Virus record (IMG/VR): IMGVR_UViG_3300020156_000003
Location: 46,825 to 110,824 of that record
Source: a virus
Taxonomy: Duplodnaviria > Heunggongvirae > Uroviricota > Caudoviricetes
Strand: one strand, 5' to 3'
DNA: 64,000 nt
Part shown: positions 1-64,000 of the stretch, one piece after another
Layout of the letters: each line of letters begins with the position of its first letter
Position numbering within the stretch: the stretch's first letter is position 1
Made by a program: the position numbers and the translations under genes
Notes under the pieces: generated by a model
The model's input: only the letters and a program-made list of their open reading frames with translations
Database searches by the model: none
Told to the model about the DNA's origin: nothing

Positions 1-1654
1 ACTCCATGCTGTTTTTCCGGATGCTAACTATCTATCCCTTTCCGCTTCGGGAGCCTACACAGTTAATTGGGGAGACGGAGTAGTTGAGAACTTTGCTTCC
101 GGAGCAGTAGCCTCCCACGTCTATGACTTTAACAACGCTGCCCTGAATGGGACTCTTACTTCCAGGGGTTATAAGCAAGCCATTGTGACTGTTACCCCGC
201 AAGCGGGTCAGACATTTACAATGCTGAATCTAGACCAGAGACATCCTACGGTTCATGCAGTTGCGGCTGTCAAATACTCTAGTCAGTGGCTTGATATTGC
301 CATAGCAGGCCCAAGCCTTAACTCACTGACCATTGCTCTCGCTAACCCCAATGTCCGGCCTGCGATGCTGGAACAGGTGAAGCTTTATCAGACGGCGATA
401 ACTAATTTTGGATCGCTGTTCGCTGGATGCCGCGCTCTCGCATCATTGCCAGTCTTTCAAACGGCAGGCGCAACCAGTTTCAGTTCGACGTTCTCAGGAT
501 GCTACTGCTTGAAAGAGCTAACCGAGATAAATGCGTCTTCCTGCACCAATTTCTCCAGCATGTTCAATTCCTGCTATAACCTTGTGAAAGCTCCGGTTAT
601 GGACACCTCCGCTGGAACCAACTTTGCCAATTGCTTCGACACCTGTTACTCGCTTGTTTACGTCCCGAACTACAACCTTGCTTCCGCAACGTCCCTGATG
701 GCGATGTTCAATGCCTGCCGAGCATTGAGGGAGAATCCTGTCTTTATCAATACCGGCAATGTAACCTCGTTTGCACAATTGTTTAACGGGTGCTATAGCT
801 TGAAGAAGTTTAAGTCTTTTGACACTTCTAAAGGCACGGACTTTTCTAGCATGTTCAATGGCTGTGCTTCGCTTGAGGAAGTGGAGTTGTTTGACACCTC
901 TAAAGCTACTAGCCTTGCCAGCACGTTCCGTTCATGTTGGCGTCTTAAGGAAATACCTGCCATTAACACTGGCTTATGCACAAATTTCAGTGCAATGTTC
1001 CAAGATAGTCCCTCGTTCAAGACAATCCCATTGCTCAACACCGCAGCGGGCATCACTTTTACGAGTATGTTCAACGGATGCAGTGCCTTGGCCGAGGTGC
1101 CCCTTCTTAATTTTGGCAACGCGACAGCTATAAACAACATGTTTGCTAACTGTCGCGCGCTGGAAACCGTACCGTTGTTTAACACGGCCAACGTCACCGA
1201 TATATCGGGGATGTTTTCCAACTGTACTTCGTTGAGGGAAGTGCCGTTGTTTAACACAGCCAAAGTCACCACAATGGCTAGTATGTTTAATAACTGCACC
1301 GTGTTGAGGGCTTCGCCCTCCTTCAACACCCCGGTATGCCTGAATTTCAATAGCATGTTCTTTAACTGCTCCAATCTACAATCGGTCGGTGCGATGGATC
1401 TGTCTAAAGTAACTTCCTCGTCAGGCTACACCTCGATGTTTAACGGATGCGAACAGTTGGCTAATATCGACTGCACTGGTATCAAGTTCACCATTAGCGT
1501 TTCTAGCTGTAAGTTGTCGGCAGACAGGCTCAACGAGATTTATACCAATCTCGCTACGGTAACAGGCCAAATCCTTACGGTAACTGGAAACGTCGGAACC
1601 ACTGGCGACAACCCTGCGATTGCTACCGCAAAGGGCTGGACAGTCACCGGCTAA
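1..1654 (+). CDS. Leucine-rich repeat (BspA-type, LRR_5-like) protein, 5'-truncated at the window edge. Probably a tail fibre or receptor-binding protein.
   Basis: Frame 2 stays open from nt 2 with no stop before 185. There are at least 14 tandem repeats of about 23 aa, each fitting the pattern T-S-x-F-x-x-M-F-x-x-C-x-S-L-x-x-V-P-L-F-N-T, which is typical of BspA LRR proteins. The gene sits just upstream of the lysis genes. Confidence 0.65.
   Translation, partial: LHAVFPDANYLSLSASGAYTVNWGDGVVENFASGAVASHVYDFNNAALNGTLTSRGYKQAIVTVTPQAGQTFTMLNLDQRHPTVHAVAAVKYSSQWLDIAIAGPSLNSLTIALANPNVRPAMLEQVKLYQTAITNFGSLFAGCRALASLPVFQTAGATSFSSTFSGCYCLKELTEINASSCTNFSSMFNSCYNLVKAPVMDTSAGTNFANCFDTCYSLVYVPNYNLASATSLMAMFNACRALRENPVFINTGNVTSFAQLFNGCYSLKKFKSFDTSKGTDFSSMFNGCASLEEVELFDTSKATSLASTFRSCWRLKEIPAINTGLCTNFSAMFQDSPSFKTIPLLNTAAGITFTSMFNGCSALAEVPLLNFGNATAINNMFANCRALETVPLFNTANVTDISGMFSNCTSLREVPLFNTAKVTTMASMFNNCTVLRASPSFNTPVCLNFNSMFFNCSNLQSVGAMDLSKVTSSSGYTSMFNGCEQLANIDCTGIKFTISVSSCKLSADRLNEIYTNLATVTGQILTVTGNVGTTGDNPAIATAKGWTVTG
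185..1500 (+). repeat. Tandem nucleotide repeats of about 69 bp (one LRR unit) within the tail-fibre-like gene.
   Basis: Each repeat encodes a unit of the form xTSxFxxMFxxCxSLxxVPLFNT. Confidence 0.6.
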
Positions 1655-1669
1655 ATGAAAGGAGAGAAA

Positions 1670-1894
1670 ATGACGACTGAAACCAAAGACACTAGCGGCT
1701 TTTACAAACTCGACGGCGACTTGTTATACGGCCCCAACTTTGTGTGTTCGCCAACCTTCACCCTGTTGCGCGAGCAGCACGACACCTACACCTACCCGCA
1801 AGACGGCTGGTACTGGTTCGACAGTGAGGCGGCGGCACGCGAGCATTTCAACCTCCAGGTGCGTGATGAGGCGGGCCATCACGCCGCGTCGTAA
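1670..1894 (+). CDS. Hypothetical small protein
   Basis: Open reading frame with an AGGAGA Shine-Dalgarno sequence 6 nt upstream of the ATG at 1670. It starts 13 nt after the stop of the upstream gene. Confidence 0.4.
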   Translation: MTTETKDTSGFYKLDGDLLYGPNFVCSPTFTLLREQHDTYTYPQDGWYWFDSEAAAREHFNLQVRDEAGHHAAS

Positions 1895-1910
1895 AAATGG
1901 CGGCGCGCAT

Positions 1911-1926
1911 AAGTCACAAATGACTT
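1911..1926. promoter_or_regulatory. Operator palindrome
   Basis: AAGTCACAAATGACTT in the intergenic region before the lysis genes. Confidence 0.5.
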
Positions 1927-2022
1927 CCATGTCCGACATTTCTTTGCTAGAATGCCTGGCAAACCTTTGCGAGCGAATGACGAAGGCATCGACATGACAC
2001 TGACAAAATTGAAGGATTTGAA

Positions 2023-2343
2023 ATGCCGACAAACGTCTTCGAGCAGCAAATGGAAGAACTGAAGATCGACATGCGCGAAATGCGCGGGGCCATCACTAAG
2101 ATGGCCGAGGCTCTCACCAAGCTTTCAGTTCTGGAAGAACGCAACCTGGCGGCTAACGTGGCAATCGAGAAGATTGCCGAGCGCCTGGACAAGACCGACG
2201 AGAAGGTCAACCGGGTCGAGCTGGAGCAGGTCAAGTTTGAGGCAACCGTGGGCGGCATCTCCAAGACGATGAAGGCGATGTGGGCAGCCTTCGGCGGCGG
2301 CGTAATCTACCTCGGTAGCCAACTGATCAAGACGTTCGCATGA
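2023..2343 (+). CDS. Coiled-coil protein with a C-terminal transmembrane segment. A lysis-cassette member, holin-like or spanin-like.
   Basis: The hydrophobic C-terminus is GGISKTMKAMWAAFGGGVIYLG. Its stop overlaps the start of the endolysin gene in an ATGA junction. Confidence 0.4.
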   Translation: MPTNVFEQQMEELKIDMREMRGAITKMAEALTKLSVLEERNLAANVAIEKIAERLDKTDEKVNRVELEQVKFEATVGGISKTMKAMWAAFGGGVIYLGSQLIKTFA

Positions 2344-2750
2344 TCTCCCTCGCGCAGTTTTTCATGGGGCGCGACGTGACCTACAAGTCTGCGCTGACGC
2401 CCGCTGTCACAGCCAATGCAACCGACCTGTTGCAGCGTGTGAACTTTCTGCTGGAAGTCTTCTACGCTGCGAACCCGAAAGCGCACGCCCGCGGCGTGAA
2501 CTCGGGCTGGCGGCCGCCGGCGCTGAACGCGAGCGTCAAGGGCGCCGCGCCTCGCTCCAAGCACATGACGGGGCAGGCGATCGATGTCGGTGACGACGAC
2601 GGCGCACTGGACGCTTGGCTCATGACCCCGCTGGGTCAGAAGGCGCTGGTGGAAGCGAAGCTGTGGATGGAGCACCCGTCCGCAACGCCCCGCTGGTGTC
2701 ACCTGCAAAGTGTTCCGCCTGGCTCCGGTCGGCGTGTCTTTTACCCCTAA
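2340..2750 (+). CDS. Endolysin, peptidase M15 family (L-alanyl-D-glutamate peptidase or D-Ala-D-Ala carboxypeptidase-like).
   Basis: Contains the motif SGWRPPALNASVKGAAPRSKHMTGQAIDV. This fits the S-x-H-x-x-G-x-A-x-D zinc-binding signature of M15 phage endolysins. Confidence 0.75.
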   Translation: MISLAQFFMGRDVTYKSALTPAVTANATDLLQRVNFLLEVFYAANPKAHARGVNSGWRPPALNASVKGAAPRSKHMTGQAIDVGDDDGALDAWLMTPLGQKALVEAKLWMEHPSATPRWCHLQSVPPGSGRRVFYP

Positions 2751-2763
2751 GGATAAGTCACGA

Positions 2764-3174
2764 ATGAATAAGCTATCTGCAATCTGGAGTCTGTTTCGCA
2801 AGGGACAGGCGGTCGCCAATCCCGAAGCGTGGAAGGACGCCGGCAATGCCGCCTTTCTGGTCGGGGGCGTCATTCTCGCGCTGGTGCAGTTGGCCGCGTC
2901 GTTCGGCTACACGCTGCCGTTCGACATCACGACCGAGCAGGCTAACAACATTGGTCTTGGCATTGCTACTGTGGTCGGTTTCTTCGTCCACAACGTCAGC
3001 TCCGAACATGCCGGACTCCTGCCTGCCAGGCGAGACGCTGTGTCAGGCGATGCTGCGCCAGGTGCCGCGGCACCCGTGCAGTCTGTCGGCCAGACCCATC
3101 CTGGAATCGACGACGCCACCCGCGAGCGCGCCCGCAAGTTCCTCGAAGCCAACAAGGATCTCTACCTCGGTTAG
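2764..3174 (+). CDS. Membrane protein with two transmembrane segments, a holin or spanin candidate.
   Basis: Hydrophobic helices FLVGGVILALVQLAASFGY and IGLGIATVVGFFV. Lies immediately after the endolysin. Confidence 0.45.
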   Translation: MNKLSAIWSLFRKGQAVANPEAWKDAGNAAFLVGGVILALVQLAASFGYTLPFDITTEQANNIGLGIATVVGFFVHNVSSEHAGLLPARRDAVSGDAAPGAAAPVQSVGQTHPGIDDATRERARKFLEANKDLYLG

Positions 3175-3255
3175 CGCGTATGCACTCGATTATTTCCGCC
3201 GTCTTGACGGCATTTTTGTTGCGGTTCGCTGTACTTACTAAAGAAGGAGTCTCCT

Positions 3256-3522
3256 ATGAGCGTGGCAAATTTCATCCAGGTCGTGCAGGTTACTGCGCAA
3301 TTGCTGCCGGTGGTCATCGACGCCATCAAGGCAGTTGAGGCGGCAATCCCCGGCCAAGGCAAGGGTGAGCAGAAACTTGCGCTGGTGCGCGGGATGCTCG
3401 AAACGGCGTTCGTCACTGTGCAGGACGTGACGGTCAAGTTCGAGCAGGTGTGGCCGGTGATCTCGGCGACGATCTCGAATTTGGTCGCGATCTACAACAA
3501 GATCGGCGCGTTCAAGAAGTAA
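3256..3522 (+). CDS. Small membrane protein, a holin-like candidate.
   Basis: AAGGAG Shine-Dalgarno sequence upstream. Hydrophobic segments present. Followed by a rho-independent terminator. Confidence 0.4.
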   Translation: MSVANFIQVVQVTAQLLPVVIDAIKAVEAAIPGQGKGEQKLALVRGMLETAFVTVQDVTVKFEQVWPVISATISNLVAIYNKIGAFKK

Positions 3523-3540
3523 TTCGCCGCACAGGCGTGG

Positions 3541-3567
3541 AGGCCGCGATTGCGGCCTTTTTCTTCA
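3541..3567 (+). terminator. Rho-independent terminator at the end of the lysis module.
   Basis: Stem AGGCCGC-gatt-GCGGCCT followed by TTTTTCTTC. Confidence 0.7.
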
Positions 3568-3585
3568 ACTTAACATTTTCCTCTC

Positions 3586-4920
3586 ATGGCGAAAGAAGTC
3601 GATCTGAACCAGTTCATCAAGATTTGGAATGACCTGGAGAATTACCCGACTGTGGCCGATGTCGCTGAAGCCTGCGGCATTTCGATCAAGACGGCGCGCA
3701 ACAAGGCCGGCTTTTTGCGCGGCCTGTCCAAGAACGACCCGAATGGTGTGAAGGTTGCGCACCGCAATCCCACGTCGGAAGTACCGCTGTCGGAAGACGC
3801 GGGTCGCTTCATGGCCGATTGGGGGCCGGACGAGTGCGTTGCCGAGCTGCGCCGCATCGCCGAGAAGGATACGGAAATGGTGGTCACGCGGAACTACTTC
3901 CGCAACCACAGCGCGATCTCGGAATCGACCTGGAACCGCTACTTCGGCACCTTCGAGGAATTCAAGCGCCAGGCCGGCATCATGCTCTCGCGCCAGCAGC
4001 ACCAGCTTGAGAAGCAGATCGCCAAGCACGCCTCCGTCGACCATTACCGCAACCTGAACATCGACCGCGCCAACTACGAGACGAAATACGTGCGCGACAA
4101 GGAAGGCCGCTTCAAGACGATGCTGATCTGCTCCGATCTGCACGACATCGAAATCGACCCGTTCTTCCTGCGCGTGCTGATCGATACGGCCGCTCGCGTG
4201 CAGCCGGACATCATCGTCCTGAACGGCGACATTTTCGACTTGCCGGAGTTCGGCAAATACGGCGTCGATCCGCGCGAGTGGGACGTGGTCGGGCGCATCA
4301 AGTTTGCGCATGAGAAGATCCTCAAGCCGCTGCGCGAAACCTGCCCCAACGCCCAGATCGACTTCATCGAAGGCAACCATGAAGCCCGCTTGCTGCGGCA
4401 CCTGGCCGATCAGTCGCCGGCGCTGCGCGCGGTGCTGTCCGACCTGCACGGCTGGACGACCTCGAAAATCCTGGGCCTGGATGAGTTCGAGATCAACTAC
4501 ATCGCCAAGGCGGATCTGGCCGCTTTCACGAAGAAGGACTTCGAGAAGGAGCTGGCCGCCAACTACAAGATTTACTTCGACACCTTCGTATGCCACCACT
4601 TCCCGTATGCACGCGACTGGAAGATGCCTGGCGTGAACGGCCACCATCACCGGCATGTGGTGTGGCCCGCTTTCAACCCGGTCTACGGCGCGTTCGAGTG
4701 GCACCAGCTCGGCTGCGGCCACAAGCGCGCGGCGTCCTACTGCGAAGGGGAAAAGTGGCACATGGGCTTTGACATCGCCCACATCGACACGCATACGCGC
4801 GCCACCGTCCACGACTACGTGACCGTGACCGACTTTGCCGTCGCCGGCGGCAAGTTCTACTACCGCACGCCGGCCGAGGTCGATGCACACGTTGTCAAGC
4901 CGGTCATGCAGCCGGCATAA
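3586..4920 (+). CDS. Calcineurin-like metallophosphoesterase with an N-terminal HTH-like domain.
   Basis: MPP motifs D-x-H (SDLHD), GDxxD (NGDIFD) and GNHE (EGNHEARL). The N-terminal stretch TVADVAEACGISIKTARNKAGF is HTH-like. Confidence 0.75.
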   Translation: MAKEVDLNQFIKIWNDLENYPTVADVAEACGISIKTARNKAGFLRGLSKNDPNGVKVAHRNPTSEVPLSEDAGRFMADWGPDECVAELRRIAEKDTEMVVTRNYFRNHSAISESTWNRYFGTFEEFKRQAGIMLSRQQHQLEKQIAKHASVDHYRNLNIDRANYETKYVRDKEGRFKTMLICSDLHDIEIDPFFLRVLIDTAARVQPDIIVLNGDIFDLPEFGKYGVDPREWDVVGRIKFAHEKILKPLRETCPNAQIDFIEGNHEARLLRHLADQSPALRAVLSDLHGWTTSKILGLDEFEINYIAKADLAAFTKKDFEKELAANYKIYFDTFVCHHFPYARDWKMPGVNGHHHRHVVWPAFNPVYGAFEWHQLGCGHKRAASYCEGEKWHMGFDIAHIDTHTRATVHDYVTVTDFAVAGGKFYYRTPAEVDAHVVKPVMQPA

Positions 4921-4943
4921 AATTTCAACCTTTCATATTGTTT

Positions 4944-4979
4944 GATCAGTCAGCGCTGAGTTATAGTGGTGACTCGATC
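4944..4979. promoter_or_regulatory. Split operator flanking a -10-like element, upstream of phoH.
   Basis: GATCAGTCA-gcgctgagTTATAGTg-GTGACTCGATC. Confidence 0.45.
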
Positions 4980-5003
4980 AACCACCTTTGGAAGCGGATT
5001 CAC

Positions 5004-5789
5004 ATGGCGCGCAAGCAGCACTCCCAAAAACAGTCGTCCCGAGCCGAACGTCGCCAAGCCAAGCGAAACGGCGCCCACCCCGACCAGGAATATTGCCAAA
5101 TTCTCCCGCCTCCCAAGCCCAAGAAAGCCGAACCTTTCGAGCCGAAAACGCCGAACCAGAGAAAATATGCCGCGGCCATGCGCCAGCCTGGCGCGCTGGT
5201 GTTCGGCATGGGGCCTGCCGGCACCGGCAAGACCTATGTCGCGGCCACCGTCGCGGCCGAGGCGCTGATGGACAAGCAGGTCGAGCGCATCATTCTGACG
5301 CGCCCGGCCATCGAGGCGGGCGGTGAGCAGTTGGGCTTTCTGCCTGGCGAAAAGGAAGAAAAGTTCGACCCGTACTTCGACCCGTTCCGCGATGCGCTGA
5401 TCGACCGGCTCGGCGAATCCTTTGTCGAGCTGCTGGTCAAGGATGGCCGTATCAAATGCGAGCCGTTCGCCTACATGCGCGGCAAGACCTTCAAGAACGC
5501 CTTCGTGATCCTGGACGAAGCGCAGAACGCCAGTGCGGAAAAGATGAAGCTGTTCCTGACCCGCATCGGCGAGAACGCGACCGTGGTGGTCAACGGCGAC
5601 GAAACGCAGGTGGACATCAGGGAGCCGAGCGGCTTCATTGATGCCGCCAACCGGCTCATGCACATCACTGCCGTGAAGGTGGTCATGTTCACCAAGAAGG
5701 ACATCGTGCGCTCGGGCATGGTGCAGGAGATCGTGGAAGCCTACGAGCGGCCGGCGCCGGACAAGGTCAATCCGCTGCTGCAACGGTAG
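5004..5789 (+). CDS. phoH: PhoH-like ATPase
   Basis: GPAGTGKTY Walker A motif. Contiguous PhoH signature ILTRPAIEAGGEQLGFLPGEKEEKFDPYFDPFRDAL...NGDETQVDI. Confidence 0.9.
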   Translation: MARKQHSQKQSSRAERRQAKRNGAHPDQEYCQILPPPKPKKAEPFEPKTPNQRKYAAAMRQPGALVFGMGPAGTGKTYVAATVAAEALMDKQVERIILTRPAIEAGGEQLGFLPGEKEEKFDPYFDPFRDALIDRLGESFVELLVKDGRIKCEPFAYMRGKTFKNAFVILDEAQNASAEKMKLFLTRIGENATVVVNGDETQVDIREPSGFIDAANRLMHITAVKVVMFTKKDIVRSGMVQEIVEAYERPAPDKVNPLLQR

Positions 5790-5933
5790 GACAGGCGGGC
5801 AGGCAGGGAAGTGGGGCCGCTGGCTCCGCTTCCACTTGGGGATCGACTTGGGGCCGCCAGTTCACTTCTATAAGTCTTCTCTATATTCAAAGCGTCACGT
5901 AAGAAGTATTTCGGGAAAACAGAGGAACACCCA

Positions 5934-6647
5934 ATGATTGAACACACGCACGGCGCCTTCTTCGGCTCGGCACTCGATTTCCACCAGTGCGAGATCCTGG
6001 CGATCGCAAACATCGACCGGCGGCTCCTGGCGCACGAAACGGCCCTCTACGGCCAGAAATGGTTCGACTACCGACCACTCCACCCGACGCTGGCAACCTA
6101 CCTGTTCGCGCATCACTACAATCGCGCATACGGCGCCTTCATGGGGCAGTATTTTGACCACAAGAAGCGCTTTATGGCTGCCTTCAAGGGCAAGGATGTG
6201 ATGGCCGCGCGCGAGAGGAAATCATTCTGGAAGCTGCGTCAGAAGTGTGACGAACTCGGCGTCCGGTACGATTTTTTCTGCCGCGTCACGATGGAGTGGT
6301 GCGCAATCAACGGCTGGAAGCAGCCGCCCCGGCCGGCACACGCGGCGACCAATGCCGAGCTGCTGGTCTACGTGGCAAACCGCTGGGCGCAGGAATGCCG
6401 CGGGAGGATCCAGTGGGCGCACGACCCGCGCTACACGACGCGCAACTGGTGCGGCGCACCCGACCAGGCCGCATACGAGGCGCACGTCTTGGACGCGATC
6501 AAATCCAAACCGCTGCCGCAGTACGCGCTGCACACTGCTCTATATGTATTTGACGCCCTTCGCATCGAAGCGGCGATCGAAAAGCTGCCGGAGTCGGCAG
6601 TCGACCAGGCGGTCGATTTTGCAGCGAAAGAAGTAAGTAAGCAGTGA
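5934..6647 (+). CDS. Hypothetical protein
   Basis: Long ORF with an AGAGGAA RBS. No domain recognised. Confidence 0.5.
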   Translation: MIEHTHGAFFGSALDFHQCEILAIANIDRRLLAHETALYGQKWFDYRPLHPTLATYLFAHHYNRAYGAFMGQYFDHKKRFMAAFKGKDVMAARERKSFWKLRQKCDELGVRYDFFCRVTMEWCAINGWKQPPRPAHAATNAELLVYVANRWAQECRGRIQWAHDPRYTTRNWCGAPDQAAYEAHVLDAIKSKPLPQYALHTALYVFDALRIEAAIEKLPESAVDQAVDFAAKEVSKQ

Positions 6648-6655
6648 GCTATAAT
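6631..6655 (+). promoter_or_regulatory. Conserved phage promoter repeat, type A, copy 1.
   Basis: AAGTAAGTAAGCAGTGAGCTATAATGG with a TATAAT -10 at about 6650-6655. The repeat is near-identical to the copies at 45281, 20529 and 30674. Confidence 0.6.
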
Positions 6656-6713
6656 GGTTTCGTCAGCGCGACATTTTTGCGCGGAAAACCCCAAGTTTTA
6701 GGAGAAACGAAAC

Positions 6714-7184
6714 ATGACATTCCCCCACGGTGCCCGTATTGATGACCCGATTCGCCGCGAGCAGATCGAGGAAGCCCGCCGCATGGCTGAATCGGAAGGC
6801 ATTGCGCCGCGCCGCACCCTGAGCGTCAAGGCGGGCTACGAGAGCCGCATGGACAACCGCAACGCGCCGCCTGCGCGTAAGCCGGCCGGCAAGACCCAAT
6901 TGAAGGGCCACGAAGCCTTTCTAAAGGCGCTGGAGCTGTCCGGCGCCGATGTGGAAATCGAGAAAACCGACGGCACCATTTACCGCGGCAAGGTTAAGCA
7001 TGCGGACAAGTACACGATCACGATCAATGTCGCCGCCGCCGGCCACTACGAGGAGGATGGGCATGAATTCATGCCACATTACTGCGTGGCGCGTGACCGT
7101 GTCGTTTTCAAGCATGACATCAGCGAATTCTCGGCCCTCACGCCGCGCGTTGAGCGTACGGCTGAAGAAGGGGTGCCGGCATGA
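6714..7184 (+). CDS. Hypothetical protein
   Basis: ORF downstream of type A promoter copy 1, with an AGGAGAAA RBS. Confidence 0.5.
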   Translation: MTFPHGARIDDPIRREQIEEARRMAESEGIAPRRTLSVKAGYESRMDNRNAPPARKPAGKTQLKGHEAFLKALELSGADVEIEKTDGTIYRGKVKHADKYTITINVAAAGHYEEDGHEFMPHYCVARDRVVFKHDISEFSALTPRVERTAEEGVPA

Positions 7185-8638
7185 CCGACGCCACATTGCA
7201 GGCTGCCGAAGACTCGGTTGTCGCAATGATCGGCGACCGGATGACTGCCGGTCTGAGCGCGACCGCTTCGGCGCCTGAAATCACGACCGGCACGGACACC
7301 AAGTTCGAGTTCGACGCCGACTTCCAGACCAAGGTCGCCACCCTTGCAGTGCGCAGCATGGATTTCATGCGCAAGACCGCGCACCTGATGAAGCCGGACT
7401 ACTTCGAGAACGCCGGCGAGGCCGCAATGGTCAACCTGGCCCTGCGTTTCTACAAGCAGTACGGCACGGTGCCCACCGCGGCGGCCGCGGCTCAACTGTT
7501 CAAGGACGACATCAGCGCCAAGATCATCCGCAAGGACATGGTGCCGGTCGCGAAAGAGGCGTTCTACAAGGTATTCGACAAGCACGCCGACCTGTCCGAC
7601 AGCCAGTTCTTCGCTGAGAAGGTCGCGGAGTTCGCCCGCCACCAAGCACTCTCGGCGTCGATCCTGGAGTCGGTGGAGCTGCTGGAGAAGAAGCAGTTCG
7701 ACAAGATCAAGCAGATGGTCAAGGCCGCGTGCGAGGTCGGCCTGAACGAGCATGGCGAGGAGTACGACTACTACGCCAAGATCGACGAGCGTACCGCCGA
7801 GCGGGCCGACCGCATGGCCGGCAAGCTGCCGCCCACCGGCATCACGACCGGCCACAAAATGATCGATGAACTGCTGTATCACCGCGGCTGGGGCCGTAAG
7901 GAGCTTTCGGTGATCCTGGGCGGCGCAAAGGCGGGCAAGACGACCGCGTTGATCAACTTCGCCAAAGCGGCGTCGCTGGTCGGCCACAACGTCTTGTACG
8001 TGACCTGCGAAGTGGCGGCCAAGATCATCTCCGAACGTCTCGATGCCACGATGACGGACACCGAGATCAAGAACCTGATGGCAAAGATGAAGGACGTGCA
8101 GGGCAAGGTTAAAGCCCTCATGCCCCGCGCCGGCTGCCTGAAGATCGCGGAGTTCCCGTCCGGCACGCTGACCCCGACGCAGTTGCGCGCCTTGATTGAG
8201 CGCTATAAGTCGCCAGCGTTGATGCCTGACGGCAGCGTGCGCGACCCGATCCAGTTCGACCTGATCGTGGTGGACTACGCCGACATCATGGCGCCGGACT
8301 TTCGGACGAGCGACAACATCGAGAACTCCAAGCAGATTTACCTGGCCCTGCGCGCCATCGCCCACGACGAGAACGTGGCAATGTTGACAGCGACGCAGAC
8401 CAACCGCGAAGGCTTCAAATCGACGGTGGCGAAGGCCGAGCACGTCGCGGACGACTTCAACAAGGTGCGCACGGTGGACATCATGATTTCCATCAACATC
8501 ACCGACGAGGAGCGCGCCAACGGCGAGGCGCGTCTGTATTTCGCAGCGTCGCGTAACCAGCAAGGCGGCTTCACCATCTTCGTGAAACAGGAGTTGGAGA
8601 AGATGAAATTTATCGCAAGCATTTTGAGGATCGAATAA
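7181..8638 (+). CDS. DnaB-like (SF4) replicative DNA helicase
   Basis: Walker A GGAKAGKTT, Walker B DLIVVDYADIM and the H4 motif ATQTNREG. Confidence 0.85.
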   Translation: MTDATLQAAEDSVVAMIGDRMTAGLSATASAPEITTGTDTKFEFDADFQTKVATLAVRSMDFMRKTAHLMKPDYFENAGEAAMVNLALRFYKQYGTVPTAAAAAQLFKDDISAKIIRKDMVPVAKEAFYKVFDKHADLSDSQFFAEKVAEFARHQALSASILESVELLEKKQFDKIKQMVKAACEVGLNEHGEEYDYYAKIDERTAERADRMAGKLPPTGITTGHKMIDELLYHRGWGRKELSVILGGAKAGKTTALINFAKAASLVGHNVLYVTCEVAAKIISERLDATMTDTEIKNLMAKMKDVQGKVKALMPRAGCLKIAEFPSGTLTPTQLRALIERYKSPALMPDGSVRDPIQFDLIVVDYADIMAPDFRTSDNIENSKQIYLALRAIAHDENVAMLTATQTNREGFKSTVAKAEHVADDFNKVRTVDIMISINITDEERANGEARLYFAASRNQQGGFTIFVKQELEKMKFIASILRIE

Positions 8639-9120
8639 TGGAAAAGGCACCCGACATCATTCTTGGCGTGGGCAATGGCTGCGGCACGCTGTTCGTGCGG
8701 GGCGACTACGACAGCATCAAGGCCGCCCAGGCGATCATCGTCGAGCGCGACGAACTGCGGCGGGAGAATAACCTCCTGGCGCCGAAGGTTGCCAACCTGG
8801 AGGAGCACCTGGCAACCGCGCTGCGCCAGTTGGAGCGCATGACATGCGAGCGCAATGCATGGTTCGAGAGTGCAGGCTTCATGGGGCGCGCCACCGACTT
8901 CTATCGCAGCCTGATTGTGGAAATGGGTAAGGTGATCGGGCCGCTGGCCTATACCAGCGAGGACGGCAGCGTGCAAAGCGAGCCGTTGGCGCTGGCCGTG
9001 CGCGACATCGTGGTGGCGCGCTTTTCGCTGCCGAACAATGTCGCGGAAACGCAGTTGCCGAAACCATCTTTCCTGAAGCGTATCCGGTATGCGCTGCGTA
9101 TTATCTTCACAGGTAAATAA
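8638..9120 (+). CDS. Hypothetical protein
   Basis: ORF with an ATAATGG overlapping start, consistent with translational coupling. Confidence 0.5.
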   Translation: MEKAPDIILGVGNGCGTLFVRGDYDSIKAAQAIIVERDELRRENNLLAPKVANLEEHLATALRQLERMTCERNAWFESAGFMGRATDFYRSLIVEMGKVIGPLAYTSEDGSVQSEPLALAVRDIVVARFSLPNNVAETQLPKPSFLKRIRYALRIIFTGK

Positions 9121-9132
9121 CGGGAGCGGGAC

Positions 9133-9321
9133 ATGAGCACTATCGACAAAGAGGACTGGACGCGGCGCTACGCAAATCGGCTGATCAATCGCGCGGCGTT
9201 TCCGGAGGAGACGGCGCACATGATGGCGGGCGACGCCTACGACGTGGCGATGGAAGAAGCCGATGAGGATATGTCGCCGGAAGATTGGGCTGACGAGGAC
9301 ATCAGCGCGATGGTGAACTGA
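9133..9321 (+). CDS. Small acidic protein
   Basis: ORF with GGGAG RBS. The C-terminal half is rich in Asp and Glu. Confidence 0.4.
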   Translation: MSTIDKEDWTRRYANRLINRAAFPEETAHMMAGDAYDVAMEEADEDMSPEDWADEDISAMVN

Positions 9322-9322
9322 C

Positions 9323-9706
9323 ATGACCGAACAGGAACTCATTCAAAAGCGCACAAAGGAACAGCGCATCGCGGAGCTGCCGCGCTACAAGCTGCTTACA
9401 CAACAGGGCGACTACCAAGATGAAACGTATTTCCTCCAGCAAGAGGACGGCGAGTATGTGGTGCTTGCTGATGTCCTCGCTGCACAGGCTCCGCTGATCG
9501 AGCGCATCGCAGAACTGGAGCGGCAGAACGCGGAGGCATTGGGCCTGTTGAAGCGCCTGAAATTGAACTTGATGCACGCACGACGTTTTGCGCCAGAGAC
9601 GTTAAATACTTACCGTCATGCCTGCACGAATACAGAGGGCGACATTGAAGAGTTTCTTGCAGCCGCTCTCGCAGCGTCCAACGGACAATCCAAGGGAGGG
9701 GTGTGA
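9323..9706 (+). CDS. Hypothetical protein
   Basis: ORF with translational coupling to the upstream gene. Confidence 0.45.
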   Translation: MTEQELIQKRTKEQRIAELPRYKLLTQQGDYQDETYFLQQEDGEYVVLADVLAAQAPLIERIAELERQNAEALGLLKRLKLNLMHARRFAPETLNTYRHACTNTEGDIEEFLAAALAASNGQSKGGV

Positions 9707-9930
9707 TGATGGCCTGTGACATTTGCGGCAAAACTGGCACTCGATTGGCCGACCTTCTGGACGCTTACAAGACGCCAGACATACAGCAAATTTGCCCCGA
9801 CTGCGAAACGATCGTGAACCGCAAGAACAGCAAGTTGTTGACCATGGTGCTGAACATTAAAACCGATCTGCTAAAGCGATTCATCCGCGAGCGCAAGGCC
9901 GCAACCAATCAGGAAGGACAACAGCAATGA
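9703..9930 (+). CDS. Small zinc-ribbon protein
   Basis: CDICGK...CPDCE forms a CxxC...CxxC pair. Confidence 0.45.
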   Translation: MMMACDICGKTGTRLADLLDAYKTPDIQQICPDCETIVNRKNSKLLTMVLNIKTDLLKRFIRERKAATNQEGQQQ

Positions 9931-10712
9931 ACAAGAACAAAACAGTAGTGGTGTCGGTGGAATTGCTCGAATGGGCGCAGCAAAATATTGACTGCATCGA
10001 AGACGAAGCCGAGCGTCAAAAGGTGAGTGCAGAACTTGGCAAGTACATCGCCGCCGCACCAGCAGCGACAGCGCAGCCTGACGAGCGGGAGGATGCCGAA
10101 AGCATCATCAAGGACATTCGGGAACTCACCGACTTGGCAGACAAGATGGGGCGTTCGCGTGGGCAGAACAATTACTGCATGAACCGCACCGCACTGGACA
10201 AGTTCGTTGATCTAAAGATTGCACTTGAGGCTCGGATTCGCGCCGCCCTCACCGCCCCGCAGGATGCGCAGGAGCGGGATGTGATCAAGGAGCTTGCAGA
10301 TCGCTTTGCCGCTATCCCGCATGAAATGTGGCAAGCCATCGAGGTCGCAAACCTGCTTCGGGAGTACATCACCACCGCACAGCCATCGGACAAGCCGGAA
10401 GGCAAGGCCGAGCAGCAGGCGGAGCCGGTAGCATTCACGGCGCAAGACCGCCTTGATCGGCTCAAGCAGTATCCCTACCGTGCTGAAACGATGTGGTCGA
10501 AAGACCTCTGCGATGGTGGAGACATTCCGCTCTACACCCACCCACCCGCGCAGCAGCAACTGACGGACGAGGCGGCGGACAAGGCCCGAAACGCTCTGCT
10601 GTGGTTCTACCGCCGTGCAAAACCGAAGTATGGTCGACTGCCGTTTGCCGAAGAAGCGATAGCCTTGTTGACCAATCGGCCCACCGACAAGGATGCGGGA
10701 GATCGGTCGTGA
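9927..10712 (+). CDS. Hypothetical protein
   Basis: ORF with a coupled start. Confidence 0.5.
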   Translation: MNKNKTVVVSVELLEWAQQNIDCIEDEAERQKVSAELGKYIAAAPAATAQPDEREDAESIIKDIRELTDLADKMGRSRGQNNYCMNRTALDKFVDLKIALEARIRAALTAPQDAQERDVIKELADRFAAIPHEMWQAIEVANLLREYITTAQPSDKPEGKAEQQAEPVAFTAQDRLDRLKQYPYRAETMWSKDLCDGGDIPLYTHPPAQQQLTDEAADKARNALLWFYRRAKPKYGRLPFAEEAIALLTNRPTDKDAGDRS

Positions 10713-11806
10713 GAAAAGGCGGCAACGCTGAATTGCAGGAAGCGATCGAGTCCATCGACATCGAGTCGTGGCTCGATCGCGAGGGCGTTCGCTACAAGCA
10801 CACGCGCGGATCCTCCGGCGCCCAACTGAACGTCAAGGAATGCCCCTGCTGCGGCAATTCCAACTACAAGGTCTATCTGAACGCCGATACCGGACTTGGC
10901 AACTGCTTTCACGGCGACTGCGAAACCAAATTCAACAAGTGGAAGTTCATTTCCGCTTCGCTCGGCGTGCCGACCAGGCAGGTGATCGAGCATATCAAGG
11001 AGGTCGCGCGCGAGCAGGGCTGGCGCCCGCCGCGCAAGAAGGCACTGGCGGTCGATACGGCAAAGGCCGAGCTGGTACTGCCGGAGTCCATTGCCTTGCC
11101 GCATCAGGGCCGCAACCTGCGGTATCTGGACAGCCGTAACATTTCCGGCGACGTGGCGGCATATTTCGAGCTGCGCTTCTCCCACCGCGGCCACTTCGAT
11201 TACATCGACGAGGAGGGCCGGCCGCGCCGTCAGGACTACAGCAACCGGATCATCATCCCGATCTACGACCTGGAGGGCGAGCTGGTGTCCTTTCAGGGGC
11301 GCGACATCACTGGCGAGGCCGACAAGAAATACTTGTTCCCGCCTGGCTTTGCGTCCACTGGCGCACACCTTTACAACGGCTATAACGCCATCGGGGTCGA
11401 GTCGATTGTGATCAACGAAGGCGTCTTCGATGTTGCAGCAACCAAGGTCGCCCTCGACGGCGAAATGACGCTGCGCGACGTGGTGCCGGTCGGCTCTTTC
11501 GGCAAGCACCTGTCGCACGGATCGGATGACAGCCAGCTCGGCAAGCTGATGCACCTGAAGCGGCATGGCTTGAAGACGGTCACGTTCCTGTGGGACGGTG
11601 AGAAAAAGGCGATCCAGGATGCAGTCGCGGCCGCCCAACTGGTCAGGAGCGTCGGTTTGATGGCGCGCGTGGGCCTGCTGCCGCCCGACAAAGATCCGAA
11701 CGAGGCGACGGCAGAGCAGGTGCGCGCGGCTTACTGGAAGGCGACCGTGATCAACAACGTGACGGCCACCAAGCTGTTGATGATTGCAGAACGCGACTAC
11801 GCTTAG
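10709..11806 (+). CDS. DNA primase with a zinc finger and TOPRIM-like domain.
   Basis: GTG start overlaps the upstream stop. Zinc-binding stretch CPCCGNSNYKVYLNADTGLGNCFHGDC. TOPRIM-like IVINEGVFDVAA followed by LWDGEKKA. Lies next to the helicase. Confidence 0.65.
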   Translation: MRKGGNAELQEAIESIDIESWLDREGVRYKHTRGSSGAQLNVKECPCCGNSNYKVYLNADTGLGNCFHGDCETKFNKWKFISASLGVPTRQVIEHIKEVAREQGWRPPRKKALAVDTAKAELVLPESIALPHQGRNLRYLDSRNISGDVAAYFELRFSHRGHFDYIDEEGRPRRQDYSNRIIIPIYDLEGELVSFQGRDITGEADKKYLFPPGFASTGAHLYNGYNAIGVESIVINEGVFDVAATKVALDGEMTLRDVVPVGSFGKHLSHGSDDSQLGKLMHLKRHGLKTVTFLWDGEKKAIQDAVAAAQLVRSVGLMARVGLLPPDKDPNEATAEQVRAAYWKATVINNVTATKLLMIAERDYA

Positions 11807-11821
11807 GAAAGCTGCGCGAAT

Positions 11822-11836
11822 AAGTCACAAGTGACT
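11822..11836. promoter_or_regulatory. Operator-like palindrome of the TAAGTCA/TGACTT family.
   Basis: AAGTCACAAGTGACT, followed about 21 nt later by TATTAT at about 11859-11864. Confidence 0.55.
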
Positions 11837-11909
11837 ACGAAATCCGCAGCGCGAGCGGTATTATCAGCTTATTGAAAGATTGCGCGAAAGCGTGCGCAGG
11901 GAGGCAACA

Positions 11910-12383
11910 GTGATCAAGATTTCGACCAACTATCTGGAGCATAGCGGCGGCACCAAATTCTATGAAGTGGTGAAGCTGTCCGACATGGCGGCCGGCGCGC
12001 ACATGGTCATCAAGCGGTGGGGCAAGATCGCCGAAAAGATGGGCGCTGGACAGACCAAGGTCGAGCGCTACGGCGACGAGAGCGAAGCGGCCGACTCCGT
12101 GAACGAGATTTTGCGCGACAAGCGCAAGGACAAGGGCGCCAAGGGCCGCTACACCGATGCGGTGCTGAATCTGGGCCTGCACGCCTACAACGGCGCGTCT
12201 GCGCAGGACAACGACGTAATGGGGATCGTGCGCGGCCACTATCAGCAGCGCGATGTCCACGAAAGCGCAAATTACTTTTTCGATCTGGAAAAAGCCGCTG
12301 CGCCTGGCGACGAGGTTATTGACGAGCCGGCGCCGGAACCCGCGCGCCCGGTCGAACGCGGCGACACATGGGGGAGTTGGTAA
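11910..12383 (+). CDS. WGR-domain protein
   Basis: KFYEVVKL...VIKRWGKIAEKMGAGQTKVERYGDESEAADSVNEILRDKRKDKGAKGRY fits the WGR pattern FYEI..RWGRIG..GQ...f.....A......K..KGY. GTG start with an AGGGAGG RBS. Confidence 0.55.
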   Translation: MIKISTNYLEHSGGTKFYEVVKLSDMAAGAHMVIKRWGKIAEKMGAGQTKVERYGDESEAADSVNEILRDKRKDKGAKGRYTDAVLNLGLHAYNGASAQDNDVMGIVRGHYQQRDVHESANYFFDLEKAAAPGDEVIDEPAPEPARPVERGDTWGSW

Positions 12384-12619
12384 TGGCGATGCTGCCCGAC
12401 CAAATGCTCCAGGCCGTTGCGCGCGAAGGCGGGGAAGTGGCGATCGACGAGTTGATGAGTCACGTCCATCCGAGCGTGGAGAAGATTGTGCGCGTTTCGC
12501 TGATTCAAACCCTGACGATGCAGATCGCCGCACACCGGAACCACCAGCACGAACTGGAAGAAATCAACAACTTCGCCACACACGAAGTCAACATCGGCCC
12601 GATGTGGGCCACATGGTAA
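12383..12619 (+). CDS. Hypothetical protein
   Basis: TAATG stop-start overlap. GGGGGAG Shine-Dalgarno sequence. Confidence 0.4.
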   Translation: MAMLPDQMLQAVAREGGEVAIDELMSHVHPSVEKIVRVSLIQTLTMQIAAHRNHQHELEEINNFATHEVNIGPMWATW

Positions 12620-12628
12620 GGAGCCATC

Positions 12629-13306
12629 ATGACTGAGGAAATTAAGTTCTACCCGCCATCGGCCTCTGCCGGCGGCGACAACGCCCACTACCTGTCCGGC
12701 TGCGAAACGGTCGGCCGCAGCCCCGCGTATGCGAGCTGCCTGTTCAAGATCAGCGAGCTGAAGGCAGGTCGGCGCCCCGAGATTTACCGCGACTGCCACA
12801 ACGCCATCGAGGCGCGCCAGTGCAGGGCGGTCGATATGCGCGAGGAGGAAGAACTGAAGGGCCAGGCGATCTACTTTTTCCCGCGCCGCCCGCCGCAACT
12901 GCTGACCCTGCCGCTGTCGGTCGCCGGTGATTTTGGCGTGCGTATCTCGAACCTGACGCCGCCGCACATGATCCCGAAAGACCCGAAGCCGACCTCGTCG
13001 CGCTTTAAGCCATCGGTCGAGCGCACTAAGCCACTGACGCCGCCGAAGATGGACGCGCTGGACAAGGAGCTGCTGAACGCAACGTCGAATGGCTTTGCCG
13101 ATGCGATTACGTCAGCCGTGAATGAATTGCCGAAGATGGAAGCGATTACGGAAGTGACGCTGCCGGCAAAAGAACCGGCGAAACCGGCACCCGTAATTGA
13201 ACCGAAGCTCGCGCCGGTAGCGGCCGCACAACCTGTCGCAAGACCGGCAATGCTGCCTGGCGAAACCCCTTTGCAGTATGCCCGCCGCCTCGCGGCATCC
13301 CGATAA
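12629..13306 (+). CDS. Hypothetical protein
   Basis: AAGGAG RBS. Pro-rich and Ala-rich C-terminus. Confidence 0.5.
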   Translation: MTEEIKFYPPSASAGGDNAHYLSGCETVGRSPAYASCLFKISELKAGRRPEIYRDCHNAIEARQCRAVDMREEEELKGQAIYFFPRRPPQLLTLPLSVAGDFGVRISNLTPPHMIPKDPKPTSSRFKPSVERTKPLTPPKMDALDKELLNATSNGFADAITSAVNELPKMEAITEVTLPAKEPAKPAPVIEPKLAPVAAAQPVARPAMLPGETPLQYARRLAASR

Positions 13307-13324
13307 CCCTTAACTGGAGAACAC

Positions 13325-14746
13325 ATGGAACTCATCATGAATAGCGATCAGGTATTGGATCTGATCGATAGCGTCGCAGCCACCAGCGGCAAGAACGACA
13401 AGATTTCGATGCTGAAGGCGGTGTCCGGCAGCAACCTGCTGCGCGCCGTGCTGGAGGCAACTTACAACCCGATCGTCAGCTATGGCATTCGCCAGTTCCC
13501 CGACCGTGCTGTCGACGCTACTGGCGATGCCCACTTTTCGGCGCCGACATGGGGCGTGATCGCGGCGCTGCGCGAACGCCAAGTTACCGGCAACGCCGCA
13601 CAAGCGGCGATTCAGCACGAAATGAACACGCTGTCCGTTAAGTCGGCCGAACTGTTCAAGCGCATCATCCTGAAGGACATGCGCGCTGGCTTCTCCGAAG
13701 AAACCGTCAACAAGGTGTGGGGCGGCCTGCTCCCGGAGTTCCCGTATCAGCGCTGCTGCCTGCCCAAAGACGCCAAGCTCGACACCTGGAATTGGGCCGA
13801 AGGCCACATCAGCCAGCAGAAGGCGGACGGCATGTTCGCCAACGTCAATCACGAAGAAGGCGGCCAGGTCTTCATCTTCAGCCGGCAAGGCTCGATGTTC
13901 CCGATGGAGAAATTCGAGGAGCTGGCAACCGTGGTCAAGTTGTCGCTGGCGGCCGGCACGCAGAATCACGGCGAACTCCTGGTCATGCGCGATGGAGCGA
14001 TCCTGGCGCGCGAGATCGGCAACGGCGTGCTGAATAGCGTGCTGAAGGGCGGCGACTTCGCCGAGAACGAGCGTCCGATCTTCATGGTGTGGGATCAAAT
14101 TCCGCTCGATGCCGTGAAGCCGAAAGGCAAGTATGCGGTGCCATATGTGCAGCGCCTCAAGGGGCTGATCGAGCAGTTGCGTGGTGGCGCCAACATCAAC
14201 GTCGTCCAGTTGATCCCGACCAAGATCGTCAAGAGCCTGACCGAAGCGTATCAACACGCGGCAGAGGTCATGCTGGCCGGCGGCGAAGGCACCATCCTGA
14301 AGAACCGCAACGCGCACTGGAAGGACGGCACCAGCAAGGAGCAAGTCAAACTCAAGCTGGAGTTCACGGTCGATCTGGAAGTGCAGGGCGTTGTCCTCGG
14401 TCGCGACAACACCAAGAACGCCGGCCGCGCCGGCAGCCTGAAGTGCGCGACGTCCGACGGCAAGCTCGAAGTCGATGTGGCGATCAAGGGCGAGAAGATG
14501 CGCGACGCAGTCGATGCCAATCCGGACGACTGGATCGGTCGCATCATGCCGGTGACTGCGAACCTTGTGCTGAAACCGTCGGAGAGCAACGAATTGCATT
14601 CCCTGTTCTTGCCTCGTTTCGCTGAAAGCGAATACCGCACCGACAAGACCGTGGCGGACTCGTTGCAGCGCGTGTTCGACCAGGAGGAGGCGGCCAAATT
14701 GGGCGTCGCCATCAAGGACGGCACTGCACTGAAGGCGGCAGCATGA
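13325..14746 (+). CDS. ATP-dependent DNA ligase
   Basis: Motif I QQKADGMF (KxDG), motif IV NHGELLVM and motif V EGTILKN. Confidence 0.8.
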   Translation: MELIMNSDQVLDLIDSVAATSGKNDKISMLKAVSGSNLLRAVLEATYNPIVSYGIRQFPDRAVDATGDAHFSAPTWGVIAALRERQVTGNAAQAAIQHEMNTLSVKSAELFKRIILKDMRAGFSEETVNKVWGGLLPEFPYQRCCLPKDAKLDTWNWAEGHISQQKADGMFANVNHEEGGQVFIFSRQGSMFPMEKFEELATVVKLSLAAGTQNHGELLVMRDGAILAREIGNGVLNSVLKGGDFAENERPIFMVWDQIPLDAVKPKGKYAVPYVQRLKGLIEQLRGGANINVVQLIPTKIVKSLTEAYQHAAEVMLAGGEGTILKNRNAHWKDGTSKEQVKLKLEFTVDLEVQGVVLGRDNTKNAGRAGSLKCATSDGKLEVDVAIKGEKMRDAVDANPDDWIGRIMPVTANLVLKPSESNELHSLFLPRFAESEYRTDKTVADSLQRVFDQEEAAKLGVAIKDGTALKAAA

Positions 14747-15102
14747 GTGTGATCTGGATCAGTACAAAGGAACGGACGCCCGAAGTCGGCGAGCTGATCG
14801 CGAAGCGCTGGAAGAACGGCGCGGTGTGGGCCGGCAAATACGCCGGCTCCGCAAAGGATTCCAGCTTCGACGAGTGGGTTTCGCTCGAAGCTGCTGAAAC
14901 CTGCCAGGCGATCGGTATCAAGCATGACGGCACGATGGAAGTGATCGGGGCCATTCCTCTGCCGCATGGCATGAAGATTCGTGAAATCGCGCGTAGCTAC
15001 TTCGGTGGCGATCCGGACGATGACATGAGCGAAGCCTACCTGGCGGTGGGCGCAATGGAAGAATTTGTCAACTGGCTCAAGGAGCAGGGGAGGTTGAAAT
15101 GA
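14743..15102 (+). CDS. Hypothetical protein
   Basis: ATGA coupling with the upstream gene. Confidence 0.5.
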   Translation: MSVIWISTKERTPEVGELIAKRWKNGAVWAGKYAGSAKDSSFDEWVSLEAAETCQAIGIKHDGTMEVIGAIPLPHGMKIREIARSYFGGDPDDDMSEAYLAVGAMEEFVNWLKEQGRLK

Positions 15103-15452
15103 AGCATATCGTCCTTGTTGAAATCGACACCGATGACGCCGAGAAGGCAGGCATCATTCGTGACGAGATCGCCGGCGCGGTGGAAGACTTCACCGAAAGC
15201 CACCGTCCCGCCTTCAACGTGTCCGTTGGCGACCTGGAGACGATCGAAACCGATCGCCACGCCGCGCTGGTCGAGCTGGCGAAAGAGCGTCACTGCTCTG
15301 GCAGTAGCGACGAAATCGAGTGCGACAGCAATGCCCGCCTGTCCGAAGGCTGCGACGGTATTTTCGTGCAGGGCTGGCTGTTCGTCCCGAACCGCGTGCT
15401 GCATGAGGCCGGCATCGACAACCCGCACGCGGAGGATGAAGACGGTGACTGA
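15099..15452 (+). CDS. Acidic protein, possibly a DNA mimic.
   Basis: Rich in Asp and Glu throughout. GGGGAGG RBS. Confidence 0.5.
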   Translation: MKHIVLVEIDTDDAEKAGIIRDEIAGAVEDFTESHRPAFNVSVGDLETIETDRHAALVELAKERHCSGSSDEIECDSNARLSEGCDGIFVQGWLFVPNRVLHEAGIDNPHAEDEDGD

Positions 15453-15837
15453 CTTTCCCATCGCAAAGGCACGCTTGGAGCGCAACTTGTCGCATGGCGG
15501 CTTCGATGTGCATGTGATGTCGCGCCGCACGCCGGCAGGCGTCGACATCATCGGCCCGCTGTCACCGCCGACCTACACGCATGTGCCGACCGGCATGTAT
15601 CACCCGCCGGAGCCGGCGTTCACGCTGCAATACGAGTCGGCGCAAGCCATGCTCGATGCACTGTGGGAGGCGGGGATTCGGCCGTCTTCCGGCATGGAGA
15701 AGAAAGACGATGCCAAAGTCGACCTTGCAGTCAAGCTCATGCAAAACCATCTGGCAGACCTGCGTCGCATGGCATTCGGTCAGGAAGTCATCAAGACTGC
15801 TGACCAACCGGCGACCGGCCCCGCAATTCAATTTTGA
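15445..15837 (+). CDS. Hypothetical protein
   Basis: GTG start overlaps the upstream stop. GGAGGA Shine-Dalgarno sequence 8 nt upstream. The N-terminal part of track ORF 15115 is regarded as spurious. Confidence 0.45.
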   Translation: MTDFPIAKARLERNLSHGGFDVHVMSRRTPAGVDIIGPLSPPTYTHVPTGMYHPPEPAFTLQYESAQAMLDALWEAGIRPSSGMEKKDDAKVDLAVKLMQNHLADLRRMAFGQEVIKTADQPATGPAIQF

Positions 15838-15849
15838 AAGGAGTAGTAA

Positions 15850-16167
15850 ATGAATTTCCTGTTTGAGTTGGCAACCCTCGGCGTTGTCGCCTTCGTGCAA
15901 AACATGGCCTTCACATGGGTTTCCCGCAGCCGTAACAGCGGTGATCCGAACTACCACCGTTGGGCGGCACTCTGCTCCAATGGCGTGTGGTTCGTCACCA
16001 ATATCCTGATCACGATGCAGGTGTGGCAGGCCGTCAAGACCGGCAACTGGTGGACGATCGCCGCGGTCGCCGCCGTCTACATCGTCGCCACCACGGAAGG
16101 CTCGGTGCTGATGATGAAGATCCTGCTGAAGAAGGAAACTGGCAAGCGGAAGGTAGGCGCAGCATGA
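15850..16167 (+). CDS. Membrane protein with three transmembrane segments.
   Basis: Hydrophobic helices. AAAGGAG RBS. Confidence 0.5.
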   Translation: MNFLFELATLGVVAFVQNMAFTWVSRSRNSGDPNYHRWAALCSNGVWFVTNILITMQVWQAVKTGNWWTIAAVAAVYIVATTEGSVLMMKILLKKETGKRKVGAA

Positions 16168-16379
16168 CCGAAGCGGAATTCAAGGAGATCAAGGCGACGA
16201 TGCCCTGGATGGAGCGCACCATTGCAACCGGACGCGGCGGCATCATCCAGATCATCGACAACCAAGGGCGTGAAGTGCCGCTGTTCACGATCGTCAGGTT
16301 CCTCATGATGATCACCAACAAGCTGGCGCGACCGATCGCCGAATCCCAATCCACAACTACCGAAGGAGAAGCAACTTGA
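16164..16379 (+). CDS. Hypothetical small protein
   Basis: ATGA coupling with the upstream gene. Confidence 0.4.
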   Translation: MTEAEFKEIKATMPWMERTIATGRGGIIQIIDNQGREVPLFTIVRFLMMITNKLARPIAESQSTTTEGEAT

Positions 16380-17014
16380 AAATCCTCACCACCCTGACCG
16401 GCCCGTCCTGTGCGGGCAAGTCCACCCTGGAAGCCATGCTCGTCGAGCGCGGCTGCCTCAAAGCGGTATCCACGACCACCCGCACGCCGCGCGCCGGCGA
16501 GAAGGAGGGGGTGGACTACTACTTCGTCGACAAGTCCGAGTTCAAGCGGTTGCAAGTGCAGGGCGCCTTCATCGAGAGCGTCCAGTTCGGCGAGCATTAC
16601 TACGGCGTGTCAGTCATGGAGCTGAAGCGGCTGTGGGCCAAGGGCGACCATGTGATCCTGGTGTGCGAGCCGATCGGCGCCAAGCAGATTCGCGCATGGG
16701 CGGCCAATCGTCCGGACGTGTATCTGCGGCAGGTTTTCGTCGACAATCCTACCTCAGTCATCCGTGACCGATTCTTGCGCCGCTTCTACGAAGACATGCG
16801 TGACGCCGCGGCGCTCGGCACGCGCGGCGCGACGGCCAAGGTGTTGGACAGCTACAGCAAGCGACTGACCATCATGCAGACGACCGAGAAGGGCTGGATC
16901 GCCGAAGCCTACGGCACCCCGATCGGCACGCTGTACGACATCATCATCGAGCGCTTCGATGAGTCCAACGCCACGGTCATCGCACACGACATAGCCCACT
17001 GTATCCCCGCCTGA
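16376..17014 (+). CDS. gmk: Guanylate kinase
   Basis: GPSCAGKSTL P-loop. VSTTTRTPRAGEKEGVDYYFV matches the Gmk signature STTTRxPRxGExdGvdYhFv. TTG start. Confidence 0.85.
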   Translation: MKILTTLTGPSCAGKSTLEAMLVERGCLKAVSTTTRTPRAGEKEGVDYYFVDKSEFKRLQVQGAFIESVQFGEHYYGVSVMELKRLWAKGDHVILVCEPIGAKQIRAWAANRPDVYLRQVFVDNPTSVIRDRFLRRFYEDMRDAAALGTRGATAKVLDSYSKRLTIMQTTEKGWIAEAYGTPIGTLYDIIIERFDESNATVIAHDIAHCIPA

Positions 17015-17025
17015 CACTCTGCTAT

Positions 17026-17063
17026 CCTTCAGTGCAGGAGGAAAAACATGCCTGCACTGAAGG
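17026..17063 (+). promoter_or_regulatory. Perfect 13 bp inverted repeat that encloses the Shine-Dalgarno sequence and start codon of the gene at 17048.
   Basis: CCTTCAGTGCAGG-aggaaaaacATG-CCTGCACTGAAGG. Confidence 0.6.
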
Positions 17064-17695
17064 ACATCGGGACGCTCGCCAACCGCATCGGCGTCTCCTG
17101 CCTATCCCAATCCCCGCTCTGGCACCAGGACATCAGCACGATCGTCCCGGCGCAAATCTATGCCTTCGTCACCAAGATGAAGATGAACGGCCGCCTGGAC
17201 GAAGGCGAATCCGCCATCGAGATCGCACTTCGTGAAGTCCATCAGGCCGTCGCCCGCAACGAGATCGCCGTGCCGCCCATGTTGTCCTACTACCGGCCGA
17301 CGCGCATCTACCTGACCGCCGGCGAGCTAAAGAATGGCTTGATCTACCTCGGCGGCGCCCGCGCCACGGCGACGCTGTTTGCGCTGGAGACGGGAATGGA
17401 CGCGCTCGATGTCACACGCTTGACGCACAAGCGTCTCGCGGGATTTCGTCGTGTCCACCCCATGTCGGCACTGGCGGAGGAATGTCTGCGCATCACCCCG
17501 CGCCACCTGAGCTGCCCGTATGTGTTTTGGCGGGAAACCGATGACGGAATGACATTGCCCTTGTTCGGTATGGATGCGGCGATCTTTGACGCGTTCGGGC
17601 TGGTGTGGGCCGAACTGGCGCAGGGCTACGCTGACCTGATCCTGATCGACGAGGACGCGGATCGCGAATCGATCGAGTGCTGGCTAAACCGCTAA
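17048..17695 (+). CDS. Hypothetical protein
   Basis: ORF with its RBS inside the hairpin loop. Confidence 0.55.
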   Translation: MPALKDIGTLANRIGVSCLSQSPLWHQDISTIVPAQIYAFVTKMKMNGRLDEGESAIEIALREVHQAVARNEIAVPPMLSYYRPTRIYLTAGELKNGLIYLGGARATATLFALETGMDALDVTRLTHKRLAGFRRVHPMSALAEECLRITPRHLSCPYVFWRETDDGMTLPLFGMDAAIFDAFGLVWAELAQGYADLILIDEDADRESIECWLNR

Positions 17696-17733
17696 GTCGG
17701 CCCGTTGTGTTTTCGTCACAGTCGAAAATGGTT

Positions 17734-17754
17734 GGGTGGATAAAGGGGTGGATA
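17734..17754. repeat. Direct repeats GGGTGGATA x2, candidate integrase arm-type sites.
   Basis: GGGTGGATAaagGGGTGGATA. The CCACCC/GGGTGG theme recurs at 17919-17957. Confidence 0.4.
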
Positions 17755-17788
17755 TATGCCGTAATGCTTTGATTTCATGATGATTTGG

Positions 17789-17837
17789 GCGGCCTGCAAA
17801 GCCGTCTACGCCGGTTCAATTCCGACCCCCGCCTCCA
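17789..17837 (+). other. attP core: the 3' two-thirds of a tRNA-Cys(GCA) gene (anticodon arm to CCA). The 5' half is absent.
   Basis: Anticodon stem GCGGC/GCCGT with loop CUGCAAA. T-loop GGTTCAATTCC. Acceptor 3' strand CCCCGCC followed by discriminator U and CCA. Only about 49 nt of tRNA are present. Confidence 0.7.
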
Positions 17838-17863
17838 AATTCTTCCTTGTAATTCAAGGACTT

Positions 17864-17890
17864 AAACGCCGCCGCAAGGTGGCGTTTTTC
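17864..17890 (+). terminator. Terminator-like hairpin after the tRNA fragment.
   Basis: AACGCC-gccgcaaggt-GGCGTT followed by TTTTC. Confidence 0.5.
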
Positions 17891-17918
17891 ATTCCAGACC
17901 CGCCTAGACCGGCCAAAA

Positions 17919-17957
17919 CGGGTGGTGATCCACCCGAAAAAAGTGGCAAACCACCCG
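17919..17957. repeat. Palindrome CGGGTGGTGATCCACCCG plus a downstream CCACCCG. These are int-proximal binding-site candidates.
   Basis: Inverted GGGTGG/CCACCC repeats between the attP core and int. Confidence 0.4.
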
Positions 17958-18024
17958 TATAATGTGCGTGTTGGACGTTGACGCGAGTCGGCGACCTTGT
18001 TCGGCAGCATTGCGGGGAATCAAA

Positions 18025-19191
18025 ATGGCAACAAAAAGACAAACGCCAGGCGGCAAGTGGGAATACATCATCAAGCGCTCCAAGCTCCTGGAGAAGCCGA
18101 TCTACCTGACCTTCGATGACGAGGCCGAGGGTGACGCCTACGTCGCCAAGCTCGAAGCGCTCCTAGACCGCGGCGTGGTGCCGCACGAATACCAAAAGCA
18201 AGGCGAGAAGTACGTGCTGCTGGCCGAGCTGATTGCGGACTACTTGGTGCAGGTGCATGTGTCCGATCCGGACAGGAAAATTCTCAACGTGATCTATGCC
18301 CGCATCGGCAAGACCAGTCTGCGGCTCGTCAATTACGCTTGGGTGGAAGGCTGGATCGGCGACATGAAGACGCAGTTGAATTTGAAGCCAGGTACGATTC
18401 GTCACCACGTCGGCGCGCTCGGGCGCTGCTTCGATTGGGCAAGCCGGCGCAACGTCGTGCCGCTGGTGATCAACCCGATCAGGCAACTGCCAAAGAGCTA
18501 CGCGCAGTACAGCGAGCGCGACGCGCAACTGGCGCGCGCCGTCGACGACGACCATGTGCGCCAGGAGGACGAGGAACGTGACAGGCGTCTCGAAGAAGGG
18601 GAGGAGCAGCGGATCCGGCAGATCCTCGACGGCCACAAGCCTGAAGGCCGGCAGCGGGCAATGGCGCTGCGCTATCAGGGCGCCATCGAGCTGCTGTTCG
18701 ACCTGGCGCTGGAGACGGCGATGCGAATGCGGGAAATGTTCACGCTGACCCTGGATCAAGTCGACCTGGCGCGAAAGACGGTCTTTCTCGACAAGACCAA
18801 GAATGGCGACAAGCGGCAGGTGCCGCTGTCGTCGGTGGCGCTGTCGCGCATTCAGCGCTACATGGAGCAGGTGAGGGCCGCAGAGCGCGGCATGGAGGGG
18901 TTCAGCTTCGAGGGCAAGCAGCTCTTTCCTTGGTGGGATGGCTCGCTTGAGCGGGACGAATTGCGGCGCATTACGGCGCTGTTATCGCGCCAGTACGCGC
19001 GTGTTTTTGAGGCGGCCGGCTGTCACGATCTGCGCTTTCACGACTTGCGCCACGAAGCCACCAGTCGCTTCTTCGAGCGCACGCAGTTGCAGGACTTCGA
19101 GATCATGAAGATCACCGGCCACAGTTCCACACGGATGCTGCGGCGCTATTCCAACCTACGCGGCAGCGTGCTGGCCGACAAGCTCTGGTAG
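18025..19191 (+). CDS. int: Tyrosine recombinase (integrase)
   Basis: C-terminal catalytic motifs LRFHDLRHEATSRFFE...ITGHSSTRMLRRYSNL. Lies adjacent to the attP core. Confidence 0.9.
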   Translation: MATKRQTPGGKWEYIIKRSKLLEKPIYLTFDDEAEGDAYVAKLEALLDRGVVPHEYQKQGEKYVLLAELIADYLVQVHVSDPDRKILNVIYARIGKTSLRLVNYAWVEGWIGDMKTQLNLKPGTIRHHVGALGRCFDWASRRNVVPLVINPIRQLPKSYAQYSERDAQLARAVDDDHVRQEDEERDRRLEEGEEQRIRQILDGHKPEGRQRAMALRYQGAIELLFDLALETAMRMREMFTLTLDQVDLARKTVFLDKTKNGDKRQVPLSSVALSRIQRYMEQVRAAERGMEGFSFEGKQLFPWWDGSLERDELRRITALLSRQYARVFEAAGCHDLRFHDLRHEATSRFFERTQLQDFEIMKITGHSSTRMLRRYSNLRGSVLADKLW

Positions 19192-19491
19192 CTCGTAGGC
19201 GGACAAATCGGCGCGCGGGGTCTTTTCCCTGCCGCGCTTCTTGGGCGATACCATAGACGGCACGCGCGCCGCCGTTTGCTGCAATTCTTCCTCCACGCCC
19301 GCTTTCGCCAGGCGCTCGCGCATCTGGCGCCTGGCTTCCGCGCGCAGGTATTCCGTCAAGTCATCCAGCAGAAATACCCAGGCGCGGCCAATGCGCGCAC
19401 CCGGCAATGCGCCGGAGGCGGCCAGCTTCAAAGCGGTCGATTTATCGACCTTCAAGAATTCGGCGCATTCGTCGATGTCCAGCGTTTTCAT
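19156..19491 (-). CDS. xis: Excisionase or AlpA-family HTH protein.
   Basis: LKVDKSTALKLAASGALPGARIGRAWVF matches the excisionase/AlpA HTH family. GGGAG RBS. Convergent 36 bp overlap with int. Confidence 0.7.
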   Translation of the reverse strand: MKTLDIDECAEFLKVDKSTALKLAASGALPGARIGRAWVFLLDDLTEYLRAEARRQMRERLAKAGVEEELQQTAARVPSMVSPKKRGREKTPRADLSAYELPELVGQHAAA

Positions 19492-19554
19492 GTGACTCCC
19501 TGTTCCAGTGACGGAGTGGATCTTATACGTGGTTGGCGCTGAAAGCAAGTCAGC

Positions 19555-19569
19555 AATGACTGATCCGCA
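19555..19569. promoter_or_regulatory. Operator-like palindrome upstream of xis.
   Basis: AAGTCAGCAATGACT. Confidence 0.5.
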
Positions 19570-19698
19570 AGCGCGCGAACGTACCTGCTGAATTGTGGGA
19601 TGACCTAATAGCTAGTTTGTAAGCCACTGTTACAGATAGATAATTTGTCAGTTCGGGAATATATGCCGCAACTGAAAAACGACAGCAAAAGGAAATGT

Positions 19699-19727
19699 TT
19701 GCACGCGGCAAAGGACGCATTTATAAT
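19699..19727 (+). promoter_or_regulatory. Sigma70-like promoter (TTGCAC-17-TATAAT) directly upstream of the LexA box.
   Basis: 17 nt spacer between the hexamers. The TATAAT ends 19 nt before the SOS box. Confidence 0.45.
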
Positions 19728-19746
19728 CGGCTACTGATCCATTCGA

Positions 19747-19766
19747 TACTGTATAAACGTACAGTA
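19747..19766. promoter_or_regulatory. LexA (SOS) box
   Basis: TACTGTATAAACGTACAGTA has the form CTGT-N8-ACAG. This is a near-perfect palindrome matching the gamma/beta-proteobacterial LexA consensus. Confidence 0.7.
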
Positions 19767-19807
19767 ATGTTAGAAAGGATACTGGAAAAATCAATTGATG
19801 TGGGAAA

Positions 19808-19833
19808 ACAAAAACGGCGCCTGGAGGCGCCGT
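19808..19833 (-). terminator. Rho-independent terminator of the repressor gene.
   Basis: On the minus strand, GGCGCC-tcca-GGCGCC followed by GTTTTTGTTTTC. Confidence 0.65.
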
Positions 19834-19854
19834 CGGGAGGGGAAAATGGGTGGA

Positions 19855-20313
19855 TCAAAAGTTCTCGGGCTTCAGGGTGTCAATCACGGCCAAGAGCGCG
19901 GCACGCTCGGTATCGTTGCGCAACCGCGGATTGGGCACCTTCGACTGACGGATGCACTCGATGATCTCCACTTCATTTTGCGTCAGCGTGAGCGACGGCG
20001 TAAAGATGATGTCTTGAAGCGCTTCCCAAGTGTCCGGCTCGTATTCTTGCATGACCAGGCGGTACAGGTGCTTCGGATCGACGCCGAGAGCGCGCGCCAT
20101 CGGCCCAACCTTCGACATCGGCAGTTTGGTCTTGCCCTGCTTGATCATCGTGATGATGTTGGGCTTGTTAAAGCCTGCTTCGCGAGCAATCTCCAATTGA
20201 GATTTGCCGCTAAGATCGATTTGCTGGCTGATGTAGTCAGCCACAGTGATGTTGTTGCTGCGTGATTTTCTCGACTTCACGCTCCGTTCTTCGGTAGTGG
20301 ATTCCATAAGCAT
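19855..20313 (-). CDS. XRE-family HTH repressor, CI-like.
   Basis: HTH QLEIAREAGFNKPNIITMIKQGKTKLP. It is divergent from the early operon and lies next to int/xis. GGGAG RBS. Confidence 0.8.
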   Translation of the reverse strand: MLMESTTEERSVKSRKSRSNNITVADYISQQIDLSGKSQLEIAREAGFNKPNIITMIKQGKTKLPMSKVGPMARALGVDPKHLYRLVMQEYEPDTWEALQDIIFTPSLTLTQNEVEIIECIRQSKVPNPRLRNDTERAALLAVIDTLKPENF

Positions 20314-20331
20314 CTGCTCCCATTTTTGTTG

Positions 20332-20401
20332 GACTTACAGCAAGTCAAAAGTGAATTATTCGTTACGTTGTGATTATAGTCACTTAAAAGTTTTTCGTGA
20401 C
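20332..20401. promoter_or_regulatory. Immunity-region operator cluster carrying the repressor promoter on the minus strand.
   Basis: GACTTAcagcAAGTCAaaaGTGAAT, followed by TATAGTCAC-N13-GTGACTTAT. On the minus strand this reads TAAGTCAC-N13-GTGACTATAAT, the same architecture as the type A promoters. Confidence 0.55.
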
Positions 20402-20528
20402 TTATTCATGTTGATAATGATCAAAGGATTCTACAGCAATCCCCAATGAGGGAACACCGTTTTACCCTATATGTAGTAGGTGGCTCCATTGGATAACCCG
20501 AATCTTTGCCGGGTTGTCGGTCTGCAAT

Positions 20529-20552
20529 AGTAAGTAATAAGTGAGCTATAAT
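20529..20552 (+). promoter_or_regulatory. Type A promoter repeat, copy 2. The early rightward promoter.
   Basis: AGTAAGTAATAAGTGAGCTATAATCG. Confidence 0.6.
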
Positions 20553-20610
20553 CGTTTTGTGCTATCGCAAGCACTTGAATAAAATCAATGTCAAAGGAGT
20601 GTTCCGTCCC

Positions 20611-20814
20611 ATGCAAACCGCCACCGCAGTATCGTCTGCCGCACTGACCCAAGCCATCAGCGCCGACCAGCTCGCCGACCTGATCGAAGAATCCAAGATC
20701 ACTGAAACGCTTGATCTCGGATTCTCGTTCGTTCACAGGGCAACCCACCCCGAACATGGTCGCATCATCCTGGTTAGCACCGCTGGCGAACAACACGCCG
20801 TCCTTACCGTTTAA
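20611..20814 (+). CDS. Small protein, first gene of the rightward operon (Cro position).
   Basis: AAAGGAG RBS. No HTH recognised. Confidence 0.4.
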   Translation: MQTATAVSSAALTQAISADQLADLIEESKITETLDLGFSFVHRATHPEHGRIILVSTAGEQHAVLTV

Positions 20815-20926
20815 CATCCTCCCACGCCCGTCAGTCCTCGGTGAGTTATGTCGCCGATATGATGCGGTAGGAAAGCTAAAAATCCTACTTGCGTCGCCTG
20901 ACGGGCTTTTTTACAATTCACGTATC

Positions 20927-20942
20927 AGTCAACAGTGACTTA
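20927..20942. promoter_or_regulatory. Operator palindrome in the 5'UTR of the cobT-like gene.
   Basis: AGTCAACAGTGACTTAACAAGGGAG-N7-ATG. This is near-identical to the site at 51801. Confidence 0.55.
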
Positions 20943-20952
20943 ACAAGGGAGA

Positions 20953-23031
20953 ATGCAGATGGCAATGACCGACCGAATTTTCATCATGCGTGAGGCAATT
21001 GGGAAGCTCACGCAAATGCTCGCAGGCAAAAGTGTGCAAGTTACGCAACGCGGCATCTCTGCTTACGTGCGTGCTGACGCCAAGGGTCGTCCCATCCTGG
21101 TCAACTTGCCCTATATCCCCGACAACGCCACCGACGAACTGCTGGACGCGATCCAGGGCTTCCTCGACCACGAAGTTGCGCACATTCTCTTTACCGACTT
21201 CAATGCGATGGACGAGGCGCAGCGTCACAACGCCGGCGGGATGCTGAACTTGATCGAAGACAGCCGCATCGAGCGCGCAATGGCCGATCGCTTCCAGGGT
21301 TCTGCTGAAAACATGGCCCGCATGGGCAAATTCTTCCTCGACAAGTACACCACGCCGAAGATGAACGAGGCGATCAAGAAAGGCGACAAGCACACGCTGA
21401 CCGGCGTGCTGATGGTGCCGCTGATTCGCGCAATGGCCGGCCAGCAAGTCTTCGCCGAGTTCATGAAGGACAAGATGGAGCACGTCGAGGAGGAATACAA
21501 CCGCATCAAAGACCTGGCGCCGCAGATTGCTGCCGCCTCCAGCACGAAAGACTGCCTGGAGTTGGCGAAGACGATTACGACGCGCTTGCGCGACGGCGTG
21601 CCGAAGCCCGCACCGAAGGACGAGGAAGAAGATCCGGCCGCAGCACCGATGCCGATCCCGATGCCTGGTGGTGGCAGCGGCAAGCCCGCGAACAAGAGCA
21701 AGGGCGCCGGCAAGAACAAGAGCAAGCCCGCACCGAAGGACGAGGAGGAAGAAAAAGACCCGACCGCCGGTGACGAGGAAGATGAGAAGGATCCGGCCGA
21801 CCCGAGCGAGGAAGAAAAAGACCCCACTGCCAGCGGCGACGAGAGCGAGGAAGAAAAAGACCCGAGCGCCCCCTCCGACGAGGATGAAGACGAGGATGTC
21901 GGCGCACCTGGCGACGAGGATGACGAAGGCGACATGTCTAAGGGCACCGCAAGCGACGGCGATGACGGCGAGGGCGGCGACGCGACTGGTAGTGCGCCTT
22001 CGCCCCCGACTGGCGAAGAAACCGAATTGCCTGAAGGCGGCAGCGCGTCGTGGGATGCCATCGACCGTGAAACGGCGAAGGACTACGACGACCTGGCATC
22101 GAACATCATCACCAACACGACTGCCCACGTCGCCTCGCACGCCGATTACCTCGTCTACTCAAAGGATCAGGACATCATCGAGCCGCTGCGTGTCGGTCGC
22201 GAGTACAAGGACTCGATGCTGACCGCCTTGCAGGACAAGGTCGATCACATGGTCGGCCCGCTCCAGAAAGACCTGGAGCGCGCGATCGCCGCGCGCAGCC
22301 TGTCGCAGTGGAATCCGGGCCACCGTTCGGGCCGCCTGAACGCATCGGCGCTGTCGCGCTTGGCGGTCAACGACGATCGCGTGTTCCGACGCAAGACCGA
22401 AGTCACCAGCAAGGATGTGGCGGTCGAACTGCTGATCGATATGTCCGGCTCGATGGACGGCTCCAAGATTCACACCGCGGCGCAGACTGCGTATGCCTTG
22501 TGCAACGTGCTGGAGCGCATCGGCATCCAATGCGAAGCGGTCTGCTTTACCACCGGCATGGGTAATTGCGGCGACCACGCGGCGATGCAGGCGGAGGAGG
22601 CAAAGATCGGGCGCAAGTATTCGCGCTCCGAGCAGCTTTACATGCCGATCCTCAAGAGCTTCAATGAGCGGCTGTCCACTGACGTGAAGAAGCGTTTCGG
22701 TTGGCTGCCCTACACGCAATCCATGCGTAACAACGTCGACGGCGAGTGCGTCGAGATCGCCGGTATGCGGCTGATGGGCCGCAAGGAGAAGGGCAAGATC
22801 CTGATGGTGCTGTCTGACGGCGCACCGAACTGCTACGGCAATACCAGGACGCTCGGTCCGCATCTGAAGAAGGTGGTGGAGAACCTGACGCGCGCCGGTT
22901 TGAACGTGATCGGCATCGGCATCGAGTCCAACGACGTGGAACGCTTCTATCCGAAGCACATGGTTCTGAACAAGGTCGAGGAGCTGCCGCTTGCTGTGAT
23001 GAAGGAGCTGCGCCAGCTCATCCTGAAGTAA
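20953..23031 (+). CDS. CobT-like von Willebrand factor A (vWA) domain protein with an internal acidic repeat region.
   Basis: MIDAS motif DMSGSMDGS (DxSxS). The C-terminal vWA fold is typical of phage CobT-like proteins. It is paired with the downstream AAA+ gene. Confidence 0.85.
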   Translation: MQMAMTDRIFIMREAIGKLTQMLAGKSVQVTQRGISAYVRADAKGRPILVNLPYIPDNATDELLDAIQGFLDHEVAHILFTDFNAMDEAQRHNAGGMLNLIEDSRIERAMADRFQGSAENMARMGKFFLDKYTTPKMNEAIKKGDKHTLTGVLMVPLIRAMAGQQVFAEFMKDKMEHVEEEYNRIKDLAPQIAAASSTKDCLELAKTITTRLRDGVPKPAPKDEEEDPAAAPMPIPMPGGGSGKPANKSKGAGKNKSKPAPKDEEEEKDPTAGDEEDEKDPADPSEEEKDPTASGDESEEEKDPSAPSDEDEDEDVGAPGDEDDEGDMSKGTASDGDDGEGGDATGSAPSPPTGEETELPEGGSASWDAIDRETAKDYDDLASNIITNTTAHVASHADYLVYSKDQDIIEPLRVGREYKDSMLTALQDKVDHMVGPLQKDLERAIAARSLSQWNPGHRSGRLNASALSRLAVNDDRVFRRKTEVTSKDVAVELLIDMSGSMDGSKIHTAAQTAYALCNVLERIGIQCEAVCFTTGMGNCGDHAAMQAEEAKIGRKYSRSEQLYMPILKSFNERLSTDVKKRFGWLPYTQSMRNNVDGECVEIAGMRLMGRKEKGKILMVLSDGAPNCYGNTRTLGPHLKKVVENLTRAGLNVIGIGIESNDVERFYPKHMVLNKVEELPLAVMKELRQLILK
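21601..22039 (+). repeat. Low-complexity acidic tandem repeats (EEEKDP units) within the cobT-like gene.
   Basis: PAPKDEEEDP / KPAPKDEEEEKDPTAGDEEDEKDPADPSEEEKDPTASGDESEEEKDPSAPSDEDEDED. Confidence 0.7.
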
Positions 23032-23051
23032 CACCGGATCGCGTGCAGGAT

Positions 23052-23067
23052 AAGTCACAACTGACTT
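23052..23067. promoter_or_regulatory. Operator palindrome
   Basis: AAGTCACAACTGACTT, followed about 20 nt later by TATCAT. Confidence 0.55.
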
Positions 23068-23161
23068 GCGTTTCCTGCCCGCTGACCGTATCATTCTTTC
23101 TGTCGCAGTAACAAAAACAGTTTTAGTTCATCGGGCAAATGCCCCTTTGTGGAGGATAGAA

Positions 23162-24364
23162 ATGACCGTTTCCAACGACAAGATCACCTGCAAAATCTGC
23201 GGTGCCAAAGAACACATCATCAAGACCCATCTCCAGAAGGATCATCCGGACTGGACGGTCGAGCGCTACCAGGAGCAGTTTCCCGAAGCGCCGCTGATGT
23301 CGGAGTTCGCCAAAGACCTGCTGAAGAAAAAGCAGGCTGAAAAGGCTGCTGCCGAAGGCGGCACGACGATGGCGATGGCTGGCACTGCCGCTGCCGCAGC
23401 GCCCGCCAATGTGGCGACGCTGATCCCGAAAGGCACCGTCATGAAGAAGGCGCTGCACGAAATCTTCGAGCTTGGCAAGGTGAAGGCCGCCATGAGCGCC
23501 AAGGGCGACCCGATCCCGATCTCCGTGATGTCGGCGCATGAGCATCAGGGCATGGTGCCGCCCGTCTCGGACAACTACGTCTACGAGATCGACGAGCTGA
23601 AGAACGTGATCCTGTCGCTCGAACTGAATATCCCTTGCTTGGTTTGGGGCCACAAGGGCGCGGGCAAGTCTGAGTTGCTTGAGCAGGTGGCCGCGCGCAC
23701 GAACCGCCCGATGATTCGCGTCCAGCACACGGTCAACACCGAAGAAAGCCACATCGTCGGTCAGTGGACGGTCAAGGCCGGCGCCACCGAGTTCGAGCTG
23801 GGGCCGCTGCCGCTGGCGATGCTCAATGGCTGGATCTACTGCGCCGACGAATACGACTTCGGTATGCCGTCTGTCCTGGCGGTCTATCAGGCCGTCCTTG
23901 AAGGTAAGTCACTGGTGATTAAAGAGGCTCCGGCGCACCTGCGCGTCATCAAGCCGCACAAGGACTTCCGTTTCGTCGCCACTGGCAATACCAACGGATC
24001 GGGCGACGAGTCGGGCCTCTATCAAGGCACGCTGATCCAGAACAGTGCCAACTACGACCGCTTCGGCATGGTGATCAACAAGAAGTACATGGATAAGCGC
24101 GCCGAGAGCCAGATTCTCCAGAACCACTGCAAGCTGGTACCGGCCGACGCGGACAAGATGGTCGAGTTCGCCAACCTTGTGCGCCAGTCCTACGACGCGG
24201 CGAAGATTTCCGACACGATCTCGCCGCGCACCCTGATCTACGCCAGCAAGATCGGCGTGATGCGCGGCTCCTTCCGCCAGGGCTTGCAACTGTCGTTCAT
24301 CAACAAGCTGTCCAAGATCGACCGCGAAGTCGCGGACGGCCTCGCACAACGCATCTTCGGGTAA
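23162..24364 (+). CDS. CobS-like / MoxR-family AAA+ ATPase
   Basis: Walker A GHKGAGKSEL. AAA+ core similar to phage CobS. The N-terminus has a Cys/His cluster CKICGAKEHIIKTHLQKDH. Confidence 0.85.
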   Translation: MTVSNDKITCKICGAKEHIIKTHLQKDHPDWTVERYQEQFPEAPLMSEFAKDLLKKKQAEKAAAEGGTTMAMAGTAAAAAPANVATLIPKGTVMKKALHEIFELGKVKAAMSAKGDPIPISVMSAHEHQGMVPPVSDNYVYEIDELKNVILSLELNIPCLVWGHKGAGKSELLEQVAARTNRPMIRVQHTVNTEESHIVGQWTVKAGATEFELGPLPLAMLNGWIYCADEYDFGMPSVLAVYQAVLEGKSLVIKEAPAHLRVIKPHKDFRFVATGNTNGSGDESGLYQGTLIQNSANYDRFGMVINKKYMDKRAESQILQNHCKLVPADADKMVEFANLVRQSYDAAKISDTISPRTLIYASKIGVMRGSFRQGLQLSFINKLSKIDREVADGLAQRIFG

Positions 24365-24369
24365 GGACT

Positions 24370-25116
24370 ATGCAGCCGGCAATCAGCTTTCAAGAGAATG
24401 TCGGCCTCGTCCACTTGCAGGCGAAGAAAGCCTTCAAGTGGGCGTCAGGCGCGAACACAGGGATGACCTACGAGGACTGTTTTCAGGAAGCCTCACTGGC
24501 ATTCGTGCTGGCGGCGCAGGGTTACGACCCTGACGCCGGCGTCAAATTCAGTGCCTACTACACGCAGGTCGCGTTCAGCCAGTTTCACAAGGCGATCGGT
24601 CGCATGACCGGCGTCAAGCGCTTGAGTCCGGACATGCGCGAGGAGATTGAGGCGCGCAAGGCTGAGAACGAGCGCCGCGCCGCGCAGGCATTGCCACCGC
24701 TGCCGGACATTAACTATTCACTGCCGACCGAGAACTTCTCGACGATGTCGGCGATGGGTGAGGAGGGCGGCGATCCCTTCGAGGCGAGCCTGGCATCGGA
24801 GACGCAGTCGCCCGAGGACATTGTCGCGTTCAACCAGCTATGGCAGCAAGCGACAGCAAACCTGTCGCCCTTGGCAAAGCTGATGGTGGAGTGGCTGCGC
24901 GACCCGCCGCCCGAACTGCTGAAAGAGCTGGACTGCCAGATCGCGTATGCGGAAGAAGCGGCGGCGTGCGGTCGACGAGCCTACGGGATGCGTGACGGCA
25001 TCTCCATCAACAACGTATCGAAGTTCATCGGCATGATCGGCGATGTCAGCAAGCGCGAATTGACGCTGGCTGAAGCCGAGCTGATGGAGGTCGTGAAAAG
25101 GATCGAGGGGGCGTGA
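24370..25116 (+). CDS. Sigma-70 family sigma factor-like protein
   Basis: Region 2 match: YEDCFQEASLAFVLAAQGYDPDAGVKFSAYYTQVAFSQFHKAI aligns with the sigma70 region 2 signature DLIQEGNIGLmkAvdkFDp.rGyrFSTYAtwwIrqaI. Confidence 0.55.
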   Translation: MQPAISFQENVGLVHLQAKKAFKWASGANTGMTYEDCFQEASLAFVLAAQGYDPDAGVKFSAYYTQVAFSQFHKAIGRMTGVKRLSPDMREEIEARKAENERRAAQALPPLPDINYSLPTENFSTMSAMGEEGGDPFEASLASETQSPEDIVAFNQLWQQATANLSPLAKLMVEWLRDPPPELLKELDCQIAYAEEAAACGRRAYGMRDGISINNVSKFIGMIGDVSKRELTLAEAELMEVVKRIEGA

Positions 25117-25790
25117 TGACCACAGCAGAGCAGAAGGCGCCAGGATGCTTCGGCGCCGCTTCGGTATTCAGCATGGACAGCGCGGTGTGCCAGGCGTGCG
25201 TCGCGTTCAAGGAGTGCAGCGATGCATCCATCGCCACGCTCCAACAGATCAAGGCAACCATCGACGTGCGCGACCTGCTGGCAAAGCACACGTCGGCGCG
25301 TATGAAGCATGAGGCTCGCCTGGCGCCCAAGCAGACGCCCGCGCCGACCGCCGTCAGCCCGCTGCCGGTGGTGCAGCCCGCGCCTGTCACGCAGCCGGTC
25401 GAGCGCAAGACCACGATGGCGAAGGTCATCTTCGAGGTCAGCGCCGACCAACAGAACGCCATTGCGCGCATAAGCCAGGCGAACAAGAAGGCCGGCGATC
25501 AGGCGACCGTCTTGTGCAAGATGAATCGCATCAATGAAATGCGCTCCATGCTCCCGCAAGGGCAGAACCCCTTCGCTACGACAGGGCCAGGTTTCTTGCG
25601 CGTCGCTTGTGACCACCTGATCAATGGCGGCTTCACGAAAGCGTCGCTGCGCAAATCCCTCATGGAGACGTTCGGCTGGACGGAGGCGACCGCTGCGTCG
25701 CACGTATCCATCGCCGTCGCAATTCTCGGCGGGTTCAAGATTGCCGCGGGCGCCGACGGGAAGATCGTTTTGCATCCTGACTTGGTTTGA
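25113..25790 (+). CDS. Hypothetical protein with an N-terminal Cys cluster.
   Basis: CFG...CQACVAFKEC. Coupled to the sigma-like gene. Confidence 0.5.
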   Translation: MMTTAEQKAPGCFGAASVFSMDSAVCQACVAFKECSDASIATLQQIKATIDVRDLLAKHTSARMKHEARLAPKQTPAPTAVSPLPVVQPAPVTQPVERKTTMAKVIFEVSADQQNAIARISQANKKAGDQATVLCKMNRINEMRSMLPQGQNPFATTGPGFLRVACDHLINGGFTKASLRKSLMETFGWTEATAASHVSIAVAILGGFKIAAGADGKIVLHPDLV

Positions 25791-25825
25791 AACAATCAAC
25801 TATCGACACAACAAGAGAGGCAGCA

Positions 25826-26071
25826 ATGAAAGGTGGCACTTACGCAGAAGCCCTGAAGGCAGGCTTCACCGAGCAGCAAGCGGCTTTCTTCAGCCGCTTG
25901 GGCGGCGAAACGCGCGACGAGGCAGTCGACGAGATCAAGCGCCAGGAAAGACTGGCCGCGCGCGACCGCGCCTTCAAGCGCAAGCAGGCAATCAGCAAGG
26001 CGGTCAATGACGCAAGTTGGCTCATTTTCGGTGCGCTGGTCGTCGCCACTGGCTACATGGTGTTCGCATGA
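25826..26071 (+). CDS. Small C-terminally membrane-anchored protein
   Basis: AGAGAGG RBS. C-terminal hydrophobic helix. Confidence 0.4.
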   Translation: MKGGTYAEALKAGFTEQQAAFFSRLGGETRDEAVDEIKRQERLAARDRAFKRKQAISKAVNDASWLIFGALVVATGYMVFA

Positions 26072-29000
26072 GCATCAACCACGCATTGTCCGTTCGCTCG
26101 GACTTCTCCATCGGACAATCGCTGCTCCAGGTGGATCACATCATCGACGAAGCCAAGAAGCACGGCTACGAGTCGGTGGCACTGGTCGATGATATGTCCA
26201 TCCACAACATGGTCGACTTCTCCAACCGCTGCAAGAAGGCGGGCATCAAGCCCATTATCGGCTGTCGTCTGCGCGTGGTCGATGACCCGACCTACCGCAA
26301 GCCGGCAAAAGCGTCCGGCGAGAAGGAAAAGCCGAACCCGCTCGTCATGATCAAGGCGTATGCCGTTGACGAACGCGGCATCTCCAGCCTGCTCAAGCTC
26401 TTGTCCAAAGCCAACAGCAAGGACTACTTCTATTACCACAGTCGCGTTGGCTGGGCCGACGTGATGGAGTTGAAGGGTGTGACCCTCACCACCGGCGACT
26501 TCTACGGCCTGTTTAGCCACCCGAGCTACGTCGATCGTCTCATGGCACTCAAGGGCTGGCATGGCGACAACCTATATGTGGAACTGACGCCGATCGACAC
26601 GCCGCTGTTCGATACGCTGAATGCCAAAGCGCTGGCCGCCATCGAGAAGTTTGACATTCCGCCTGTCGTGTCCTACCCGTTCATGTACCGCGACAACGCC
26701 GATGCATCGACGCTCGAAGTGCTGAACGCGATCGCCAACCAGATGAAGATGTCCACGCCGTACCGGCCCAAGCAGTTCATCAAGGACTTCGGCTTCAAGC
26801 CGCCGGTGGCGCTGGCGCAGAAGGTGGTGCAGGCGGCCGGTCGCGTTGCCAAATGGAACGGGGTCAAGAACCCCGACGCCTGGAAGCAGGGCGTGCTGAA
26901 CATCGAAAAGCTGGCCGCGGCTTGCGCCTACGAGTTCAAGAAGCAGCCGGTGTCGCTGCCGCAGATGGCAGCGAACGAGTTCGAGGCGCTCGGCAAGAAG
27001 TGCATTGAGGGCTGGAAGCGGCGCTTCAGCCAGCCCGTATTGGGCCACAAGCCGACCACCGCGGAGATTGCGGTCTACCAGGAGCGCCTGAAGTATGAAT
27101 TGGGCGTGCTGAAGAAGATGGGCTTTGCCGGCTACTTCCTGCTGGTCGAGGATCTGGTGATGTGGGCCAAGACCAACGGCATCATCGTCGGCCCCGGCCG
27201 CGGTTCCGTCGGCGGCTCGCTGGTGGCGTACCTGATCGGCATCACCGACGTGGACCCGATCCGGTTCAATCTGCTGTTTGAGCGCTTCATCAACCCCGAG
27301 CGCCTGGACTTGCCCGATGCCGATCTGGACTTCATGTCCACCCGCCGCCACGAAGTCATCCAGTACCTCGCGCAGAAATACGGTGCCGACCGCGTCGCAG
27401 GCATTTCCAACTTCGCCACGCTGGCGTCGGCGTCTGCCCTGCGTGATACCGGCCGCGTGTACGAGCTGGACAATCTGACGCTGTCGGCGACCAAGCTGGT
27501 GCCGAAAGAGCACGGCCAGTCCTTTACGCTGACCGATGCCGCCAAAGCGGTGCCGGAGCTGGAGAAGTTCCGCGACGAGCATGAGGAAGTCTGGAATCAC
27601 GCCCTGAAGCTCGAAGGCGTCATGCGCAGCTTCGGTAAGCACGCTGCCGGCGTGGTCGTGGGCGGTGAGCCGCTGGTCAATCGCGCCGTCATTGAGTCGC
27701 GTGCCAGCGACGAAGAATCCGGCGTGCCGGTGGTCAATTGGGACAAGCGCGTGGTCGAGGATTGGGGCCTGGTCAAGATGGACATTCTGGGCCTGTCCAC
27801 GCTCGACGTGCTGGAGATCGCCCGACAATACATCAAGGCGCGTCATGGCAAGGATGTCAATTACACGCTCTTGCCGCTCGAAGAACCGGACATCATGGAC
27901 GCGTTCGCCCGCGGCGACACCACCGGCGTGTTCCAGTTCGAGTCGCCTGGCATGAAAAAGCTGCTGCGCGATCTCGCCAAGGGCGGCAGGCTGACCTTCG
28001 AGGACATCACCGCGGCGACCGCGCTGTACCGACCTGGCCCGATGGACTCCGGCCTGATGGATGACTTCGTGCAAATCAAGCAGGGCGCCAAGAATCCGGA
28101 ATACGAGCATCCCAACATGGAAGCGGCCCTGAAGGACACCTACAGCGTCATCGTCTATCAGGAGCAGGTCATGCAGCTTGCCGTCGACCTGGCCGGCTTT
28201 ACTCGCGCCGAAGCGGATCATCTGCGCAAAGCGATGGGTAAGAAGGACAAGGACAAGATGGCGGAGATGCGCGACAAGTGGGTCAAGGGCTGCCAGTCGC
28301 ACTCCGGCATGAGTGAGAGCGCCGCCGGTGACCTGTTCGACAAGATCGAAGCCTTCGCCGGCTATGGTTTCAACCGCAGCCACGCCGTCGAGTATTCGGT
28401 CATCTCCTACTGGACGATGTGGGTGCGCGTGCGCTACCCCGCCGAATACTTCGCCGCCTGTCTGTCGATCGTGGACGATGACGAGAAGATGCTCGGCTTG
28501 GTCAACGACGCCAGGGAATGTGGTATCGAAGTGCTGCCGCCCGACATCAACCTGTCCACCGACCGATTCACCATTCCGGACGACAAGCATCTGCTGGCGC
28601 CGTTCTCCAAGGTCAAGGGCATTTCCGAGAACACCGCCCGCCGCATCGTCGAGCTACGCGAGAACAACCGCTCCTGGAAGGTCGGCAAGGTCAAGAAGAA
28701 GCGCGACGGCACGACCGAGGACGTGTGGGTGCTGGATGACACGTCGCCAGTCAAGGGCCGCTTCGACACGGACGAGGAGTTCGTGATGGCGGCGGCGCAG
28801 CCTGGCTCGAAGGTCAACAGCCGCGTGGTCGAGAACCTGCGTCTGGTCGGGGCACTGGCGTCGGTCGAGAAGGGCGCCAAGCCGGCGCGCGACCTGTCGC
28901 GGCGCAAGGATCAGGTGGAACTGCTCCCTGGCCTGATCCTGGACAGCGTGAAGGCGGATCGCACCACCGATGTCACCGAGCCGTTCGTCAAAGCTAAGAT

Positions 29001-29535
29001 CATTCACATCGTCCAGGACTACCGCTCCTGCGATGCGTGCGACCTGGCAGGGCAGCCGCATCCGGCGATCCGGATGAAATCGACCGTCAAGTTCATGGTC
29101 GTCCACGACTGCCCGAACTGGCAGGAGGAGAAGACAAACAAGCTGATCGAGGGCGACTCGGCGGATTACCTGAAAGCTGCGATCAAAGGCGCTGGCCTGT
29201 CGCCCGCTGACGGGTATTACACGACGCTGGTGAAAGCCAAAAAAGACGGGAAGTTCTTGAGCAACGGGCAGATCAATGGCTGCGCGCAGTTCTTGAACCG
29301 CGAGCTGGAAGTGATCAAGCCGGCAGTGATCGTGGCGCTGGGCAGTTCGTCAATCAAGCGCTTCCTGCCTGGTCACAAGGGCGGCACTGCCGAGCTGGTG
29401 GGCAAAGCGATCTATGACGCCAAGCTCGACGCAACCATCGTCTGCGGCATCAATCCGCAGCAGATTTACCACGACGCAGCAAAGGCAGAGATCCTGCAAG
29501 CCGTGTTCGAGAAGGTCGCCGAGATTTTGTCGTAG
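26068..29535 (+). CDS. dnaE: DNA polymerase III alpha (DnaE-type) with a C-terminal UDG-fold (family 4-like) domain.
   Basis: N-terminal PHP domain. Catalytic stretch GPGRGSVGGSLVAYLIGITDVDPIRFNLLFERFINPER...LPDADLDF. The C-terminal roughly 175 aa (about 29000-29532) show UDG-family-4-like topology but with variant motifs, VHDCPNWQE in place of GEAPG and GINPQQI in place of HPSPLN. Confidence 0.9.
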   Translation: MSINHALSVRSDFSIGQSLLQVDHIIDEAKKHGYESVALVDDMSIHNMVDFSNRCKKAGIKPIIGCRLRVVDDPTYRKPAKASGEKEKPNPLVMIKAYAVDERGISSLLKLLSKANSKDYFYYHSRVGWADVMELKGVTLTTGDFYGLFSHPSYVDRLMALKGWHGDNLYVELTPIDTPLFDTLNAKALAAIEKFDIPPVVSYPFMYRDNADASTLEVLNAIANQMKMSTPYRPKQFIKDFGFKPPVALAQKVVQAAGRVAKWNGVKNPDAWKQGVLNIEKLAAACAYEFKKQPVSLPQMAANEFEALGKKCIEGWKRRFSQPVLGHKPTTAEIAVYQERLKYELGVLKKMGFAGYFLLVEDLVMWAKTNGIIVGPGRGSVGGSLVAYLIGITDVDPIRFNLLFERFINPERLDLPDADLDFMSTRRHEVIQYLAQKYGADRVAGISNFATLASASALRDTGRVYELDNLTLSATKLVPKEHGQSFTLTDAAKAVPELEKFRDEHEEVWNHALKLEGVMRSFGKHAAGVVVGGEPLVNRAVIESRASDEESGVPVVNWDKRVVEDWGLVKMDILGLSTLDVLEIARQYIKARHGKDVNYTLLPLEEPDIMDAFARGDTTGVFQFESPGMKKLLRDLAKGGRLTFEDITAATALYRPGPMDSGLMDDFVQIKQGAKNPEYEHPNMEAALKDTYSVIVYQEQVMQLAVDLAGFTRAEADHLRKAMGKKDKDKMAEMRDKWVKGCQSHSGMSESAAGDLFDKIEAFAGYGFNRSHAVEYSVISYWTMWVRVRYPAEYFAACLSIVDDDEKMLGLVNDARECGIEVLPPDINLSTDRFTIPDDKHLLAPFSKVKGISENTARRIVELRENNRSWKVGKVKKKRDGTTEDVWVLDDTSPVKGRFDTDEEFVMAAAQPGSKVNSRVVENLRLVGALASVEKGAKPARDLSRRKDQVELLPGLILDSVKADRTTDVTEPFVKAKIIHIVQDYRSCDACDLAGQPHPAIRMKSTVKFMVVHDCPNWQEEKTNKLIEGDSADYLKAAIKGAGLSPADGYYTTLVKAKKDGKFLSNGQINGCAQFLNRELEVIKPAVIVALGSSSIKRFLPGHKGGTAELVGKAIYDAKLDATIVCGINPQQIYHDAAKAEILQAVFEKVAEILS

Positions 29536-29540
29536 GAATC

Positions 29541-29554
29541 AGTCACGGGTGACT
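29541..29554. promoter_or_regulatory. Operator palindrome
   Basis: AATCAGTCACGGGTGACTAT. Confidence 0.5.
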
Positions 29555-29621
29555 ATGTTATCCGTGCTGCGAAACGTAGTATGAGCATTCAACCGAGAAA
29601 CACTCTTTGAAGGAGAAAAAC

Positions 29622-30641
29622 ATGGCAGCACAAAAGGAAATTCCCGTCGAGGACGCCGAACTGGACGCCCTGATGGCGGAGCTGGAGGAGGCAACCGCGG
29701 ACGTGGTGGAAGTGCCGACCGCTCAAGCGGCAGCAGCGTCCGGCGGTGACGAGCTGGAAGCCCTGGAGCTGGAAGACGTGAGCGACGCGCCGGCGCCCGC
29801 ACCCGAGCAGGTGTCCGCCTCGCTGGACGAGTCGGTCGCTGAACCCGAGCCGCAGTTCATCATTCCTGGCGCAAACAAGGAGAAGGGCGAATCGGTCGAC
29901 GCCGACCTGGCTGCGCTCGAAGCCGAGCTGGCGGAAACCACCGCTACGCCCGAGCCGGTGCCGATGAAGATCAGCAAGCCGGCAGAGGCGACGCGCCGCG
30001 TGGTTGAAGGTCAGCCGACCCTGGCCGAGACTGTCGCGGCGAAGAAAGATCCCGAACCCGCCAGAACAACCCTGACCGGCGCCGCCGCCCTGAAGGCTGC
30101 CGCTGACGCAGTCGCCGCTGAACTGCCCGAGCCGGTGCCGAACCCGATGCCGAAGAAGCAGGCGGCTTCGCTGAACTACTACCTCGACATGGACAAGTTC
30201 CGTGACGAAATCCGCATCTCCAGCACCAACATCGACGACGCCATGATGCAGCAGTCGGGTCTGCGCGCCTTTTACCAGGAGCAGGCGGCCCAGGCTGAAG
30301 CGCAACACGCCCGCCTGAAGCTGCGTGCCGAGATCGTCGAGGCGGCGCTCTACAAGAAGCACCGCAAGGCGCTGCTGGACGCCGGCGAGAAGGCGACGGA
30401 GAAGATGGTCGAGGCGGAAGTGCTGCTTGATCCGGAATACGTCGCCGCCAAGAACCGCGTGATCGAAGCTGAAACCATTGCGGCGACCCGCCGCGCGGCC
30501 GTCGATGCCCTGAAGGATCGCAAGGACATGCTGGTGCAGATCGGCGCCGACCGTCGCGAAGAAGGCAAGGGCGCGCTGCGCGTGCTGGAGAACCAAAGCC
30601 TGCGTGATCGCGCTATGGCGGCTGCGGGTAAGGCCGCCTGA
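29622..30641 (+). CDS. Hypothetical protein with an acidic N-terminal half.
   Basis: GAAGGAGA RBS. Glu/Asp/Ala-rich N-terminus. Confidence 0.5.
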   Translation: MAAQKEIPVEDAELDALMAELEEATADVVEVPTAQAAAASGGDELEALELEDVSDAPAPAPEQVSASLDESVAEPEPQFIIPGANKEKGESVDADLAALEAELAETTATPEPVPMKISKPAEATRRVVEGQPTLAETVAAKKDPEPARTTLTGAAALKAAADAVAAELPEPVPNPMPKKQAASLNYYLDMDKFRDEIRISSTNIDDAMMQQSGLRAFYQEQAAQAEAQHARLKLRAEIVEAALYKKHRKALLDAGEKATEKMVEAEVLLDPEYVAAKNRVIEAETIAATRRAAVDALKDRKDMLVQIGADRREEGKGALRVLENQSLRDRAMAAAGKAA

Positions 30642-30673
30642 TACCCACATTTTGCCTCATGCTAGCAAGCTGA

Positions 30674-30697
30674 GATAAGTCAGCGGTGAGGTATAAT
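30674..30697 (+). promoter_or_regulatory. Type A-like promoter, copy 3.
   Basis: GATAAGTCAGCGGTGAGGTATAATG. Confidence 0.55.
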
Positions 30698-30781
30698 GTA
30701 AGAGCTGAAACGATGTAACGCACCGGAAGGGCGCCAAGTCTAAAAGGCAACTTTTTAACCTGACCTACGAAAGAACGAACT

Positions 30782-31645
30782 ATGGACAAAAACAAACTGA
30801 TGGAACTGATGGCCGCCAAAAAGCAGTCGATGAAAAAGACTGAAAAGACGACCAAGATCGAGCCTGGTGAAAACCGCGTCGTCATCCTCCCCGGCTGGCG
30901 CGCCATCAACAAGGATGGCGAGCTGGACGCCAACGGTGATCCGACATGGTTCCACGACTTCGGCCAGCACTTCATCAAGGATGCTGCCGACCAGATCCAG
31001 GCCGTGTATCTCTGCACTCATGCCACCTTCGAGAAGGAGTGCGCAGTCTGTTCCGCCCTGGCTGCCGCCACCCGCTCGGCCGCTGACGATGCAACGACGG
31101 AAGTCCTGGCGAAAGCCAAAGCCTCCCGTACTGTCCTCGTCAACGCGCTCATGCTGGACAGCAAGGACAACCCGAACACTCCGGTGATCCTGGAGCTGAA
31201 GCGTGGTGTGTTCGAGCAGATCGTGGACATCTGCCTCGAATACGAGGGCGCACCGCTCGACCCGAACGGCGCGATCATCCTCAAGATCAGCCGCGATGGC
31301 AAGGGCTTGAACACCAAGTACACCGCGATGCCGACCGCAAAGAAGGTGAAAGTGCCGTCCTCCGTGCTGGCGAAGGTTCACAACCTGGACGACTACGTCA
31401 AGCAGGAATCCGAAGAACAGCAGCGTCGTGCGATCGGCGCCATCAACAGCGTTGCAGGCGTTCTGCCGGCACCTGGCACTGGCGGCGACCGTCCGGCAAC
31501 TTCTGCCGCGCGTCTTGCCGGCCCGAGCAAGGGCGATGAGTTCGAGGACATTCCTGACTTCGACGCAGCGCCGGCGAAGGCTGCTGCGGCCGATCCGGCT
31601 CTCGATTCCGAGCTGGATGACCTCCTGGGCAACCTGCCGGAATAA
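30782..31645 (+). CDS. Single-stranded DNA-binding protein, T4 gp32-like.
   Basis: VNALMLDSKDNPNTPVILELKRGVFEQI resembles the gp32 stretch [31 protein letters not shown]. Candidate zinc ligands H...C-x8-C-x2-C. Acidic C-terminal tail DEFEDIPDF...DSELDDLL. Confidence 0.55.
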   Translation: MDKNKLMELMAAKKQSMKKTEKTTKIEPGENRVVILPGWRAINKDGELDANGDPTWFHDFGQHFIKDAADQIQAVYLCTHATFEKECAVCSALAAATRSAADDATTEVLAKAKASRTVLVNALMLDSKDNPNTPVILELKRGVFEQIVDICLEYEGAPLDPNGAIILKISRDGKGLNTKYTAMPTAKKVKVPSSVLAKVHNLDDYVKQESEEQQRRAIGAINSVAGVLPAPGTGGDRPATSAARLAGPSKGDEFEDIPDFDAAPAKAAAADPALDSELDDLLGNLPE

Positions 31646-31662
31646 TCCGCCGGCAGTTTGAA

Positions 31663-31691
31663 GGGCCAGCCAGTGCGCTGGCCCTTTTTCC
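31663..31691 (+). terminator. Rho-independent terminator
   Basis: GGGCCAGC-cagtgc-GCTGGCCC followed by TTTTTCCC. Confidence 0.7.
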
Positions 31692-31708
31692 CTCAAGGAG
31701 AAAATTTC

Positions 31709-32617
31709 ATGTCCACGAACAAAGTATTGCTGATCGACGCAAACAGCATCGGATACGCGTCGCAATCGGCAACCAAGCTGTCGGCTGGCGGGATGGAAAC
31801 CCAGGCCGCTTACGGCTTCATCAAGACCATGCGCGAGCTGCGCATCCAATTCCCCAAATTCACCCCGTTCGTCCTTTGGGATGGCCGCGCGGAATGGCGC
31901 TTCAAGCTGTTTCCGGACTACAAGAGCAACCGCAAGGACTCGCCGGAAAAGATCGCGATGAAAGAGTCGTACGCCAAGCAGAAGCCTTACATCGAATCCA
32001 TGCTGCGCCATCTGGGTGTGCGCCAGTTGACCTGCTTCTCCGCTGAAGCGGACGACATGGGCGGTTACTTCGCCGCCAAGCTATCGACCGCGCCTGATGC
32101 CGAGGTCGGTCTGATCACCGGCGACCGCGACTGGATCCAACTGGTGCGCAAAAACGTGTGGTGGAAAGATCCGCGTGACGATGCCCGGTACGTCGACGCC
32201 GCCAACTTCTACAAGAAGACTGGCTGCAAATCCCCGTTCGCCTTTCTGGAGACGAAGATCCTCATGGGAGACAGCTCGGACTGCATCTCCGGCGTCGGCG
32301 GGATCGGTGAAAAGGGGGCGCCAGAGTTCATCGCTGAGTTCGGGAGCGTGCGCAAGTTCTGGCAGCTCTGTGACAGCGGTGCATTCGAGCCTCGCTTGAA
32401 AAAGCACAAGAACCTTGCATCACCCGAGGGCCGCGCACTCTACAAGCGCAACTTCCAACTGATGCAACTCCTGAAGGTCGAGCCGCCGGCGAGGGCAGAC
32501 CTGAAAGTCGACACCGGAAGGTTCGACAAGGAAGCATTCGCCAACGCCTGCGAGGAGCTGGCGTTCGTCTCGATCCTGCGCAACCTGGACGAGTTCACCC
32601 TTCGATTCAAACCCTAA
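31709..32617 (+). CDS. 5'-3' exonuclease / flap endonuclease (FEN)
   Basis: N-terminal PIN-like LLIDANSIGY. H3TH motif GDSSDCISGVGGIGEKGA. Confidence 0.85.
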   Translation: MSTNKVLLIDANSIGYASQSATKLSAGGMETQAAYGFIKTMRELRIQFPKFTPFVLWDGRAEWRFKLFPDYKSNRKDSPEKIAMKESYAKQKPYIESMLRHLGVRQLTCFSAEADDMGGYFAAKLSTAPDAEVGLITGDRDWIQLVRKNVWWKDPRDDARYVDAANFYKKTGCKSPFAFLETKILMGDSSDCISGVGGIGEKGAPEFIAEFGSVRKFWQLCDSGAFEPRLKKHKNLASPEGRALYKRNFQLMQLLKVEPPARADLKVDTGRFDKEAFANACEELAFVSILRNLDEFTLRFKP

Positions 32618-32630
32618 CGGAGTATCCACC

Positions 32631-33638
32631 ATGACATCATCTGCACTGATCGCCGATTTCGACAAAGCCTTCGGCGGCAACGACGACAACGCCACACCGT
32701 CGCAATACGTCAACACCGGCTTTGCGCCGCTGAACTACATCATCTCGGGTCGCCACGACGGCGGCCTGGCCTACGGGCGCATGTATGAGGTCTTCGGCGA
32801 ATCTTCGACGGGCAAGACCGCACTGGCAACCGACTGGATGGCGGAGGCGCAGCGCATGGGCGGCGCCGCGGCCTTCATGGATTGGGAGCGCAGCTTCAAC
32901 GAAGACCTGGCCGTGCATGGCTATGGGTTGAAGGCTGAGAAGCCGATCTGGCTCTACAAGAAGCCGAACACATGGGAAGAAGGCAACACGGTCGCGGCGA
33001 AATACTGTCAGTGGCTTCGCGAGAAAAAGGTCATCAAGGATGACGCGCCGATCCTGATTGTGCTGGACTCGATTGCCTCTGCCATCCCGAACTCGATGGC
33101 AGAGAAGGACTTCTCCGAGTACAGCATGAACGACACCACGGCGCTGGCACGCGTGACCTCGACCACGCTGAAGTCGATGGCGCTGTTTGCCGAGCGCTTC
33201 AACGCCATCTTCGTCTACCTGAATCAGATGCGCCTGAAACCCGGCGTGGTCTACGGCGATCCGCGCACCACTCCTGGCGGCAAGGCGATGGAATTCTACG
33301 CGACGGCACGCCTGGCGCTCGGCCGCGAGAAGATCATGCAGCAGCAGGCGGGCGGCAAGGAATTCGTCGGTCAGAAGATCAATATCCAGTGCGTCAAGTC
33401 GAAGCTGACCAAGCCGTTCAAGGAAACCGCGATGCGCCTGACCTTCGATGAGTCCGGTATCGCCTACTTCGACAAGGAATTCAGCCTGGTCGAAACGCTG
33501 GTGGATCTGAAGAAGATCGCGACGCCGCGCAACGGCTATGTGGAATATGAAGGCACGCAGTATTCCAAGAAGCAGATGGCGGAGAAGATTCGCACTGAAG
33601 GACTTGGCCCGAAGATGGTTGCCATGCTGATGGCCTAA
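32631..33638 (+). CDS. RecA/UvsX-family recombinase
   Basis: Walker A GESSTGKT. Walker B ILIVLDSIASAIP. RecA-fold context. Confidence 0.8.
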   Translation: MTSSALIADFDKAFGGNDDNATPSQYVNTGFAPLNYIISGRHDGGLAYGRMYEVFGESSTGKTALATDWMAEAQRMGGAAAFMDWERSFNEDLAVHGYGLKAEKPIWLYKKPNTWEEGNTVAAKYCQWLREKKVIKDDAPILIVLDSIASAIPNSMAEKDFSEYSMNDTTALARVTSTTLKSMALFAERFNAIFVYLNQMRLKPGVVYGDPRTTPGGKAMEFYATARLALGREKIMQQQAGGKEFVGQKINIQCVKSKLTKPFKETAMRLTFDESGIAYFDKEFSLVETLVDLKKIATPRNGYVEYEGTQYSKKQMAEKIRTEGLGPKMVAMLMA

Positions 33639-33659
33639 AGCCCAACAGGCTTGCGTTTC

Positions 33660-33691
33660 TATAATCAGTCGGGGGCGTTCCCCGACTGATT
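33660..33691. promoter_or_regulatory. TATAAT followed by a perfect 12 bp-arm palindrome.
   Basis: TATAATCAGTCGGGG-gcgtt-CCCCGACTGATTAGGAG-ATG. Confidence 0.55.
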
Positions 33692-33696
33692 AGGAG

Positions 33697-34053
33697 ATGC
33701 AAATGGAAGTGCCGGTCATTGGTTTTATCCCGCCAGTCGAAGGTGTCGAAGGCGAATTCAACACCTTCCGACTTGGCAGCACGTTCGTCAAGCGGCTGAA
33801 GGAGGGCGACGAAGTCTTCCTGATGGACGAGAAGAACAAGGTGGTGTTTGGACGCGCGCAGGTGATGCGCGTGGAAGGCGGGTTGCTCGGTGAACTTTGC
33901 CTGCTGCACGCCGAAAAGAATCATAGAGAATTGAAGCACGACGCAGAGGGCGCGTCGGAACGGTTGTTCAAGTATTTGCAGAAGATTTACGGGCCGCACA
34001 TCGCCACCCCGACGAAGAAGGCATGTGTGATTTATATGCGGAGGTTGGAATGA
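33697..34053 (+). CDS. Hypothetical protein, possibly ASCH/PUA-like.
   Basis: FVKRLKEGDEVFLMDEKNKVVFGRAQV weakly resembles an ASCH domain. Confidence 0.35.
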   Translation: MQMEVPVIGFIPPVEGVEGEFNTFRLGSTFVKRLKEGDEVFLMDEKNKVVFGRAQVMRVEGGLLGELCLLHAEKNHRELKHDAEGASERLFKYLQKIYGPHIATPTKKACVIYMRRLE

Positions 34054-34430
34054 GCAAAGTCTACAAAAACATGGGCCTCGACGACATTATGCCCTTCGGC
34101 AAAAAGCACAAGGGCAAGTCGTTGGAGCAGATTTACAAGGAGGATGTCGGCTACTTGGTGTGGCTGCGTCACACCAGGAAGTCTGAGAACGGCGACACCG
34201 AATGGTTCAGCCGCGAGATGCACATCCTCCTGGACGACGCCATCAAGAAGGATCCGCAGCTTCGTAAGAAGTATGAAGTGTGGAATGTTGCGTCACTGTC
34301 CGATACCGATCCCGTTCGGGCGGCCATTGCCAGTGCAGAGCCGCCGATGGAGCTGAATGAGGTCGGCGCCGTGATCGAGAAGGAGAAAGAGGCGGAGTTC
34401 GCCTACGCTGAAAATTGGGGGAGCTACTGA
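34050..34430 (+). CDS. DUF3820-like protein (PFGKYKG...YLxWL motif).
   Basis: MPFGKKHKGKSLEQIYKEDVGYLVWL. Confidence 0.4.
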   Translation: MSKVYKNMGLDDIMPFGKKHKGKSLEQIYKEDVGYLVWLRHTRKSENGDTEWFSREMHILLDDAIKKDPQLRKKYEVWNVASLSDTDPVRAAIASAEPPMELNEVGAVIEKEKEAEFAYAENWGSY

Positions 34431-34618
34431 TGAACCTGATCGAACGCATCCAAAACGCCGTGATTTGCGACGACGCCGATCCCGCAAAAGAAAGCGAGTG
34501 CATCATTGCCACCTACGAGGAGGGCGACATTGAGGTTAAGCGGGCGCTGGACGACGTGTTCATCAGCCTGACTGGCTGGTCGCTGGCGACGATGATCAAG
34601 GAGCTGAAGAATGGATAA
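34430..34618 (+). CDS. Hypothetical small protein
   Basis: ORF with a coupled start. Confidence 0.35.
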   Translation: MNLIERIQNAVICDDADPAKESECIIATYEEGDIEVKRALDDVFISLTGWSLATMIKELKNG

Positions 34619-34976
34619 ATACCTGGCACTGGAGAAGCGGCTGGCCGAGTTGTTGGGCTACAGGGACATCTTCCGCCTGAAAGTCGATGGCGTCGAGCAC
34701 GGCGGTCTGCATTACAACAAGAGCACCTTCACCGGCGGCGAGAAGGTGCCGCGCTGGACGCGCGACTGGAGCGCCTGCGGCCCGTTGATGGCGGAGCATG
34801 GGCTGGCTACGCAAGTGCAAAACGAACTACACACGGCGCAAGTATCTACGGTTGATGGGCCAATAGTTCTTCGGATTGAACGATTTGCCGACCACCCCGA
34901 CAAGGATACCGCCGTGCGTTACGCCATCGTGCAGGCGGTGATCGCCAAGCTGGAGTCCGAACGTGGTAAGGCGTGA
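34611..34976 (+). CDS. Hypothetical protein
   Basis: ORF. Confidence 0.45.
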   Translation: MDKYLALEKRLAELLGYRDIFRLKVDGVEHGGLHYNKSTFTGGEKVPRWTRDWSACGPLMAEHGLATQVQNELHTAQVSTVDGPIVLRIERFADHPDKDTAVRYAIVQAVIAKLESERGKA

Positions 34977-35331
34977 GAGGCACACCGTCAACGGCAGGTT
35001 TTATGGCGTCTACTACACCCTGGAGGACGGCCGCGAACTCTACCTGGCGCACCGCCGGCAGGATCAGATTTACCGCGACAAGAACGCCTGGTGTATCGAC
35101 GTGCAACTGCTGGATCGCTGCAAGCGCCGCGGCATCAAGGTGATTGGCGTCGTGGCTCGCTTGGGCGGGCAGAAGATGGTCTGGCTGACGCTCCTGGACG
35201 ACTTCTTCGATTCGCCGCAGAGCTTCAAGGTGTTCGCCACTAGCAGTCAGCGTGGATTGCCGCTGTCGCAGTTCCGCATCGATCCACTTAAGCGCGCGGA
35301 GACAATTGCTAAGTCTGTGAAGATTCGTTGA
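34963..35331 (+). CDS. Hypothetical protein
   Basis: ORF. The start codon is uncertain. Confidence 0.4.
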   Translation: MVRRERHTVNGRFYGVYYTLEDGRELYLAHRRQDQIYRDKNAWCIDVQLLDRCKRRGIKVIGVVARLGGQKMVWLTLLDDFFDSPQSFKVFATSSQRGLPLSQFRIDPLKRAETIAKSVKIR

Positions 35332-35404
35332 TTTCCTCGCGCAAATCACTCACTCCTGACTAAATTGTCTATAATGATGCTTTAGACAAGCAAGTGAGGT
35401 CGCG

Positions 35405-35800
35405 ATGATTCTATCAACTGCGGCGCTGTGCTTGGCATTGAATGTCTACCATGAGGCAAGAGGGGAACCCACCGCAGGACAGTATGCAATTGCCCATGTA
35501 ACGATGAATCGTGCCAACAACGACAAGCGCCAGGTATGCAAAGTGGTGTTGCAGCCACGTCAGTTTAGCTGGACGGCGGAGAAGGTGCTGGACAGGCGTT
35601 TGCTGGACGCGGGCAAGCCCACTGAGGCGCAAGCGTGGGAGACGGCAAAGATGGTCGCAAACACGGTCTTGGCAGGCAAGATGCCGGACTTTACCTGGGG
35701 CGCAACGCACTTCCACAGCAAGACAGTGCGTCCCAAATGGAAATACAGGATGGTGCTGACGAAAGCCATCGGCGGGCACTATTTTTATCGCGCAGTATAA
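35405..35800 (+). CDS. Cell-wall hydrolase, SleB/Hydrolase_2 family.
   Basis: NVYHEARGEP...AIAHVTMNRANN fits the SleB-family signature EARGE...AVA.VI.NR. Confidence 0.65.
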   Translation: MILSTAALCLALNVYHEARGEPTAGQYAIAHVTMNRANNDKRQVCKVVLQPRQFSWTAEKVLDRRLLDAGKPTEAQAWETAKMVANTVLAGKMPDFTWGATHFHSKTVRPKWKYRMVLTKAIGGHYFYRAV

Positions 35801-35816
35801 TCAGTCATAAATGACT
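35796..35816. promoter_or_regulatory. TATAAT plus operator palindrome plus Shine-Dalgarno sequence.
   Basis: TATAATCAGTCATAAATGACTTAGGAGG-N5-ATG. Confidence 0.55.
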
Positions 35817-35828
35817 TAGGAGGATAGC

Positions 35829-36893
35829 ATGGAGAAGCCCTTTGGCTTGATCAGTGATAGCCATCACCACAACTGGTCTGCCTTTTCGACAACCCTGGCG
35901 ACCGGCGTCAACAGCCGGCTTCAGGAGATCCTGGACGAGACGACGCGCTGCGCCGTCGAGGTCAAGAAGGCGGGTGGCGACACGATGTATCACGGTGGCG
36001 ACCTGTTCCACGTTCGCGGGAGCATCGCGCCGTCGGTCTTGGTGCCGACCCTGGACTGCTACCGTCACATCATCGACGACCTTGGCATTCGCGTGGTCAT
36101 CAACGCCGGCAACCATGACCTCGAAGGCAAGGAGGCGTCGCGCGTGTCGTCGGCAATCACCGCGCTCGAAGGCATCGGCTGCTACGTGGTCAACAAGCCG
36201 AACTACGGCTCCTTCGACCGCATGGTCGTAATCCCCTGGATCCCCAACATCGAGGACTTGAAGAAGGCGATCGAGCACATCGATCCGATCGACCGCAAGG
36301 ACTGCGACCTGCTGCTGCACGCGCCGATCGACGGCGTGATTCCTGGCCTGCCCGACCACGGTCTGACCGACGCGTACCTGGCCGGTCTGGGCTACCGCCG
36401 CGTGTTCGCCGGTCACTACCACCATCACAAGGACTTCGGCAACGGCGTCTACAGCATCGGCAACCTGACCCCGCAGACCTGGAGCGACATCGGAACGAAG
36501 GCGGGCTTTTTGATCTGCACGCCGACCGAAGTCAGGTGGCACAAGTCGCACGCACCCGGCTTCGTGGAAATCGACGGCGCGACTGATCCGGACGAAATCC
36601 CGCTGATCGTCGATGGCAACTATGCGCGCGTGAAGATCAACAGCGCCAAAGCGGCTGACGTGGAAGCGATGCGTCAATTCCTGATGGATAGCGGCGCCAA
36701 GGGCGTGACCGTGTTGCAAATCAAGGATCCGACTGCCGCGGTGTCGATGCGCGTCGGTGGCGCGCTGCTCAAGGCCGGCGCCACCCTGGAGCAGTCGATC
36801 AACGACTTCATCAAGGCGAAGGGTTTCGCCCGCGAGCCTGACCTGGCGAAAGTGTGCCAGGAGATTCTGACCAACGTGAGGGCTGTCGTATGA
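35829..36893 (+). CDS. sbcD: SbcD/Mre11-like nuclease
   Basis: Metallophosphoesterase motifs DSHH, GGDLFH, GNHD and GHYHH. Paired with the SbcC-like gene. Confidence 0.8.
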   Translation: MEKPFGLISDSHHHNWSAFSTTLATGVNSRLQEILDETTRCAVEVKKAGGDTMYHGGDLFHVRGSIAPSVLVPTLDCYRHIIDDLGIRVVINAGNHDLEGKEASRVSSAITALEGIGCYVVNKPNYGSFDRMVVIPWIPNIEDLKKAIEHIDPIDRKDCDLLLHAPIDGVIPGLPDHGLTDAYLAGLGYRRVFAGHYHHHKDFGNGVYSIGNLTPQTWSDIGTKAGFLICTPTEVRWHKSHAPGFVEIDGATDPDEIPLIVDGNYARVKINSAKAADVEAMRQFLMDSGAKGVTVLQIKDPTAAVSMRVGGALLKAGATLEQSINDFIKAKGFAREPDLAKVCQEILTNVRAVV

Positions 36894-37153
36894 CTTGGGC
36901 ATTGATCGCGCAAAGCGCCATTGACGGGCCGTGCGGCGGGATTCTCGCCGCTTCTGCCGACATCGAGACTCACATCATCGCCGAAGACAGCACGATGGGC
37001 CTGTTCATCTTTCCGGATAGCTGGATCGACCCTGGCTTCTACCTGTGGGAAGGCACGATGGAGGCGGCCCTGACCGGCGAGGGCGGCAAGCATACTGTGG
37101 TCGCACCCGAGGACGTGCAGCGCTGGATTGACCGCAGCGGGGAGGAAGCATGA
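36890..37153 (+). CDS. Hypothetical protein
   Basis: ATGA coupling with the upstream gene. Confidence 0.4.
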   Translation: MTWALIAQSAIDGPCGGILAASADIETHIIAEDSTMGLFIFPDSWIDPGFYLWEGTMEAALTGEGGKHTVVAPEDVQRWIDRSGEEA

Positions 37154-37590
37154 GCGACTTCATCGTCAAGGCGATCGTCGACCAGCTTGCCGACGCCGGC
37201 TGCCCGTTGACCGCGCAACAGGTCAACGCGCTTGTTGATGTGCGCAAGAAGTCGATGGCAAAGGCACGCGAGGAGATCAAGAACGCCGTGCGGGCGTCGC
37301 TTCTCAAGGACGGCATCGATACCTCTGACATCAAGCGAGCGGCGCGTGAAATGACTCAGGATACGGTCAATAACACGCTTAAGGAGCGCAACATCGAGCA
37401 GATGGTGGACGCACAAATCCAGAAAGCAATCGCTGCCGCTTTCTCGCCGGCGACAGACATCAAACTCATGGTGAAAAGCGCCATCGAGCGTGAGGCGGCG
37501 AAGGTAGCGCACGAATACATCAAGACCAACATGAAGGTGGATGTTTCGATCAACGAAACGGGCCACTACGTACAAGGGGGAACCTTCTAA
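37150..37590 (+). CDS. Hypothetical protein
   Basis: ORF with a coupled start. Confidence 0.45.
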   Translation: MSDFIVKAIVDQLADAGCPLTAQQVNALVDVRKKSMAKAREEIKNAVRASLLKDGIDTSDIKRAAREMTQDTVNNTLKERNIEQMVDAQIQKAIAAAFSPATDIKLMVKSAIEREAAKVAHEYIKTNMKVDVSINETGHYVQGGTF

Positions 37591-39533
37591 TGGACATCAC
37601 CAACCTTTCCATCCGTAATTTCCTGACCATCGGCGCGGCCGAGCTGGAGCTGGACAGCCGCGGGCTGCTTCTGATCCAGGGCGAAAACGCCGACGACACG
37701 TCCGCGTCCTCCAACGGCGCCGGCAAGTCATCCATCGTTGACTCGATCTGCTGGTGCCTGTACGGGACGACGGCGCGCGACGTGACCGGCGACGACGTGG
37801 TCAACGCGATCGCCAAGAAGGACTGCATGGTGCAGGTTCTCCTGGACGACAACGGCACCGTCTACAAGATCACCCGCTACCGCAAGGACAAAGTCCACAA
37901 AAACCAGTTGTTCGTGGAGCAACAGGACGGCGCCAACTGGCTCGACCTTTCCAAAGGCACTGACAAGGAAACGCAGGAGGTCGTGCGCAAGATCATGGGT
38001 TGCAGCCTGGACGTATTCATCGGCGCGATCTACGCGGGGCAGGAGAAGATGCCCGACCTGCCTGGCATGACCGACAAGCAACTCAAGCTCTTGATCGAGG
38101 AGGCGGCCGGCGTCGAAGAACTCGCCGACGCCTACACCGAAGCATCGCGCCTGTCCCTGATCGCCGAAAAGGACTTCAGTGCGGCGGCGGCCGCGGTCAA
38201 GACGACGCAGCAGCGCCTCGCCGGCATCGAAGCTGAACTGGCCGACGCCGAAGTGCAGCACAAGCTGTTCGAGGACGGCCGCAAGGATCGCGCTCGGGCG
38301 GAGCTGGCGAAGGTCAAGCCGCTGGAGGAGGGAATTGCGCAGTGCAAGGCGGAGATTGCCACCTATGACGTGACCAGCATGTCGGCGCGTAAAGCTGCCA
38401 TCGAAACCGATCTCGGCGCTCATCAGACGCAGGTGGACGAGCTAAACAGCCTGATCACAGAAGAACGCAAGCTGGCAACCCGCGTCGCCTCGCTGCGCAC
38501 GACCGCGGAAACCGAGAAGAAGCGCCTGGACGCGCAGATCGCGGCCCTGGCTGACATTGATAGCCAGGTCGGCAAGCCCTGCGGCGAGTGTGGCAAGGCT
38601 TACTGTGAACACGACCTGGAAGACGCCAAGAAGACCCGCCAGGCGTCGATCGCTGCCGCCAAAGCGAACCTGCAAACCAACGTCGCCGCACTCCGCGAGG
38701 CGATCGACGCGCAGAAGAAGGCGGCAACCGACATTGACACGTTCAAGTCCGGCATGACCGACGTATCGGCGGTTTCGACGGAACTCAAGCAAATCGAAAC
38801 CAAGCTCGCCGAAGTCGCCGCCCTGTCCCGCAAGGTGCAGAGCTACGAGGCAGGCATCGAAGCGGTCAAGGTGGCAGCCAAAGCGAAGCTGACCGAAACG
38901 AACCCCTGGACGAAGGCGGTCGAGTCAAAGCGCGAAGACCGCCAGCGCACCGAGAACGCCATCGGGCAAGCTGAGATCGAGCTGAAGGCGCTGGAAGAAA
39001 AAGCTGAACTCTACGGGAACGCAAAGAAGGTGTTCGGGCCTGCGGGCGTCCGCGCACATATTCTCGATACGGTGACGCCATTTCTGAACGAGAAGACCAC
39101 CGACTATCTGGGCGCACTGGCGGACGGGAATATTCACGCGCAATGGTCGACGCTGGCACCAACGGCGAAGGGCGACCTGAAGGAGAAGTTCAACATCGAT
39201 GTGACCAACGACAAGGGCGGCAAGTCATTCAAGGCGCTGTCCGGCGGTGAAAAGCGCAAGGTGCGCATCGCCTCCAACATGGCCCTGCAAGACATGGTTG
39301 CCTCGCGCGCGGAGAAGCCCATCAACCTGTGGATCGGTGACGAAATCGATCACGCGCTGGACGAGCCGGGGCTGGAGCGCCTGATGACCGTCCTCGACCG
39401 TAAGGCGAAGGAGCGCGGCACGGTGATCGTGATCAGCCACAACTCGCTTTCTGATTGGATCGACAACGTCATCCACATCAAGAAGTCGGGCGGCATCTCC
39501 ACCGTGTCGGGCGCAACCCATCGTGGCTTCTGA
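37590..39533 (+). CDS. sbcC: SbcC/Rad50-like ATPase
   Basis: Walker A SSNGAGKSS. Long coiled coil. ABC signature LSGGEKRKV. Walker B LWIGDEIDHALD. Confidence 0.85.
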   Translation: MDITNLSIRNFLTIGAAELELDSRGLLLIQGENADDTSASSNGAGKSSIVDSICWCLYGTTARDVTGDDVVNAIAKKDCMVQVLLDDNGTVYKITRYRKDKVHKNQLFVEQQDGANWLDLSKGTDKETQEVVRKIMGCSLDVFIGAIYAGQEKMPDLPGMTDKQLKLLIEEAAGVEELADAYTEASRLSLIAEKDFSAAAAAVKTTQQRLAGIEAELADAEVQHKLFEDGRKDRARAELAKVKPLEEGIAQCKAEIATYDVTSMSARKAAIETDLGAHQTQVDELNSLITEERKLATRVASLRTTAETEKKRLDAQIAALADIDSQVGKPCGECGKAYCEHDLEDAKKTRQASIAAAKANLQTNVAALREAIDAQKKAATDIDTFKSGMTDVSAVSTELKQIETKLAEVAALSRKVQSYEAGIEAVKVAAKAKLTETNPWTKAVESKREDRQRTENAIGQAEIELKALEEKAELYGNAKKVFGPAGVRAHILDTVTPFLNEKTTDYLGALADGNIHAQWSTLAPTAKGDLKEKFNIDVTNDKGGKSFKALSGGEKRKVRIASNMALQDMVASRAEKPINLWIGDEIDHALDEPGLERLMTVLDRKAKERGTVIVISHNSLSDWIDNVIHIKKSGGISTVSGATHRGF

Positions 39534-39573
39534 CGAGAAGGATTGGCCGAGCAGGGAGGATTGGGCGGAGGTC

Positions 39574-40299
39574 ATGAAGACAATCATCACGTCCAACCCT
39601 TCCGGCCCCCGTTCTTTCTTCGAGGAGCAATTCCTGACCAACCCCTGCGCCGAGATTCCGCTGACGACTATCCGACCGCGCGGCACGACAAGCATCCTGT
39701 CGGGCGCGTCGTCAGGCGTACATCTCGACGGCACCAAGCCTTACCTGCGCGACATCAAGATTCGCGGCCAGGAGATCACCGGCATCTGGCTCGATGAACT
39801 TGCAGAGATTGAGGATTATGAGGATTTTGATATGGCAAAAGACAACCCGATCCACCCCGAAGTGCATGAGGCGCTGACCAAGCTCGCCGAGCGCATGACG
39901 GCATGGTTTGTGGAGCAAAAAATCAATGGCTCTTATGACGACACGAAACTGAGCCTGCTGGCGCCTAGCATGTTGACCGTGAATACGCCAGGTAAAGGCT
40001 ACAAGAAGCACAACCACATCGGCGGCGAGGAGTTCTATCCGCAGAGTGTGTACGTCGGCAAGACCAATCGGCTGATCTTCGTATTCAAGCCGGTTGACGC
40101 GCAGCCTTACAGTGAAATGGAGATGACCGAGAACGAGGCGCAGACGCAACTCGACAAGTTTCGCAGCGTCGCCAACATGGCCGCTGGCGGCAACTTCCTC
40201 GGTGAGCTGAAGGCGATCCGAGAGCTGGAGAGTAAGGCGCGCGAGCAAGAGGCGATGAAGGACAAGTTCAACGAATACGCGGAGTTCGGATCATGGTGA
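39574..40299 (+). CDS. Hypothetical protein with an RNR-like NPCAEIPL motif.
   Basis: GGAGG RBS. FEEQFLTNPCAEIPLTT resembles the NPCGEI active-site loop of class II RNR. Confidence 0.45.
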   Translation: MKTIITSNPSGPRSFFEEQFLTNPCAEIPLTTIRPRGTTSILSGASSGVHLDGTKPYLRDIKIRGQEITGIWLDELAEIEDYEDFDMAKDNPIHPEVHEALTKLAERMTAWFVEQKINGSYDDTKLSLLAPSMLTVNTPGKGYKKHNHIGGEEFYPQSVYVGKTNRLIFVFKPVDAQPYSEMEMTENEAQTQLDKFRSVANMAAGGNFLGELKAIRELESKAREQEAMKDKFNEYAEFGSW

Positions 40300-40574
40300 C
40301 GGTCATGACGGCACCGACGATTGCCAATCCGTTGGACCTTGCCCACGTCGAAAGTGTGATCGATAGCATCTCCAATGCCGTCAATCACAATTCGATTGAG
40401 CTGCACGCTGCCGTTACCAAATTGGGGACGGAAATTGCTGACAACCCTACAGGCGGCCAGCGCACGGAAAAGCGCCTGTTGGAATTGGAGCTGACGGTCA
40501 AGGCAATAAAGGAGCAGGTTGATGGACTGAAGAAGCAACTGGCCGACAGACCTCAGACGGAGGCGACATGGTAG
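40293..40574 (+). CDS. Hypothetical protein
   Basis: ORF. Confidence 0.4.
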   Translation: MVTVMTAPTIANPLDLAHVESVIDSISNAVNHNSIELHAAVTKLGTEIADNPTGGQRTEKRLLELELTVKAIKEQVDGLKKQLADRPQTEATW

Positions 40575-41131
40575 ACCTGACACTACGCGGCGACTTCACC
40601 TGCTTGGAACGCGCGCGCATCTACGCCACCGCGGCACACGCGGCTGTCCAGCAAAAGCGCAAATACACCAACGAGCCTTACATCGTCCACCCGACCGAGG
40701 TCGCCGAGATTGTCATGGCGGTGCCGCACACGACTGAAATGGTGATGGCGGCTTTCCTACATGACGTGGTCGAGGACACTGGCGTGACCATCAAGGACAT
40801 CGTCCTGGAGTTCGGGCCGACTGTGGCGCTCTACGTCGATGGACTGACCAACGTCGCCAAGCCGGCCGACGGCAACCGCGCCAAGCGCTTCCAGATGAAC
40901 CTCGACCATCTGGCGATCCAATGCGCGGAAGTGCAGACGATCAAGGTCGCCGACCTCATTTCCAACACATCCACCATCGTCGCGTATGACCCGAAGTTTG
41001 CCAAGGTCTACCTGGAGGAGAAGCGTCAAGTCTTGCTGGCGCTGACTCAGGCAGACCCCACGCTGTTGAAGCGGGCATGGAACATCCTCAACGAATCACT
41101 GGCAACCCTCAACCAACTGGAGAAAGCATGA
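40568..41131 (+). CDS. HD-domain (p)ppGpp hydrolase-like protein (RelA/SpoT-homolog hydrolase domain, SAH/Mesh1-like).
   Basis: NEPYIVHPTEVAEIV...AAFLHDVVEDTGVTIKDIVLEFGPTVALYVDGLT aligns with the SpoT/Mesh1 HD signature EPYIxHPLxVA...AALLHDVVEDT...I...FG..VA.LV.GvT. Confidence 0.7.
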   Translation: MVDLTLRGDFTCLERARIYATAAHAAVQQKRKYTNEPYIVHPTEVAEIVMAVPHTTEMVMAAFLHDVVEDTGVTIKDIVLEFGPTVALYVDGLTNVAKPADGNRAKRFQMNLDHLAIQCAEVQTIKVADLISNTSTIVAYDPKFAKVYLEEKRQVLLALTQADPTLLKRAWNILNESLATLNQLEKA

Positions 41132-41748
41132 GCAGCAAAGTAAAAGTCGTCGGCCTCGATCCGAGTCTGAGCAATTTCGGTATCGCCTTCGCAACGCTTG
41201 ACCTCGACACCATGAAGTTCACGGTGGACGACTTGACGGTCGCGCAGACCGAACCCGAGAAAGACAAGAAAGTCCGCAAGCAGGTGCGCAAGAACAGCGA
41301 AGACCTGGAGCGCGCCCGCCTGCTGCACCGTGCGGCAATGGAAGCGGTGCAGGGCGAGGGCGTGCTGATGGCCTTTGTCGAAGTGCCGGTGGGCAGCCAG
41401 TCGGCGCGCGCGATGGCGTCCTATGGGGTCTGCCTGGGCGTGCTGGCGGCGGTCGCTGAAACTCTGCCGATCATTCAGGTCACGCCGACCGAAGTCAAGC
41501 TTGCCGGCTGCGGCATCAAGACCGCGACCAAGGATGAAATGATCGAAGCGATGGTGGCGAAGTATCCCGGCGCACCGTGGCCCATGAAGACGGTCAAGGG
41601 CGTGTCCACCCCGATTTCTTCCAAGTGCGAGCACCTGGCTGACGCGGTGGCCGCCATCGAGGCTGGCATTGCGTCCGACGAATTCCGGCAGACCATTGCC
41701 GTCTTCAAATCTAGCCCGATCTTCAAGCGCTTTGCCGCTGCGACCTAG
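41128..41748 (+). CDS. RuvC-like Holliday junction resolvase
   Basis: N-terminal VVGLDPSLSNFGIAFA. C-terminal CEHLADAVAAIEAG resembles the catalytic RuvC DAADAxAIA motif. Confidence 0.7.
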   Translation: MSSKVKVVGLDPSLSNFGIAFATLDLDTMKFTVDDLTVAQTEPEKDKKVRKQVRKNSEDLERARLLHRAAMEAVQGEGVLMAFVEVPVGSQSARAMASYGVCLGVLAAVAETLPIIQVTPTEVKLAGCGIKTATKDEMIEAMVAKYPGAPWPMKTVKGVSTPISSKCEHLADAVAAIEAGIASDEFRQTIAVFKSSPIFKRFAAAT

Positions 41749-41768
41749 CCGGCGTATGCCTGAATAGT

Positions 41769-41807
41769 TCAGTCAGTCGTGACTATAATAAGTTCACGAC
41801 TGACTGA
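41769..41807. promoter_or_regulatory. 14 bp-arm palindrome with a TATAAT in its centre.
   Basis: TCAGTCAGTCGTGA-cTATAATaagt-TCACGACTGACTGA. Confidence 0.55.
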
Positions 41808-41822
41808 GTTTCGGAGGGCAAA

Positions 41823-42278
41823 ATGGCAGTATATGAGCCGCACTGGCTCACCGGGGAGTTTCCAGAGGTAGGTTACGAGCGACACGTCGATACTGGCCCA
41901 CGCCTGGACAACTCTTGCGTTGGCGCAAAGGTGAACTTGCCCGAGCGCGTCGAGGCGGGCCTGCGGGCACAGCTCCACCAGCGCGGCATGGAAGCGCTGG
42001 CATTGGAGATCAAGAAAGCGACGCCGGCCTGCGTCGAGTGCGAGGCGGTTACGGTTGAGGCGAGTCGCGAGCACAGCGTCATGAACTTCGACGAAGTTGT
42101 GATCCTGCGCGCCAAATGCAGGCATGGACGCTGCAATAAGCGCGAGACATTCAAGGTGAAAGGTGAGCCGCTTCTGCCGGCCGCGAGCGAGTGGCGATCT
42201 GCCCCGCAGCCTAAACCCGATCCCCAACCCATTGAACGCAAGCCCGACGTGCCGGCGACGGCAACGGACGCTTGGTAG
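41823..42278 (+). CDS. Cys-rich hypothetical protein
   Basis: GGAGGG RBS. Several CxxC motifs. Confidence 0.45.
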   Translation: MAVYEPHWLTGEFPEVGYERHVDTGPRLDNSCVGAKVNLPERVEAGLRAQLHQRGMEALALEIKKATPACVECEAVTVEASREHSVMNFDEVVILRAKCRHGRCNKRETFKVKGEPLLPAASEWRSAPQPKPDPQPIERKPDVPATATDAW

Positions 42279-42287
42279 GAGAAACAC

Positions 42288-42593
42288 ATGGCAAGTTTGC
42301 TTTCTGACATCCTCACGCCTGGCTGGTCGACATCCACGCCTGGCGACATGAAGAACCCATCGGGTCTGAAGCAGTTCGGGCAGGCGAGCGCCGCCGCGGC
42401 AGCCGCAGCAGCGTCCAGCGCCAGCGCGATGGCGTCCCTGAGCGCGGCAATCGCCGATGTCGGGCCGCATACGATCAAGGTTGACAGCAACGGCACGATC
42501 ACCGGCTTTGGCCTGCATTTCAACAGCGCGTCTGCCCCGAAGCAAGCCGATCCCGACGCCGACAAGCCGAAGACTTCGGAAGACGCCTGGTAA
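42288..42593 (+). CDS. Hypothetical protein
   Basis: ORF with a poly-Ala stretch. Confidence 0.4.
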   Translation: MASLLSDILTPGWSTSTPGDMKNPSGLKQFGQASAAAAAAAASSASAMASLSAAIADVGPHTIKVDSNGTITGFGLHFNSASAPKQADPDADKPKTSEDAW

Positions 42594-42607
42594 TTTTCAA
42601 CCCTTAT

Positions 42608-42635
42608 AGTAAGTCATAAGTGACTCACCTATAAT
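42608..42635 (+). promoter_or_regulatory. Hybrid promoter and operator.
   Basis: AGTAAGTCATAAGTGACTCACCTATAAT. This site has the type A layout but carries a full AAGTCA-TGACT palindrome. Confidence 0.55.
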
Positions 42636-42671
42636 TCCACCCCCACCAACGAAAGATACAAAGGAAGAAGC

Positions 42672-45158
42672 ATGAGTAGTTATGCAACACCCGCCCGCAC
42701 CTACGCCAAGGGCATTGGCGACGCGGTCGCGGATCGCACCATCAACCGCAAGATCACCCGTCCGGTGCCGGCATATAAGAAGCCGATGGTGATCCCGCGC
42801 CGCGACGACATGGCGCTCGACGCCGAAGTGGCGGCATGGGCGAAGTCGAACAACCTTGCCATCGACGGCTATGACGTGACCTCTGGCGACGGCGAGTTCG
42901 TCGAGATCCTGTTGAACGTGGTCGGCGAGATCGATGTGGAGAAGTGGGAAGACGTAGCTTATCGCGTCGCCCTTGGCAGCTCCCTGCTGCACCCCCAGGC
43001 GAAAGACTTCTCCGCCGCCGACGTGCCGGCTACTTCCGAGCTGGCTGCGCTGGCAAACCGCCGCGCCCGCGAATTCGAGTCCATGCACCACCATCTGCGC
43101 CAGGCGTCCATTCTGATGTCCGGCCGCCACCTGCAACATGGTGACGAGACACAGCCGACCCGCAACATGGAAGTCTTCACGAACTGCTCCACCGCGGCGA
43201 TGAACGCGCTGAACTTCTACCTGCTCCTCAATGGCTCGGGTGTCGGTCGCAGCTACGACGACGCCATGATGCTGGTGGACTTTGCAGACCTGCCGATCAT
43301 CGTGCCGGTCATCGACTTCACCCATAAGGACGTGCAGACCGGCGAGATCGTCGGCGTGATGGATCGCCGCAGCGCCGAACACCTGTATGCCAACCGCACC
43401 ATCCACTACTTTGAAGTGCCGGACTCCCGCGAAGGATGGGCAAAGGCCAAAGAGAAGATGGAAGTCATGGCGTTCAAGAAGAAGCACCGCAAGGACGTGC
43501 TGATTTTGGACTTCACCAAGGTGCGTCCGCGCGGCAGCCCGATCGGTGGAATGCAGAACCGTCCGGCGTCCGGCCCTGGCCCGCTGATCTCGGCAATCCG
43601 CTGCATCGCCCAACTGCGTGACGCCGGCATGGCACCGTGGCGCAGCACCATGTATGCCGACCACTACAGCGCCGAGTGCGTGCTGGTTGGTGGCGCCCGC
43701 CGTGCTGCACGCATGGCAACAAAGACCTGGCGCGACGAAACCGTCCTCGACTTCATTCAACTCAAGCGCGGCGGGTTCCTGTGGTCGTCCAATAACAGCG
43801 TGACGGTGGATCAGGAGTTCTGGGATTACGTGCGCGGCGTGCGCCAGCCGGTGACGGAATACGAGCGCAAGATGTGCAAGCACGCCCATGCCGTGTTTGA
43901 CGCCTTGTGCGAAGCCGCCTACCACGACGGCACCGGCGAGCCTGGCATCATCACGGTGGACAAGTTGACCTGGAATGAAGAAGGCACCGACGTTCTGATG
44001 GACGGCAACTTCGCCGAGTCGGCCCGCTACAAGCTCGACGCCGACACGCTGGAGCTGACTGCCGCCCTGGCCCGCGCCTGGAAGAACTGCGCCTACAAGG
44101 TCATCACCAACCCCTGCGGCGAGATTGTGCTGTCGGCCCTTGGCGGCTACTGCGTGATCGCGGACGTGGTGCCGTTCCACGCCGGCCCGCCGGCGCCTTA
44201 CCGGAAAGAAAATCTGACGGTGTCGTGGGATGACGACGCTGAAGATGCCTTCCGCACCGCCACGCGCGCGCTGATTCGCACCAACCTGATGGACAGCCTC
44301 TACAGCAAGGAGGTCAAGCGCACTAACCGCATCGGCGTGGGCATCACGGGCCTGCACGAATACGCCTGGGCGCGCTTTGGCTACGGCTTCCGGGACATCA
44401 TCGACGAGGACAAGTCCAAGGACTTCTGGCTGACGCTCTCGCGCTTCAAGCGTGCAGTGCAGGATGAGGCGGCAAGCTACTCTGCGGAATTGGGCGTCGT
44501 GGCGCCGCACACCGACACAACTATCAAGCCGGCCGGCACCACGTCCAAGCTGTTCGGGCTGACCGAAGGCGCACACCTGGCGTCCATGCGCGAATACCTG
44601 CGTTGGGTGCAGTTCCGCAATGACGACCCGCTGATCGAGGAATACCGCGCGAAAGGCTATCCGGTCAAGAAGCTCCAGACCTACAGCGGAACGACCATTG
44701 TGGGCTTCCCGACCAAGCCGACCATCTGCACGCTTGGCATGGGCGACAAGCTGGTGACGGCGGCCGAAGCCACTCCCGAGGAGCAATACCAGTATCTCCG
44801 CCTGCTGGAGAAATACTGGATCACCGGCGTGGCCGAAGACGGCGTGACGCCGCTGCGTGAGACGGGCAATCAGGTGTCCTACACCTTGAAATACCTGCCC
44901 GCATCGGTGAGCTTCGAGGAGTTCAAGCGCACGCTGCTGGAAGGGCAAAGCACGATCCGTTGCTGCTCTGTTATGCCGCAGGGCGACACGTCGGCATACG
45001 AGTATCAGCCCGAGCAGCCGGTCACGAAGGCGGAGTTCGAGCTGATCGCCGCTGCCATCCAGGCGGACGTGAAGGAAGACATCGGCTTCGAGCATGTGGA
45101 CTGCTCGACTGGCGCCTGCCCGACCTCGTTCAACGAGAACGAGGCCGCCACCGCGTAA
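42672..45158 (+). CDS. Ribonucleotide reductase, probably class II (NrdJ-like).
   Basis: Active-site loop VITNPCGEIVLSALGGYC. C-terminal Cys pair CCSVMPQGD. No NrdB-like gene is nearby. Confidence 0.8.
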   Translation: MSSYATPARTYAKGIGDAVADRTINRKITRPVPAYKKPMVIPRRDDMALDAEVAAWAKSNNLAIDGYDVTSGDGEFVEILLNVVGEIDVEKWEDVAYRVALGSSLLHPQAKDFSAADVPATSELAALANRRAREFESMHHHLRQASILMSGRHLQHGDETQPTRNMEVFTNCSTAAMNALNFYLLLNGSGVGRSYDDAMMLVDFADLPIIVPVIDFTHKDVQTGEIVGVMDRRSAEHLYANRTIHYFEVPDSREGWAKAKEKMEVMAFKKKHRKDVLILDFTKVRPRGSPIGGMQNRPASGPGPLISAIRCIAQLRDAGMAPWRSTMYADHYSAECVLVGGARRAARMATKTWRDETVLDFIQLKRGGFLWSSNNSVTVDQEFWDYVRGVRQPVTEYERKMCKHAHAVFDALCEAAYHDGTGEPGIITVDKLTWNEEGTDVLMDGNFAESARYKLDADTLELTAALARAWKNCAYKVITNPCGEIVLSALGGYCVIADVVPFHAGPPAPYRKENLTVSWDDDAEDAFRTATRALIRTNLMDSLYSKEVKRTNRIGVGITGLHEYAWARFGYGFRDIIDEDKSKDFWLTLSRFKRAVQDEAASYSAELGVVAPHTDTTIKPAGTTSKLFGLTEGAHLASMREYLRWVQFRNDDPLIEEYRAKGYPVKKLQTYSGTTIVGFPTKPTICTLGMGDKLVTAAEATPEEQYQYLRLLEKYWITGVAEDGVTPLRETGNQVSYTLKYLPASVSFEEFKRTLLEGQSTIRCCSVMPQGDTSAYEYQPEQPVTKAEFELIAAAIQADVKEDIGFEHVDCSTGACPTSFNENEAATA

Positions 45159-45164
45159 GAGAGG

Positions 45165-45186
45165 GGAGGGGCGCAAGCCCCTCCTT
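45165..45186 (+). terminator. GC-rich hairpin terminator with a GNRA loop.
   Basis: GGAGGGGC-gcaa-GCCCCTCC followed by TTGTGG. Confidence 0.5.
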
Positions 45187-45280
45187 GTGGAGAGCCGACA
45201 TGATTGAATGGCCGGAGTTGAAGTTGCCGCCGATTAACTTGTGGAACGCACCGCGGACGAATCCGCCTCCTGCGCCTCAA

Positions 45281-45305
45281 AAGTAAGTAAGCGGTGAGCT
45301 ATAAT
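45281..45305 (+). promoter_or_regulatory. Type A promoter repeat, copy 4.
   Basis: AAGTAAGTAAGCGGTGAGCTATAATCATTTTGTCAGCGGG. This matches copy 1 at 38 of 40 positions. Confidence 0.6.
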
Positions 45306-45346
45306 CATTTTGTCAGCGGGTAACACCGCATGGATTGGAGAAGCAA

Positions 45347-45694
45347 ATGGGTCAAGTTTTGGAATTCAAGCCGCGCAAGGTAGAGGACAAGCGTCCCACA
45401 GCCGACGTTCGCCCGATGCCACAGCCGCTAAGGAGCAAGCTGCGTAGCGCAGAGGACATGCGTCCGCGCGGCGAGGGCGAAGCCAAAGCGATGGCGACCG
45501 TGGCGCAGTTCATCGACCTCAAGGCGATGGGTGTCGAGGAGATGATCAAGCAGTCCGCCGTCATGCAGGTCGTCTCCACCCTGGCGTTCTACGCCAGGCA
45601 GGGCTACGACGGCGGCGAGAAAGCCCGTCGCGCACTGGTCGCCATGCGCGAAATCATGGGCGCTGAGGCATCGGAAGCTGCACCGGCGGTTTAA
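45347..45694 (+). CDS. Hypothetical protein
   Basis: GGAGAAG RBS. Confidence 0.45.
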   Translation: MGQVLEFKPRKVEDKRPTADVRPMPQPLRSKLRSAEDMRPRGEGEAKAMATVAQFIDLKAMGVEEMIKQSAVMQVVSTLAFYARQGYDGGEKARRALVAMREIMGAEASEAAPAV

Positions 45695-45758
45695 CCAGGA
45701 CGCCCGTTGCGCCTGCTTCGGGCTTGTATTGTTTCATCACACGTAGAAAGGGAAACAC

Positions 45759-46289
45759 ATGAAGAAAAGCCTTCTTGCACTGGCGATTGTTGGTGCGCTC
45801 ATGGCGGGTTGCAGCGATAGCAGCAGCGACATCGCACGCACGCCGCAATACGCCGCGCCGGCTGTACCGCAGCCGCAAGTGGCGGCACCCGCGGCCGCAG
45901 CGCCCGTGGTCGTGCAGCAGTCCTCCGGCGGCAGCAGCACTGGCGACCTGCTGACCGGCGCTGCATTGGGCTACATGGCGGGAAACCTGCTCAACGGTGG
46001 CGGTTCGCGACAGCAAGCTGCACCGGAGACGCGCGTCATCGAGCGCCGCACTGTGGTCAACAACTATATCGAGCGCCCCTCGCCTGCAAAGGCAACCCCG
46101 CCGGCCGCATCGACCCCGACGCCTGCCGCGCCCGCAAAGCCAAGCTACGCCGCAGCGTACGCACAAGCTAAACCAACACCTGCGCCGGCACCATCCAAGC
46201 CGAGCTATGCGTCGAGCTACAGCGCCAGCCGCAGCACGTCGTCCTTCAGCAGTCCGTCGCGTTCGTCGTTCTCGTCCGGCCGCCGCTGA
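45759..46289 (+). CDS. Lipoprotein with low-complexity Pro/Ala/Ser composition.
   Basis: Signal peptide with lipobox LMAGC. AAAGGGAAA RBS. Confidence 0.6.
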   Translation: MKKSLLALAIVGALMAGCSDSSSDIARTPQYAAPAVPQPQVAAPAAAAPVVVQQSSGGSSTGDLLTGAALGYMAGNLLNGGGSRQQAAPETRVIERRTVVNNYIERPSPAKATPPAASTPTPAAPAKPSYAAAYAQAKPTPAPAPSKPSYASSYSASRSTSSFSSPSRSSFSSGRR

Positions 46290-46290
46290 T

Positions 46291-46428
46291 ATGACGATTC
46301 TTTTCAATGGCAGCACCGTGTTCTGGATTGCGCTGATCTGTTTGGCGGTCGGCGGAATCCTCGGTGCGGCTGCCGGCATCGAAGTCAATCAAAAAGCCAA
46401 CAACCTCCTGAAGAAAAAGAAGACATGA
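46291..46428 (+). CDS. Small transmembrane protein
   Basis: TGATATG coupling with the upstream gene. One hydrophobic helix. Confidence 0.35.
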   Translation: MTILFNGSTVFWIALICLAVGGILGAAAGIEVNQKANNLLKKKKT

Positions 46429-47261
46429 CCTTTCCTGTAAAAGTGATCGAGGACAGCATCGCCAGCAATGGCAAGCGCCTCACCACGCTGCAACTGAGCT
46501 ACCCGCGTTTCATCCACGCCGAGTTCATGACGCACCGTGTTTTCAGCCGCAACGCCTCGTCGTCCCGCGCCATTCCGGTCGCCAAGATGATCGAGCAGGT
46601 GCGCAACAACCCCGCCATGCCGATCCATTGGGGCAAGAACCAGCCTGGCATGCAGGCGAACGAGCAACTGACCGGCGACGAACTGCGCCAGGCGAAAGAG
46701 GCATGGATGACGGCCGCGCAACTTGCGGCAACCCAGGCATCCATCCTCAACAGCATTGGCGCCCATAAACAGGTTGCCAACCGCATCCTGGAGCCGTTCC
46801 AGTTCATCCATGTGATCGTGACGGCGTCCGAGTGGGACAACTTCTTCAGCCTGCGTGCGCATCCCGACGCGCAGCCGGAGATCCAGGCGCTCGCCGTCGA
46901 AATGCGTCGCCAGATGCTCATGTCGTGTCCTGTCAAGCGCGCGTGTGACCGGCAGAACGCTTACGGCTGGCACCTGCCGTATGTGACCCGCGACGAGCGT
47001 GTTGCCTACAACGACACGCCCGAATTCCTGGCGAAGCTGTCGGCAGCCCGTTGCGCTCGGGTGTCCTACCTGAACCACGACGGCACCACGCCTTCGATAG
47101 AGAAGGACTTGGAGCTGTATGACCGCCTGGTCGGGATGCGTCCGCTGCACGCTTCGCCGATCGAGCATCAGGCTTACCCGCTGCCGAAGGCGGATCAGCG
47201 CAGCAACAACTTCGTCGGCTGGCGGCAGTATCGCGAGCTGGTCGAGCATTCCTTCAACTAA
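46425..47261 (+). CDS. thyX: Flavin-dependent thymidylate synthase
   Basis: ThyX motif RHR...S...SxR, seen as MTHRVFSRNASSSRAIP. Confidence 0.85.
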   Translation: MTFPVKVIEDSIASNGKRLTTLQLSYPRFIHAEFMTHRVFSRNASSSRAIPVAKMIEQVRNNPAMPIHWGKNQPGMQANEQLTGDELRQAKEAWMTAAQLAATQASILNSIGAHKQVANRILEPFQFIHVIVTASEWDNFFSLRAHPDAQPEIQALAVEMRRQMLMSCPVKRACDRQNAYGWHLPYVTRDERVAYNDTPEFLAKLSAARCARVSYLNHDGTTPSIEKDLELYDRLVGMRPLHASPIEHQAYPLPKADQRSNNFVGWRQYRELVEHSFN

Positions 47262-47275
47262 CCGGAGATCCAGAC

Positions 47276-47599
47276 ATGAAATACATCCTCGCAATCCTGT
47301 TCGGCAAAGACTACGTCAACAAGGCTATCGTCCCGTTCGTCGGCGGCAAGAAGACGGTCAACACCGCGCTGATCCACTTCAACAAGGCGCTGGCTGACCT
47401 CGAAGCGGTTGAGAAGGCCGAAGCCGCTGAAGCCGAGCGCAAGAAGCAGGAAATCGCCGAAGCGCAAGCGGCCCTGGCCGCGTCGACCGCCGAAGCCACC
47501 CGCGCCCGCAACGTCGCCGGCCGCATTCGCAGCCTGCTTGGCGAAGACCTCGACGATGCGCCCGTCAATCTGCGCGTGGCCCAGTTCGACGCTCGCTGA
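47276..47599 (+). CDS. Hypothetical coiled-coil protein
   Basis: ORF with an Ala/Glu-rich helix. Confidence 0.45.
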   Translation: MKYILAILFGKDYVNKAIVPFVGGKKTVNTALIHFNKALADLEAVEKAEAAEAERKKQEIAEAQAALAASTAEATRARNVAGRIRSLLGEDLDDAPVNLRVAQFDAR

Positions 47600-47606
47600 T
47601 TCGCCT

Positions 47607-47639
47607 AAGTCACTGGTGATGCAATCTCGCATCACCAGC
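47607..47639 (+). promoter_or_regulatory. A TAAGTCAC half-site plus a 10 bp hairpin.
   Basis: CTGGTGATGC-aatctc-GCATCACCAG, with no U-tract after the stem. Confidence 0.4.
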
Positions 47640-47668
47640 CGCCCAACACCTACAACCTGGAGAAACAC

Positions 47669-48304
47669 ATGGATTCCAAGACCTACATTGCCAACGCCAT
47701 TCGCACCGAGAGCGTGCCGGAGAAGCTGACCGTTCATGAAACGGCCTTCCACGCGCTCCTGGAGATGGCGACGGCAACCGCGCTGATCGCCGATCAGTTC
47801 AAGCGTCGCCTCTACTACGGCAAGCCGATGGACAAGCAAAAGCTGCTCGCCAACATCAGTCTCGTCTACCACATGGCCGGCTACCTCGGCGCCGGCATCG
47901 AAGGGGGCGTGGACTTCGACAGCCGCATTTCCGACGAGGTAATGGCGAAGACGCGCGCTGACATGCCGGAAGAAATCCGCAACATGAATCTGGACAACCT
48001 GAACATTCGCCTGCTGCACGCGGCCCTCGGCGTGTTCACCGAAGCCGGCGAGGCGCTGGAAGCGCTGCGCACGCAGTATGAAACCGGCGCGCTGGACGTG
48101 GTCAATGTCGGTGAAGAACTGGCCGGCGACGTGTCCTGGTATCAGGCGATCGGCATCGATGCCGCGGGCCTCGATCTCGACAATGAGCGCGCGAAGAATA
48201 TCGCCAAGTTGAAGCTGCGCTATCCCAACAAGTTCGACGCAGAGGCGGCGGTCAACCGTGACGTGGCGGCCGAGCGGGCAGTCCTCGAAGGCCAGGTCGC
48301 GTAA
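47669..48304 (+). CDS. MazG-like nucleotide pyrophosphohydrolase
   Basis: All-alpha protein with EE.GE-type acidic motifs. C-terminal KLKLRYPNKF resembles the MazG KLxRRHPHVF motif. Confidence 0.5.
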   Translation: MDSKTYIANAIRTESVPEKLTVHETAFHALLEMATATALIADQFKRRLYYGKPMDKQKLLANISLVYHMAGYLGAGIEGGVDFDSRISDEVMAKTRADMPEEIRNMNLDNLNIRLLHAALGVFTEAGEALEALRTQYETGALDVVNVGEELAGDVSWYQAIGIDAAGLDLDNERAKNIAKLKLRYPNKFDAEAAVNRDVAAERAVLEGQVA

Positions 48305-48933
48305 TGATCAGCTTGACCGGCGCACACCGCACCGGCAAGACCTCGCTGGCGAAGGCGTATGCCGAGAAGCACGGCATTACCTTCGTCGCGACAACGGCCT
48401 CCGCGGTATTCAAGCGGCTGGGCCTGGATCCCGCCAAGACCTACGACTTCGGCACGCGCCTGATGGTGCAGTCCGAGATCCTGAAGGAATTTGACGTGAT
48501 TTGGGGCCAGCACAGTCTGGAGCAGGCCATCACCGACCGCTGTCCGATCGACCTGCTTGGTTACACGATGGCAGAGGCGGTCGGGACTGCCGTCAAAAAG
48601 AAGGAGATCGACCGCTTCGAGCGGTATGTGCAGGAGTGCTTCGATGTCCTCAACAAGCGCTTCTCCGTGATTGTGCTGGTGCAGCCTGGCATCCCGATCG
48701 TCAAGGAGAAGGGCAAGGCGGCGTTGAACAAAGCCTACATCGAGCACCTGAACAGCACGATGTTTGGCTTGATGATGGACGAGCGTACCCGCGTGGCGCA
48801 TTACTACATCCGTCGCAACATGACGGACATGGATGATCGCCTCTCGGCGCTCGAAAACGCGGTCGGCAAGGTGGACTACGCATTCAAGCAGGACGCGCTG
48901 GCGTATCGCGCCAGTGGTGGCGTGTTTCACTAG
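48304..48933 (+). CDS. P-loop NTPase, a nucleotide or nucleoside kinase-like protein.
   Basis: Walker A GAHRTGKTS. Resembles AAA_28 / dNMP-kinase-like proteins. Confidence 0.5.
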   Translation: MISLTGAHRTGKTSLAKAYAEKHGITFVATTASAVFKRLGLDPAKTYDFGTRLMVQSEILKEFDVIWGQHSLEQAITDRCPIDLLGYTMAEAVGTAVKKKEIDRFERYVQECFDVLNKRFSVIVLVQPGIPIVKEKGKAALNKAYIEHLNSTMFGLMMDERTRVAHYYIRRNMTDMDDRLSALENAVGKVDYAFKQDALAYRASGGVFH

Positions 48934-48940
48934 GATGGGC

Positions 48941-48976
48941 GTCAGGCTAAGTCATCACTGACTTGTAAGTCCTGAC
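48941..48976. promoter_or_regulatory. Nested palindromes
   Basis: GTCAGG-cta-AAGTCATCACTGACTT-gtaagt-CCTGAC. Followed by TAATAT and then GTGACTTAT. Confidence 0.55.
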
Positions 48977-49038
48977 GAACATCAGTAATATGTGACTTAT
49001 CGACATGCGCACGGTTGCGCACATTTAGGGAGAGCCAA

Positions 49039-49620
49039 ATGGCAAACACACGCCTGACACAGACCATCCGTAAGGAAATTCTGGATGCCGCCATGAAGAA
49101 TGCATACCTGGCGGACGAAAAGCAAATCGACGACAAGATGCGCGACCTGTCCGAGCGCATCTACTACGCGCTCGTTACGCCGGAGCAAGAGAAGGCAATG
49201 AACAAGTTGCCGCATGGCTTTTTCAACCTGTCGTCGGCCAAGAGCGCGCGTCTCCGCGAGACGAGCAACGGCAGCTATCGCTACATTCAATTGAAGTTCG
49301 CGAAGGAGCGTCGCCTTCCGGCCTTTTGCTCCGGATACAACGACATCGACCTGACCGACCGCGCCCTGTATGACGCCTACATCGAGATCGAACGGCAGGA
49401 AAAGGCGCTGGGTGAAAAGCGGCAAAAGCTGGAGACGGAAATCAGCGCCGTCCTCAGTTCGGCCAATACGGTGCAGAAGCTCCTGGATGTGTGGCCCGAG
49501 GCAAAACCCTTCATTCCGGCATACGTCTTCGCCCCGAAGGCGGCATTGCCGGCGATCGTGACCGGCAAGCTCAACGAATTGCTGAAGCAGGCACGTCCTG
49601 AACTCGCCGCTGCCGCCTGA
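49039..49620 (+). CDS. Hypothetical protein
   Basis: AGGGAGAG RBS. Confidence 0.5.
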   Translation: MANTRLTQTIRKEILDAAMKNAYLADEKQIDDKMRDLSERIYYALVTPEQEKAMNKLPHGFFNLSSAKSARLRETSNGSYRYIQLKFAKERRLPAFCSGYNDIDLTDRALYDAYIEIERQEKALGEKRQKLETEISAVLSSANTVQKLLDVWPEAKPFIPAYVFAPKAALPAIVTGKLNELLKQARPELAAAA

Positions 49621-49624
49621 CGCC

Positions 49625-49819
49625 ATGACTGACCATCAAATAATCGCGCTTGCCCTCTGGGGCACGGCGGGCGCCACGGTCGTCTTCCTGGTCTTGCAGG
49701 CGCTCGGCCAATTGTTCGGCTTCAAGAACATCGTCGGCATGATCCTGGCGGCGCTGATCATGCGCGTCGCGCCGTTCGCACTGGTCGGCTACACGATTTG
49801 GGCGTTCTGGCCGAAATGA
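49625..49819 (+). CDS. Small protein with two transmembrane segments.
   Basis: Hydrophobic ORF. Confidence 0.4.
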   Translation: MTDHQIIALALWGTAGATVVFLVLQALGQLFGFKNIVGMILAALIMRVAPFALVGYTIWAFWPK

Positions 49820-50235
49820 GCGCAGAGCCGAACTTCCCGACGCTGCGCGAGGAACTGGATCGTAAGGCGTTTCAGACTCTCGACTGGCTGTTCACTTCGC
49901 TGGACAACGGGAAGTTGACGGCGGCGCAGTTCTCGACGGGCCTGGATGCGCTGTTCATGGCGACTTCGGGCCTGGTCGACGACGAGATCGCCACGCTGGT
50001 CACCGGCGCTGCCAGCATGGCAAAGCAGGGCGTGTTCAAGCGCGTATTTGTGCGCGGCGCGAATGTGATCGTGCTGACCCGCGTGGCTAGCGCTTCATCC
50101 TTTCTGATCATCGGCTACCACGGCGGCGAGCAGAGGACTGAGCGCATCGAGGAGTGCGATTCGTCGAAAGAGGCGGCGCAACTGTTTGAGCGGCGCGTTC
50201 AGCAGTTGTTGGACAAGGGATTTTCGGAGCTATGA
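49816..50235 (+). CDS. Hypothetical protein
   Basis: ATGA coupling with the upstream gene. Confidence 0.45.
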   Translation: MSAEPNFPTLREELDRKAFQTLDWLFTSLDNGKLTAAQFSTGLDALFMATSGLVDDEIATLVTGAASMAKQGVFKRVFVRGANVIVLTRVASASSFLIIGYHGGEQRTERIEECDSSKEAAQLFERRVQQLLDKGFSEL

Positions 50236-50657
50236 AGGCAAGCACATCACTGGCGGCCTACCACTCGATCAGCATGACAGAGCTGGAGGAGCGCGTGCTG
50301 GAGGTTATCGAGGCGTCCGGTATGGACGGCTGCATCTCGGACGAAGTCCAGGCGTGCTATCCGAAGCTGTCCTATTCGTCGGTGACGGCGCGGTTTTCGT
50401 CGCTGGAGAAGAAGGGGCTGATCTACCGCAATGGCGACACCCGACCGGGCGTGTCGGGGCGCCAGCAGCAGGTCATGCGCCTTGGTAAGTACAAGGGCAT
50501 GGTGCCGGTCGTGAGGCCGCCCAAGCCTGTCAAGGTCAAGCGGTCGGGCTTCCTCAACGGGCTGATGTACGCGGCCAGGCTCATGCTGGCGGCGCCCGAC
50601 CTGGAGGAAGCCAAGCGGCAGATGAAGAAGGAAATTTTGAAAGCAGCTAAACGATAG
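50232..50657 (+). CDS. Winged-helix DNA-binding protein candidate
   Basis: ELEERVLEVIEASGMDGCISDEVQ...FSSLEKKGLIYRNGDTRPG resembles the MarR/ArsR winged-helix fold. Confidence 0.45.
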   Translation: MKASTSLAAYHSISMTELEERVLEVIEASGMDGCISDEVQACYPKLSYSSVTARFSSLEKKGLIYRNGDTRPGVSGRQQQVMRLGKYKGMVPVVRPPKPVKVKRSGFLNGLMYAARLMLAAPDLEEAKRQMKKEILKAAKR

Positions 50658-50665
50658 GAGAAAGC

Positions 50666-50902
50666 ATGGCAAGAGTAGCAGTGGGCGACACCGTGCGCCT
50701 GAACGATCACGGTTTGCGGCAGGTCTTCGGGCGCTGCCTCGGGTTGGCGCACATGAAGACGCTGGAGATGAAAATTACCAGCGTTGACCGGGAGTCCATG
50801 ACCGAGCCGGAAAAGACGTATGTGGTCTGCGTGGACAATCCGGAGATCGACGCCTACATGATCGACGACCAGTGTTTTGACGTAGTCAAGAAAGGAGCCT
50901 GA
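50666..50902 (+). CDS. Hypothetical protein
   Basis: ORF with an AGGAGAAAG RBS. Confidence 0.4.
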   Translation: MARVAVGDTVRLNDHGLRQVFGRCLGLAHMKTLEMKITSVDRESMTEPEKTYVVCVDNPEIDAYMIDDQCFDVVKKGA

Positions 50903-50903
50903 C

Positions 50904-51245
50904 ATGGCTAGACTGCATATCCCGCCGCTCGGCGCCAAGCTGACGCTGGCGCAAGACTGGACGTTCGACCTGTTCGGCGAATACCGCAATGACGGTTTGT
51001 TCCGCGCGCTCAAGATTGCGAAACCGACCGACCCGAGCGGCTTCTACGCCGACCATCTGAGCAAGCCAGTGACGCTGCCGGTCGGCAGCGAGCTGATCGT
51101 GCGCCGCTACTACATCCGGCAGGGCAACGCCGCCTTCGACAGCGTGACGTTCAGCGTCAAGGTCGGCAAGAAGTCCACCCGTTTCTGGGCCAAGCTCGGC
51201 GACGTGAACCGCATCCAATTGGTCGAGGAGGGCGTCAATGGCTAA
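50904..51245 (+). CDS. Hypothetical protein
   Basis: ORF. Confidence 0.4.
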   Translation: MARLHIPPLGAKLTLAQDWTFDLFGEYRNDGLFRALKIAKPTDPSGFYADHLSKPVTLPVGSELIVRRYYIRQGNAAFDSVTFSVKVGKKSTRFWAKLGDVNRIQLVEEGVNG

Positions 51246-51549
51246 GACTGTCGGCGATTTCAAGATTCCGTTCGATGCGGACGGCAACCAGCTTCACTAC
51301 GAGGGCTACGGCAAGGTGGATTGGCGCCCCAACGATCCGTTCCAGGACACGCTGACCTTTGAAGGCTTTAGCCGCGGGCGCAGCGCTGCCTACCTGCGCT
51401 TTAAACGCAGCGATGGCGCCGATGTCGTGGTCTTCCTGAAGGACTTCGCGGAGATGGTGCCGCACATGGTTCACGGCAAAGTCACCGGCACGTTCCGTCA
51501 CATCAAGCGCGGCACGAACTTTGGCACCACGATGATGGCGGGCCTCTGA
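51238..51549 (+). CDS. Hypothetical protein
   Basis: ORF. Confidence 0.4.
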   Translation: MAKTVGDFKIPFDADGNQLHYEGYGKVDWRPNDPFQDTLTFEGFSRGRSAAYLRFKRSDGADVVVFLKDFAEMVPHMVHGKVTGTFRHIKRGTNFGTTMMAGL

Positions 51550-51776
51550 TGCAGAGCCGTCGCCACAGCCTTGAGGAGACGATCGTGTCCACCTGTGTGG
51601 GCCTGGCTGTTTCCACGCTGCTGAACTACGCCGTCGTGCCGTTCATCCTGAAGACCGACGTGTCCATCGGCGAGAACGTGGCCCTGACCGCCATCTTCAC
51701 GGTGGCGTCGATCCTGCGCGGTTACTGCATTCGTCGGCACTACAACGGCAAGTTGAAGAAGTCCTTGTCGAAATAG
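51549..51776 (+). CDS. Small transmembrane protein
   Basis: Hydrophobic ORF. Confidence 0.35.
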   Translation: MQSRRHSLEETIVSTCVGLAVSTLLNYAVVPFILKTDVSIGENVALTAIFTVASILRGYCIRRHYNGKLKKSLSK

Positions 51777-51789
51777 GTTTCTTTTGCGC

Positions 51790-51817
51790 TATAATTCAGT
51801 AAGTCAACAGTGACTTA
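51790..51817. promoter_or_regulatory. TATAAT plus operator palindrome plus Shine-Dalgarno sequence.
   Basis: TATAATTCAGTAAGTCAACAGTGACTTAACAAAGGGAG-N8-ATG. The 27 nt block is near-identical to the one at 20927. Confidence 0.6.
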
Positions 51818-51833
51818 ACAAAGGGAGCAACAT

Positions 51834-52028
51834 ATGATCTTTCGCCTGCTTTTCGCGTTCGTCGTGATTTCGGCTGCAACCGCCGGCTTCATGCACCTGG
51901 CGCTTTTCACCAATTACTTCAAGAACGGCGCACGTCTCCAGCGCATCGCCAAGACCAGCCTGGTGCTGGCCGTCGGCGGGCTGCTGGCGATCGTGACGCT
52001 GTTCTTTCTCGTTCTCGCAACGTCTTAA
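51834..52028 (+). CDS. Small protein with two transmembrane segments.
   Basis: Hydrophobic ORF. Confidence 0.4.
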   Translation: MIFRLLFAFVVISAATAGFMHLALFTNYFKNGARLQRIAKTSLVLAVGGLLAIVTLFFLVLATS

Positions 52029-52056
52029 CCTCCAACCACAAGAAAGGAAACACCAC

Positions 52057-52848
52057 ATGAAGAAACTCCTCGCACTCCTGGCCCTTGCGGCGACCACTCT
52101 GCTGACCGGCTGTGGCGGCACCATTGAACAAGGCAACGCCGGCCTGGTCTTTGACTGGCAGAAGAAATTCTCCGGCACCGAAGTTGCTGGCTTCTACTGG
52201 AAGCCGTTCTCCCGCGTGGACGAATACACGCTCAAGGAAATCAACGTGCCGATCAACGACCTGCGGCCCAAAGCCAAAGACAACCTGTCGATGGCCGACC
52301 TGGATGTGGACGTGATGTATCGCGTGACCAGCCCCGACGCACTGGCCCGCCTGGCCCTCAAGCGCACCGGACAGTCGACCAAGTTCGACGGCGCCGACTA
52401 CTTCGCACCGGCGTTCCACTACGTCCGAAGCACCGCGGAATCTCGCATTGCCGACGCCGTGTCGGAATTTGACAGCCTGAAGATCCACCAGAACCGCGAT
52501 GAATTGGCGAAGGCGATCAAGGAAAAGCTCCAGGCGTCGCTTGATGCCGAAGACAAGGGCGACTTCCAGATTACCCGCGTCATCGTCCGTCGCGCCGTCA
52601 CCGACCAGTCCGTCGAAGATTCGATCCGCAAGGTCGTGAACAAGCAGAAGGAGAAGGAAGCTGCTGACCTCGAAGAAGGCATCCAGCAGGCATTGGCCCG
52701 CGCTAACGAGCGCAAGACCGCCGGCCTGTCTCCGTCCGTACTGCAAGAGAAGTATCTGGACGCGATGAAGGCGTGCGCCTCGAACCAGCATTGCACCATG
52801 ATCATCGACGGCACGTCCAGCCAGAAGATGCTCAACCTCGGCAAGTAA
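52057..52848 (+). CDS. Lipoprotein with an SPFH/band-7-like domain.
   Basis: Lipobox LLTGC. SPFH-like core with a coiled-coil tail. Confidence 0.5.
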   Translation: MKKLLALLALAATTLLTGCGGTIEQGNAGLVFDWQKKFSGTEVAGFYWKPFSRVDEYTLKEINVPINDLRPKAKDNLSMADLDVDVMYRVTSPDALARLALKRTGQSTKFDGADYFAPAFHYVRSTAESRIADAVSEFDSLKIHQNRDELAKAIKEKLQASLDAEDKGDFQITRVIVRRAVTDQSVEDSIRKVVNKQKEKEAADLEEGIQQALARANERKTAGLSPSVLQEKYLDAMKACASNQHCTMIIDGTSSQKMLNLGK

Positions 52849-52860
52849 AGTCTTGACCAC

Positions 52861-52888
52861 ATGCATCAGTCATCGTTGACTGATGCAT
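52861..52888. promoter_or_regulatory. Perfect 28 bp palindrome with an operator core.
   Basis: ATGCATCAGTCA-tcgt-TGACTGATGCAT. Confidence 0.6.
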
Positions 52889-52939
52889 GGAGTGAATGCT
52901 TTGCAACCTGGCGCAGTAACCACAACTTAGGGAGAAAAC

Positions 52940-53464
52940 ATGGCAACAAAGAAGCAACCGCAGCTCGGCAATACCGTTCGCTGCGTCGTGACCGGCCTCA
53001 CCGGCATCGCCTACCAAACAACTGAACTCGCGACCGGCACCATCCAGTATTCGGTGCAGCCGAAGTTGGCCGGCAAAGAGCCGATCGCCGGCGCAATCCC
53101 CGACGCCATCAGCATCGACGTGCAGCTCCTCGAATACATCGACGACGGCATTGCCGAGCGCGTGATTCAACCTGAAGTCACACCGATCAAGCTTGGCGCA
53201 GAAGTTGAGGATGTCGCCACGGGCATTGTTGGCATGACCACCTCCAAGGTGACGTTCGTCAACGGCTGCGTCTACTTCAATGTGCAGCCGAAGCAGACGA
53301 AGAAGCAAAAGGAAGAAGGTGTGATCCCCGACATTCAATTCATCTCCTCGAACCGCCTCAAGCAAATCGGCGCCGGCTTTTCCAAGCATGTCGAAAAGAA
53401 CCTGGACACGCCGCCCGAGAAGCGCACCGGCGGCCCGATGACCCGCGCTCGCCGCGCAATCTGA
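52940..53464 (+). CDS. Hypothetical protein
   Basis: AGGGAGAAAA RBS. Confidence 0.45.
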   Translation: MATKKQPQLGNTVRCVVTGLTGIAYQTTELATGTIQYSVQPKLAGKEPIAGAIPDAISIDVQLLEYIDDGIAERVIQPEVTPIKLGAEVEDVATGIVGMTTSKVTFVNGCVYFNVQPKQTKKQKEEGVIPDIQFISSNRLKQIGAGFSKHVEKNLDTPPEKRTGGPMTRARRAI

Positions 53465-53499
53465 ACCAATCCAACCACCCACCCACTCAGGAGAAAACC

Positions 53500-53799
53500 A
53501 TGAAAGTGACCATGTACCAAGCCAATGACAACTCGCTGCACAAGTCGCAGAAGGAGCGCGACGCGCGTAACGCCGAGCTGCGCCTGGCGCCGCTGGCCGA
53601 AGCCTTCGTCAATAACCTGCCCCTCGATCAGATCAGCAAGATCGAAGGCCATCCGGCAATCGCGCTCGAAGACCTGCCGACCTTCATCGTGAAGAACGCC
53701 GACGCCCTGCGCAAGACGCTCAATGAGGCGCTGATCGTGCGCCGCAAGAAGGCGGCGAAGAAGCAGGCTGCGACACCGGCGCTCGCCCCGTCCGCATAG
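53500..53799 (+). CDS. Hypothetical protein
   Basis: AGGAGAAAA RBS. Confidence 0.45.
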   Translation: MKVTMYQANDNSLHKSQKERDARNAELRLAPLAEAFVNNLPLDQISKIEGHPAIALEDLPTFIVKNADALRKTLNEALIVRRKKAAKKQAATPALAPSA

Positions 53800-53824
53800 A
53801 CCCGCCTGCGCTGAGTCTTTACCA

Positions 53825-53854
53825 TGTGCATAAGTCGTCACTGACTTATGCACA
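53825..53854. promoter_or_regulatory. Near-perfect 30 bp palindrome with an operator core.
   Basis: TGTGCATAAGTCG-tcac-TGACTTATGCACA. Confidence 0.6.
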
Positions 53855-53890
53855 GAGTAAGGGTTTAGCCAATAACTAAAGGAGCAATCA

Positions 53891-54451
53891 ATGCCAATCA
53901 TTCTCGGCGCTGATACCGAAACCACCGGACTGGAGCAGTCCGACGGCCATCGGATCATCGAAATCGCGCTGCTCGCCTACGACTTCGACACGCGCAAGTG
54001 CGTGGATCGCTACGTGCAGCGGATCGACCCTGAGCGCGCCATCGCGGCAGCGGCGCAAGAAGTGCATGGCATTTCCTACACCGAGCTGGTCGGGATGCCG
54101 AAGTGGGAAGCGGTCGCGCCGGAAGTCCACAAGCGCATGAGTGCCGCGCACGTCATGGTGGCGCACAACATGGGCTTTGACGGCCCGTTCATCGGCGCTG
54201 AACTGCTGCGCGTGGGCCTCAAGCTGCCCAACGTGACGCCATTCTGCACGATGGAGAACGGGCGGTTCGCGACATTCGACGGGAAGTTCCCGAAGCTCCA
54301 AGAGCTTTGCTTCGCGTTCGGTGTCCCGTATGACCCTGCCAAAGCGCACGCTGCTGATTACGACGTTGAAGTGACTATGGAGTGCTTCTTCAGAGGAATC
54401 GACCGCGGTTTCTACGTCTTGCCGGAACTGGAACTCGCGAAGGCAGCGTGA
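53891..54451 (+). CDS. DnaQ-like 3'-5' exonuclease, DEDDh family.
   Basis: Exo I motif LGADTETTGL. Exo II HNMGFDGPF. Exo III HAADYD. Confidence 0.8.
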   Translation: MPIILGADTETTGLEQSDGHRIIEIALLAYDFDTRKCVDRYVQRIDPERAIAAAAQEVHGISYTELVGMPKWEAVAPEVHKRMSAAHVMVAHNMGFDGPFIGAELLRVGLKLPNVTPFCTMENGRFATFDGKFPKLQELCFAFGVPYDPAKAHAADYDVEVTMECFFRGIDRGFYVLPELELAKAA

Positions 54452-54912
54452 TGAAACATTCGTATCACGGTCACGGCAGCTCCAGCGATCCGACTTATAG
54501 CAAGTATCAGGCGATGAAGCAGCGCTGCCTGAATCCGAAGCATAAGTCGTATCCGGACTACGGCGGGCGCGGCGTCAAGGTCTGTGACCGCTGGCTCGAA
54601 TCCTTCGACAACTTCCTTGCTGATATGGGTGAGGCGCCGGAGGGTATGACCATCGAGCGCAACAACTCGAACGGCAACTATGAACCTAGCAACTGCAAGT
54701 GGGCCACCAAGCAGGAGCAGGGACGAAACACAAGGCGATGCCTGAGTGTCGTGGTTGACGGCGTCGCGTATCGGAGTTTGCGTGCCGCTGCGGAAGCATT
54801 CGGACTGCCATATTCGACTGTGAAGATGCGGACATCCCAATACGGGTGGACGGTTGAGGAGGCGCTGAAAACGCCTATTGATGTTTCCAAAAGAAAGGTG
54901 GGTGCCGCATGA
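54451..54912 (+). CDS. HNH homing endonuclease-like protein
   Basis: IERNNSNGNYEPSNCKWATKQEQGRN resembles the HNH_3 family. C-terminal DNA-binding module VVDGVAYRSLRAAAEAFGL. Confidence 0.5.
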   Translation: MKHSYHGHGSSSDPTYSKYQAMKQRCLNPKHKSYPDYGGRGVKVCDRWLESFDNFLADMGEAPEGMTIERNNSNGNYEPSNCKWATKQEQGRNTRRCLSVVVDGVAYRSLRAAAEAFGLPYSTVKMRTSQYGWTVEEALKTPIDVSKRKVGAA

Positions 54913-55109
54913 CGCTGACGGACGAAGAAATCCGCGCGGAGTTTGAAGCGGTTTGCAAAGCGAGCCAAACCGTCAAATTCCCACTCGGAGTGATGACCAT
55001 TAACGGACGGTTTCATCACTACATGGATCCCGACACTGACAACGCATGGCTTGGCTTTCGGGCGGGATTTAAGCGCTGCTTGAAGAAGATGGAGAAGCCA
55101 TGTGCGTGA
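54909..55109 (+). CDS. Hypothetical small protein
   Basis: ORF. Confidence 0.35.
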   Translation: MTLTDEEIRAEFEAVCKASQTVKFPLGVMTINGRFHHYMDPDTDNAWLGFRAGFKRCLKKMEKPCA

Positions 55110-55483
55110 CCTGCGACTACTGCGGCAAGCCAGCGGAGCAGGTTACGGGCAAGGCGATCTACCCGCACCGGCCCGACCTGTTCCACAAGACGTTCTACCG
55201 CTGCGTGCCTTGCAGGGCATATGTCGGCTGCCACCCTGGCACGACTCGTCCGCTCGGGCGCCTGGCGAACGCTCAATTGCGCGCGGCAAAGTCGGCAGCC
55301 CATGCGGCTTTCGACCCGATCTGGAAGGGCGGCCACAAAAAGCGCGGTTCGGCGTATGCGTGGCTGGCTGACCAGCTCGGCATCCCGCAGGAGAAGTGCC
55401 ACATTGGCATGTTCGATGTGGGTATGTGCGAGCGGGTAATCCACGCTTGCAGCAATTTTGACCCTACAAAGGAGAAGGCATGA
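55100..55483 (+). CDS. Zinc-finger protein, DUF3268-like.
   Basis: CDYCGKPA...YPHRPDL...FYRCVPCRAYVGCH...CHIGMFDVGMCERVIHAC. Confidence 0.5.
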   Translation: MCVTCDYCGKPAEQVTGKAIYPHRPDLFHKTFYRCVPCRAYVGCHPGTTRPLGRLANAQLRAAKSAAHAAFDPIWKGGHKKRGSAYAWLADQLGIPQEKCHIGMFDVGMCERVIHACSNFDPTKEKA

Positions 55484-55716
55484 CACTGGTTACTCAATGG
55501 TTCGGCATGGACACCCCGCCGGAAAACCCTGGCGTGTATGAAGTGACGCCGATGGACGGCCTCGTGCTCCAGTGGTGGGCGAAGTGGGACGGCAAGGAAT
55601 GGAAGATGGTCGATCACACCATCAAGAGCGCCGCACGCAACACGACGCGCAGCATGTCCTGCTACAACAAGGACGAAACGAACCGCTGGCGTGGTCTTGC
55701 GGAGAAGCCGCAATGA
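55480..55716 (+). CDS. Hypothetical protein
   Basis: ORF. Confidence 0.4.
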   Translation: MTLVTQWFGMDTPPENPGVYEVTPMDGLVLQWWAKWDGKEWKMVDHTIKSAARNTTRSMSCYNKDETNRWRGLAEKPQ

Positions 55717-55928
55717 CGGCTGACGCTCGCATCATTTTCCTCGCCGGATGCCTGCTGATGGGCGTGACAGCCTACGCCGCCGCGTGGGGATTGCTTCACG
55801 ATCCCCTCGCCAACATGCTGAACCGCCTCTTTGGCGTCGGCTACTCGGACGCGTGTTTCTACTCGACCAGCCTTCTGCTGTTCTTGACCGGCGCGGGCAT
55901 CGCGCTCGGCGCCTGGAGATGGCTGTGA
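55713..55928 (+). CDS. Small transmembrane protein
   Basis: ATGA coupling with the upstream gene. Two hydrophobic helices. Confidence 0.35.
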   Translation: MTADARIIFLAGCLLMGVTAYAAAWGLLHDPLANMLNRLFGVGYSDACFYSTSLLLFLTGAGIALGAWRWL

Positions 55929-56107
55929 TTCGCGGCGTGAAATACAAGGATACGACCGCCGGCAAGGGCAGTGCGCTTGCCGCAGCGATCGAGGAATCTC
56001 CCGAGTCGGCCAAGAAGGTCTACGAGGAGACGACGGCCCGCTTTGACGCGCTGTACGCAGGCGCTAAAGAGGATCGGATTTGGTTCATTCAAAGGAGCAA
56101 GCAATGA
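55919..56107 (+). CDS. Hypothetical small protein
   Basis: ORF. The start codon is uncertain. Confidence 0.3.
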   Translation: MAVIRGVKYKDTTAGKGSALAAAIEESPESAKKVYEETTARFDALYAGAKEDRIWFIQRSKQ

Positions 56108-56535
56108 CAAAGGTTTCCTCGCAAAGTTCGACCGCGAAATTCTCCATGATGCCGCGCTACCTGCGACAGACGAAGGCGTTCGAGTGGTGCAAAAAGGCGT
56201 TCGGAGACGCTGTCGTTGTCAACAAGCCCGAGCGTGGCGCGCGAATGCTTGAGGAGGCACTGGAGCTGGCCCAAGCGACCGGCGTGACTGAGGAGATGGC
56301 GGCCAAGCTGGTCAAGCATGTCTTCTCGCGTCCGGTAGGCGTCGTCGCACAAGAGGCGGGGCAGTTGCAGTTGACCTTGCTGATCCTGTGCGAGCAGTTC
56401 GGATTTCAGGCTGATTGGGAGGAGGCGACGGAGTTGGCTCGCGTTATCGCCAAAACTGACGCCGACCCGAAACATTTTGCTGCGCGCCTGAATGCTAAAG
56501 CGGACGCCGGCGTGGCGATTTACAGCGAAGTTTAA
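56104..56535 (+). CDS. Hypothetical protein
   Basis: AAAGGAGCAAGCA RBS. Confidence 0.45.
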   Translation: MTKVSSQSSTAKFSMMPRYLRQTKAFEWCKKAFGDAVVVNKPERGARMLEEALELAQATGVTEEMAAKLVKHVFSRPVGVVAQEAGQLQLTLLILCEQFGFQADWEEATELARVIAKTDADPKHFAARLNAKADAGVAIYSEV

Positions 56536-56551
56536 CGACAAGGAGCAAGCA

Positions 56552-56749
56552 ATGAGCAAGACACCGGAGCAAATCATGTTGACGATGGTGCGTGGCGAGA
56601 TCGCCGCCCTGCCGGAAGATCAGCAGGCAAAGATCAAAGTGGCGCGCGCCGAGTTCGAGGAAGTGCTGCGCAAGCACGAAAACCTGGAAGCAGGTATCGG
56701 CTACATGGCGTTCGCGCTGTTCGGCGCAGAGCAGGCGGCCGCAGCATGA
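56552..56749 (+). CDS. Hypothetical small protein
   Basis: The translation-initiation region AAGGAGCAAGCAATGA is identical to the one upstream of the gene at 56104. Confidence 0.4.
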   Translation: MSKTPEQIMLTMVRGEIAALPEDQQAKIKVARAEFEEVLRKHENLEAGIGYMAFALFGAEQAAAA

Positions 56750-57003
56750 CGACCATCCATAACCTGAACGACAGGGCTACGGTCACGCTGACCGCGGAAG
56801 GTGCCGCAGCGGCCAATGCGCACTACGACAAGGTGTTCGCCAATCTGCCGGCAAGGGCGCAGAGCGTGAAACCGCACTACCACGAAGGCGCAACGCTCTC
56901 GACCGAACTGTGGCACTTGATGCAGGTCTTCGGCAAAAGCCTGCTCGTCGGTGGGCCGAACCTGTTCAAGGACAACCGCGTGGCGATCAAGCCCGTCCAG
57001 TAA
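56746..57003 (+). CDS. Hypothetical protein
   Basis: ORF. Confidence 0.4.
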   Translation: MTTIHNLNDRATVTLTAEGAAAANAHYDKVFANLPARAQSVKPHYHEGATLSTELWHLMQVFGKSLLVGGPNLFKDNRVAIKPVQ

Positions 57004-57213
57004 CGAATGTTTAGTCAGCCGCGTTAAACCTGCCGCGGTCGCCGCAAGGCGTAATACCTCCGCGCAATGCTCGGCGCGGGAAATTGTAGGACGGGCAGAA
57101 CGGCAGTTGGAAGCGTCATTGCGAGTGACGCAGACCGATTCCAACGGTCAGGCTATGTGCAAGGAGGGTCGCGCGCCAACGCGCCCTCGCCTGACTCACC
57201 TTGAGATCATTTG

Positions 57214-57233
57214 TCTGTCGCGACGATGCGACG
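57214..57233. promoter_or_regulatory. Repeated 5'UTR motif TGTCGCGACGATGCGAC, copy 1.
   Basis: CTGTCGCGACGATGCGACG lies about 20 nt upstream of AAAGGAG-ATG. Confidence 0.45.
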
Positions 57234-57254
57234 AAACCAGTAAAGGAGAAACAC

Positions 57255-57461
57255 ATGCAAGTACAAGCAATGGTCGCCACGCCGTCCTTACCGGCCTCCC
57301 TGATTACCGATCCGAACTTCATCTACACGCCGGCCAACAAGACCGATGTGACCCGCACCTTCCGCCGTCACGGCTGGACGGAGCCGGATCGCGCCAAGCA
57401 GCGCGAGATGAAGCGCCTTTTGAACCAGTCGGAAGACGACCTGGAGCTGATGGCGGCATGA
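57255..57461 (+). CDS. Hypothetical protein
   Basis: AAAGGAGAAA RBS. Confidence 0.4.
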   Translation: MQVQAMVATPSLPASLITDPNFIYTPANKTDVTRTFRRHGWTEPDRAKQREMKRLLNQSEDDLELMAA

Positions 57462-57591
57462 TCGACGCGGTCTGCACGGTCGTCCTGTTTTTCGTGATCC
57501 TCATGTGGTTGTTTTAGCGCGCCCGTGAGGATCATTCATCGCTGACGTATCCGATACGGCAGCAGGTCTGGTAAGCAAAAGGAGCAAGGAA

Positions 57592-58038
57592 GTGCCAAGA
57601 GTTGCGTATATGAACCGTGCCGGCGAGGTCATCGATCAGGCGACCTACCGAGCGCACTTAGCGGAGCCGTCCTACGTCATCGTGCGCGAGTACGACAACG
57701 GACAGACGCAGGCCCGCCTGAAATGGGTCGGACGCATCGTCGATCCGCATCAGACCTTTCCGGAGTTCTACAAGCTGTTCGTCCTGGAGATCAAGAACTA
57801 CACGGCCGACGGCCAACTGGTTCCCGATCCCGCCGAAGGGCAGACGTTCTACCCGAATGAGGATGCGGGCATCAAAGCATACGAGACGTTCCTGACCAAG
57901 TGGACGAAGTCGGGCGTGGACGAGTTTGGCGACTTCATCGAAGCGGACAACGCGTTGATTCCGCCACCGCCGCCCGATCCGAACAAACCGGCGAGCGAAC
58001 CTGATGCGCCTGAACTGGGAGGAGTTGGAGCATGGTAA
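57592..58038 (+). CDS. Hypothetical protein
   Basis: GTG start with an AAAGGAG RBS. Confidence 0.45.
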   Translation: MPRVAYMNRAGEVIDQATYRAHLAEPSYVIVREYDNGQTQARLKWVGRIVDPHQTFPEFYKLFVLEIKNYTADGQLVPDPAEGQTFYPNEDAGIKAYETFLTKWTKSGVDEFGDFIEADNALIPPPPPDPNKPASEPDAPELGGVGAW

Positions 58039-58337
58039 AGAAAGTCAAAGATAGCGAAATTCTGAAGGAGGCCCGCCGGCTGATCGTTGACGGTCAATGG
58101 CGCTGGATATGCGGCGCGATTACCTACTGTGGCTTGGGCACCAAGCGCCAGCGCTGGCTATTAACGGCCTGGATTAACCAAATGCTCGGTCTGCACGCCT
58201 ACTACGACGAATGGCTGCGAGAGAACCATCGAGGCGCATGGGAAACTCTGCGACTCCATAACAACTGCTTTCGCGAAGGTCGCCTCGCCTGGCTCGACTG
58301 GATGATCGCCGAGTGTGAGAAGGCGGAGGCAGCATGA
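58032..58337 (+). CDS. Hypothetical protein
   Basis: ORF. Confidence 0.4.
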   Translation: MVKKVKDSEILKEARRLIVDGQWRWICGAITYCGLGTKRQRWLLTAWINQMLGLHAYYDEWLRENHRGAWETLRLHNNCFREGRLAWLDWMIAECEKAEAA

Positions 58338-58555
58338 GCAGACCGCGCCGCTTCTCGTCCTGCGACCGCATCAACGCCATCGTCAAGGGATTACTCAAGC
58401 AAGGCTGGTGTTCCCTGAAGGTCAAGGGGCATCCGCGCATCAAAAGCCCCGACGGCAAGATCACCATCACGGTGCCAATCTCGCCGTCCGATCATCGTGT
58501 GGCGCTGAACTGGATCAGCCAGTTGCGCCGTTCTGGAGTGGAGGTTTCGGCATGA
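58334..58555 (+). CDS. Hypothetical protein
   Basis: ORF. Confidence 0.4.
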   Translation: MSRPRRFSSCDRINAIVKGLLKQGWCSLKVKGHPRIKSPDGKITITVPISPSDHRVALNWISQLRRSGVEVSA

Positions 58556-58818
58556 AGAAGTTGTTTTTCGTTCTCGCGCTACTGCCGGCGCTTGGTGCGG
58601 CGCAGTCCAACACGGTGCAGGTGAGTGACAGCAATACTGTCTTCCTGCGTCCGGTGTGCAAGTTTGGCTTGCAGTTTCTCGTAGCGGTCAAGGATCACCG
58701 AAACGCGAACTCGGCAAGCTCCGGCGTGGAGCTGATCCAGGTTTTCGAGCGGTCGACCCAACATAGCACGCCTACCACGTCGACGCCTCAACCCATGCCC
58801 TGTAAGGATAGCCAATGA
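58552..58818 (+). CDS. Small secreted protein
   Basis: Signal peptide MKKLFFVLALLPALGAAQS. Confidence 0.4.
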   Translation: MKKLFFVLALLPALGAAQSNTVQVSDSNTVFLRPVCKFGLQFLVAVKDHRNANSASSGVELIQVFERSTQHSTPTTSTPQPMPCKDSQ

Positions 58819-59036
58819 AACTGCAAATCAAGGATAGCGGCGCCTGGCGCAACGTGATCAGCTTCACGGATGAGCAACAACAGGCAGTGGAAGCAGCCGG
58901 CATTGAACTGATGAAGGCGATCGATAGCCCGAAAGTCTCCATGCGCATCGTGCGTGACGATCCTTCGCAGACGGTCGAGGCGATTCTGATGAAAGAAAAG
59001 CTGTGGCGTTGGCGAGCGCCAGGGTGGCAACGCTGA
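58815..59036 (+). CDS. Hypothetical protein
   Basis: ORF. Confidence 0.4.
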   Translation: MKLQIKDSGAWRNVISFTDEQQQAVEAAGIELMKAIDSPKVSMRIVRDDPSQTVEAILMKEKLWRWRAPGWQR

Positions 59037-59044
59037 TGCATGAC

Positions 59045-59070
59045 AAGGCGCCTTCGGGCGCCATTTCTTT
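59045..59070 (+). terminator. Rho-independent terminator
   Basis: GGCGCC-ttcg-GGCGCC followed by ATTTCTTTT. Confidence 0.65.
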
Positions 59071-59405
59071 TGCCCTGGCGCTGCCACGGCAGTCCGCGGA
59101 TACGTTCATCTTTCCTGCCACACGCCGACCTGACGGTGGTATTCGCGCACGCGCGCATCGCGTGTTATATCAGCGTCCGACATGGCTGAACCGCTCCTGT
59201 ATTCCAACTGGCTTTGCCACGGTAAGCGCTTTGCCCGCCTGGCCTCGACCTCTAAAGTTCAACCATCGCAGCAATGCAACAGCGCAGCGAAAGCGCAGCA
59301 AGGATGAGTGAAACGAGCCAAGCAAATTGCTGGTCACGCCAAATACCGAACTGCAAAATTCAGTCGTCGCAATATCGCGATGCAATCTAACCGAAGGAGC
59401 AGAAC

Positions 59406-60368
59406 ATGGCACGTAAATCTTCCCGCAACTCCGCCGACGCACAGTTCAACATGACCGCCGCAGTCGACGTTTCGGCGGCCCCGGTCGAATCCACCGACAC
59501 CATCCTGTCCGGTCTACTCGATCAACTGGATGAGGTCGAAGCCGGCGCACCCGCGCTCACCGGCGACGCGGCCGAAATCATCGAAGCCGCAGAAGCCGCC
59601 GACGAACTGATCGAGCAGGTCAGCGCGGAATCGGCCGATACGGTCGCCTCGATGAACGCTGAAGCCGCCGACGAACCGCTCGACGCCGTCGATTCGCTGC
59701 TGGACGAAGTCGCCGGCGATGCCGCCCGCATCGAAGCCAAGCAAGAACTCTATGCCGAGCAGGGCGCAGACGCAGCGGCCGCCGCCGGTGACGCACCCGC
59801 GACCGACCCGGCCGAACTGACCGACAGCAAGAAGAAAGGCAAGAAGAAGACGACTGCGCCGAAGGAGCCGAAAGCCCCGAAGGAGCCGCGCGCCACCAGC
59901 GTCACGCACAAGCCTGGCGATCTGTTGAAGCACAAGCTCGGCACGGCAGCGGCAGAAGTCCTGGTGTTCGACCTGAACGACGCCGCGCTCGACGCCGACG
60001 GCCTCGCTGCCAAGCAGCAAGCGTTCGTGGATCGCATGAACGACCCCGACTCGATCGCCGACAAGGTCAAGGATAAGATCCAAATGTTCTTGGTGTGGAT
60101 GACCAAGGGCGGCGAGCTGAATGAAGTCCTGAAGCGCGCCATCACGGTGCTGCATGAGAAAGGCGAGCTGACCTCCGGCGACAAGGGCAACCTCCAGTTG
60201 AACCTGCTGGCGAAGCCGTACTCGCTCGGCACCGCGCGCAGCCAGGCGAACCAGATGTTCATGGCGTTGCCCGAACTTGGCATCACCATCAAGGAGAAGG
60301 GGCGCATGATCCCGAACCCGGACAGCGCGCTGCTCCCGATGGCGAAGACCAAGCTCGGCCTGGTGTAA
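59406..60368 (+). CDS. Hypothetical protein with an acidic Ala/Glu/Asp-rich N-terminal half and a Lys-rich linker.
   Basis: GAAGGAG RBS. Composition resembles the protein encoded at 29622. Confidence 0.5.
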   Translation: MARKSSRNSADAQFNMTAAVDVSAAPVESTDTILSGLLDQLDEVEAGAPALTGDAAEIIEAAEAADELIEQVSAESADTVASMNAEAADEPLDAVDSLLDEVAGDAARIEAKQELYAEQGADAAAAAGDAPATDPAELTDSKKKGKKKTTAPKEPKAPKEPRATSVTHKPGDLLKHKLGTAAAEVLVFDLNDAALDADGLAAKQQAFVDRMNDPDSIADKVKDKIQMFLVWMTKGGELNEVLKRAITVLHEKGELTSGDKGNLQLNLLAKPYSLGTARSQANQMFMALPELGITIKEKGRMIPNPDSALLPMAKTKLGLV

Positions 60369-60374
60369 TCGGCA

Positions 60375-60398
60375 GGGCGGGAGGTTTGCCCTCCCGCC
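60375..60398 (+). terminator. GC-rich hairpin (weak terminator).
   Basis: GGGCGGGAGG-tttg-CCCTCCCGCC. Confidence 0.45.
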
Positions 60399-60400
60399 TC

Positions 60401-60416
60401 AATCACAACTGACTTA
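60401..60416. promoter_or_regulatory. Degenerate operator site fused to a Shine-Dalgarno sequence.
   Basis: AATCACAACTGACTTAGGAG-N6-ATG. Confidence 0.45.
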
Positions 60417-60426
60417 GGAGCACGAC

Positions 60427-60777
60427 ATGCAGGACAAATTGCGCGCGATTCCGGATGATGCCTTGATTGAACTGAAGCAGCGGGTGGACGAGGAGTTCAA
60501 GCGTCGCCGCCCGAACTTACTGCGGGTGGGCAGGCAAGCCACCTTCGAGAGCAGCAAGACAGGCGAGACGGTGCGTATTCTGATCACCGGCAAGGGGCCG
60601 AAGAACTACCTCGGCACGCGCTGCGACGAGTACGGCAACCCGATCGGTGGCAGGGGCGCTCAATGGCGCGTCCACCCTGATTTTCTGACGCCGGTACTCC
60701 CGAAGAAGGCGCCGCCGCCCAAGCAGCTCGGCGTCGGTAATGACCGTCCCGCCGCAGCGCCAGTTGCGTCCTGGTAG
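60427..60777 (+). CDS. Hypothetical protein
   Basis: ORF. Confidence 0.45.
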   Translation: MQDKLRAIPDDALIELKQRVDEEFKRRRPNLLRVGRQATFESSKTGETVRILITGKGPKNYLGTRCDEYGNPIGGRGAQWRVHPDFLTPVLPKKAPPPKQLGVGNDRPAAAPVASW

Positions 60778-60819
60778 TCATAGATGAAGCATAAGGCGCG
60801 ATAAGCGCCTTTCTATGAC
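60777..60819 (+). terminator. Compound hairpin terminator
   Basis: Outer stem GTCATAGA...TCTATGAC encloses the inner hairpin AAGGCGC-gataa-GCGCCTT. Confidence 0.55.
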
Positions 60820-60925
60820 GCATTGATATAGCCTAGGAGGAATAAGCGCCCGATATAACGTCCAGGTTATACCGTCGCACTCGACCAAACGGGCGCAGAT
60901 AGGACGCGGGAATCCGACCGCTAAA

Positions 60926-60957
60926 ACGCGCTACGGGCAACCGGATTGCCCGCGCTG
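60926..60957 (-). terminator. Terminator of the minus-strand moron.
   Basis: On the minus strand, GCGCGGGCAA-tccgg-TTGCCCG(ta)GCGC followed by TTTTAG. Confidence 0.5.
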
Positions 60958-61004
60958 ATACCGAACCATACGCGGGCAATTCCAACGCTCAAAACGCGAG
61001 CATT

Positions 61005-61583
61005 TTATGCATCAGGAACGAAATACTGCTGGAGGACATTGCGCAGTCGCGCCTCCACCTTCGGATCAGCTTTGCATTTCGCTGTCAGATCAGGCGCGAA
61101 CGCCTTAATCCCATTGAGGAAGGCCATTAGTGTGTCCTCGATGTGTGCGGCAACGTGCGTGGCGCTCTGCGCCTGCACGAAAGCTAGAAGCTGCTGCGCG
61201 CCGGGGCCAGACTTGTCGCCGGAGTAATAGACGATTTGCTTGGCGTTACCTTGACCTGACAGTCGCGATTGTGCCGTGAAGGTGTGCAGGACACCGCACC
61301 TGGCGCCCCACATATCTGTCTCGGAAAACGTCAGCGAAGGATCCTGCGGCAGCAAGTATTTCTTCACCCAGGATTTGAACGTCACGTTGTCCGCCTCGAC
61401 CTTCGTCGGCGGCGCGTCGAGCAAGCCCAAGGCATCGATGGTGGAGTAGATGATGATCATCAACTGTCCGTACAGATGATTGGACAGCATCAGGTTCGTC
61501 GCCTCGATCGTGTTGATGGCATAGCCGTTGATCAAGTCCTCCACGGACTGAGCGGCGGGAGCGGTGTTTTGATTCGTTGTCAT
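61005..61583 (-). CDS. Orphan minus-strand gene (a moron) of unknown function.
   Basis: The only sizeable minus-strand CDS in a 40 kb + strand block. It has its own TTGCGC-16-TACAAT promoter, a UUCG hairpin in its 5'UTR, an AGGAAC RBS and a terminator. Confidence 0.55.
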   Translation of the reverse strand: MTTNQNTAPAAQSVEDLINGYAINTIEATNLMLSNHLYGQLMIIIYSTIDALGLLDAPPTKVEADNVTFKSWVKKYLLPQDPSLTFSETDMWGARCGVLHTFTAQSRLSGQGNAKQIVYYSGDKSGPGAQQLLAFVQAQSATHVAAHIEDTLMAFLNGIKAFAPDLTAKCKADPKVEARLRNVLQQYFVPDA

Positions 61584-61609
61584 GTAGTTATGTTCCTATG
61601 TTGGTTGGA

Positions 61610-61625
61610 CGCGTCCGAAGACGCG
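61610..61625 (-). promoter_or_regulatory. UUCG-tetraloop hairpin in the 5'UTR of the moron.
   Basis: Minus-strand RNA CGCGUC-UUCG-GACGCG. Confidence 0.45.
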
Positions 61626-61697
61626 ATGGATGAAATTGTAGCCGCCTGACGGGGCTGCGCAATTTATTTTTGGAAACGTTTCTCGCGCAAACAGGAT

Positions 61698-61713
61698 AAG
61701 TCATCGGTGACTT
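61698..61713. promoter_or_regulatory. Operator palindrome
   Basis: AAGTCATCGGTGACTT, followed by TGACTATCC and then CTGACTGATAAT. Confidence 0.55.
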
Positions 61714-61744
61714 GACTATCCTTCACCGCTGACTGATAATTCCC

Positions 61745-61763
61745 TTGTCGCGACGTGCGACAC
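61745..61763. promoter_or_regulatory. Repeated 5'UTR motif, copy 2.
   Basis: TTGTCGCGACGTGCGACAC lies about 20 nt upstream of AGGGAG-ATG. Confidence 0.45.
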
Positions 61764-61782
61764 ATCAATGAAGGGAGCCAAC

Positions 61783-61989
61783 ATGGCAACAGAAGAAAAC
61801 AATGCGCGCTTGCAGGCGCAGGTGACGGTTACGAACGACGCCGGCGTAAGCGTGCTTGTCACGGAAAAGGACAAGCGCGTCGGTCTTGTCACCTTCGGCG
61901 AAACCTGCACAACCATCGTGCTGGAGAAAGCCTATACAAACTGGTCGCGCCAAGTCGTGCGCCTGGCCCGCACCACCGCCGGAGTCTGA
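61783..61989 (+). CDS. Hypothetical protein
   Basis: AGGGAG RBS. Confidence 0.4.
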   Translation: MATEENNARLQAQVTVTNDAGVSVLVTEKDKRVGLVTFGETCTTIVLEKAYTNWSRQVVRLARTTAGV

Positions 61990-61991
61990 TC

Positions 61992-62225
61992 ATGGCGACA
62001 CTCGAAACTGTACGCGTCCAACTGACGCCGCAGGACGCCGTCAAGGTCATGAAGGGTCACGACGACCGCGGCGAACCGTGGGGTCTGAACTGCACCAGGA
62101 TCGACGGCACCTACGCCAACATGACGCTCAACGTGGACGGCTCGGACACGGAGGTTGAGATTTGTATGCGCGCCAACGGCACCTGGACGGCCTCCACCCG
62201 CCTCGTTCTCGGCGAGAAGAAATGA
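61992..62225 (+). CDS. Hypothetical protein
   Basis: ORF with a coupled start. Confidence 0.4.
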   Translation: MATLETVRVQLTPQDAVKVMKGHDDRGEPWGLNCTRIDGTYANMTLNVDGSDTEVEICMRANGTWTASTRLVLGEKK

Positions 62226-62746
62226 GGCGGGCTATCGCTATCGCCGCCCTTGTCGCGGCTAACGCCCACGCGGCCGACTGCGATGCGCAGATGCAGACGA
62301 TCTTCGCCGATCTCGAAACTGCCGCTTCGCGCATCGTCGAGCGGCAGGGCAAGGCAATGCGTCCTGCGCTGCTCGAAGCGGCTCAACTGACGCCGTTCAT
62401 TGCGCGCGTCGGCTGGATCAGCGGCACCTTCCGAATGCAGTACAGCGTGAGCTTGTGTGATCAGCCTTTTGAATTGCGGCAGGGCACGATTGCGCATGAG
62501 TTCGGACACCTTTTGCAGTTCGCGCTGCAATCGAAAGCCGACGAGCTGCGGTTGGCGCGCTACGGCGTCTGGTTGCGGTCGCAGGCCGAGCACGAACACG
62601 CGGCGAACTATTACGGCGCACAGGTGCTGCGCGAGGCGAACGTCGATTCGGCGCCGTACCTTGCGCGCCTGGATGCCGCTTGTGCTGCCGGCAGCAATTA
62701 TGAGTGCCGAGCCGCTGAGAGTTGGCGGATTGGCTTGACGTGGTGA
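62222..62746 (+). CDS. Secreted small protein with an HExxH zincin motif.
   Basis: Signal peptide AIAIAALVAANAHA/AD. Zincin motif TIAHEFGHLLQF. Confidence 0.5.
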   Translation: MRRAIAIAALVAANAHAADCDAQMQTIFADLETAASRIVERQGKAMRPALLEAAQLTPFIARVGWISGTFRMQYSVSLCDQPFELRQGTIAHEFGHLLQFALQSKADELRLARYGVWLRSQAEHEHAANYYGAQVLREANVDSAPYLARLDAACAAGSNYECRAAESWRIGLTW

Positions 62747-62764
62747 CAGAACAGCAAAGGAGGA

Positions 62765-63226
62765 GTGATGGGTTCCATTCATGAACGATTGAAGCGCCGG
62801 CAGCAGGCAATCCGCCTGCTCGACCAGCAAGGGCCGACCGCCGTCGGCGACCGCAACCGTCAGTTTGCCGCCAAACTGCGCAAGCTCGGCACGGCCGACC
62901 GCCTGGTCAAGCTCCACGACGACCTCAAGCGTGCGCGCGGCATGTCGGACATGGCACGCCACGATGAAATGTATCGGCTGGCGAAAGAGGCGAAGGATCT
63001 CGGACTCAAGGGCCGGTATGGTCTGCTGTGCAACCGCACGCAATGTCTGTCGGATGGTGCCACTTGGTATAACCGCGGCAGCTACGCCTTCTACTGCGAG
63101 GACTGTGCGCACATGCTCAATGACTGCAACAGTCGCGACGCCGAACGACTGCTCGGGGCAGGCGAGAAGCTGTGCATTGAAGTGGCGTCGGCCGAAGAAG
63201 CAGCCAAGCTGCATGTGACGCCATGA
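62765..63226 (+). CDS. Hypothetical Cys-rich protein
   Basis: AAAGGAGGAG RBS. Confidence 0.45.
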   Translation: MMGSIHERLKRRQQAIRLLDQQGPTAVGDRNRQFAAKLRKLGTADRLVKLHDDLKRARGMSDMARHDEMYRLAKEAKDLGLKGRYGLLCNRTQCLSDGATWYNRGSYAFYCEDCAHMLNDCNSRDAERLLGAGEKLCIEVASAEEAAKLHVTP

Positions 63227-63591
63227 TCATCAATCTCAGCGACATGCGCGGCAAGACGCTGGCAGAACTCGGCGTCAAGCCTGGCTGGTTCTGCCAACAC
63301 TCCGGCTGCTCGATCTGGGTGGAGGTCTTGGAGGTATGGGACAACATGCTGTTGGTCGTGGCACGTCGTCCCGCCGACCAGACCGATCTGGTGACGCACC
63401 ATCCTAGCCGCTACAGCGGCATCTGGACATTGTCCGATGAGCTGCCGAACGGTTATTGGATCCGCGGCGTGGGCCTGAACCGCAGGAAGAATTTCTACGA
63501 CAAGTTCCATCCGGAACTGACGCGGATCATTCCATCCCGCCAGCGGATTGTCATGCGCGATTACCGCTCGCGGGAATCAAGGAGTGCCTGA
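63223..63591 (+). CDS. Hypothetical protein
   Basis: ATGA coupling with the upstream gene. Confidence 0.4.
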   Translation: MIINLSDMRGKTLAELGVKPGWFCQHSGCSIWVEVLEVWDNMLLVVARRPADQTDLVTHHPSRYSGIWTLSDELPNGYWIRGVGLNRRKNFYDKFHPELTRIIPSRQRIVMRDYRSRESRSA

Positions 63592-63761
63592 TGGGCTACG
63601 GACAATGGAATGGCAAGCGGCACACGCCGATCACGCCCTACGTTGGATCCTGGGCGTGGCAGGAAGAACAGCGGCGCAAGGGGCTGCTGCAACCATCCGG
63701 CCACACGCCGCAATCAGCTTGCGATGATGTGTCTGTCGAAACAAAGAAGGGAGCGCCATGA
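63591..63761 (+). CDS. Hypothetical small protein
   Basis: ORF with an overlapping start. Confidence 0.3.
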   Translation: MGYGQWNGKRHTPITPYVGSWAWQEEQRRKGLLQPSGHTPQSACDDVSVETKKGAP

Positions 63762-63997
63762 ACATCAACCGGAATACACCCAAGTCGGAGATTCGTCGGC
63801 AGCTTGAAGCTGAAACCGACCTTCGTTTTGGATGCGGGATCGATTTCCACGCTACGCGTCTGTCGGATCGCGGCCCGCTGCTGGAGGCAGCGAAAAAGAA
63901 AGGCTACCGTCATGTCGATGACGGCATGAGCCTGGCCTACCACTTCTATCAATACCTGGAGAAGGGCGCCAATGCCGACAATCCTGAAGCTGACTGA
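63758..63997 (+). CDS. Hypothetical protein
   Basis: ORF. Confidence 0.4.
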   Translation: MNINRNTPKSEIRRQLEAETDLRFGCGIDFHATRLSDRGPLLEAAKKKGYRHVDDGMSLAYHFYQYLEKGANADNPEAD

Positions 63998-64000
63998 TCC

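Follow-up and report, generated by a model that had tools for sequence, protein, structure and literature searches.

The palindrome AGTCA-N4-TGACT is dispersed across the window (the whole 64,000-nucleotide stretch of DNA that was analysed), at promoters and ahead of genes, and it varies in step with the recognition helix of an XRE-family protein encoded on the minus strand at 19855-20313. We consider that the palindrome is probably the operator of a dimeric helix-turn-helix regulator made by the phage, and that this XRE protein is the most probable reader. In a 110,838-bp (~111 kb) relative of the SSU5 phage-plasmids, the window makes up the half with the replication and early genes; the sequence examined covers all but ~31 kb of this source genome. 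Nearly all genes in the window are co-directional, and blocks of genes are driven by many small promoters.

Abundance and distribution of the palindrome

A first-pass annotation of this DNA had proposed a network of palindromes with the core AAGTCA-N3-4-TGACTT. That exact pattern, with either spacer, was found five times in the 64-kb window (0.01 expected). When the arms were shortened and the spacer relaxed to AGTCA-N(2-6)-TGACT, 13 exact matches were recovered against 0.11 expected, confirming that the network is real; the spacer was 4 nt in all 13, and the proposed 3-nt form occurred in none of them. AGTCA-N4 was the sole outlier in an unbiased count of all 5-Nx-5 palindromes, and the distance between AGTC and GACT peaked sharply at 6 nt (153 cases over a background of ~10). 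With up to two mismatches allowed there were 47 matches (17.7 expected), and a PWM scan yielded 34 hits, compared with ~3 in shuffled sequence, the background against which the first-pass annotation had suggested the motif be judged. We estimate a total of ~25-30 copies, comprising the 13 exact sites and ~15 weaker ones, with the extended consensus (A)T(A/C)AGTCA-N4-TGACT(T/G)A(T).

The copies are concentrated between genes. All 13 exact copies lie outside called genes (P ~1e-11), the non-coding share of the window being 14% by the genes called in this analysis; the same is true of seven of nine one-mismatch copies, and the half-sites TAAGTCA and TGACTTA are intergenic in 9/11 and 7/7 cases, respectively. 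Sites were thus correctly placed in gaps by the earlier annotation, but not in "nearly every" one: of the 42 gaps measuring 40 nt or more, half (21) contain a palindrome. Of its 19 listed positions, 17 stand, some shifted by a few bases, while at 33660 there is a GC-rich hairpin (CAGTCGGGGgcgtTCCCCGACTG) whose spacing does not fit, and 47607 belongs to another hairpin (CTGGTGATG...CATCACCAG), of which it forms one arm. Degenerate copies at 6636, 20533, 30678 and 45286 had been missed, as had those at 2756, 35348 and 20833. A further copy was found between tail genes just beyond the window. Together, the data support a genome-wide network of palindromes at promoters and ahead of genes.

Promoter registers in the window

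Across the family, 132 exact sites from 45 non-redundant loci were compared; in 39 of these sites the terminal T is also the first base of a TAnnnT, and smaller peaks occur at +4, +8, +10, +22 and -21 in the same loci. The dominant layout is therefore site-then-TATAAT, and not the fixed order of TATAAT, site and Shine-Dalgarno sequence suggested previously; ahead of the site at 35803, the TATAAT includes the stop codon of the preceding gene, and relatives lack this hexamer.

Six window sites abut or overlap a -10 element, the register most common in the family. At 41771-41805 (plus strand), a canonical AGTCAGTCGTGAC-TATAAT promoter is followed by a second site (41792, two mismatches), 21 bp downstream of the first, and then a Shine-Dalgarno sequence. 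The one-mismatch site AGTCAGCGCTGAGT (4948-4967, plus strand) abuts the -10 TATAGT at 4962-4967. The degenerate copies are all embedded in plus-strand promoters: AGTAAGTAAGCAGTGAGC-TATAAT (6632-6655, site 6636), AGTAAGTAATAAGTGAGC-TATAAT (20529-20552, site 20533), GATAAGTCAGCGGTGAGG-TATAAT upstream of an SSB-like gene (30674-30697, site 30678) and AGTAAGTAAGCGGTGAGC-TATAAT (45282-45305, site 45286). In the ribonucleotide reductase promoter (42605-42635, plus strand), an arrangement conserved in relatives, the exact site (42612-42625) stands 4 nt before TATAAT and has TATAGT ahead of it. At 35348-35375 (plus strand) the one-mismatch site ACTCACTCCTGACT is followed by 8 nt and then TATAAT, so that its left half replaces the -35 element; this register is conserved in ~18 relatives.

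Another six sites overlap the first base of the -35 element. The last T of the exact site at 1912-1925 (centre at ~-41.5) starts the -35 position TTCCAT, which is separated by 17 nt from the -10 TAGAAT (1948-1953). The exact sites at 11823-11836 and 29541-29554 each have a -10 element 22 nt downstream (TATTAT, 11859-11864, and TAGTAT, 29577-29582), the latter register being found also in the relatives L007, L016 and L019. Upstream of CobS, the exact site at 23053-23066 shares 1 nt with the -35 TTGCGT (23066-23071; -10 TATCAT, 23089-23094). The remaining two are paired with weaker copies: the exact site 48950-48963 with a one-mismatch site (48984-48997) overlapping a putative -10 TAATAT, and, at 61699-61740 (plus strand), an exact site on the -35 TTGACT with a two-mismatch site (61721-61734) abutting the -10 GATAAT (61735-61740), in a divergent region adjoining the minus-strand gene 61005-61583.

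Like the copy at 41792, two exact sites lie just downstream of a -10 element. One (20927-20940), kept in position in dozens of relatives, is preceded by a conserved TTGCGT-N17-TACAAT promoter and followed by the Shine-Dalgarno sequence of CobT; the other (51802-51815) has TATAAT (51790-51795) 6 nt ahead of it and a Shine-Dalgarno sequence right behind, and it shares with 20927 an identical core and downstream leader (AGTCAACAGTGACTTAACAA). Stand-alone copies occur a few bases before Shine-Dalgarno sequences at 35803-35816 (exact, directly before that of sbcD, and retained in position by relatives lacking a -10 close by) and at 60401-60414 (one mismatch, fused to the Shine-Dalgarno sequence as TGACTTAGGAG). 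The one-mismatch site AGTCACGAATGAAT (2756-2769) overlaps the start codon of the ORF 2764-3174. Three palindromes of 28-36 bp had been reported; two of these hold, a perfect 28-bp palindrome containing an exact site (52861-52888, site 52868) and a 30-bp palindrome containing a one-mismatch site (53825-53854, site 53833), whereas that at "41769" is the pair of sites flanking TATAAT described above.

Around the XRE gene, an imperfect pair at 20343-20402 (20343-20356, one mismatch; 20389-20402, two mismatches) flanks a minus-strand TGAC-TATAAT, the plus strand reading ATTATAGTCA. This is a putative XRE promoter with autoregulatory operators, compatible with the autoregulation that half-sites near this gene had earlier suggested. 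The embedded copy at 20529-20552 points away from the XRE gene and precedes a small ORF in the cro position (20611-20814).

Conservation in relatives

The palindrome is kept in distant relatives, including the 107-kb plasmids of Acinetobacter baumannii and the Rhizobium phage RHEph10, in which it usually abuts or overlaps the -10 hexamer (AGTCAnnnnTGAC-TATAAT). Elsewhere it overlaps the -35 element, follows closely on the -10, or occurs by itself ahead of a Shine-Dalgarno sequence, and late genes have such copies too. In the A. baumannii 107-kb phage-plasmid, 23 exact copies precede replication, terminase, portal, capsid, tail and holin genes. Each orthologous promoter retains its own register across relatives, and site positions are orthologous and conserved down to ~40% protein identity, in hosts that span three proteobacterial classes.

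The XRE protein as candidate binder

Among the three candidate regulators named by the first-pass annotation, comparison of relatives favors the XRE protein. Its matches to HTH_3 and HTH_19 are weak, falling under the Pfam curated cut-offs. An AlphaFold model (pLDDT 86.8) shows a helical C-terminal domain and an N-terminal domain that aligns structurally with 434 Cro/repressor and P22 c2 (1.4-1.9 A over 61-64 residues); this predicted fold is firmer evidence than the domain matches. The 434 and P22 proteins are dimers that read dyads of 14-18 bp. The gene lies between those for an integrase and CobT, divergent from the main gene direction, a placement shared by phage-plasmids of A. baumannii, Klebsiella and E. 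coli; in RHEph10 the homologue is also upstream of CobT but is co-stranded with the other genes. The A. baumannii homologue is WP_001107553. CYRAN_45, the E. coli homologue, is annotated as the putative repressor, and its expression in the lysogen exceeded the local background 10-fold (PMC9928086).

The XRE sequence co-varies with the motif. Of 42 distinct sequences with Met at window residue 56, in the recognition helix, 40 come from loci with at least one exact site, and the loci of the other two carry four to five one-mismatch sites each; an exact site accompanies none of the nine sequences (five lineages) with Phe, Ile or Leu. This association among 51 relatives (Fisher P = 1.8e-8) ignores kinship and could partly reflect shared ancestry, as there are only ~5 independent non-Met lineages. 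In the Phe-type clade (L035 and L139), TTA-GTAAGCGCTTAC-TAA is found at orthologous promoters with the layout unchanged: L035 sites 14726/14751 correspond to 41771/41792 of the window, preserving the order site, -10, site, and L035 site 4074 corresponds to 30678, whose orthologues are canonical AGTCAnnnnTGAC-TATAAT in other relatives and GTAAGCGCTTAC-TATAAT in this clade. Such an operator swap argues that the reader of the palindrome is a particular protein that co-evolves with it, rather than RNA polymerase. In the Klebsiella phage-plasmid, whose XRE helix (NPNILSL) closely resembles that of the window protein, no dispersed palindrome was evident in 40 kb. SSU5 has no detectable XRE homologue, yet carries GGTAAGnnCTTACC palindromes, suggesting that a different protein family can fill the role of binder.

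The other two candidates fared less well. A homologue of the winged-helix protein (50232-50657) was found neither in the whole genome of the motif-bearing A. baumannii plasmid nor in the 40-kb RHEph10 stretch, which rules it out as the conserved binder. The AlpA/Xis-like HTH_17 protein (19156-19491, minus strand) looks like a target rather than a binder, an exact site (19548-19561) being located upstream of its gene.

We infer that the XRE protein binds the palindromes and represses the promoters into which they are built at several registers. Binding would silence these promoters by occlusion; at stand-alone copies it might form a roadblock, and the imperfect copies around the XRE promoter may let the regulator control its own synthesis.

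Alternative explanations

The strongest alternative, which we nevertheless regard as unlikely, is that the palindrome is a positive element of -10-only promoters, read by an Lpa-like activator or by a phage sigma factor with its partner. Among 48 canonical site-plus-TATAAT promoters, the -10 is perfect and there is zero information at -35; such promoters may need an activator or a phage sigma factor. The late promoters of P1, which depend on Lpa/SspA and are activated rather than repressed, share this layout: a -10, no -35 and a spacer palindrome (in P1, AAGTGACTT or AAATGACTA at 4 nt upstream of the -10), with TGACT / AAGTCA common to both systems. The P1 box, however, is 9 bp with its centre near -21 or -22, as opposed to 14-18 bp centered near -18.5 here, and searches for an Lpa homologue in the window, the loci of relatives and SSU5 were negative. 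A sigma-70-family protein is encoded at 24370-25116 (Sigma70_r2, 25.0 bits against a 24-bit cut-off; phrog_351, 4.6e-14), and its partner at 25116-25790. Neither this sigma factor nor the phrog_3616 protein follows the distribution of the motif: both are present in three motif-less lineages and absent from SSU5, which keeps promoter-abutting palindromes. Six window sites lie exactly 22 nt from TAnnAT, several with poor -35 hexamers; centered at -41.5, they occupy the classic position for activation, where the XRE protein could itself activate, as lambda and 434 repressors do at PRM. Against activation in general, a dimer at -25 to -12 would cover DNA needed by sigma regions 2 and 3, and the sites are not confined to one temporal class. 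The many registers relative to the -10 (-21, -1, 0, +4, +8, +10 and +19 to +23), and the sites that have no promoter, fit occlusion better than a fixed activation geometry.

It is very improbable that the palindrome acts as an intergenic RNA stem-loop, whether for processing, stabilization of 5' or 3' ends, or recognition by a translational repressor near the Shine-Dalgarno sequence. Many copies (35803, 60401, 20927 and 51802) are indeed followed by a Shine-Dalgarno sequence after 0-4 nt, the two long palindromes are predicted to form 12-bp stems (-20.8 kcal/mol at 52861 and -17.5 at 53825), and an Hfq-like gene is present (6714-7184, from the A. baumannii plasmid annotation). Typical copies, however, form predicted stems of only 5-7 bp (-3.4 to -6.6 kcal/mol), deviations in one half (TGAAT, TGAGT, TGACA, AGTAA) are uncompensated in the other, and Rfam returned no match. 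The commonest layout puts the site upstream of the -10, hence untranscribed from that promoter, and sites such as 19548 serve minus-strand genes too. The fixed spacing, uncompensated mismatches and weak hairpins point to a DNA-protein site, as had been proposed at the outset.

That the copies are selfish or neutral repeats, such as a miniature mobile element or a recombination hot spot, or arose by chance from base composition, has a negligible likelihood: shared flanks (~22 nt common to 20927 and 51802, and a 22-mer present five times in the A. baumannii plasmid) suggest cassette duplication, but enrichment is ~100-fold over shuffles, only ~18 bp are shared, terminal repeats and target duplications are lacking, the register relative to the -10 is precise, and neither random non-orthologous copies with target-site duplications nor loss of positional conservation among close relatives was seen, the orthologous positions persisting across the distances given above.

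Comparison with known repressor systems

The proposed XRE operator system resembles CI and Cro of 434, P22 and lambda in the helix-turn-helix fold of its candidate binder, in an operator that is a 14-18 bp dyad overlapping -10 and -35 elements, and in a repressor gene that diverges from an early promoter and has weaker sites around its own. OR2 sits at ~-42 relative to PRM, and some sites here are similarly placed. Those phages, in contrast, have three tandem operators at two control regions, compared with ~25-30 sites over at least 64 kb; the XRE protein lacks an S24 peptidase domain, its C-terminal half being helical; and the operator is constant across very divergent phages instead of varying by immunity type.

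The first-pass annotation had likened the network to the stoperators of mycobacteriophage L5. The stoperators of L5 and Cluster A are asymmetric sites read by a monomeric, two-domain gp71-type repressor; dozens are dispersed through the genome, most of them in the short spaces between genes of uni-directional operons, with some at promoters and others promoter-distant, where they could block elongation (PMC9283540). The sites described here are likewise scattered between genes, some at promoters and some away, but each is a dyad and the candidate binder is 434-like and presumed to be a dimer, so the likeness is one of function and not of membership. Orientation dependence of the L5 type is inapplicable to a palindrome.

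Relatives of the window element, like P1, live as plasmid prophages. P1 C1 is also a single master repressor of many scattered operons with promoter-overlapping operators, of which the P1 record annotates >15; its operators, unlike ours, are asymmetric 17-mers bound by a C1 monomer, and C1 is unrelated to XRE, as are the operator sequences. In the Streptomyces phage phiC31, the CIRs, inverted repeats of ~17 bp first seen at the repressor gene and bound by the c repressor, recur as highly conserved intergenic copies across the genome. Repressor family, host and promoter type all differ from those considered here, and we know of no sequence relation between the CIRs and this palindrome.

Dispersed-operator wiring of this kind, which does not appear to have been described before, is common to a wide family of phage-plasmids. 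We postulate that, in these elements, it would silence the replication and lytic genes during the carrier state or set when they are expressed.

A dispersed intergenic palindrome

The palindrome AGTCA-N4-TGACT is present in 13 exact copies in the window, all with a spacer of 4 nt, relative to 0.11 copies expected from shuffled sequence, confirming that a dispersed palindrome rises above background, as the first-pass annotation had proposed. The stricter form, AAGTCA...TGACTT, was found five times (0.01 expected), and AGTCA-N4-TGACT was the sole outlier among all 5-Nx-5 palindromes of the window. A symmetric position weight matrix yielded 34 matches, compared with approximately 3 in shuffles, and extended the consensus to (A)T(A/C)-AGTCA-N4-TGACT-(T/G)A(T); in total, the window holds the 13 exact and about 15 weaker copies. 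The expectation that sites would be concentrated outside coding sequence was likewise borne out: all 13 exact copies fall in the 14% of the window that is free of called genes, and a site is present in 21 of the 42 gaps that are 40 nt or longer. Three further exact copies lie within 8 kb beyond the window, one of them between tail genes.

Seventeen of the 19 positions originally listed were confirmed, and the other two, 33660 and 47607, are different hairpins. The first (33664-33695, ATCAGTCGGGGgcgtTCCCCGACTGAT) is directly 5' of a Shine-Dalgarno sequence, and the second (47607-47637, CACTGGTGATGcaatctcgCATCACCAG) is unrelated to the motif. The idea that hairpins of variable length, of the 33660 type, are built on the same base was ruled out: across the window and 44 relatives, the distance from AGTC to GACT is 6 nt in 153 cases, relative to a background of about 10 per spacing, and with the spacing thus fixed, 33660 is unrelated. 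A one-mismatch match within the CobS gene (23907-23920, AGTCACTGGTGATT) recurs in one relative (L133), and is probably conserved as coding sequence rather than as an operator.

Several half-sites depart from the consensus (TGAAT, TGAGT, AGTAA, and, in many orthologous sbcD sites, TGACA) without a matching change in the other half. When 16 sites were folded as RNA, typical stems reached -3.4 to -6.6 kcal/mol, the exceptions being the extended palindromes at 52861-52888 and 53825-53854; neither an Rfam match nor a tRNA was found. The fixed spacing, uncompensated mismatches, and weak predicted stems support the earlier view that this is a DNA site, and a reading as an RNA hairpin was rejected on the folding energies and mismatches. 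The two extended palindromes (52850-52888 and 53815-53854) have longer arms in common, TGCAT(C/A)AGTC...GACT(G/T)ATGCA, and are both preceded by GTCTT(G/T)ACC, which is absent elsewhere in the window; they are the only motif copies expected to form strong hairpins.

Relatives of the window and conservation of the site

Phage-plasmids related to SSU5 are frequently found in Klebsiella, E. coli, Salmonella, Acinetobacter, and soil bacteria. The window has a G+C content of 60%, with nearly all genes on the plus strand, and its source record (110,838 bp) has tail genes just upstream of it. PHROG and Pfam matches identified genes for a DnaB helicase (7181-8638), a primase (10601-11806), an ATP-dependent ligase (13325-14746), a tyrosine integrase (17962-19191), an XRE-type HTH protein on the minus strand (19855-20313; hereafter XRE), CobT-like (20953-23031) and CobS-like (23162-24364) proteins, a sigma-70-family protein (24370-25116), and a DnaE-type polymerase (26017-29535), downstream of which are a 5'-3' exonuclease, RecA/UvsX, SbcD, SbcC, and ribonucleotide reductase. 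With the polymerases of Rhizobium phages (RHEph10 group), of Stenotrophomonas and Pseudomonas phages (nickie), and of SSU5-like phage-plasmids from Klebsiella and E. coli, the window's enzyme shares 36-45% identity. Relatives of the window are contigs of approximately 105-113 kb, and among them are a Massilia contig and non-mobilizable plasmids of A. baumannii; a megablast search of GenBank for close relatives returned a match of only 158 bp. Upstream of DnaB, a 156-aa protein (6714-7184) is 31% identical to an A. baumannii phage-plasmid product annotated as "RNA chaperone Hfq" (818-1357 of L066), which is also located upstream of DnaB; searches of SSU5 and of 40-kb stretches from RHEph10 and Klebsiella pJN2-26 returned no homologue.

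Of 61 sbcD-anchored loci, 48 contain the exact motif, at SbcD identities down to approximately 41-52%, and it occurs in RHEph10 as well. The A. baumannii plasmid NZ_CP027608 carries 23 exact copies genome-wide, and these precede not only replication genes but also terminase, portal, capsid, tail, and holin genes; in the window, sites are found ahead of genes for replication and nucleotide metabolism. Being palindromic, the site can serve minus-strand genes too, as at 19548, before an Xis/AlpA-like gene, and at 61699, in a divergent region.

Position of the site relative to promoters

The distance between site and TATAAT-like hexamer (the register) is sharply peaked, with 39 of 132 exact sites reading AGTCAnnnnTGAC-TATAAT or -TATACT. 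Lesser peaks were found at +4, +8, +10, +22, and -21, and every register is tied to its own orthologous promoter. Thus, the site overlaps or abuts the hexamer (register -1 or 0) at the SSB-leader promoter and several others (41771, 4948, 6636, 20533, 30678, and 45286), is in register +4 at the ribonucleotide reductase promoter (42612), and in register +8 at a promoter whose -35 position is occupied by the left half (35348). In register +22, the final T of the site is also the first base of the -35 hexamer (23053, TTGCGT-N17-TATCAT; 61699, TTGACT-N17-GATAAT); the same promoter type has register 19 or 23 in some relatives, with no copy of either in the window. In dozens of relatives, the CobT site is 9-10 nt 3' of a conserved TTGCnn-N17-TAnnAT promoter, just 5' of the Shine-Dalgarno sequence. 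The sbcD site stands alone, with a stop codon on one side and a Shine-Dalgarno sequence on the other. The proposal that TATAAT, site, and Shine-Dalgarno sequence form a general layout did not hold, since registers differ by promoter and the TATAAT preceding the sbcD site in the window includes the upstream stop codon and is not conserved.

Some of these promoters have additional features. At the ribonucleotide reductase promoter (42598-42640), inverted -10-like hexamers (TTATAGT ... CTATAAT) flank the site and form with it a larger imperfect palindrome that is kept in relatives and may correspond to a bidirectional or double promoter. Several promoters (20885-20920, 23072-23094, and 48964-48991) have a (T)CCTG(AC) element 11 nt 5' of TAnnAT. 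At 35348 and its orthologues, in the +8 register, this element consists of the N4 and right half of the palindrome (AGTCAnTCC-TGACT), and the CobT promoter keeps only the (T)CCTG(AC) half, beside its TTGCGT -35. The SSB/gp32-like gene (ORF 30782-31645) has a conserved 5' leader (30698-30800) common to 15 relatives, in which boxes GCTGAAACGA and AAGTCTAAAAGGCA lie on either side of a GC hairpin of variable length, followed approximately 25 nt later by ACGAAAGAAC and then ATG. Crude gene calling had placed minus-strand ORFs in this leader region, and Rfam returned no match for it. T4 gene 32 has a translational operator, and by analogy this leader may be one as well.

A 434-like protein as candidate reader

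The N-terminal domain of XRE is predicted to adopt the 434 Cro/P22 c2 fold (model pLDDT 86.8; rmsd 1.4-1.9 A); Foldseek aligned it with 434 Cro (2cro) at 1.6 A over 63 residues and with P22 c2 at 1.4-1.7 A. Pfam HTH_19 and HTH_3 match weakly (E 4e-4 to 9e-4, below the curated cut-offs), Pfam gave no Peptidase_S24 match, and the C-terminal half is all-helical in the model. The locus, between integrase and CobT and divergent from the bulk of genes, is also found in the A. baumannii, Klebsiella, and E. coli elements; the RHEph10 homologue is likewise upstream of CobT, but is oriented as the other genes are. Homologues were found in 763 PLSDB plasmids. The one in E. coli LF82, CYRAN_45, is called the putative repressor and belongs to the small set of Cyrano genes that the lysogen expresses (PMC9928086).

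At the XRE start, a minus-strand TGAC-TATAAT is located between two imperfect sites 46 bp apart, 20343 (in the leader) and 20389 (upstream), the only sites near it; XRE is divergent from a plus-strand promoter (20529-20552) and a 67-aa ORF. This arrangement is compatible with autoregulation through weaker operators.

Co-occurrence was scored in 80 CobS-anchored loci and five reference genomes. Where the XRE recognition helix reads ...PN(I/V)(I/L)(T/S)-M-(I/F)K..., the motif was present in 40 of 42 cases, the other two having 4-5 near-sites; where the position of this methionine (Met56) is occupied by F, I, or L (nine sequences from five lineages), it was present in none. This association is not a matter of overall distance, because the motif-less L155 and L157, with Leu, resemble the window's XRE more closely (45-47% identity) than do relatives having both Met and motif (A. 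baumannii, 41%; RHEph10, 38%; L114 and L117, 36-37%). Further, a Phe-type clade (L035 and L139) carries TTA-GTAAGCGCTTAC-TAA at orthologous promoters of unchanged architecture: one, 3' of the gene orthologous to 41128-41748 in the window, has site, TATAAT, site, and Shine-Dalgarno sequence, and another, flanked by the orthologues of 29622-30641 and of the SSB gene, has site-TATAAT. Retention of the promoter skeleton with exchange of the palindrome is what a co-evolving operator-repressor pair predicts, and argues against RNA polymerase or sigma as the reader.

Other candidates fared less well. Downstream of the sigma-70-family protein (24370-25116; Sigma70_r2, phrog_351), the window encodes a conserved 224-aa protein of phrog_3616 (25116-25790). 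This pair occurs in most relatives, RHEph10 and the A. baumannii plasmids among them, and is absent from SSU5 and Klebsiella pJN2-26. Either protein as reader fitted all of the first five genomes but failed in the 80 CobS-anchored loci, as both occur in three motif-less lineages. No homologue of the winged-helix protein (50232-50657), another reader suggested initially, turned up in the motif-bearing relatives that were examined. The palindromes of the motif-less L157 were considered as dispersed operators and rejected, being iteron or centromere-like clusters: at 3300-4150 and 6000-6500, iteron-like GTCGC-N6-GCGAC repeats and CTAGCTAGCTAG arrays are clustered beside the XRE gene, and are probably plasmid replication or partition sites.

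Proposed mechanism and comparison with known systems

We propose that an XRE dimer binds the dyad. Bound XRE would cover the spacer, -10, or -35 in registers -1, 0, +4, and +8, would cover or abut the -35 in registers +19 to +23, and would cover the transcription start from downstream positions. From established promoter geometry, we infer that each of these placements is a classic one for occlusion. Where a copy stands alone before a Shine-Dalgarno sequence, bound XRE could be a roadblock to read-through from upstream promoters, the stoperator-like part of the scheme.

Known dispersed operator networks include the P1 C1 operators, the L5 stoperators, and the conserved inverted repeats of phiC31. 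Functionally, the palindromes are such a network, but one outside these three families, given its dyad site and a 434-like candidate repressor that has no cleavage domain. The likeness to L5 stoperators that had been suggested at first holds for the dispersed intergenic copies: L5-type systems have many repressor-site copies genome-wide, mostly in short intergenic regions, and all 13 exact copies here are intergenic. It does not extend to the site itself, which in L5-type systems (PMC9283540) is asymmetric, approximately 13 bp, orientation-dependent, and read by a monomeric two-domain repressor, whereas the present site is a 5-N4-5 dyad with symmetric flanks and its candidate binder has a 434/P22-type HTH. 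A feature of the L5 type is the stopping of elongation at bound sites away from promoters; here, the stand-alone sites 35803 and 60401 lie before Shine-Dalgarno sequences. With the CI-type systems of lambda, 434, and P22, the system shares the HTH_3/434-like DNA-binding domain (by fold and weak Pfam match) and dyad-symmetric sites of 14-18 bp overlapping promoter elements. In those systems, three tandem operators separate the divergent cI and cro genes; two imperfect sites lie near the XRE start. XRE is without the C-terminal S24 peptidase domain used for RecA-stimulated self-cleavage. The P1 C1 operators are asymmetric, are annotated as monovalent 17-mers, and have a C1-family repressor, in contrast to the dyad and 434-like candidate here.

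A positive or dual role of the palindrome at promoters is a possible but less likely reading than occlusion. The phage encodes its own sigma factor, and 48 canonical promoters carry no information at -35; their combination of a -10 hexamer with a palindrome in the spacer is also that of the late promoters annotated in P1, and the box there (AAGTGACTT or AAATGACTA) has TGACT in common with the motif. Yet the P1 box is 9 bp and centred at about -21, compared with 14 bp and -18.5 here, and the P1 element is confined to late operons, those for morphogenesis and lysis, whereas the palindrome precedes early and late genes (A. baumannii relative). No window protein scanned belongs to phrog_1704, the family of the P1 activator Lpa, and tblastn with P1 Lpa found no homologue in the window, the relatives' loci searched, or SSU5. 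Also speaking against a positive role are the variety of registers, the copies without a promoter, and the fact that motif and sigma do not correlate. Lambda and 434 repressors activate PRM from -41.5, and six window sites are centred there; a role as class II activator only was rejected, the 22-nt spacing (19, 22, or 23 nt in relatives) being that of a -35 hexamer starting at the site's last T.

We consider it unlikely that the palindrome is a dual-use regulatory code common to a large clade of SSU5-related phage-plasmids that spans different hosts. With such a code, the 434-like protein would repress where the site overlaps the -10 or -35 and would activate the -41.5-centred promoters (six in the window, several with poor -35 hexamers), while the -35-less site-plus-TATAAT promoters would be a distinct class needing a phage factor, either the sigma/phrog_3616 pair or an Lpa-like protein. 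With the operator conserved across phages of alpha-, beta-, and gamma-proteobacteria, cross-immunity or incompatibility among otherwise very divergent phage-plasmids could then follow from a single repressor specificity. Clades would escape by a joint swap of operator and recognition helix, from AGTCA-N4-TGACT/Met56 to GTAAG-N2-CTTAC/Phe.

SSU5 itself (NC_018843) has neither AGTCA-N4-TGACT nor an XRE homologue, and has dispersed intergenic palindromes of its own (TAAGTAnnTACTTA, GGTAAGnnCTTACC, and GATAAT-N12-AAACAAnTTGTTT), suggesting that other regulators can fill this role in the wider group. We counted eight copies of aaaaaTAAGTAnnnnACTTActta, five of GGTAAGnnCTTACC, and 14 of GATAAT-N12-AAACAAnTTGTTT followed by a Shine-Dalgarno sequence, these last clustered at 87-95 kb.

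Implications for SSU5-related phage-plasmids

To our knowledge, the silencing of approximately 110 kb of phage genes in SSU5-related phage-plasmids is essentially unstudied, and literature searches on the motif, SSU5 inverted repeats, and Acinetobacter phage-plasmid operators yielded no paper describing the motif or how this group is regulated. Two features appear unusual: one operator specificity is deeply conserved in phages from three classes of proteobacteria, and operator and recognition helix have been cleanly swapped in nature. The analysis provides a concrete putative operator sequence, a map of predicted regulated promoters, and a named candidate repressor, together with a natural specificity swap (Met56 with AGTCA-N4-TGACT, Phe with GTAAG-N2-CTTAC). 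Lysis-lysogeny control of the group thereby becomes directly testable, with the clinically relevant A. baumannii plasmids as an accessible system. The results also predict which elements should show mutual immunity.

Follow-up and report, generated by a model that had tools for sequence, protein, structure and literature searches.

A family of phage promoters with TATAAT fused to one arm of a palindromic predicted regulator site

The repeat that recurs in the window, the whole stretch of 64,000 nucleotides analysed here, is a real family of phage promoters that join TATAAT to one arm of a palindromic predicted regulator site. The phage is an approximately 110-kb temperate phage of beta-proteobacteria; integrase and excisionase-like genes and a recurrent LexA-box promoter that faces the HTH gene are signs of the temperate life style. 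On balance, the promoters are probably served by the host polymerase and silenced via the embedded dyad operators upon binding by a dimer of an XRE-type helix-turn-helix (HTH) protein. The predicted dyad-promoter element is family-wide, an aspect missed by the initial annotation, as was the temperate nature of the phage. The promoters add an instance not described before to a well-known type of phage gene switch, rather than a new principle. The four copies of the repeat are the following:

6632..6671, plus strand: promoter copy 1, of the DnaB-helicase operon; degenerate dyad fused to TATAAT (6650-6655)
20529..20568, plus strand: promoter copy 2, rightward switch promoter adjoining the HTH gene; TATAAT at 20547-20552
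30674..30716, plus strand: promoter copy 3, of the gp32-like SSB operon; TATAAT at 30692-30697
45282..45320, plus strand: promoter copy 4, downstream of the ribonucleotide reductase gene; TATAAT at 45300-45305

All four copies reported previously were recovered at their positions, where chance expects none. A search of the window with AGTAAGTAAGCnGTGAGCTATAAT identified 6632 and 45282 without mismatch and 20529 with two mismatches at a chance expectation of 0.00 in shuffles, and the looser pattern TAAGTnAnnnGTGAGnTATAAT added 30676 with 0.02 expected. The identity of the best pair, 6631 and 45281, had been given as 38 of 40 positions and was counted as 35 of 40; 20528 and 45281 are identical at 29 of 40 positions and 30673 agrees with the other three copies at 21-24 of 40. 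As proposed, each copy precedes a co-oriented gene or operon, namely the DnaB helicase operon, the CobT/CobS/sigma/DnaE operon, the SSB-exonuclease-recombinase operon and the genes adjoining the ribonucleotide reductase gene.

The conserved block upstream of TATAAT had been suggested to be a degenerate AAGTCA/TGACTT dyad, which is borne out by the orthologous promoters of relatives that carry an exact AAGTCA arm. Copy 1 reads AAGTAA (6635-6640)-GCAG-TGAGC (6645-6649), and TTTCGTCAGCG and then a short hairpin in the leader come after its TATAAT; copy 2 reads AAGTAA (20532-20537)-TAAG-TGAGC (20542-20546) fused to TATAAT. Copy 3 possesses the exact left arm in AAGTCA (30677-30682)-GCGG-TGAGG fused to TATAAT, after which the conserved leader block GCTGAAACGATG follows, and copy 4 consists of AAGTAA (45285-45290)-GCGG-TGAGC fused to TATAAT and then TTTTGTCAGCG. 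Relatives keep all four copies at the orthologous places, and the left arm there is the exact AAGTCA. The counterparts of copy 1 (relatives L063-L065) read AGATAAGTCAyCrCTGArmTATAAT..GGTCAGCGC; a fused dyad-TATAAT is present at the position of copy 2; copy 3 is kept approximately 1 kb downstream of DnaE in most relatives; and fused promoters occur at the position of copy 4 in L071 and L072. The relatives with a fused promoter at each copy position have a DnaE only 66-79% identical. The AAGTAA arm of the window is a derived variant, which the initial annotation also missed. As AAGTAA alters the most conserved C of the left arm in the three near-identical window copies, the copies on which the initial annotation was built are themselves the poorest operator matches.

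In 725 kb of sequence, the fused class, with the right arm of the dyad joined to a perfect TATAAT, comprises 47 distinct sites, all of them on the gene strand, versus 0 on the opposite strand. The right arm abuts or overlaps the first T of TATAAT. Fusion occurs in two registers, and in the looser one the right arm has shrunk to TGA. With TATAAT at -12 to -7, the block spans about -28 to -13, which is the spacer and not, as previously stated, the place of the -35. A perfect TATAAT without a canonical -35 was confirmed for all four copies, with CTGAGA at 30670 as the sole -35 match in a generic promoter scan of them. Equally, no -35 hexamer was found in the approximately 47 sites of the class, positions -35 to -30 carry almost no information, and the region is A-rich without TTG; A/T tracts are located at about -54 to -50, -43 to -39 and -33 to -29. 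The left arm is conserved at -27 to -22, and the arms hold approximately 1-1.9 bits per position with a centre near zero. An extended -10 (TGn) was not found in the class either, the conserved TG being 1 or 2 bp too far upstream, with TATAAT preceded by TGAC or TGAnn. The -10 hexamer near TATAAT and its co-orientation with the downstream gene are characteristics of sigma-70-type promoters. A conserved GTCAGCG and leader hairpins are weakly compatible with a transcription start approximately 7 nt after the -10 (z-scores -0.7 to -2.9). The strand bias, the orthologous positions and the pattern of constrained positions support the previous view of promoter-like, phage-specific and conserved units. 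Two more sites of the window belong to the class:

41770..41806, plus strand: fused promoter, one base tighter than the four copies; CAGTCAGTCGTGAC joined to TATAAT (41784-41789)
4947..4967, plus strand: weaker fused-class site before the PhoH-like gene; CAGTCAGCGCTGAGT joined to TATAGT

At 41770..41806, an inverted copy of the dyad is found downstream and the -10 is located in the loop of a 14-bp inverted repeat.

The dyad TAAGTCA-N4-TGACTTA, 16-18 bp in length, is not restricted to these promoters. With at most 2 mismatches, 25 dyads occur in the 64-kb window, mostly intergenic, versus 0-3 in the shuffled window; another 250 were counted in 32 non-redundant relatives (644 kb), with preferred offsets to strong -10 boxes. 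Depending on the promoter, the dyad covers the -35, lies across spacer and -10, or extends over the start site, with its centre at -18.5, -19.5, -23.5, -27.5, -41.5, +1.5 or +10.5 and no helical phasing. Representative placements in the window are:

42604..42635, plus strand: promoter before the class II ribonucleotide reductase gene; TATAGT, dyad AAGTCATAAGTGACTC (42611-42626), ACC, TATAAT (42630-42635)
23052..23094, plus strand: canonical promoter with the dyad over the -35; dyad 23052-23067, TTGCGT, 17 bp, TATCAT (23089-23094)
1911-1953, 11822-11864 and 61698-61740: further sites with the dyad over the -35
35796..35817, plus strand: dyad downstream of the -10; TATAAT, directly followed by the dyad CAGTCATAAATGACTT, then a Shine-Dalgarno
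51790-51816 and 20912-20941: units like 35796..35817

The site at 42608, previously described as an exact intermediate between two motif families, is not an exact one; it represents a separate geometry class with a perfect dyad 3-4 bp upstream of TATAAT. This '+18' class, named after the 18 bp from the first base of the AGTCA arm to the beginning of the -10, is kept upstream of the ribonucleotide reductase gene in the relatives L067, L071 and L073. Promoters with the dyad over the -35 are of the TTGnnn-17-TAtnAT type, and the dyad at 23052-23067 is the tip of a longer hairpin, the lower stem of which covaries. The placement of the dyad both over the -35 and downstream of the -10 is a scatter typical of an operator. 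Furthermore, the central 4 bp are variable and the arms constant, and a flanking helix is present in 3% of fused sites versus 3.8% of the control, which argues that the dyad is conserved as a duplex sequence and not as a hairpin in this class. The operators of CI/Cro-type regulators are likewise dyad-symmetric, 14-18 bp long, constant in the arms and free in the centre, and overlap the core promoter. Some dyads stand directly before ribosome-binding sites with no recognisable -10. Long perfect hairpins are found at 52855-52895 and 53820-53860, and a TATAAT is followed at 33666-33688 by a hairpin that shares the outer bases but has a longer insert.

Context, conservation and fold point to one gene product as the candidate binder of the dyad:

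19855..20313, minus strand: XRE-family HTH protein, candidate dyad binder
20342..20403, minus strand: leftward promoter of the HTH gene; TATAAT 20378-20373, dyads at 20342-20357 and 20388-20403

The product of 19855-20313 is the best candidate and the most likely binder. It is present in 16 of 17 full-length relatives (the integrase in 6 of 17), where its gene is always divergent from a fused promoter with dyads on both sides, and Rhizobium phage RHEph10 harbours the same dyad together with a homologue. CI/Cro-type switches are arranged likewise, the regulator gene adjoining an early promoter that points away from it and having sites at the promoter of the regulator itself. The helix-turn-helix is the most conserved segment of the protein. 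Profile searches gave matches to a phage immunity repressor (8bny) and 434 Cro, and by fold the protein matches Stl and DdrO as well as P22 c2 and both the Cro and the repressor of 434. Superposition of the DNA-binding domain on the two 434 proteins gave 1.6-1.9 A at 28-30% identity; it can be superposed on P22 c2 too, and C.AhdI, C.BclI and C.Esp1396I are among its structural neighbours; the best full-length structural matches are the repressors Stl and DdrO.

Host primary RNA polymerase (sigma-70) would read the perfect -10 of the -35-less promoters and start approximately 7 nt downstream of TATAAT. In the absence of the regulator, the perfect -10 and the phased upstream A/T tracts probably suffice without a -35. 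A dimer of the XRE-type protein, likeliest the 19855-20313 product, would bind TAAGTCA-N4-TGACTTA, which in the fused promoters spans about -28 to -12, and thereby block the polymerase. With the dyad placed over the -35, a few bases upstream of the -10 or at about +1 to +16 elsewhere, one protein could silence nearly all early and replication operons. The previously suggested co-regulation through an embedded operator stands as far as the presence of the AAGTCA-N4-TGACTT dyad is concerned, while the co-regulation itself is probable judged from sequence.

Several observations speak against simple repression, among them the right arm reduced to TGA in the looser register, the AAGTAA arms of the window and the dyads before ribosome-binding sites with no -10. 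The -35 position (-35 to -30) is free of the dyad (-28 to -12), yet none of the approximately 47 sites possesses a -35, a universal lack that may point to some positive factor or to a polymerase that has been modified. Equally, a minority of dyads are the tips of longer hairpins, so that an RNA-level role is possible. The dyad binder or another phage factor might therefore recruit or remodel host RNA polymerase at the -35-less promoters, and the same protein might activate from a dyad centred at -41.5 and repress elsewhere; such an activator role is possible but less likely than repression. It would account for a -35 that is sterically allowed but missing throughout the fused class next to a perfect -10, and for a second class with the dyad centred exactly at -41.5, the classical position of class II activators. 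Precedents are the T4 middle promoters (MotA/AsiA), the P1 late promoters with a conserved 9-bp inverted repeat as Lpa site (PMC10695390) and the C-proteins of restriction-modification systems, XRE dimers which activate and repress (PMC2647307) and which are structural neighbours of the DNA-binding domain. However, the dyad varies in its position relative to the -10 and includes downstream sites from which an activator cannot work, promoters of the -41.5 class possess a TTG -35 at 17-bp spacing of their own, and a dimer with its centre near -19 would collide with the footprint of the polymerase. Furthermore, no Lpa-, MotA- or AsiA-like protein was detected among approximately 70 window proteins scanned (PHROG, Pfam), the promoters drive replication and not late genes, and the best full-length structural matches of the HTH protein are repressors. 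In a combined version, which we consider unlikely, the XRE protein would be a dual regulator that replaces the sigma-4/-35 contact by binding to the spacer (about -19), acts as a class II activator at -41.5 and represses downstream of the -10. If true, the universal loss of the -35 would be a signature of dependence on the XRE protein, which as a single master regulator would time the whole early and replication programme in a widespread phage supergroup, from beta-proteobacterial phages to Rhizobium phages.

The sigma factor of the phage itself was considered as another possible reader of the promoters:

24370..25116, plus strand: phage sigma factor, a complete two-domain sigma with sigma-2 and C-terminal domain

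Recognition of TATAAT and the upstream block by RNA polymerase with this sigma, as raised by the initial annotation, is very unlikely. The gene product is a genuine sigma that all relatives share, and primary and RpoS sigmas are the best alignment partners of its region 2; the gene could be expressed first from the canonical promoter 23052-23094, and the promoters do lack a host-type -35. Nevertheless, the sigma-4 domain of every sigma-70-family holoenzyme touches the DNA at about -35 to -30, where no information is found, whereas -27 to -22 is the place of the conserved arm. Being a dyad, the block also occurs without any -10 and downstream of the -10, which a monomeric sigma does not explain. 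TATAAT is read at its -12/-11 positions by W433, W434, Q437 and T440 of E. coli sigma-70, and as the equivalents of these residues are replaced in the aligned phage sigma, a perfect host consensus -10 is not expected for it; phage-sigma promoters would display conserved -35/-10-like elements at holoenzyme spacing that differ from the host consensus. Finally, the promoter at 20529 is located upstream of the sigma gene's own operon. An action of the dyad mainly in RNA, as a stabilising, processing or terminating hairpin or as a translational operator by ribosome-binding sites, with the proximity of TATAAT reflecting terminator-promoter cassettes between genes, is equally very improbable. Many dyads stand directly before a Shine-Dalgarno, at least 5 further pairs with a covarying lower stem extend 53% of the sites with the dyad over the -35 versus 3.8% of the control, and the hairpins at 52855-52895, 53820-53860 and 33666-33688 can be added. 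On the other hand, the arm sequence is conserved and the loop variable, the reverse of usual protein-recognised RNA hairpins, and neither the fused class nor most other sites have flanking helices. Fused-class arms are often unpairable (3 of 6 pairs for AAGTAA/TGAGCT), yet AAGTCA and TGA are kept; the fused dyad lies upstream of the presumed start and would not be transcribed from that promoter; and an Rfam search matched no family. It is extremely improbable that a segment was duplicated and left the copies behind as inert remnants, active neither as promoters nor in regulation. The 35 of 40 identities between 6631 and 45281 versus only 27-30 of 40 between each and its own orthologues do indicate a duplication or gene conversion within this genome, but the fused promoters at each position in relatives as distant as 66-79% in DnaE, the strand bias of 47 to 0 and a pattern of constrained and free positions as in a functional site contradict inertness.

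The proposed repression by the XRE-type protein has parallels in lambdoid CI/Cro operators (434, P22 c2) and two-domain XRE repressors (Stl, DdrO, SinR). As there, the regulator gene and the early operon are transcribed divergently, each with sites at its promoter; the dyad has conserved arms around a free 4-bp centre; and the DNA-binding domain fits 434 and P22 c2 and the full fold Stl and DdrO. In contrast, the operators here occur at nearly every early promoter and not in one switch region, are invariant over a broad phage family and do not diverge by immunity type, and are fused in a fixed register to the -10 of -35-less promoters, and the protein has no LexA-like cleavage domain. T4 middle promoters equally combine a strong host-type -10 with a phage-specific upstream element replacing the -35. 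The MotA box, however, is a non-palindromic 9-mer centred at -30 and bound by a monomer, whereas the element here is a dyad centred near -19 and no MotA or AsiA homologue was detected. Promoters of T7-like phage RNA polymerases, conserved over about 20 bp through the start site, were considered and rejected, with no single-subunit polymerase among the scanned window proteins; the large open reading frames encode the DnaE polymerase and the class II ribonucleotide reductase.

In phage P1, C1 is not known as an XRE-type protein, and at the late promoters the Lpa repeat is located near -22 with no known -35. C1 binds 22 dispersed operators (PMC8546580) in a phage with 45 transcription units (PMC8546580, PMC10695390), and the phage analysed here resembles P1 as a large temperate phage with many transcription units and operators scattered at lytic and replication promoters, 25 predicted dyads in 64 kb, with a candidate repressor. 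The P1 operator is, however, an asymmetric 17-mer, ATTGCTCTAATAAATTT (PMC8546580), in contrast to the symmetric dyad of 16-18 bp and other sequence found here, and P1 early promoters are not characteristically -35-less. P1 late promoters share a TATAAT-type -10 and a conserved short inverted repeat upstream, the 9-bp Lpa site (PMC10695390), but are activated and drive late morphogenesis and lysis, whereas replication and nucleotide-metabolism genes are concerned here, the dyad is also found downstream of the -10 and no Lpa-like protein was detected. C-proteins are small XRE dimers which bind GACT/AGTC dyads over the promoter, one site serving activation and the following one repression (PMC2647307). 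An XRE-type protein and promoter-overlapping dyads built from GACT/AGTC are common to both systems; C-boxes are, however, GACT-N3-AGTC pairs with 15-bp centre spacing upstream of the C gene, while here the reverse AGTCA-N4-TGACT occurs singly and genome-wide, and the HTH protein is approximately twice as long with an extra C-terminal domain.

The window belongs to a 110,838-bp contig of a large phage whose nearest deposited relatives are Rhizobium phages of the RHEph10 group, with a DnaE identity of about 45%, and a megablast search of the window against deposited phages gave no match. Almost all genes of the window are located on the plus strand, and a module for replication, recombination and nucleotide metabolism extends over 3.5-49 kb, comprising

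PhoH, DnaB, primase and ligase
CobT, CobS, a sigma factor and DnaE
gp32-like SSB, exonuclease and UvsX-like recombinase
SbcCD and RuvC
class II ribonucleotide reductase, thymidylate synthase and MazG

Proteins resembling SbcD and SbcC, which form a nuclease specific for palindromes, are encoded at 35829-39533, and the phage itself carries dozens of palindromes, several of them with long perfect stems. Homologues of the phage's proteins have been found in Undibacterium, Massilia and Herbaspirillum genomes. The phage is temperate, with three genes of the lysogeny region situated just upstream of the promoter copy at 20529:

17962-19191, tyrosine integrase
19156-19548, minus strand, excisionase-like protein
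19855-20313, minus strand, XRE-type helix-turn-helix (HTH) protein

Rfam and tRNA scans of the window returned no matches. Just upstream of the integrase gene (about 17790-17840), GGTTCAATTCCGACCCCCGCCTCCA resembles a tRNA 3' end and could represent the attP core; ARAGORN identified no complete tRNA.

Inspection of the sequence confirmed four copies of a promoter repeat of about 40 bp, located at 6632 before the DnaB operon, at 20529 in the switch region, at 30674 before the SSB gene and at 45282 after the ribonucleotide reductase gene. The pattern AGTAAGTAAGCnGTGAGCTATAAT is found without mismatch at 6632 and 45282 and with two mismatches at 20529 (expected from shuffles 0.00), while a looser pattern additionally recovers 30676 (expected 0.02). 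With 40 positions anchored on TATAAT, however, 6631 and 45281 agree at 35 rather than at the 38 positions given in the initial annotation; equally anchored, 20528 and 45281 agree at 29/40 and 30673 agrees with the other copies at 21-24/40. TATAAT as such has 12 occurrences on the plus strand of the window and a single one on the minus strand. The promoter block TAAgTAAgcnGTGA (6634-6647, 20531-20544 and 45284-45297) contains stop codons in all three forward frames, and the gene upstream of 6632 terminates at a TGA within it. Exact-pattern scans for the core motif in viral and genome collections retrieved only six single, unrelated matches that were judged to be chance. Relatives were sought via the DnaE protein instead, which led to 56 loci (66-79% identical; GC 50-63%; contigs of 105-114 kb).

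All four copies are promoters that are conserved in these relatives:

SSB promoter, with orthologues in relatives
switch promoter beside the HTH gene, with orthologues in relatives
DnaB operon promoter, AGATAAGTCAyCrCTGArmTATAAT-N5-GGTCAGCGC in the related loci L063-L065
promoter downstream of the ribonucleotide reductase gene, with counterparts in the related loci L071 and L072

The left arm in the orthologues is an exact AAGTCA, which identifies the AAGTAA of the window as a derived variant, common to its three most similar copies. The copies at 6631 and 45281 match each other at 35/40 as compared to 27-30/40 for their own orthologues, and no more than 21-24/40 positions are shared between different promoters of the closest relative. 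That the window copies are closer to each other than to their orthologues indicates that this genome has undergone gene conversion or an internal duplication. Just downstream of the SSB promoter, a block conserved throughout the family, GCTGAAACGA(T/C)G (window 30704-30716), may serve translational autoregulation, as in the case of T4 gene 32, or represent a half-site of the regulator.

In the promoter class to which the copies belong, the right arm of the dyad AAGTCA-N4-TGACTT is fused to the -10 box. A comparison of 35 distinct instances shows constraint at T-AAGTCA-nnn(C/G)-TGA-(G)(C)-TATAAT with the central four bases free and essentially no information at -35, in line with the lack of a -35 hexamer observed initially. 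Fusion occurs in two registers, TGAC|TATAAT with a shared T (22 distinct sites) and TGAnn|TATAAT (25 distinct sites), and all 47 of the 47 fused sites in 725 kb are on the gene strand, with none on the other strand. As the dyad spans from about -28 to -12 and does not overlap with the -35 position, the absence of a -35 is genuine and not forced by the operator. Phased A/T tracts are located upstream of the fused promoters. No extended -10 was recognized in this class, the conserved TG being 1-2 bp too far upstream, and a T-rich block and an upstream CCTGAC were rejected as -35 elements because of their wrong spacing (8-10 nt or 29 nt).

Beyond the four copies, the window contains 25 AAGTCA-N4-TGACTT dyads with at most two mismatches, mostly intergenic, against 0-3 in shuffles. 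In 32 non-redundant loci (644 kb), 250 dyads were found with strong -10 boxes at preferred offsets, counted from where the AGTCA arm starts to where the -10 hexamer starts:

+13/+14, right arm fused to the -10, dyad centre at about -18.5/-19.5, the class of the four copies
+18 and +22, further dyad classes
+36/+38, dyad centre at -41.5/-43.5
-7 and -15 to -17, dyad just downstream of the -10

The four-copy repeat forms part of a more extensive dyad system. The proposal of a phage-specific promoter class with an embedded operator is upheld with respect to its conservation in relatives and the embedded dyad. The site at 42608, first regarded as an exact intermediate between two motif families, is no such intermediate; it displays a TATAGT-dyad-N4-TATAAT arrangement that is conserved upstream of the ribonucleotide reductase gene.

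At offset +36, the last bases of the right arm begin a canonical -35 (T first in 25/25, TTG in 15/25), the hexamer being exactly 17 bp from a TAtnAT box; besides the fused promoters, the phage therefore possesses ordinary ones whose -35 is overlapped by the dyad. No other class has the dyad at the end of a longer hairpin whose lower stem covaries. At least five further pairs are present at 53% of the sites of this class, as compared to 3.8% for flank-swapped controls and 3% for the fused class, most of the extended cases being the orthologous CobT-CobS intergenic site. In this hairpin (window 23040-23096; about 17 relatives, e.g. L040:5589-5645), the lower stem varies between phages with complementarity kept (GTCAGG/CCTGAC, GGTAGGGA/TCCCTACC, GCTCGGGA/TCCCGAGC), and about 4 nt unpaired on the 3' side are followed by a TTGnnn-17-TATCAT promoter. 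The dyad as a general hairpin was rejected, as the flank-pairing test extends only the -35-overlap class and a few individual sites.

Units in which the dyad immediately follows a -10 and is itself followed at once by a Shine-Dalgarno sequence are found at

35796
51790
20912

At 33660-33696, TATAAT is followed by the hairpin CAGTCGGGGcgttCCCCGACTG, which has the dyad's outer bases and an insert 10 bp longer, and then by a Shine-Dalgarno sequence, an arrangement which hints that a hairpin at the mRNA 5' end matters at some sites. The similar units at 52855-52895 and 53820-53860 each consist of a perfect hairpin of 13 bp whose tip is formed by the dyad (CATGCATCAGTCAtcgtTGACTGATGCATG, GTGCATAAGTCGtcacTGACTTATGCAC), preceded by TCTTGACC or TCTTTACC and with no recognizable -10. 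A 14-bp inverted repeat at 41770-41806 (CAGTCAGTCGTGAC ... GTTCACGACTGACTG) flanks TATAAT, which would form the loop if a cruciform or hairpin were extruded.

The best candidate for binding the dyad is the XRE protein encoded at 19855-20313, considering its conservation, the divergent gene layout, the dyads at its own -10 and its profile and fold matches. The protein is present in 16/17 full-length relatives as compared to 6/17 for the integrase, its gene is always divergent from a fused dyad-TATAAT promoter and dyads accompany its own leftward -10. A 7+4+7 bp dyad is the standard target of such XRE dimers. Conservation within the family is highest in the helix-turn-helix EIAxEAGFxKPNIITMIKQGKTKLP, and profile comparison relates the protein to a phage immunity repressor (8bny, E = 7e-4) and to 434 Cro. 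Furthermore, a confident structural model (pLDDT 87) is similar over its full length to the two-domain repressors Stl and DdrO, and the modelled DNA-binding domain resembles those of 434 Cro and repressor (rmsd 1.6-1.9 Å), P22 c2 and the C-proteins of restriction-modification systems.

A LexA box of the beta/gamma-proteobacterial type is located at 19746-19765. Such a box behind a rightward promoter facing the HTH 3' end is found in the window and in 4/19 relatives, which represent another sub-lineage (about 0.5 expected), linking the HTH gene to prophage induction; this step could be mediated by a convergent or antisense transcript under SOS control or by a small antirepressor. In the window, 19698-19765 contains a canonical promoter (TTTGCA, 18 bp, TATAAT) and then the near-perfect LexA box TACTGTATAAACGTACAGTA, directed rightward into the HTH gene 3' end. 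Between the divergent switch promoters, at 20409-20422, a perfect FNR/Anr-type box, TTGATAATGATCAA, is present.

On balance, the evidence leans towards promoters of the host polymerase that are repressed via XRE-regulator operators fused to the -10. The host polymerase would read the perfect -10 together with the upstream A/T tracts, and a dimer bound to the putative operator would exclude it. As this operator is also placed at the -35 or at the start site elsewhere, one protein could silence many early operons. In P1, C1 silences through 22 dispersed operators (PMC8546580). With dozens of operators, a change in specificity would require all of them to be altered, which might have frozen the site across the family. 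The main weakness of repression is that a -35 is universally lacking though nothing forbids one, which leaves some room for an activator or dual regulator, although this reading is less likely. P1 late promoters have an element near -22 and are not known to carry a -35. Precedents for activation are the Lpa sites of P1 (PMC10695390) and the C-proteins (PMC2647307).

On the other hand, reading by the phage's own sigma-like protein (24370-25116), as had been suggested, is quite improbable, although the protein is a genuine two-domain sigma. Its gene is located downstream of the 20529 copy. Within holoenzymes of the sigma-70 family, sigma-4 makes contact at about -35 to -30, whereas the conserved arm is found off this position at -27 to -22. 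Also, the equivalents of the -10-reading residues W433, W434, Q437 and T440 are replaced in an alignment to SigA, such that a perfect host-consensus -10 is not its expected target; the phage sigma more plausibly serves late genes outside the window. A mainly RNA-level role of the dyad is very improbable, and that the copies are inert duplicates is hardly credible. Leader hairpins after the inferred start are present, but not significant versus shuffles. T7-like phage polymerase promoters, considered for the conservation over 20-40 bp and a loose SP6 promoter resemblance, were rejected because the 828-aa ORF is the ribonucleotide reductase and the 1172-aa ORF the DnaE polymerase.

Repression through the fused operator would follow a familiar principle, operators within promoters and dispersed as in P1, and the advance is thus incremental. 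The consistent absence of a -35 with the fixed-register fusion of operator and -10 is nevertheless an unusual design, and neither the element nor its regulator family nor the phage group has been described, a literature search having given no match for the motif in phages. As one invariant dyad is found at nearly every early or replication promoter, the sequence by itself allows prediction of transcription units and of a candidate master regulator, which provides a readable regulatory code for the large, almost unstudied temperate phages and phage-plasmids of about 105-115 kb in Oxalobacteraceae, extending to RHEph10-group Rhizobium phages.

In RHEph10 itself (locus L077, JX483881.1 21220-64633), the module is syntenic with the window in the same gene order. 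In contrast to the divergent layout, its HTH homologue (gp041, 38% identity) is co-oriented with the early operon, and eight GTC-AGTCA-ATAT-TGACT sites in 43 kb precede ribosome-binding sites, with a conserved central ATAT and no fusion to TATAAT. The SSU5-like Klebsiella phage-plasmid pJN2-26 (locus L078) possesses an HTH homologue and the same switch layout, but instead of the AGTCA-N4-TGACT dyad the palindrome GGTAAGTACTTACC, a spacer-less GGTAAGT|ACTTACC beside the HTH gene (L078:19438-19451) which has the TAAGT core in common, and operator spacing may have changed during evolution of the supergroup.
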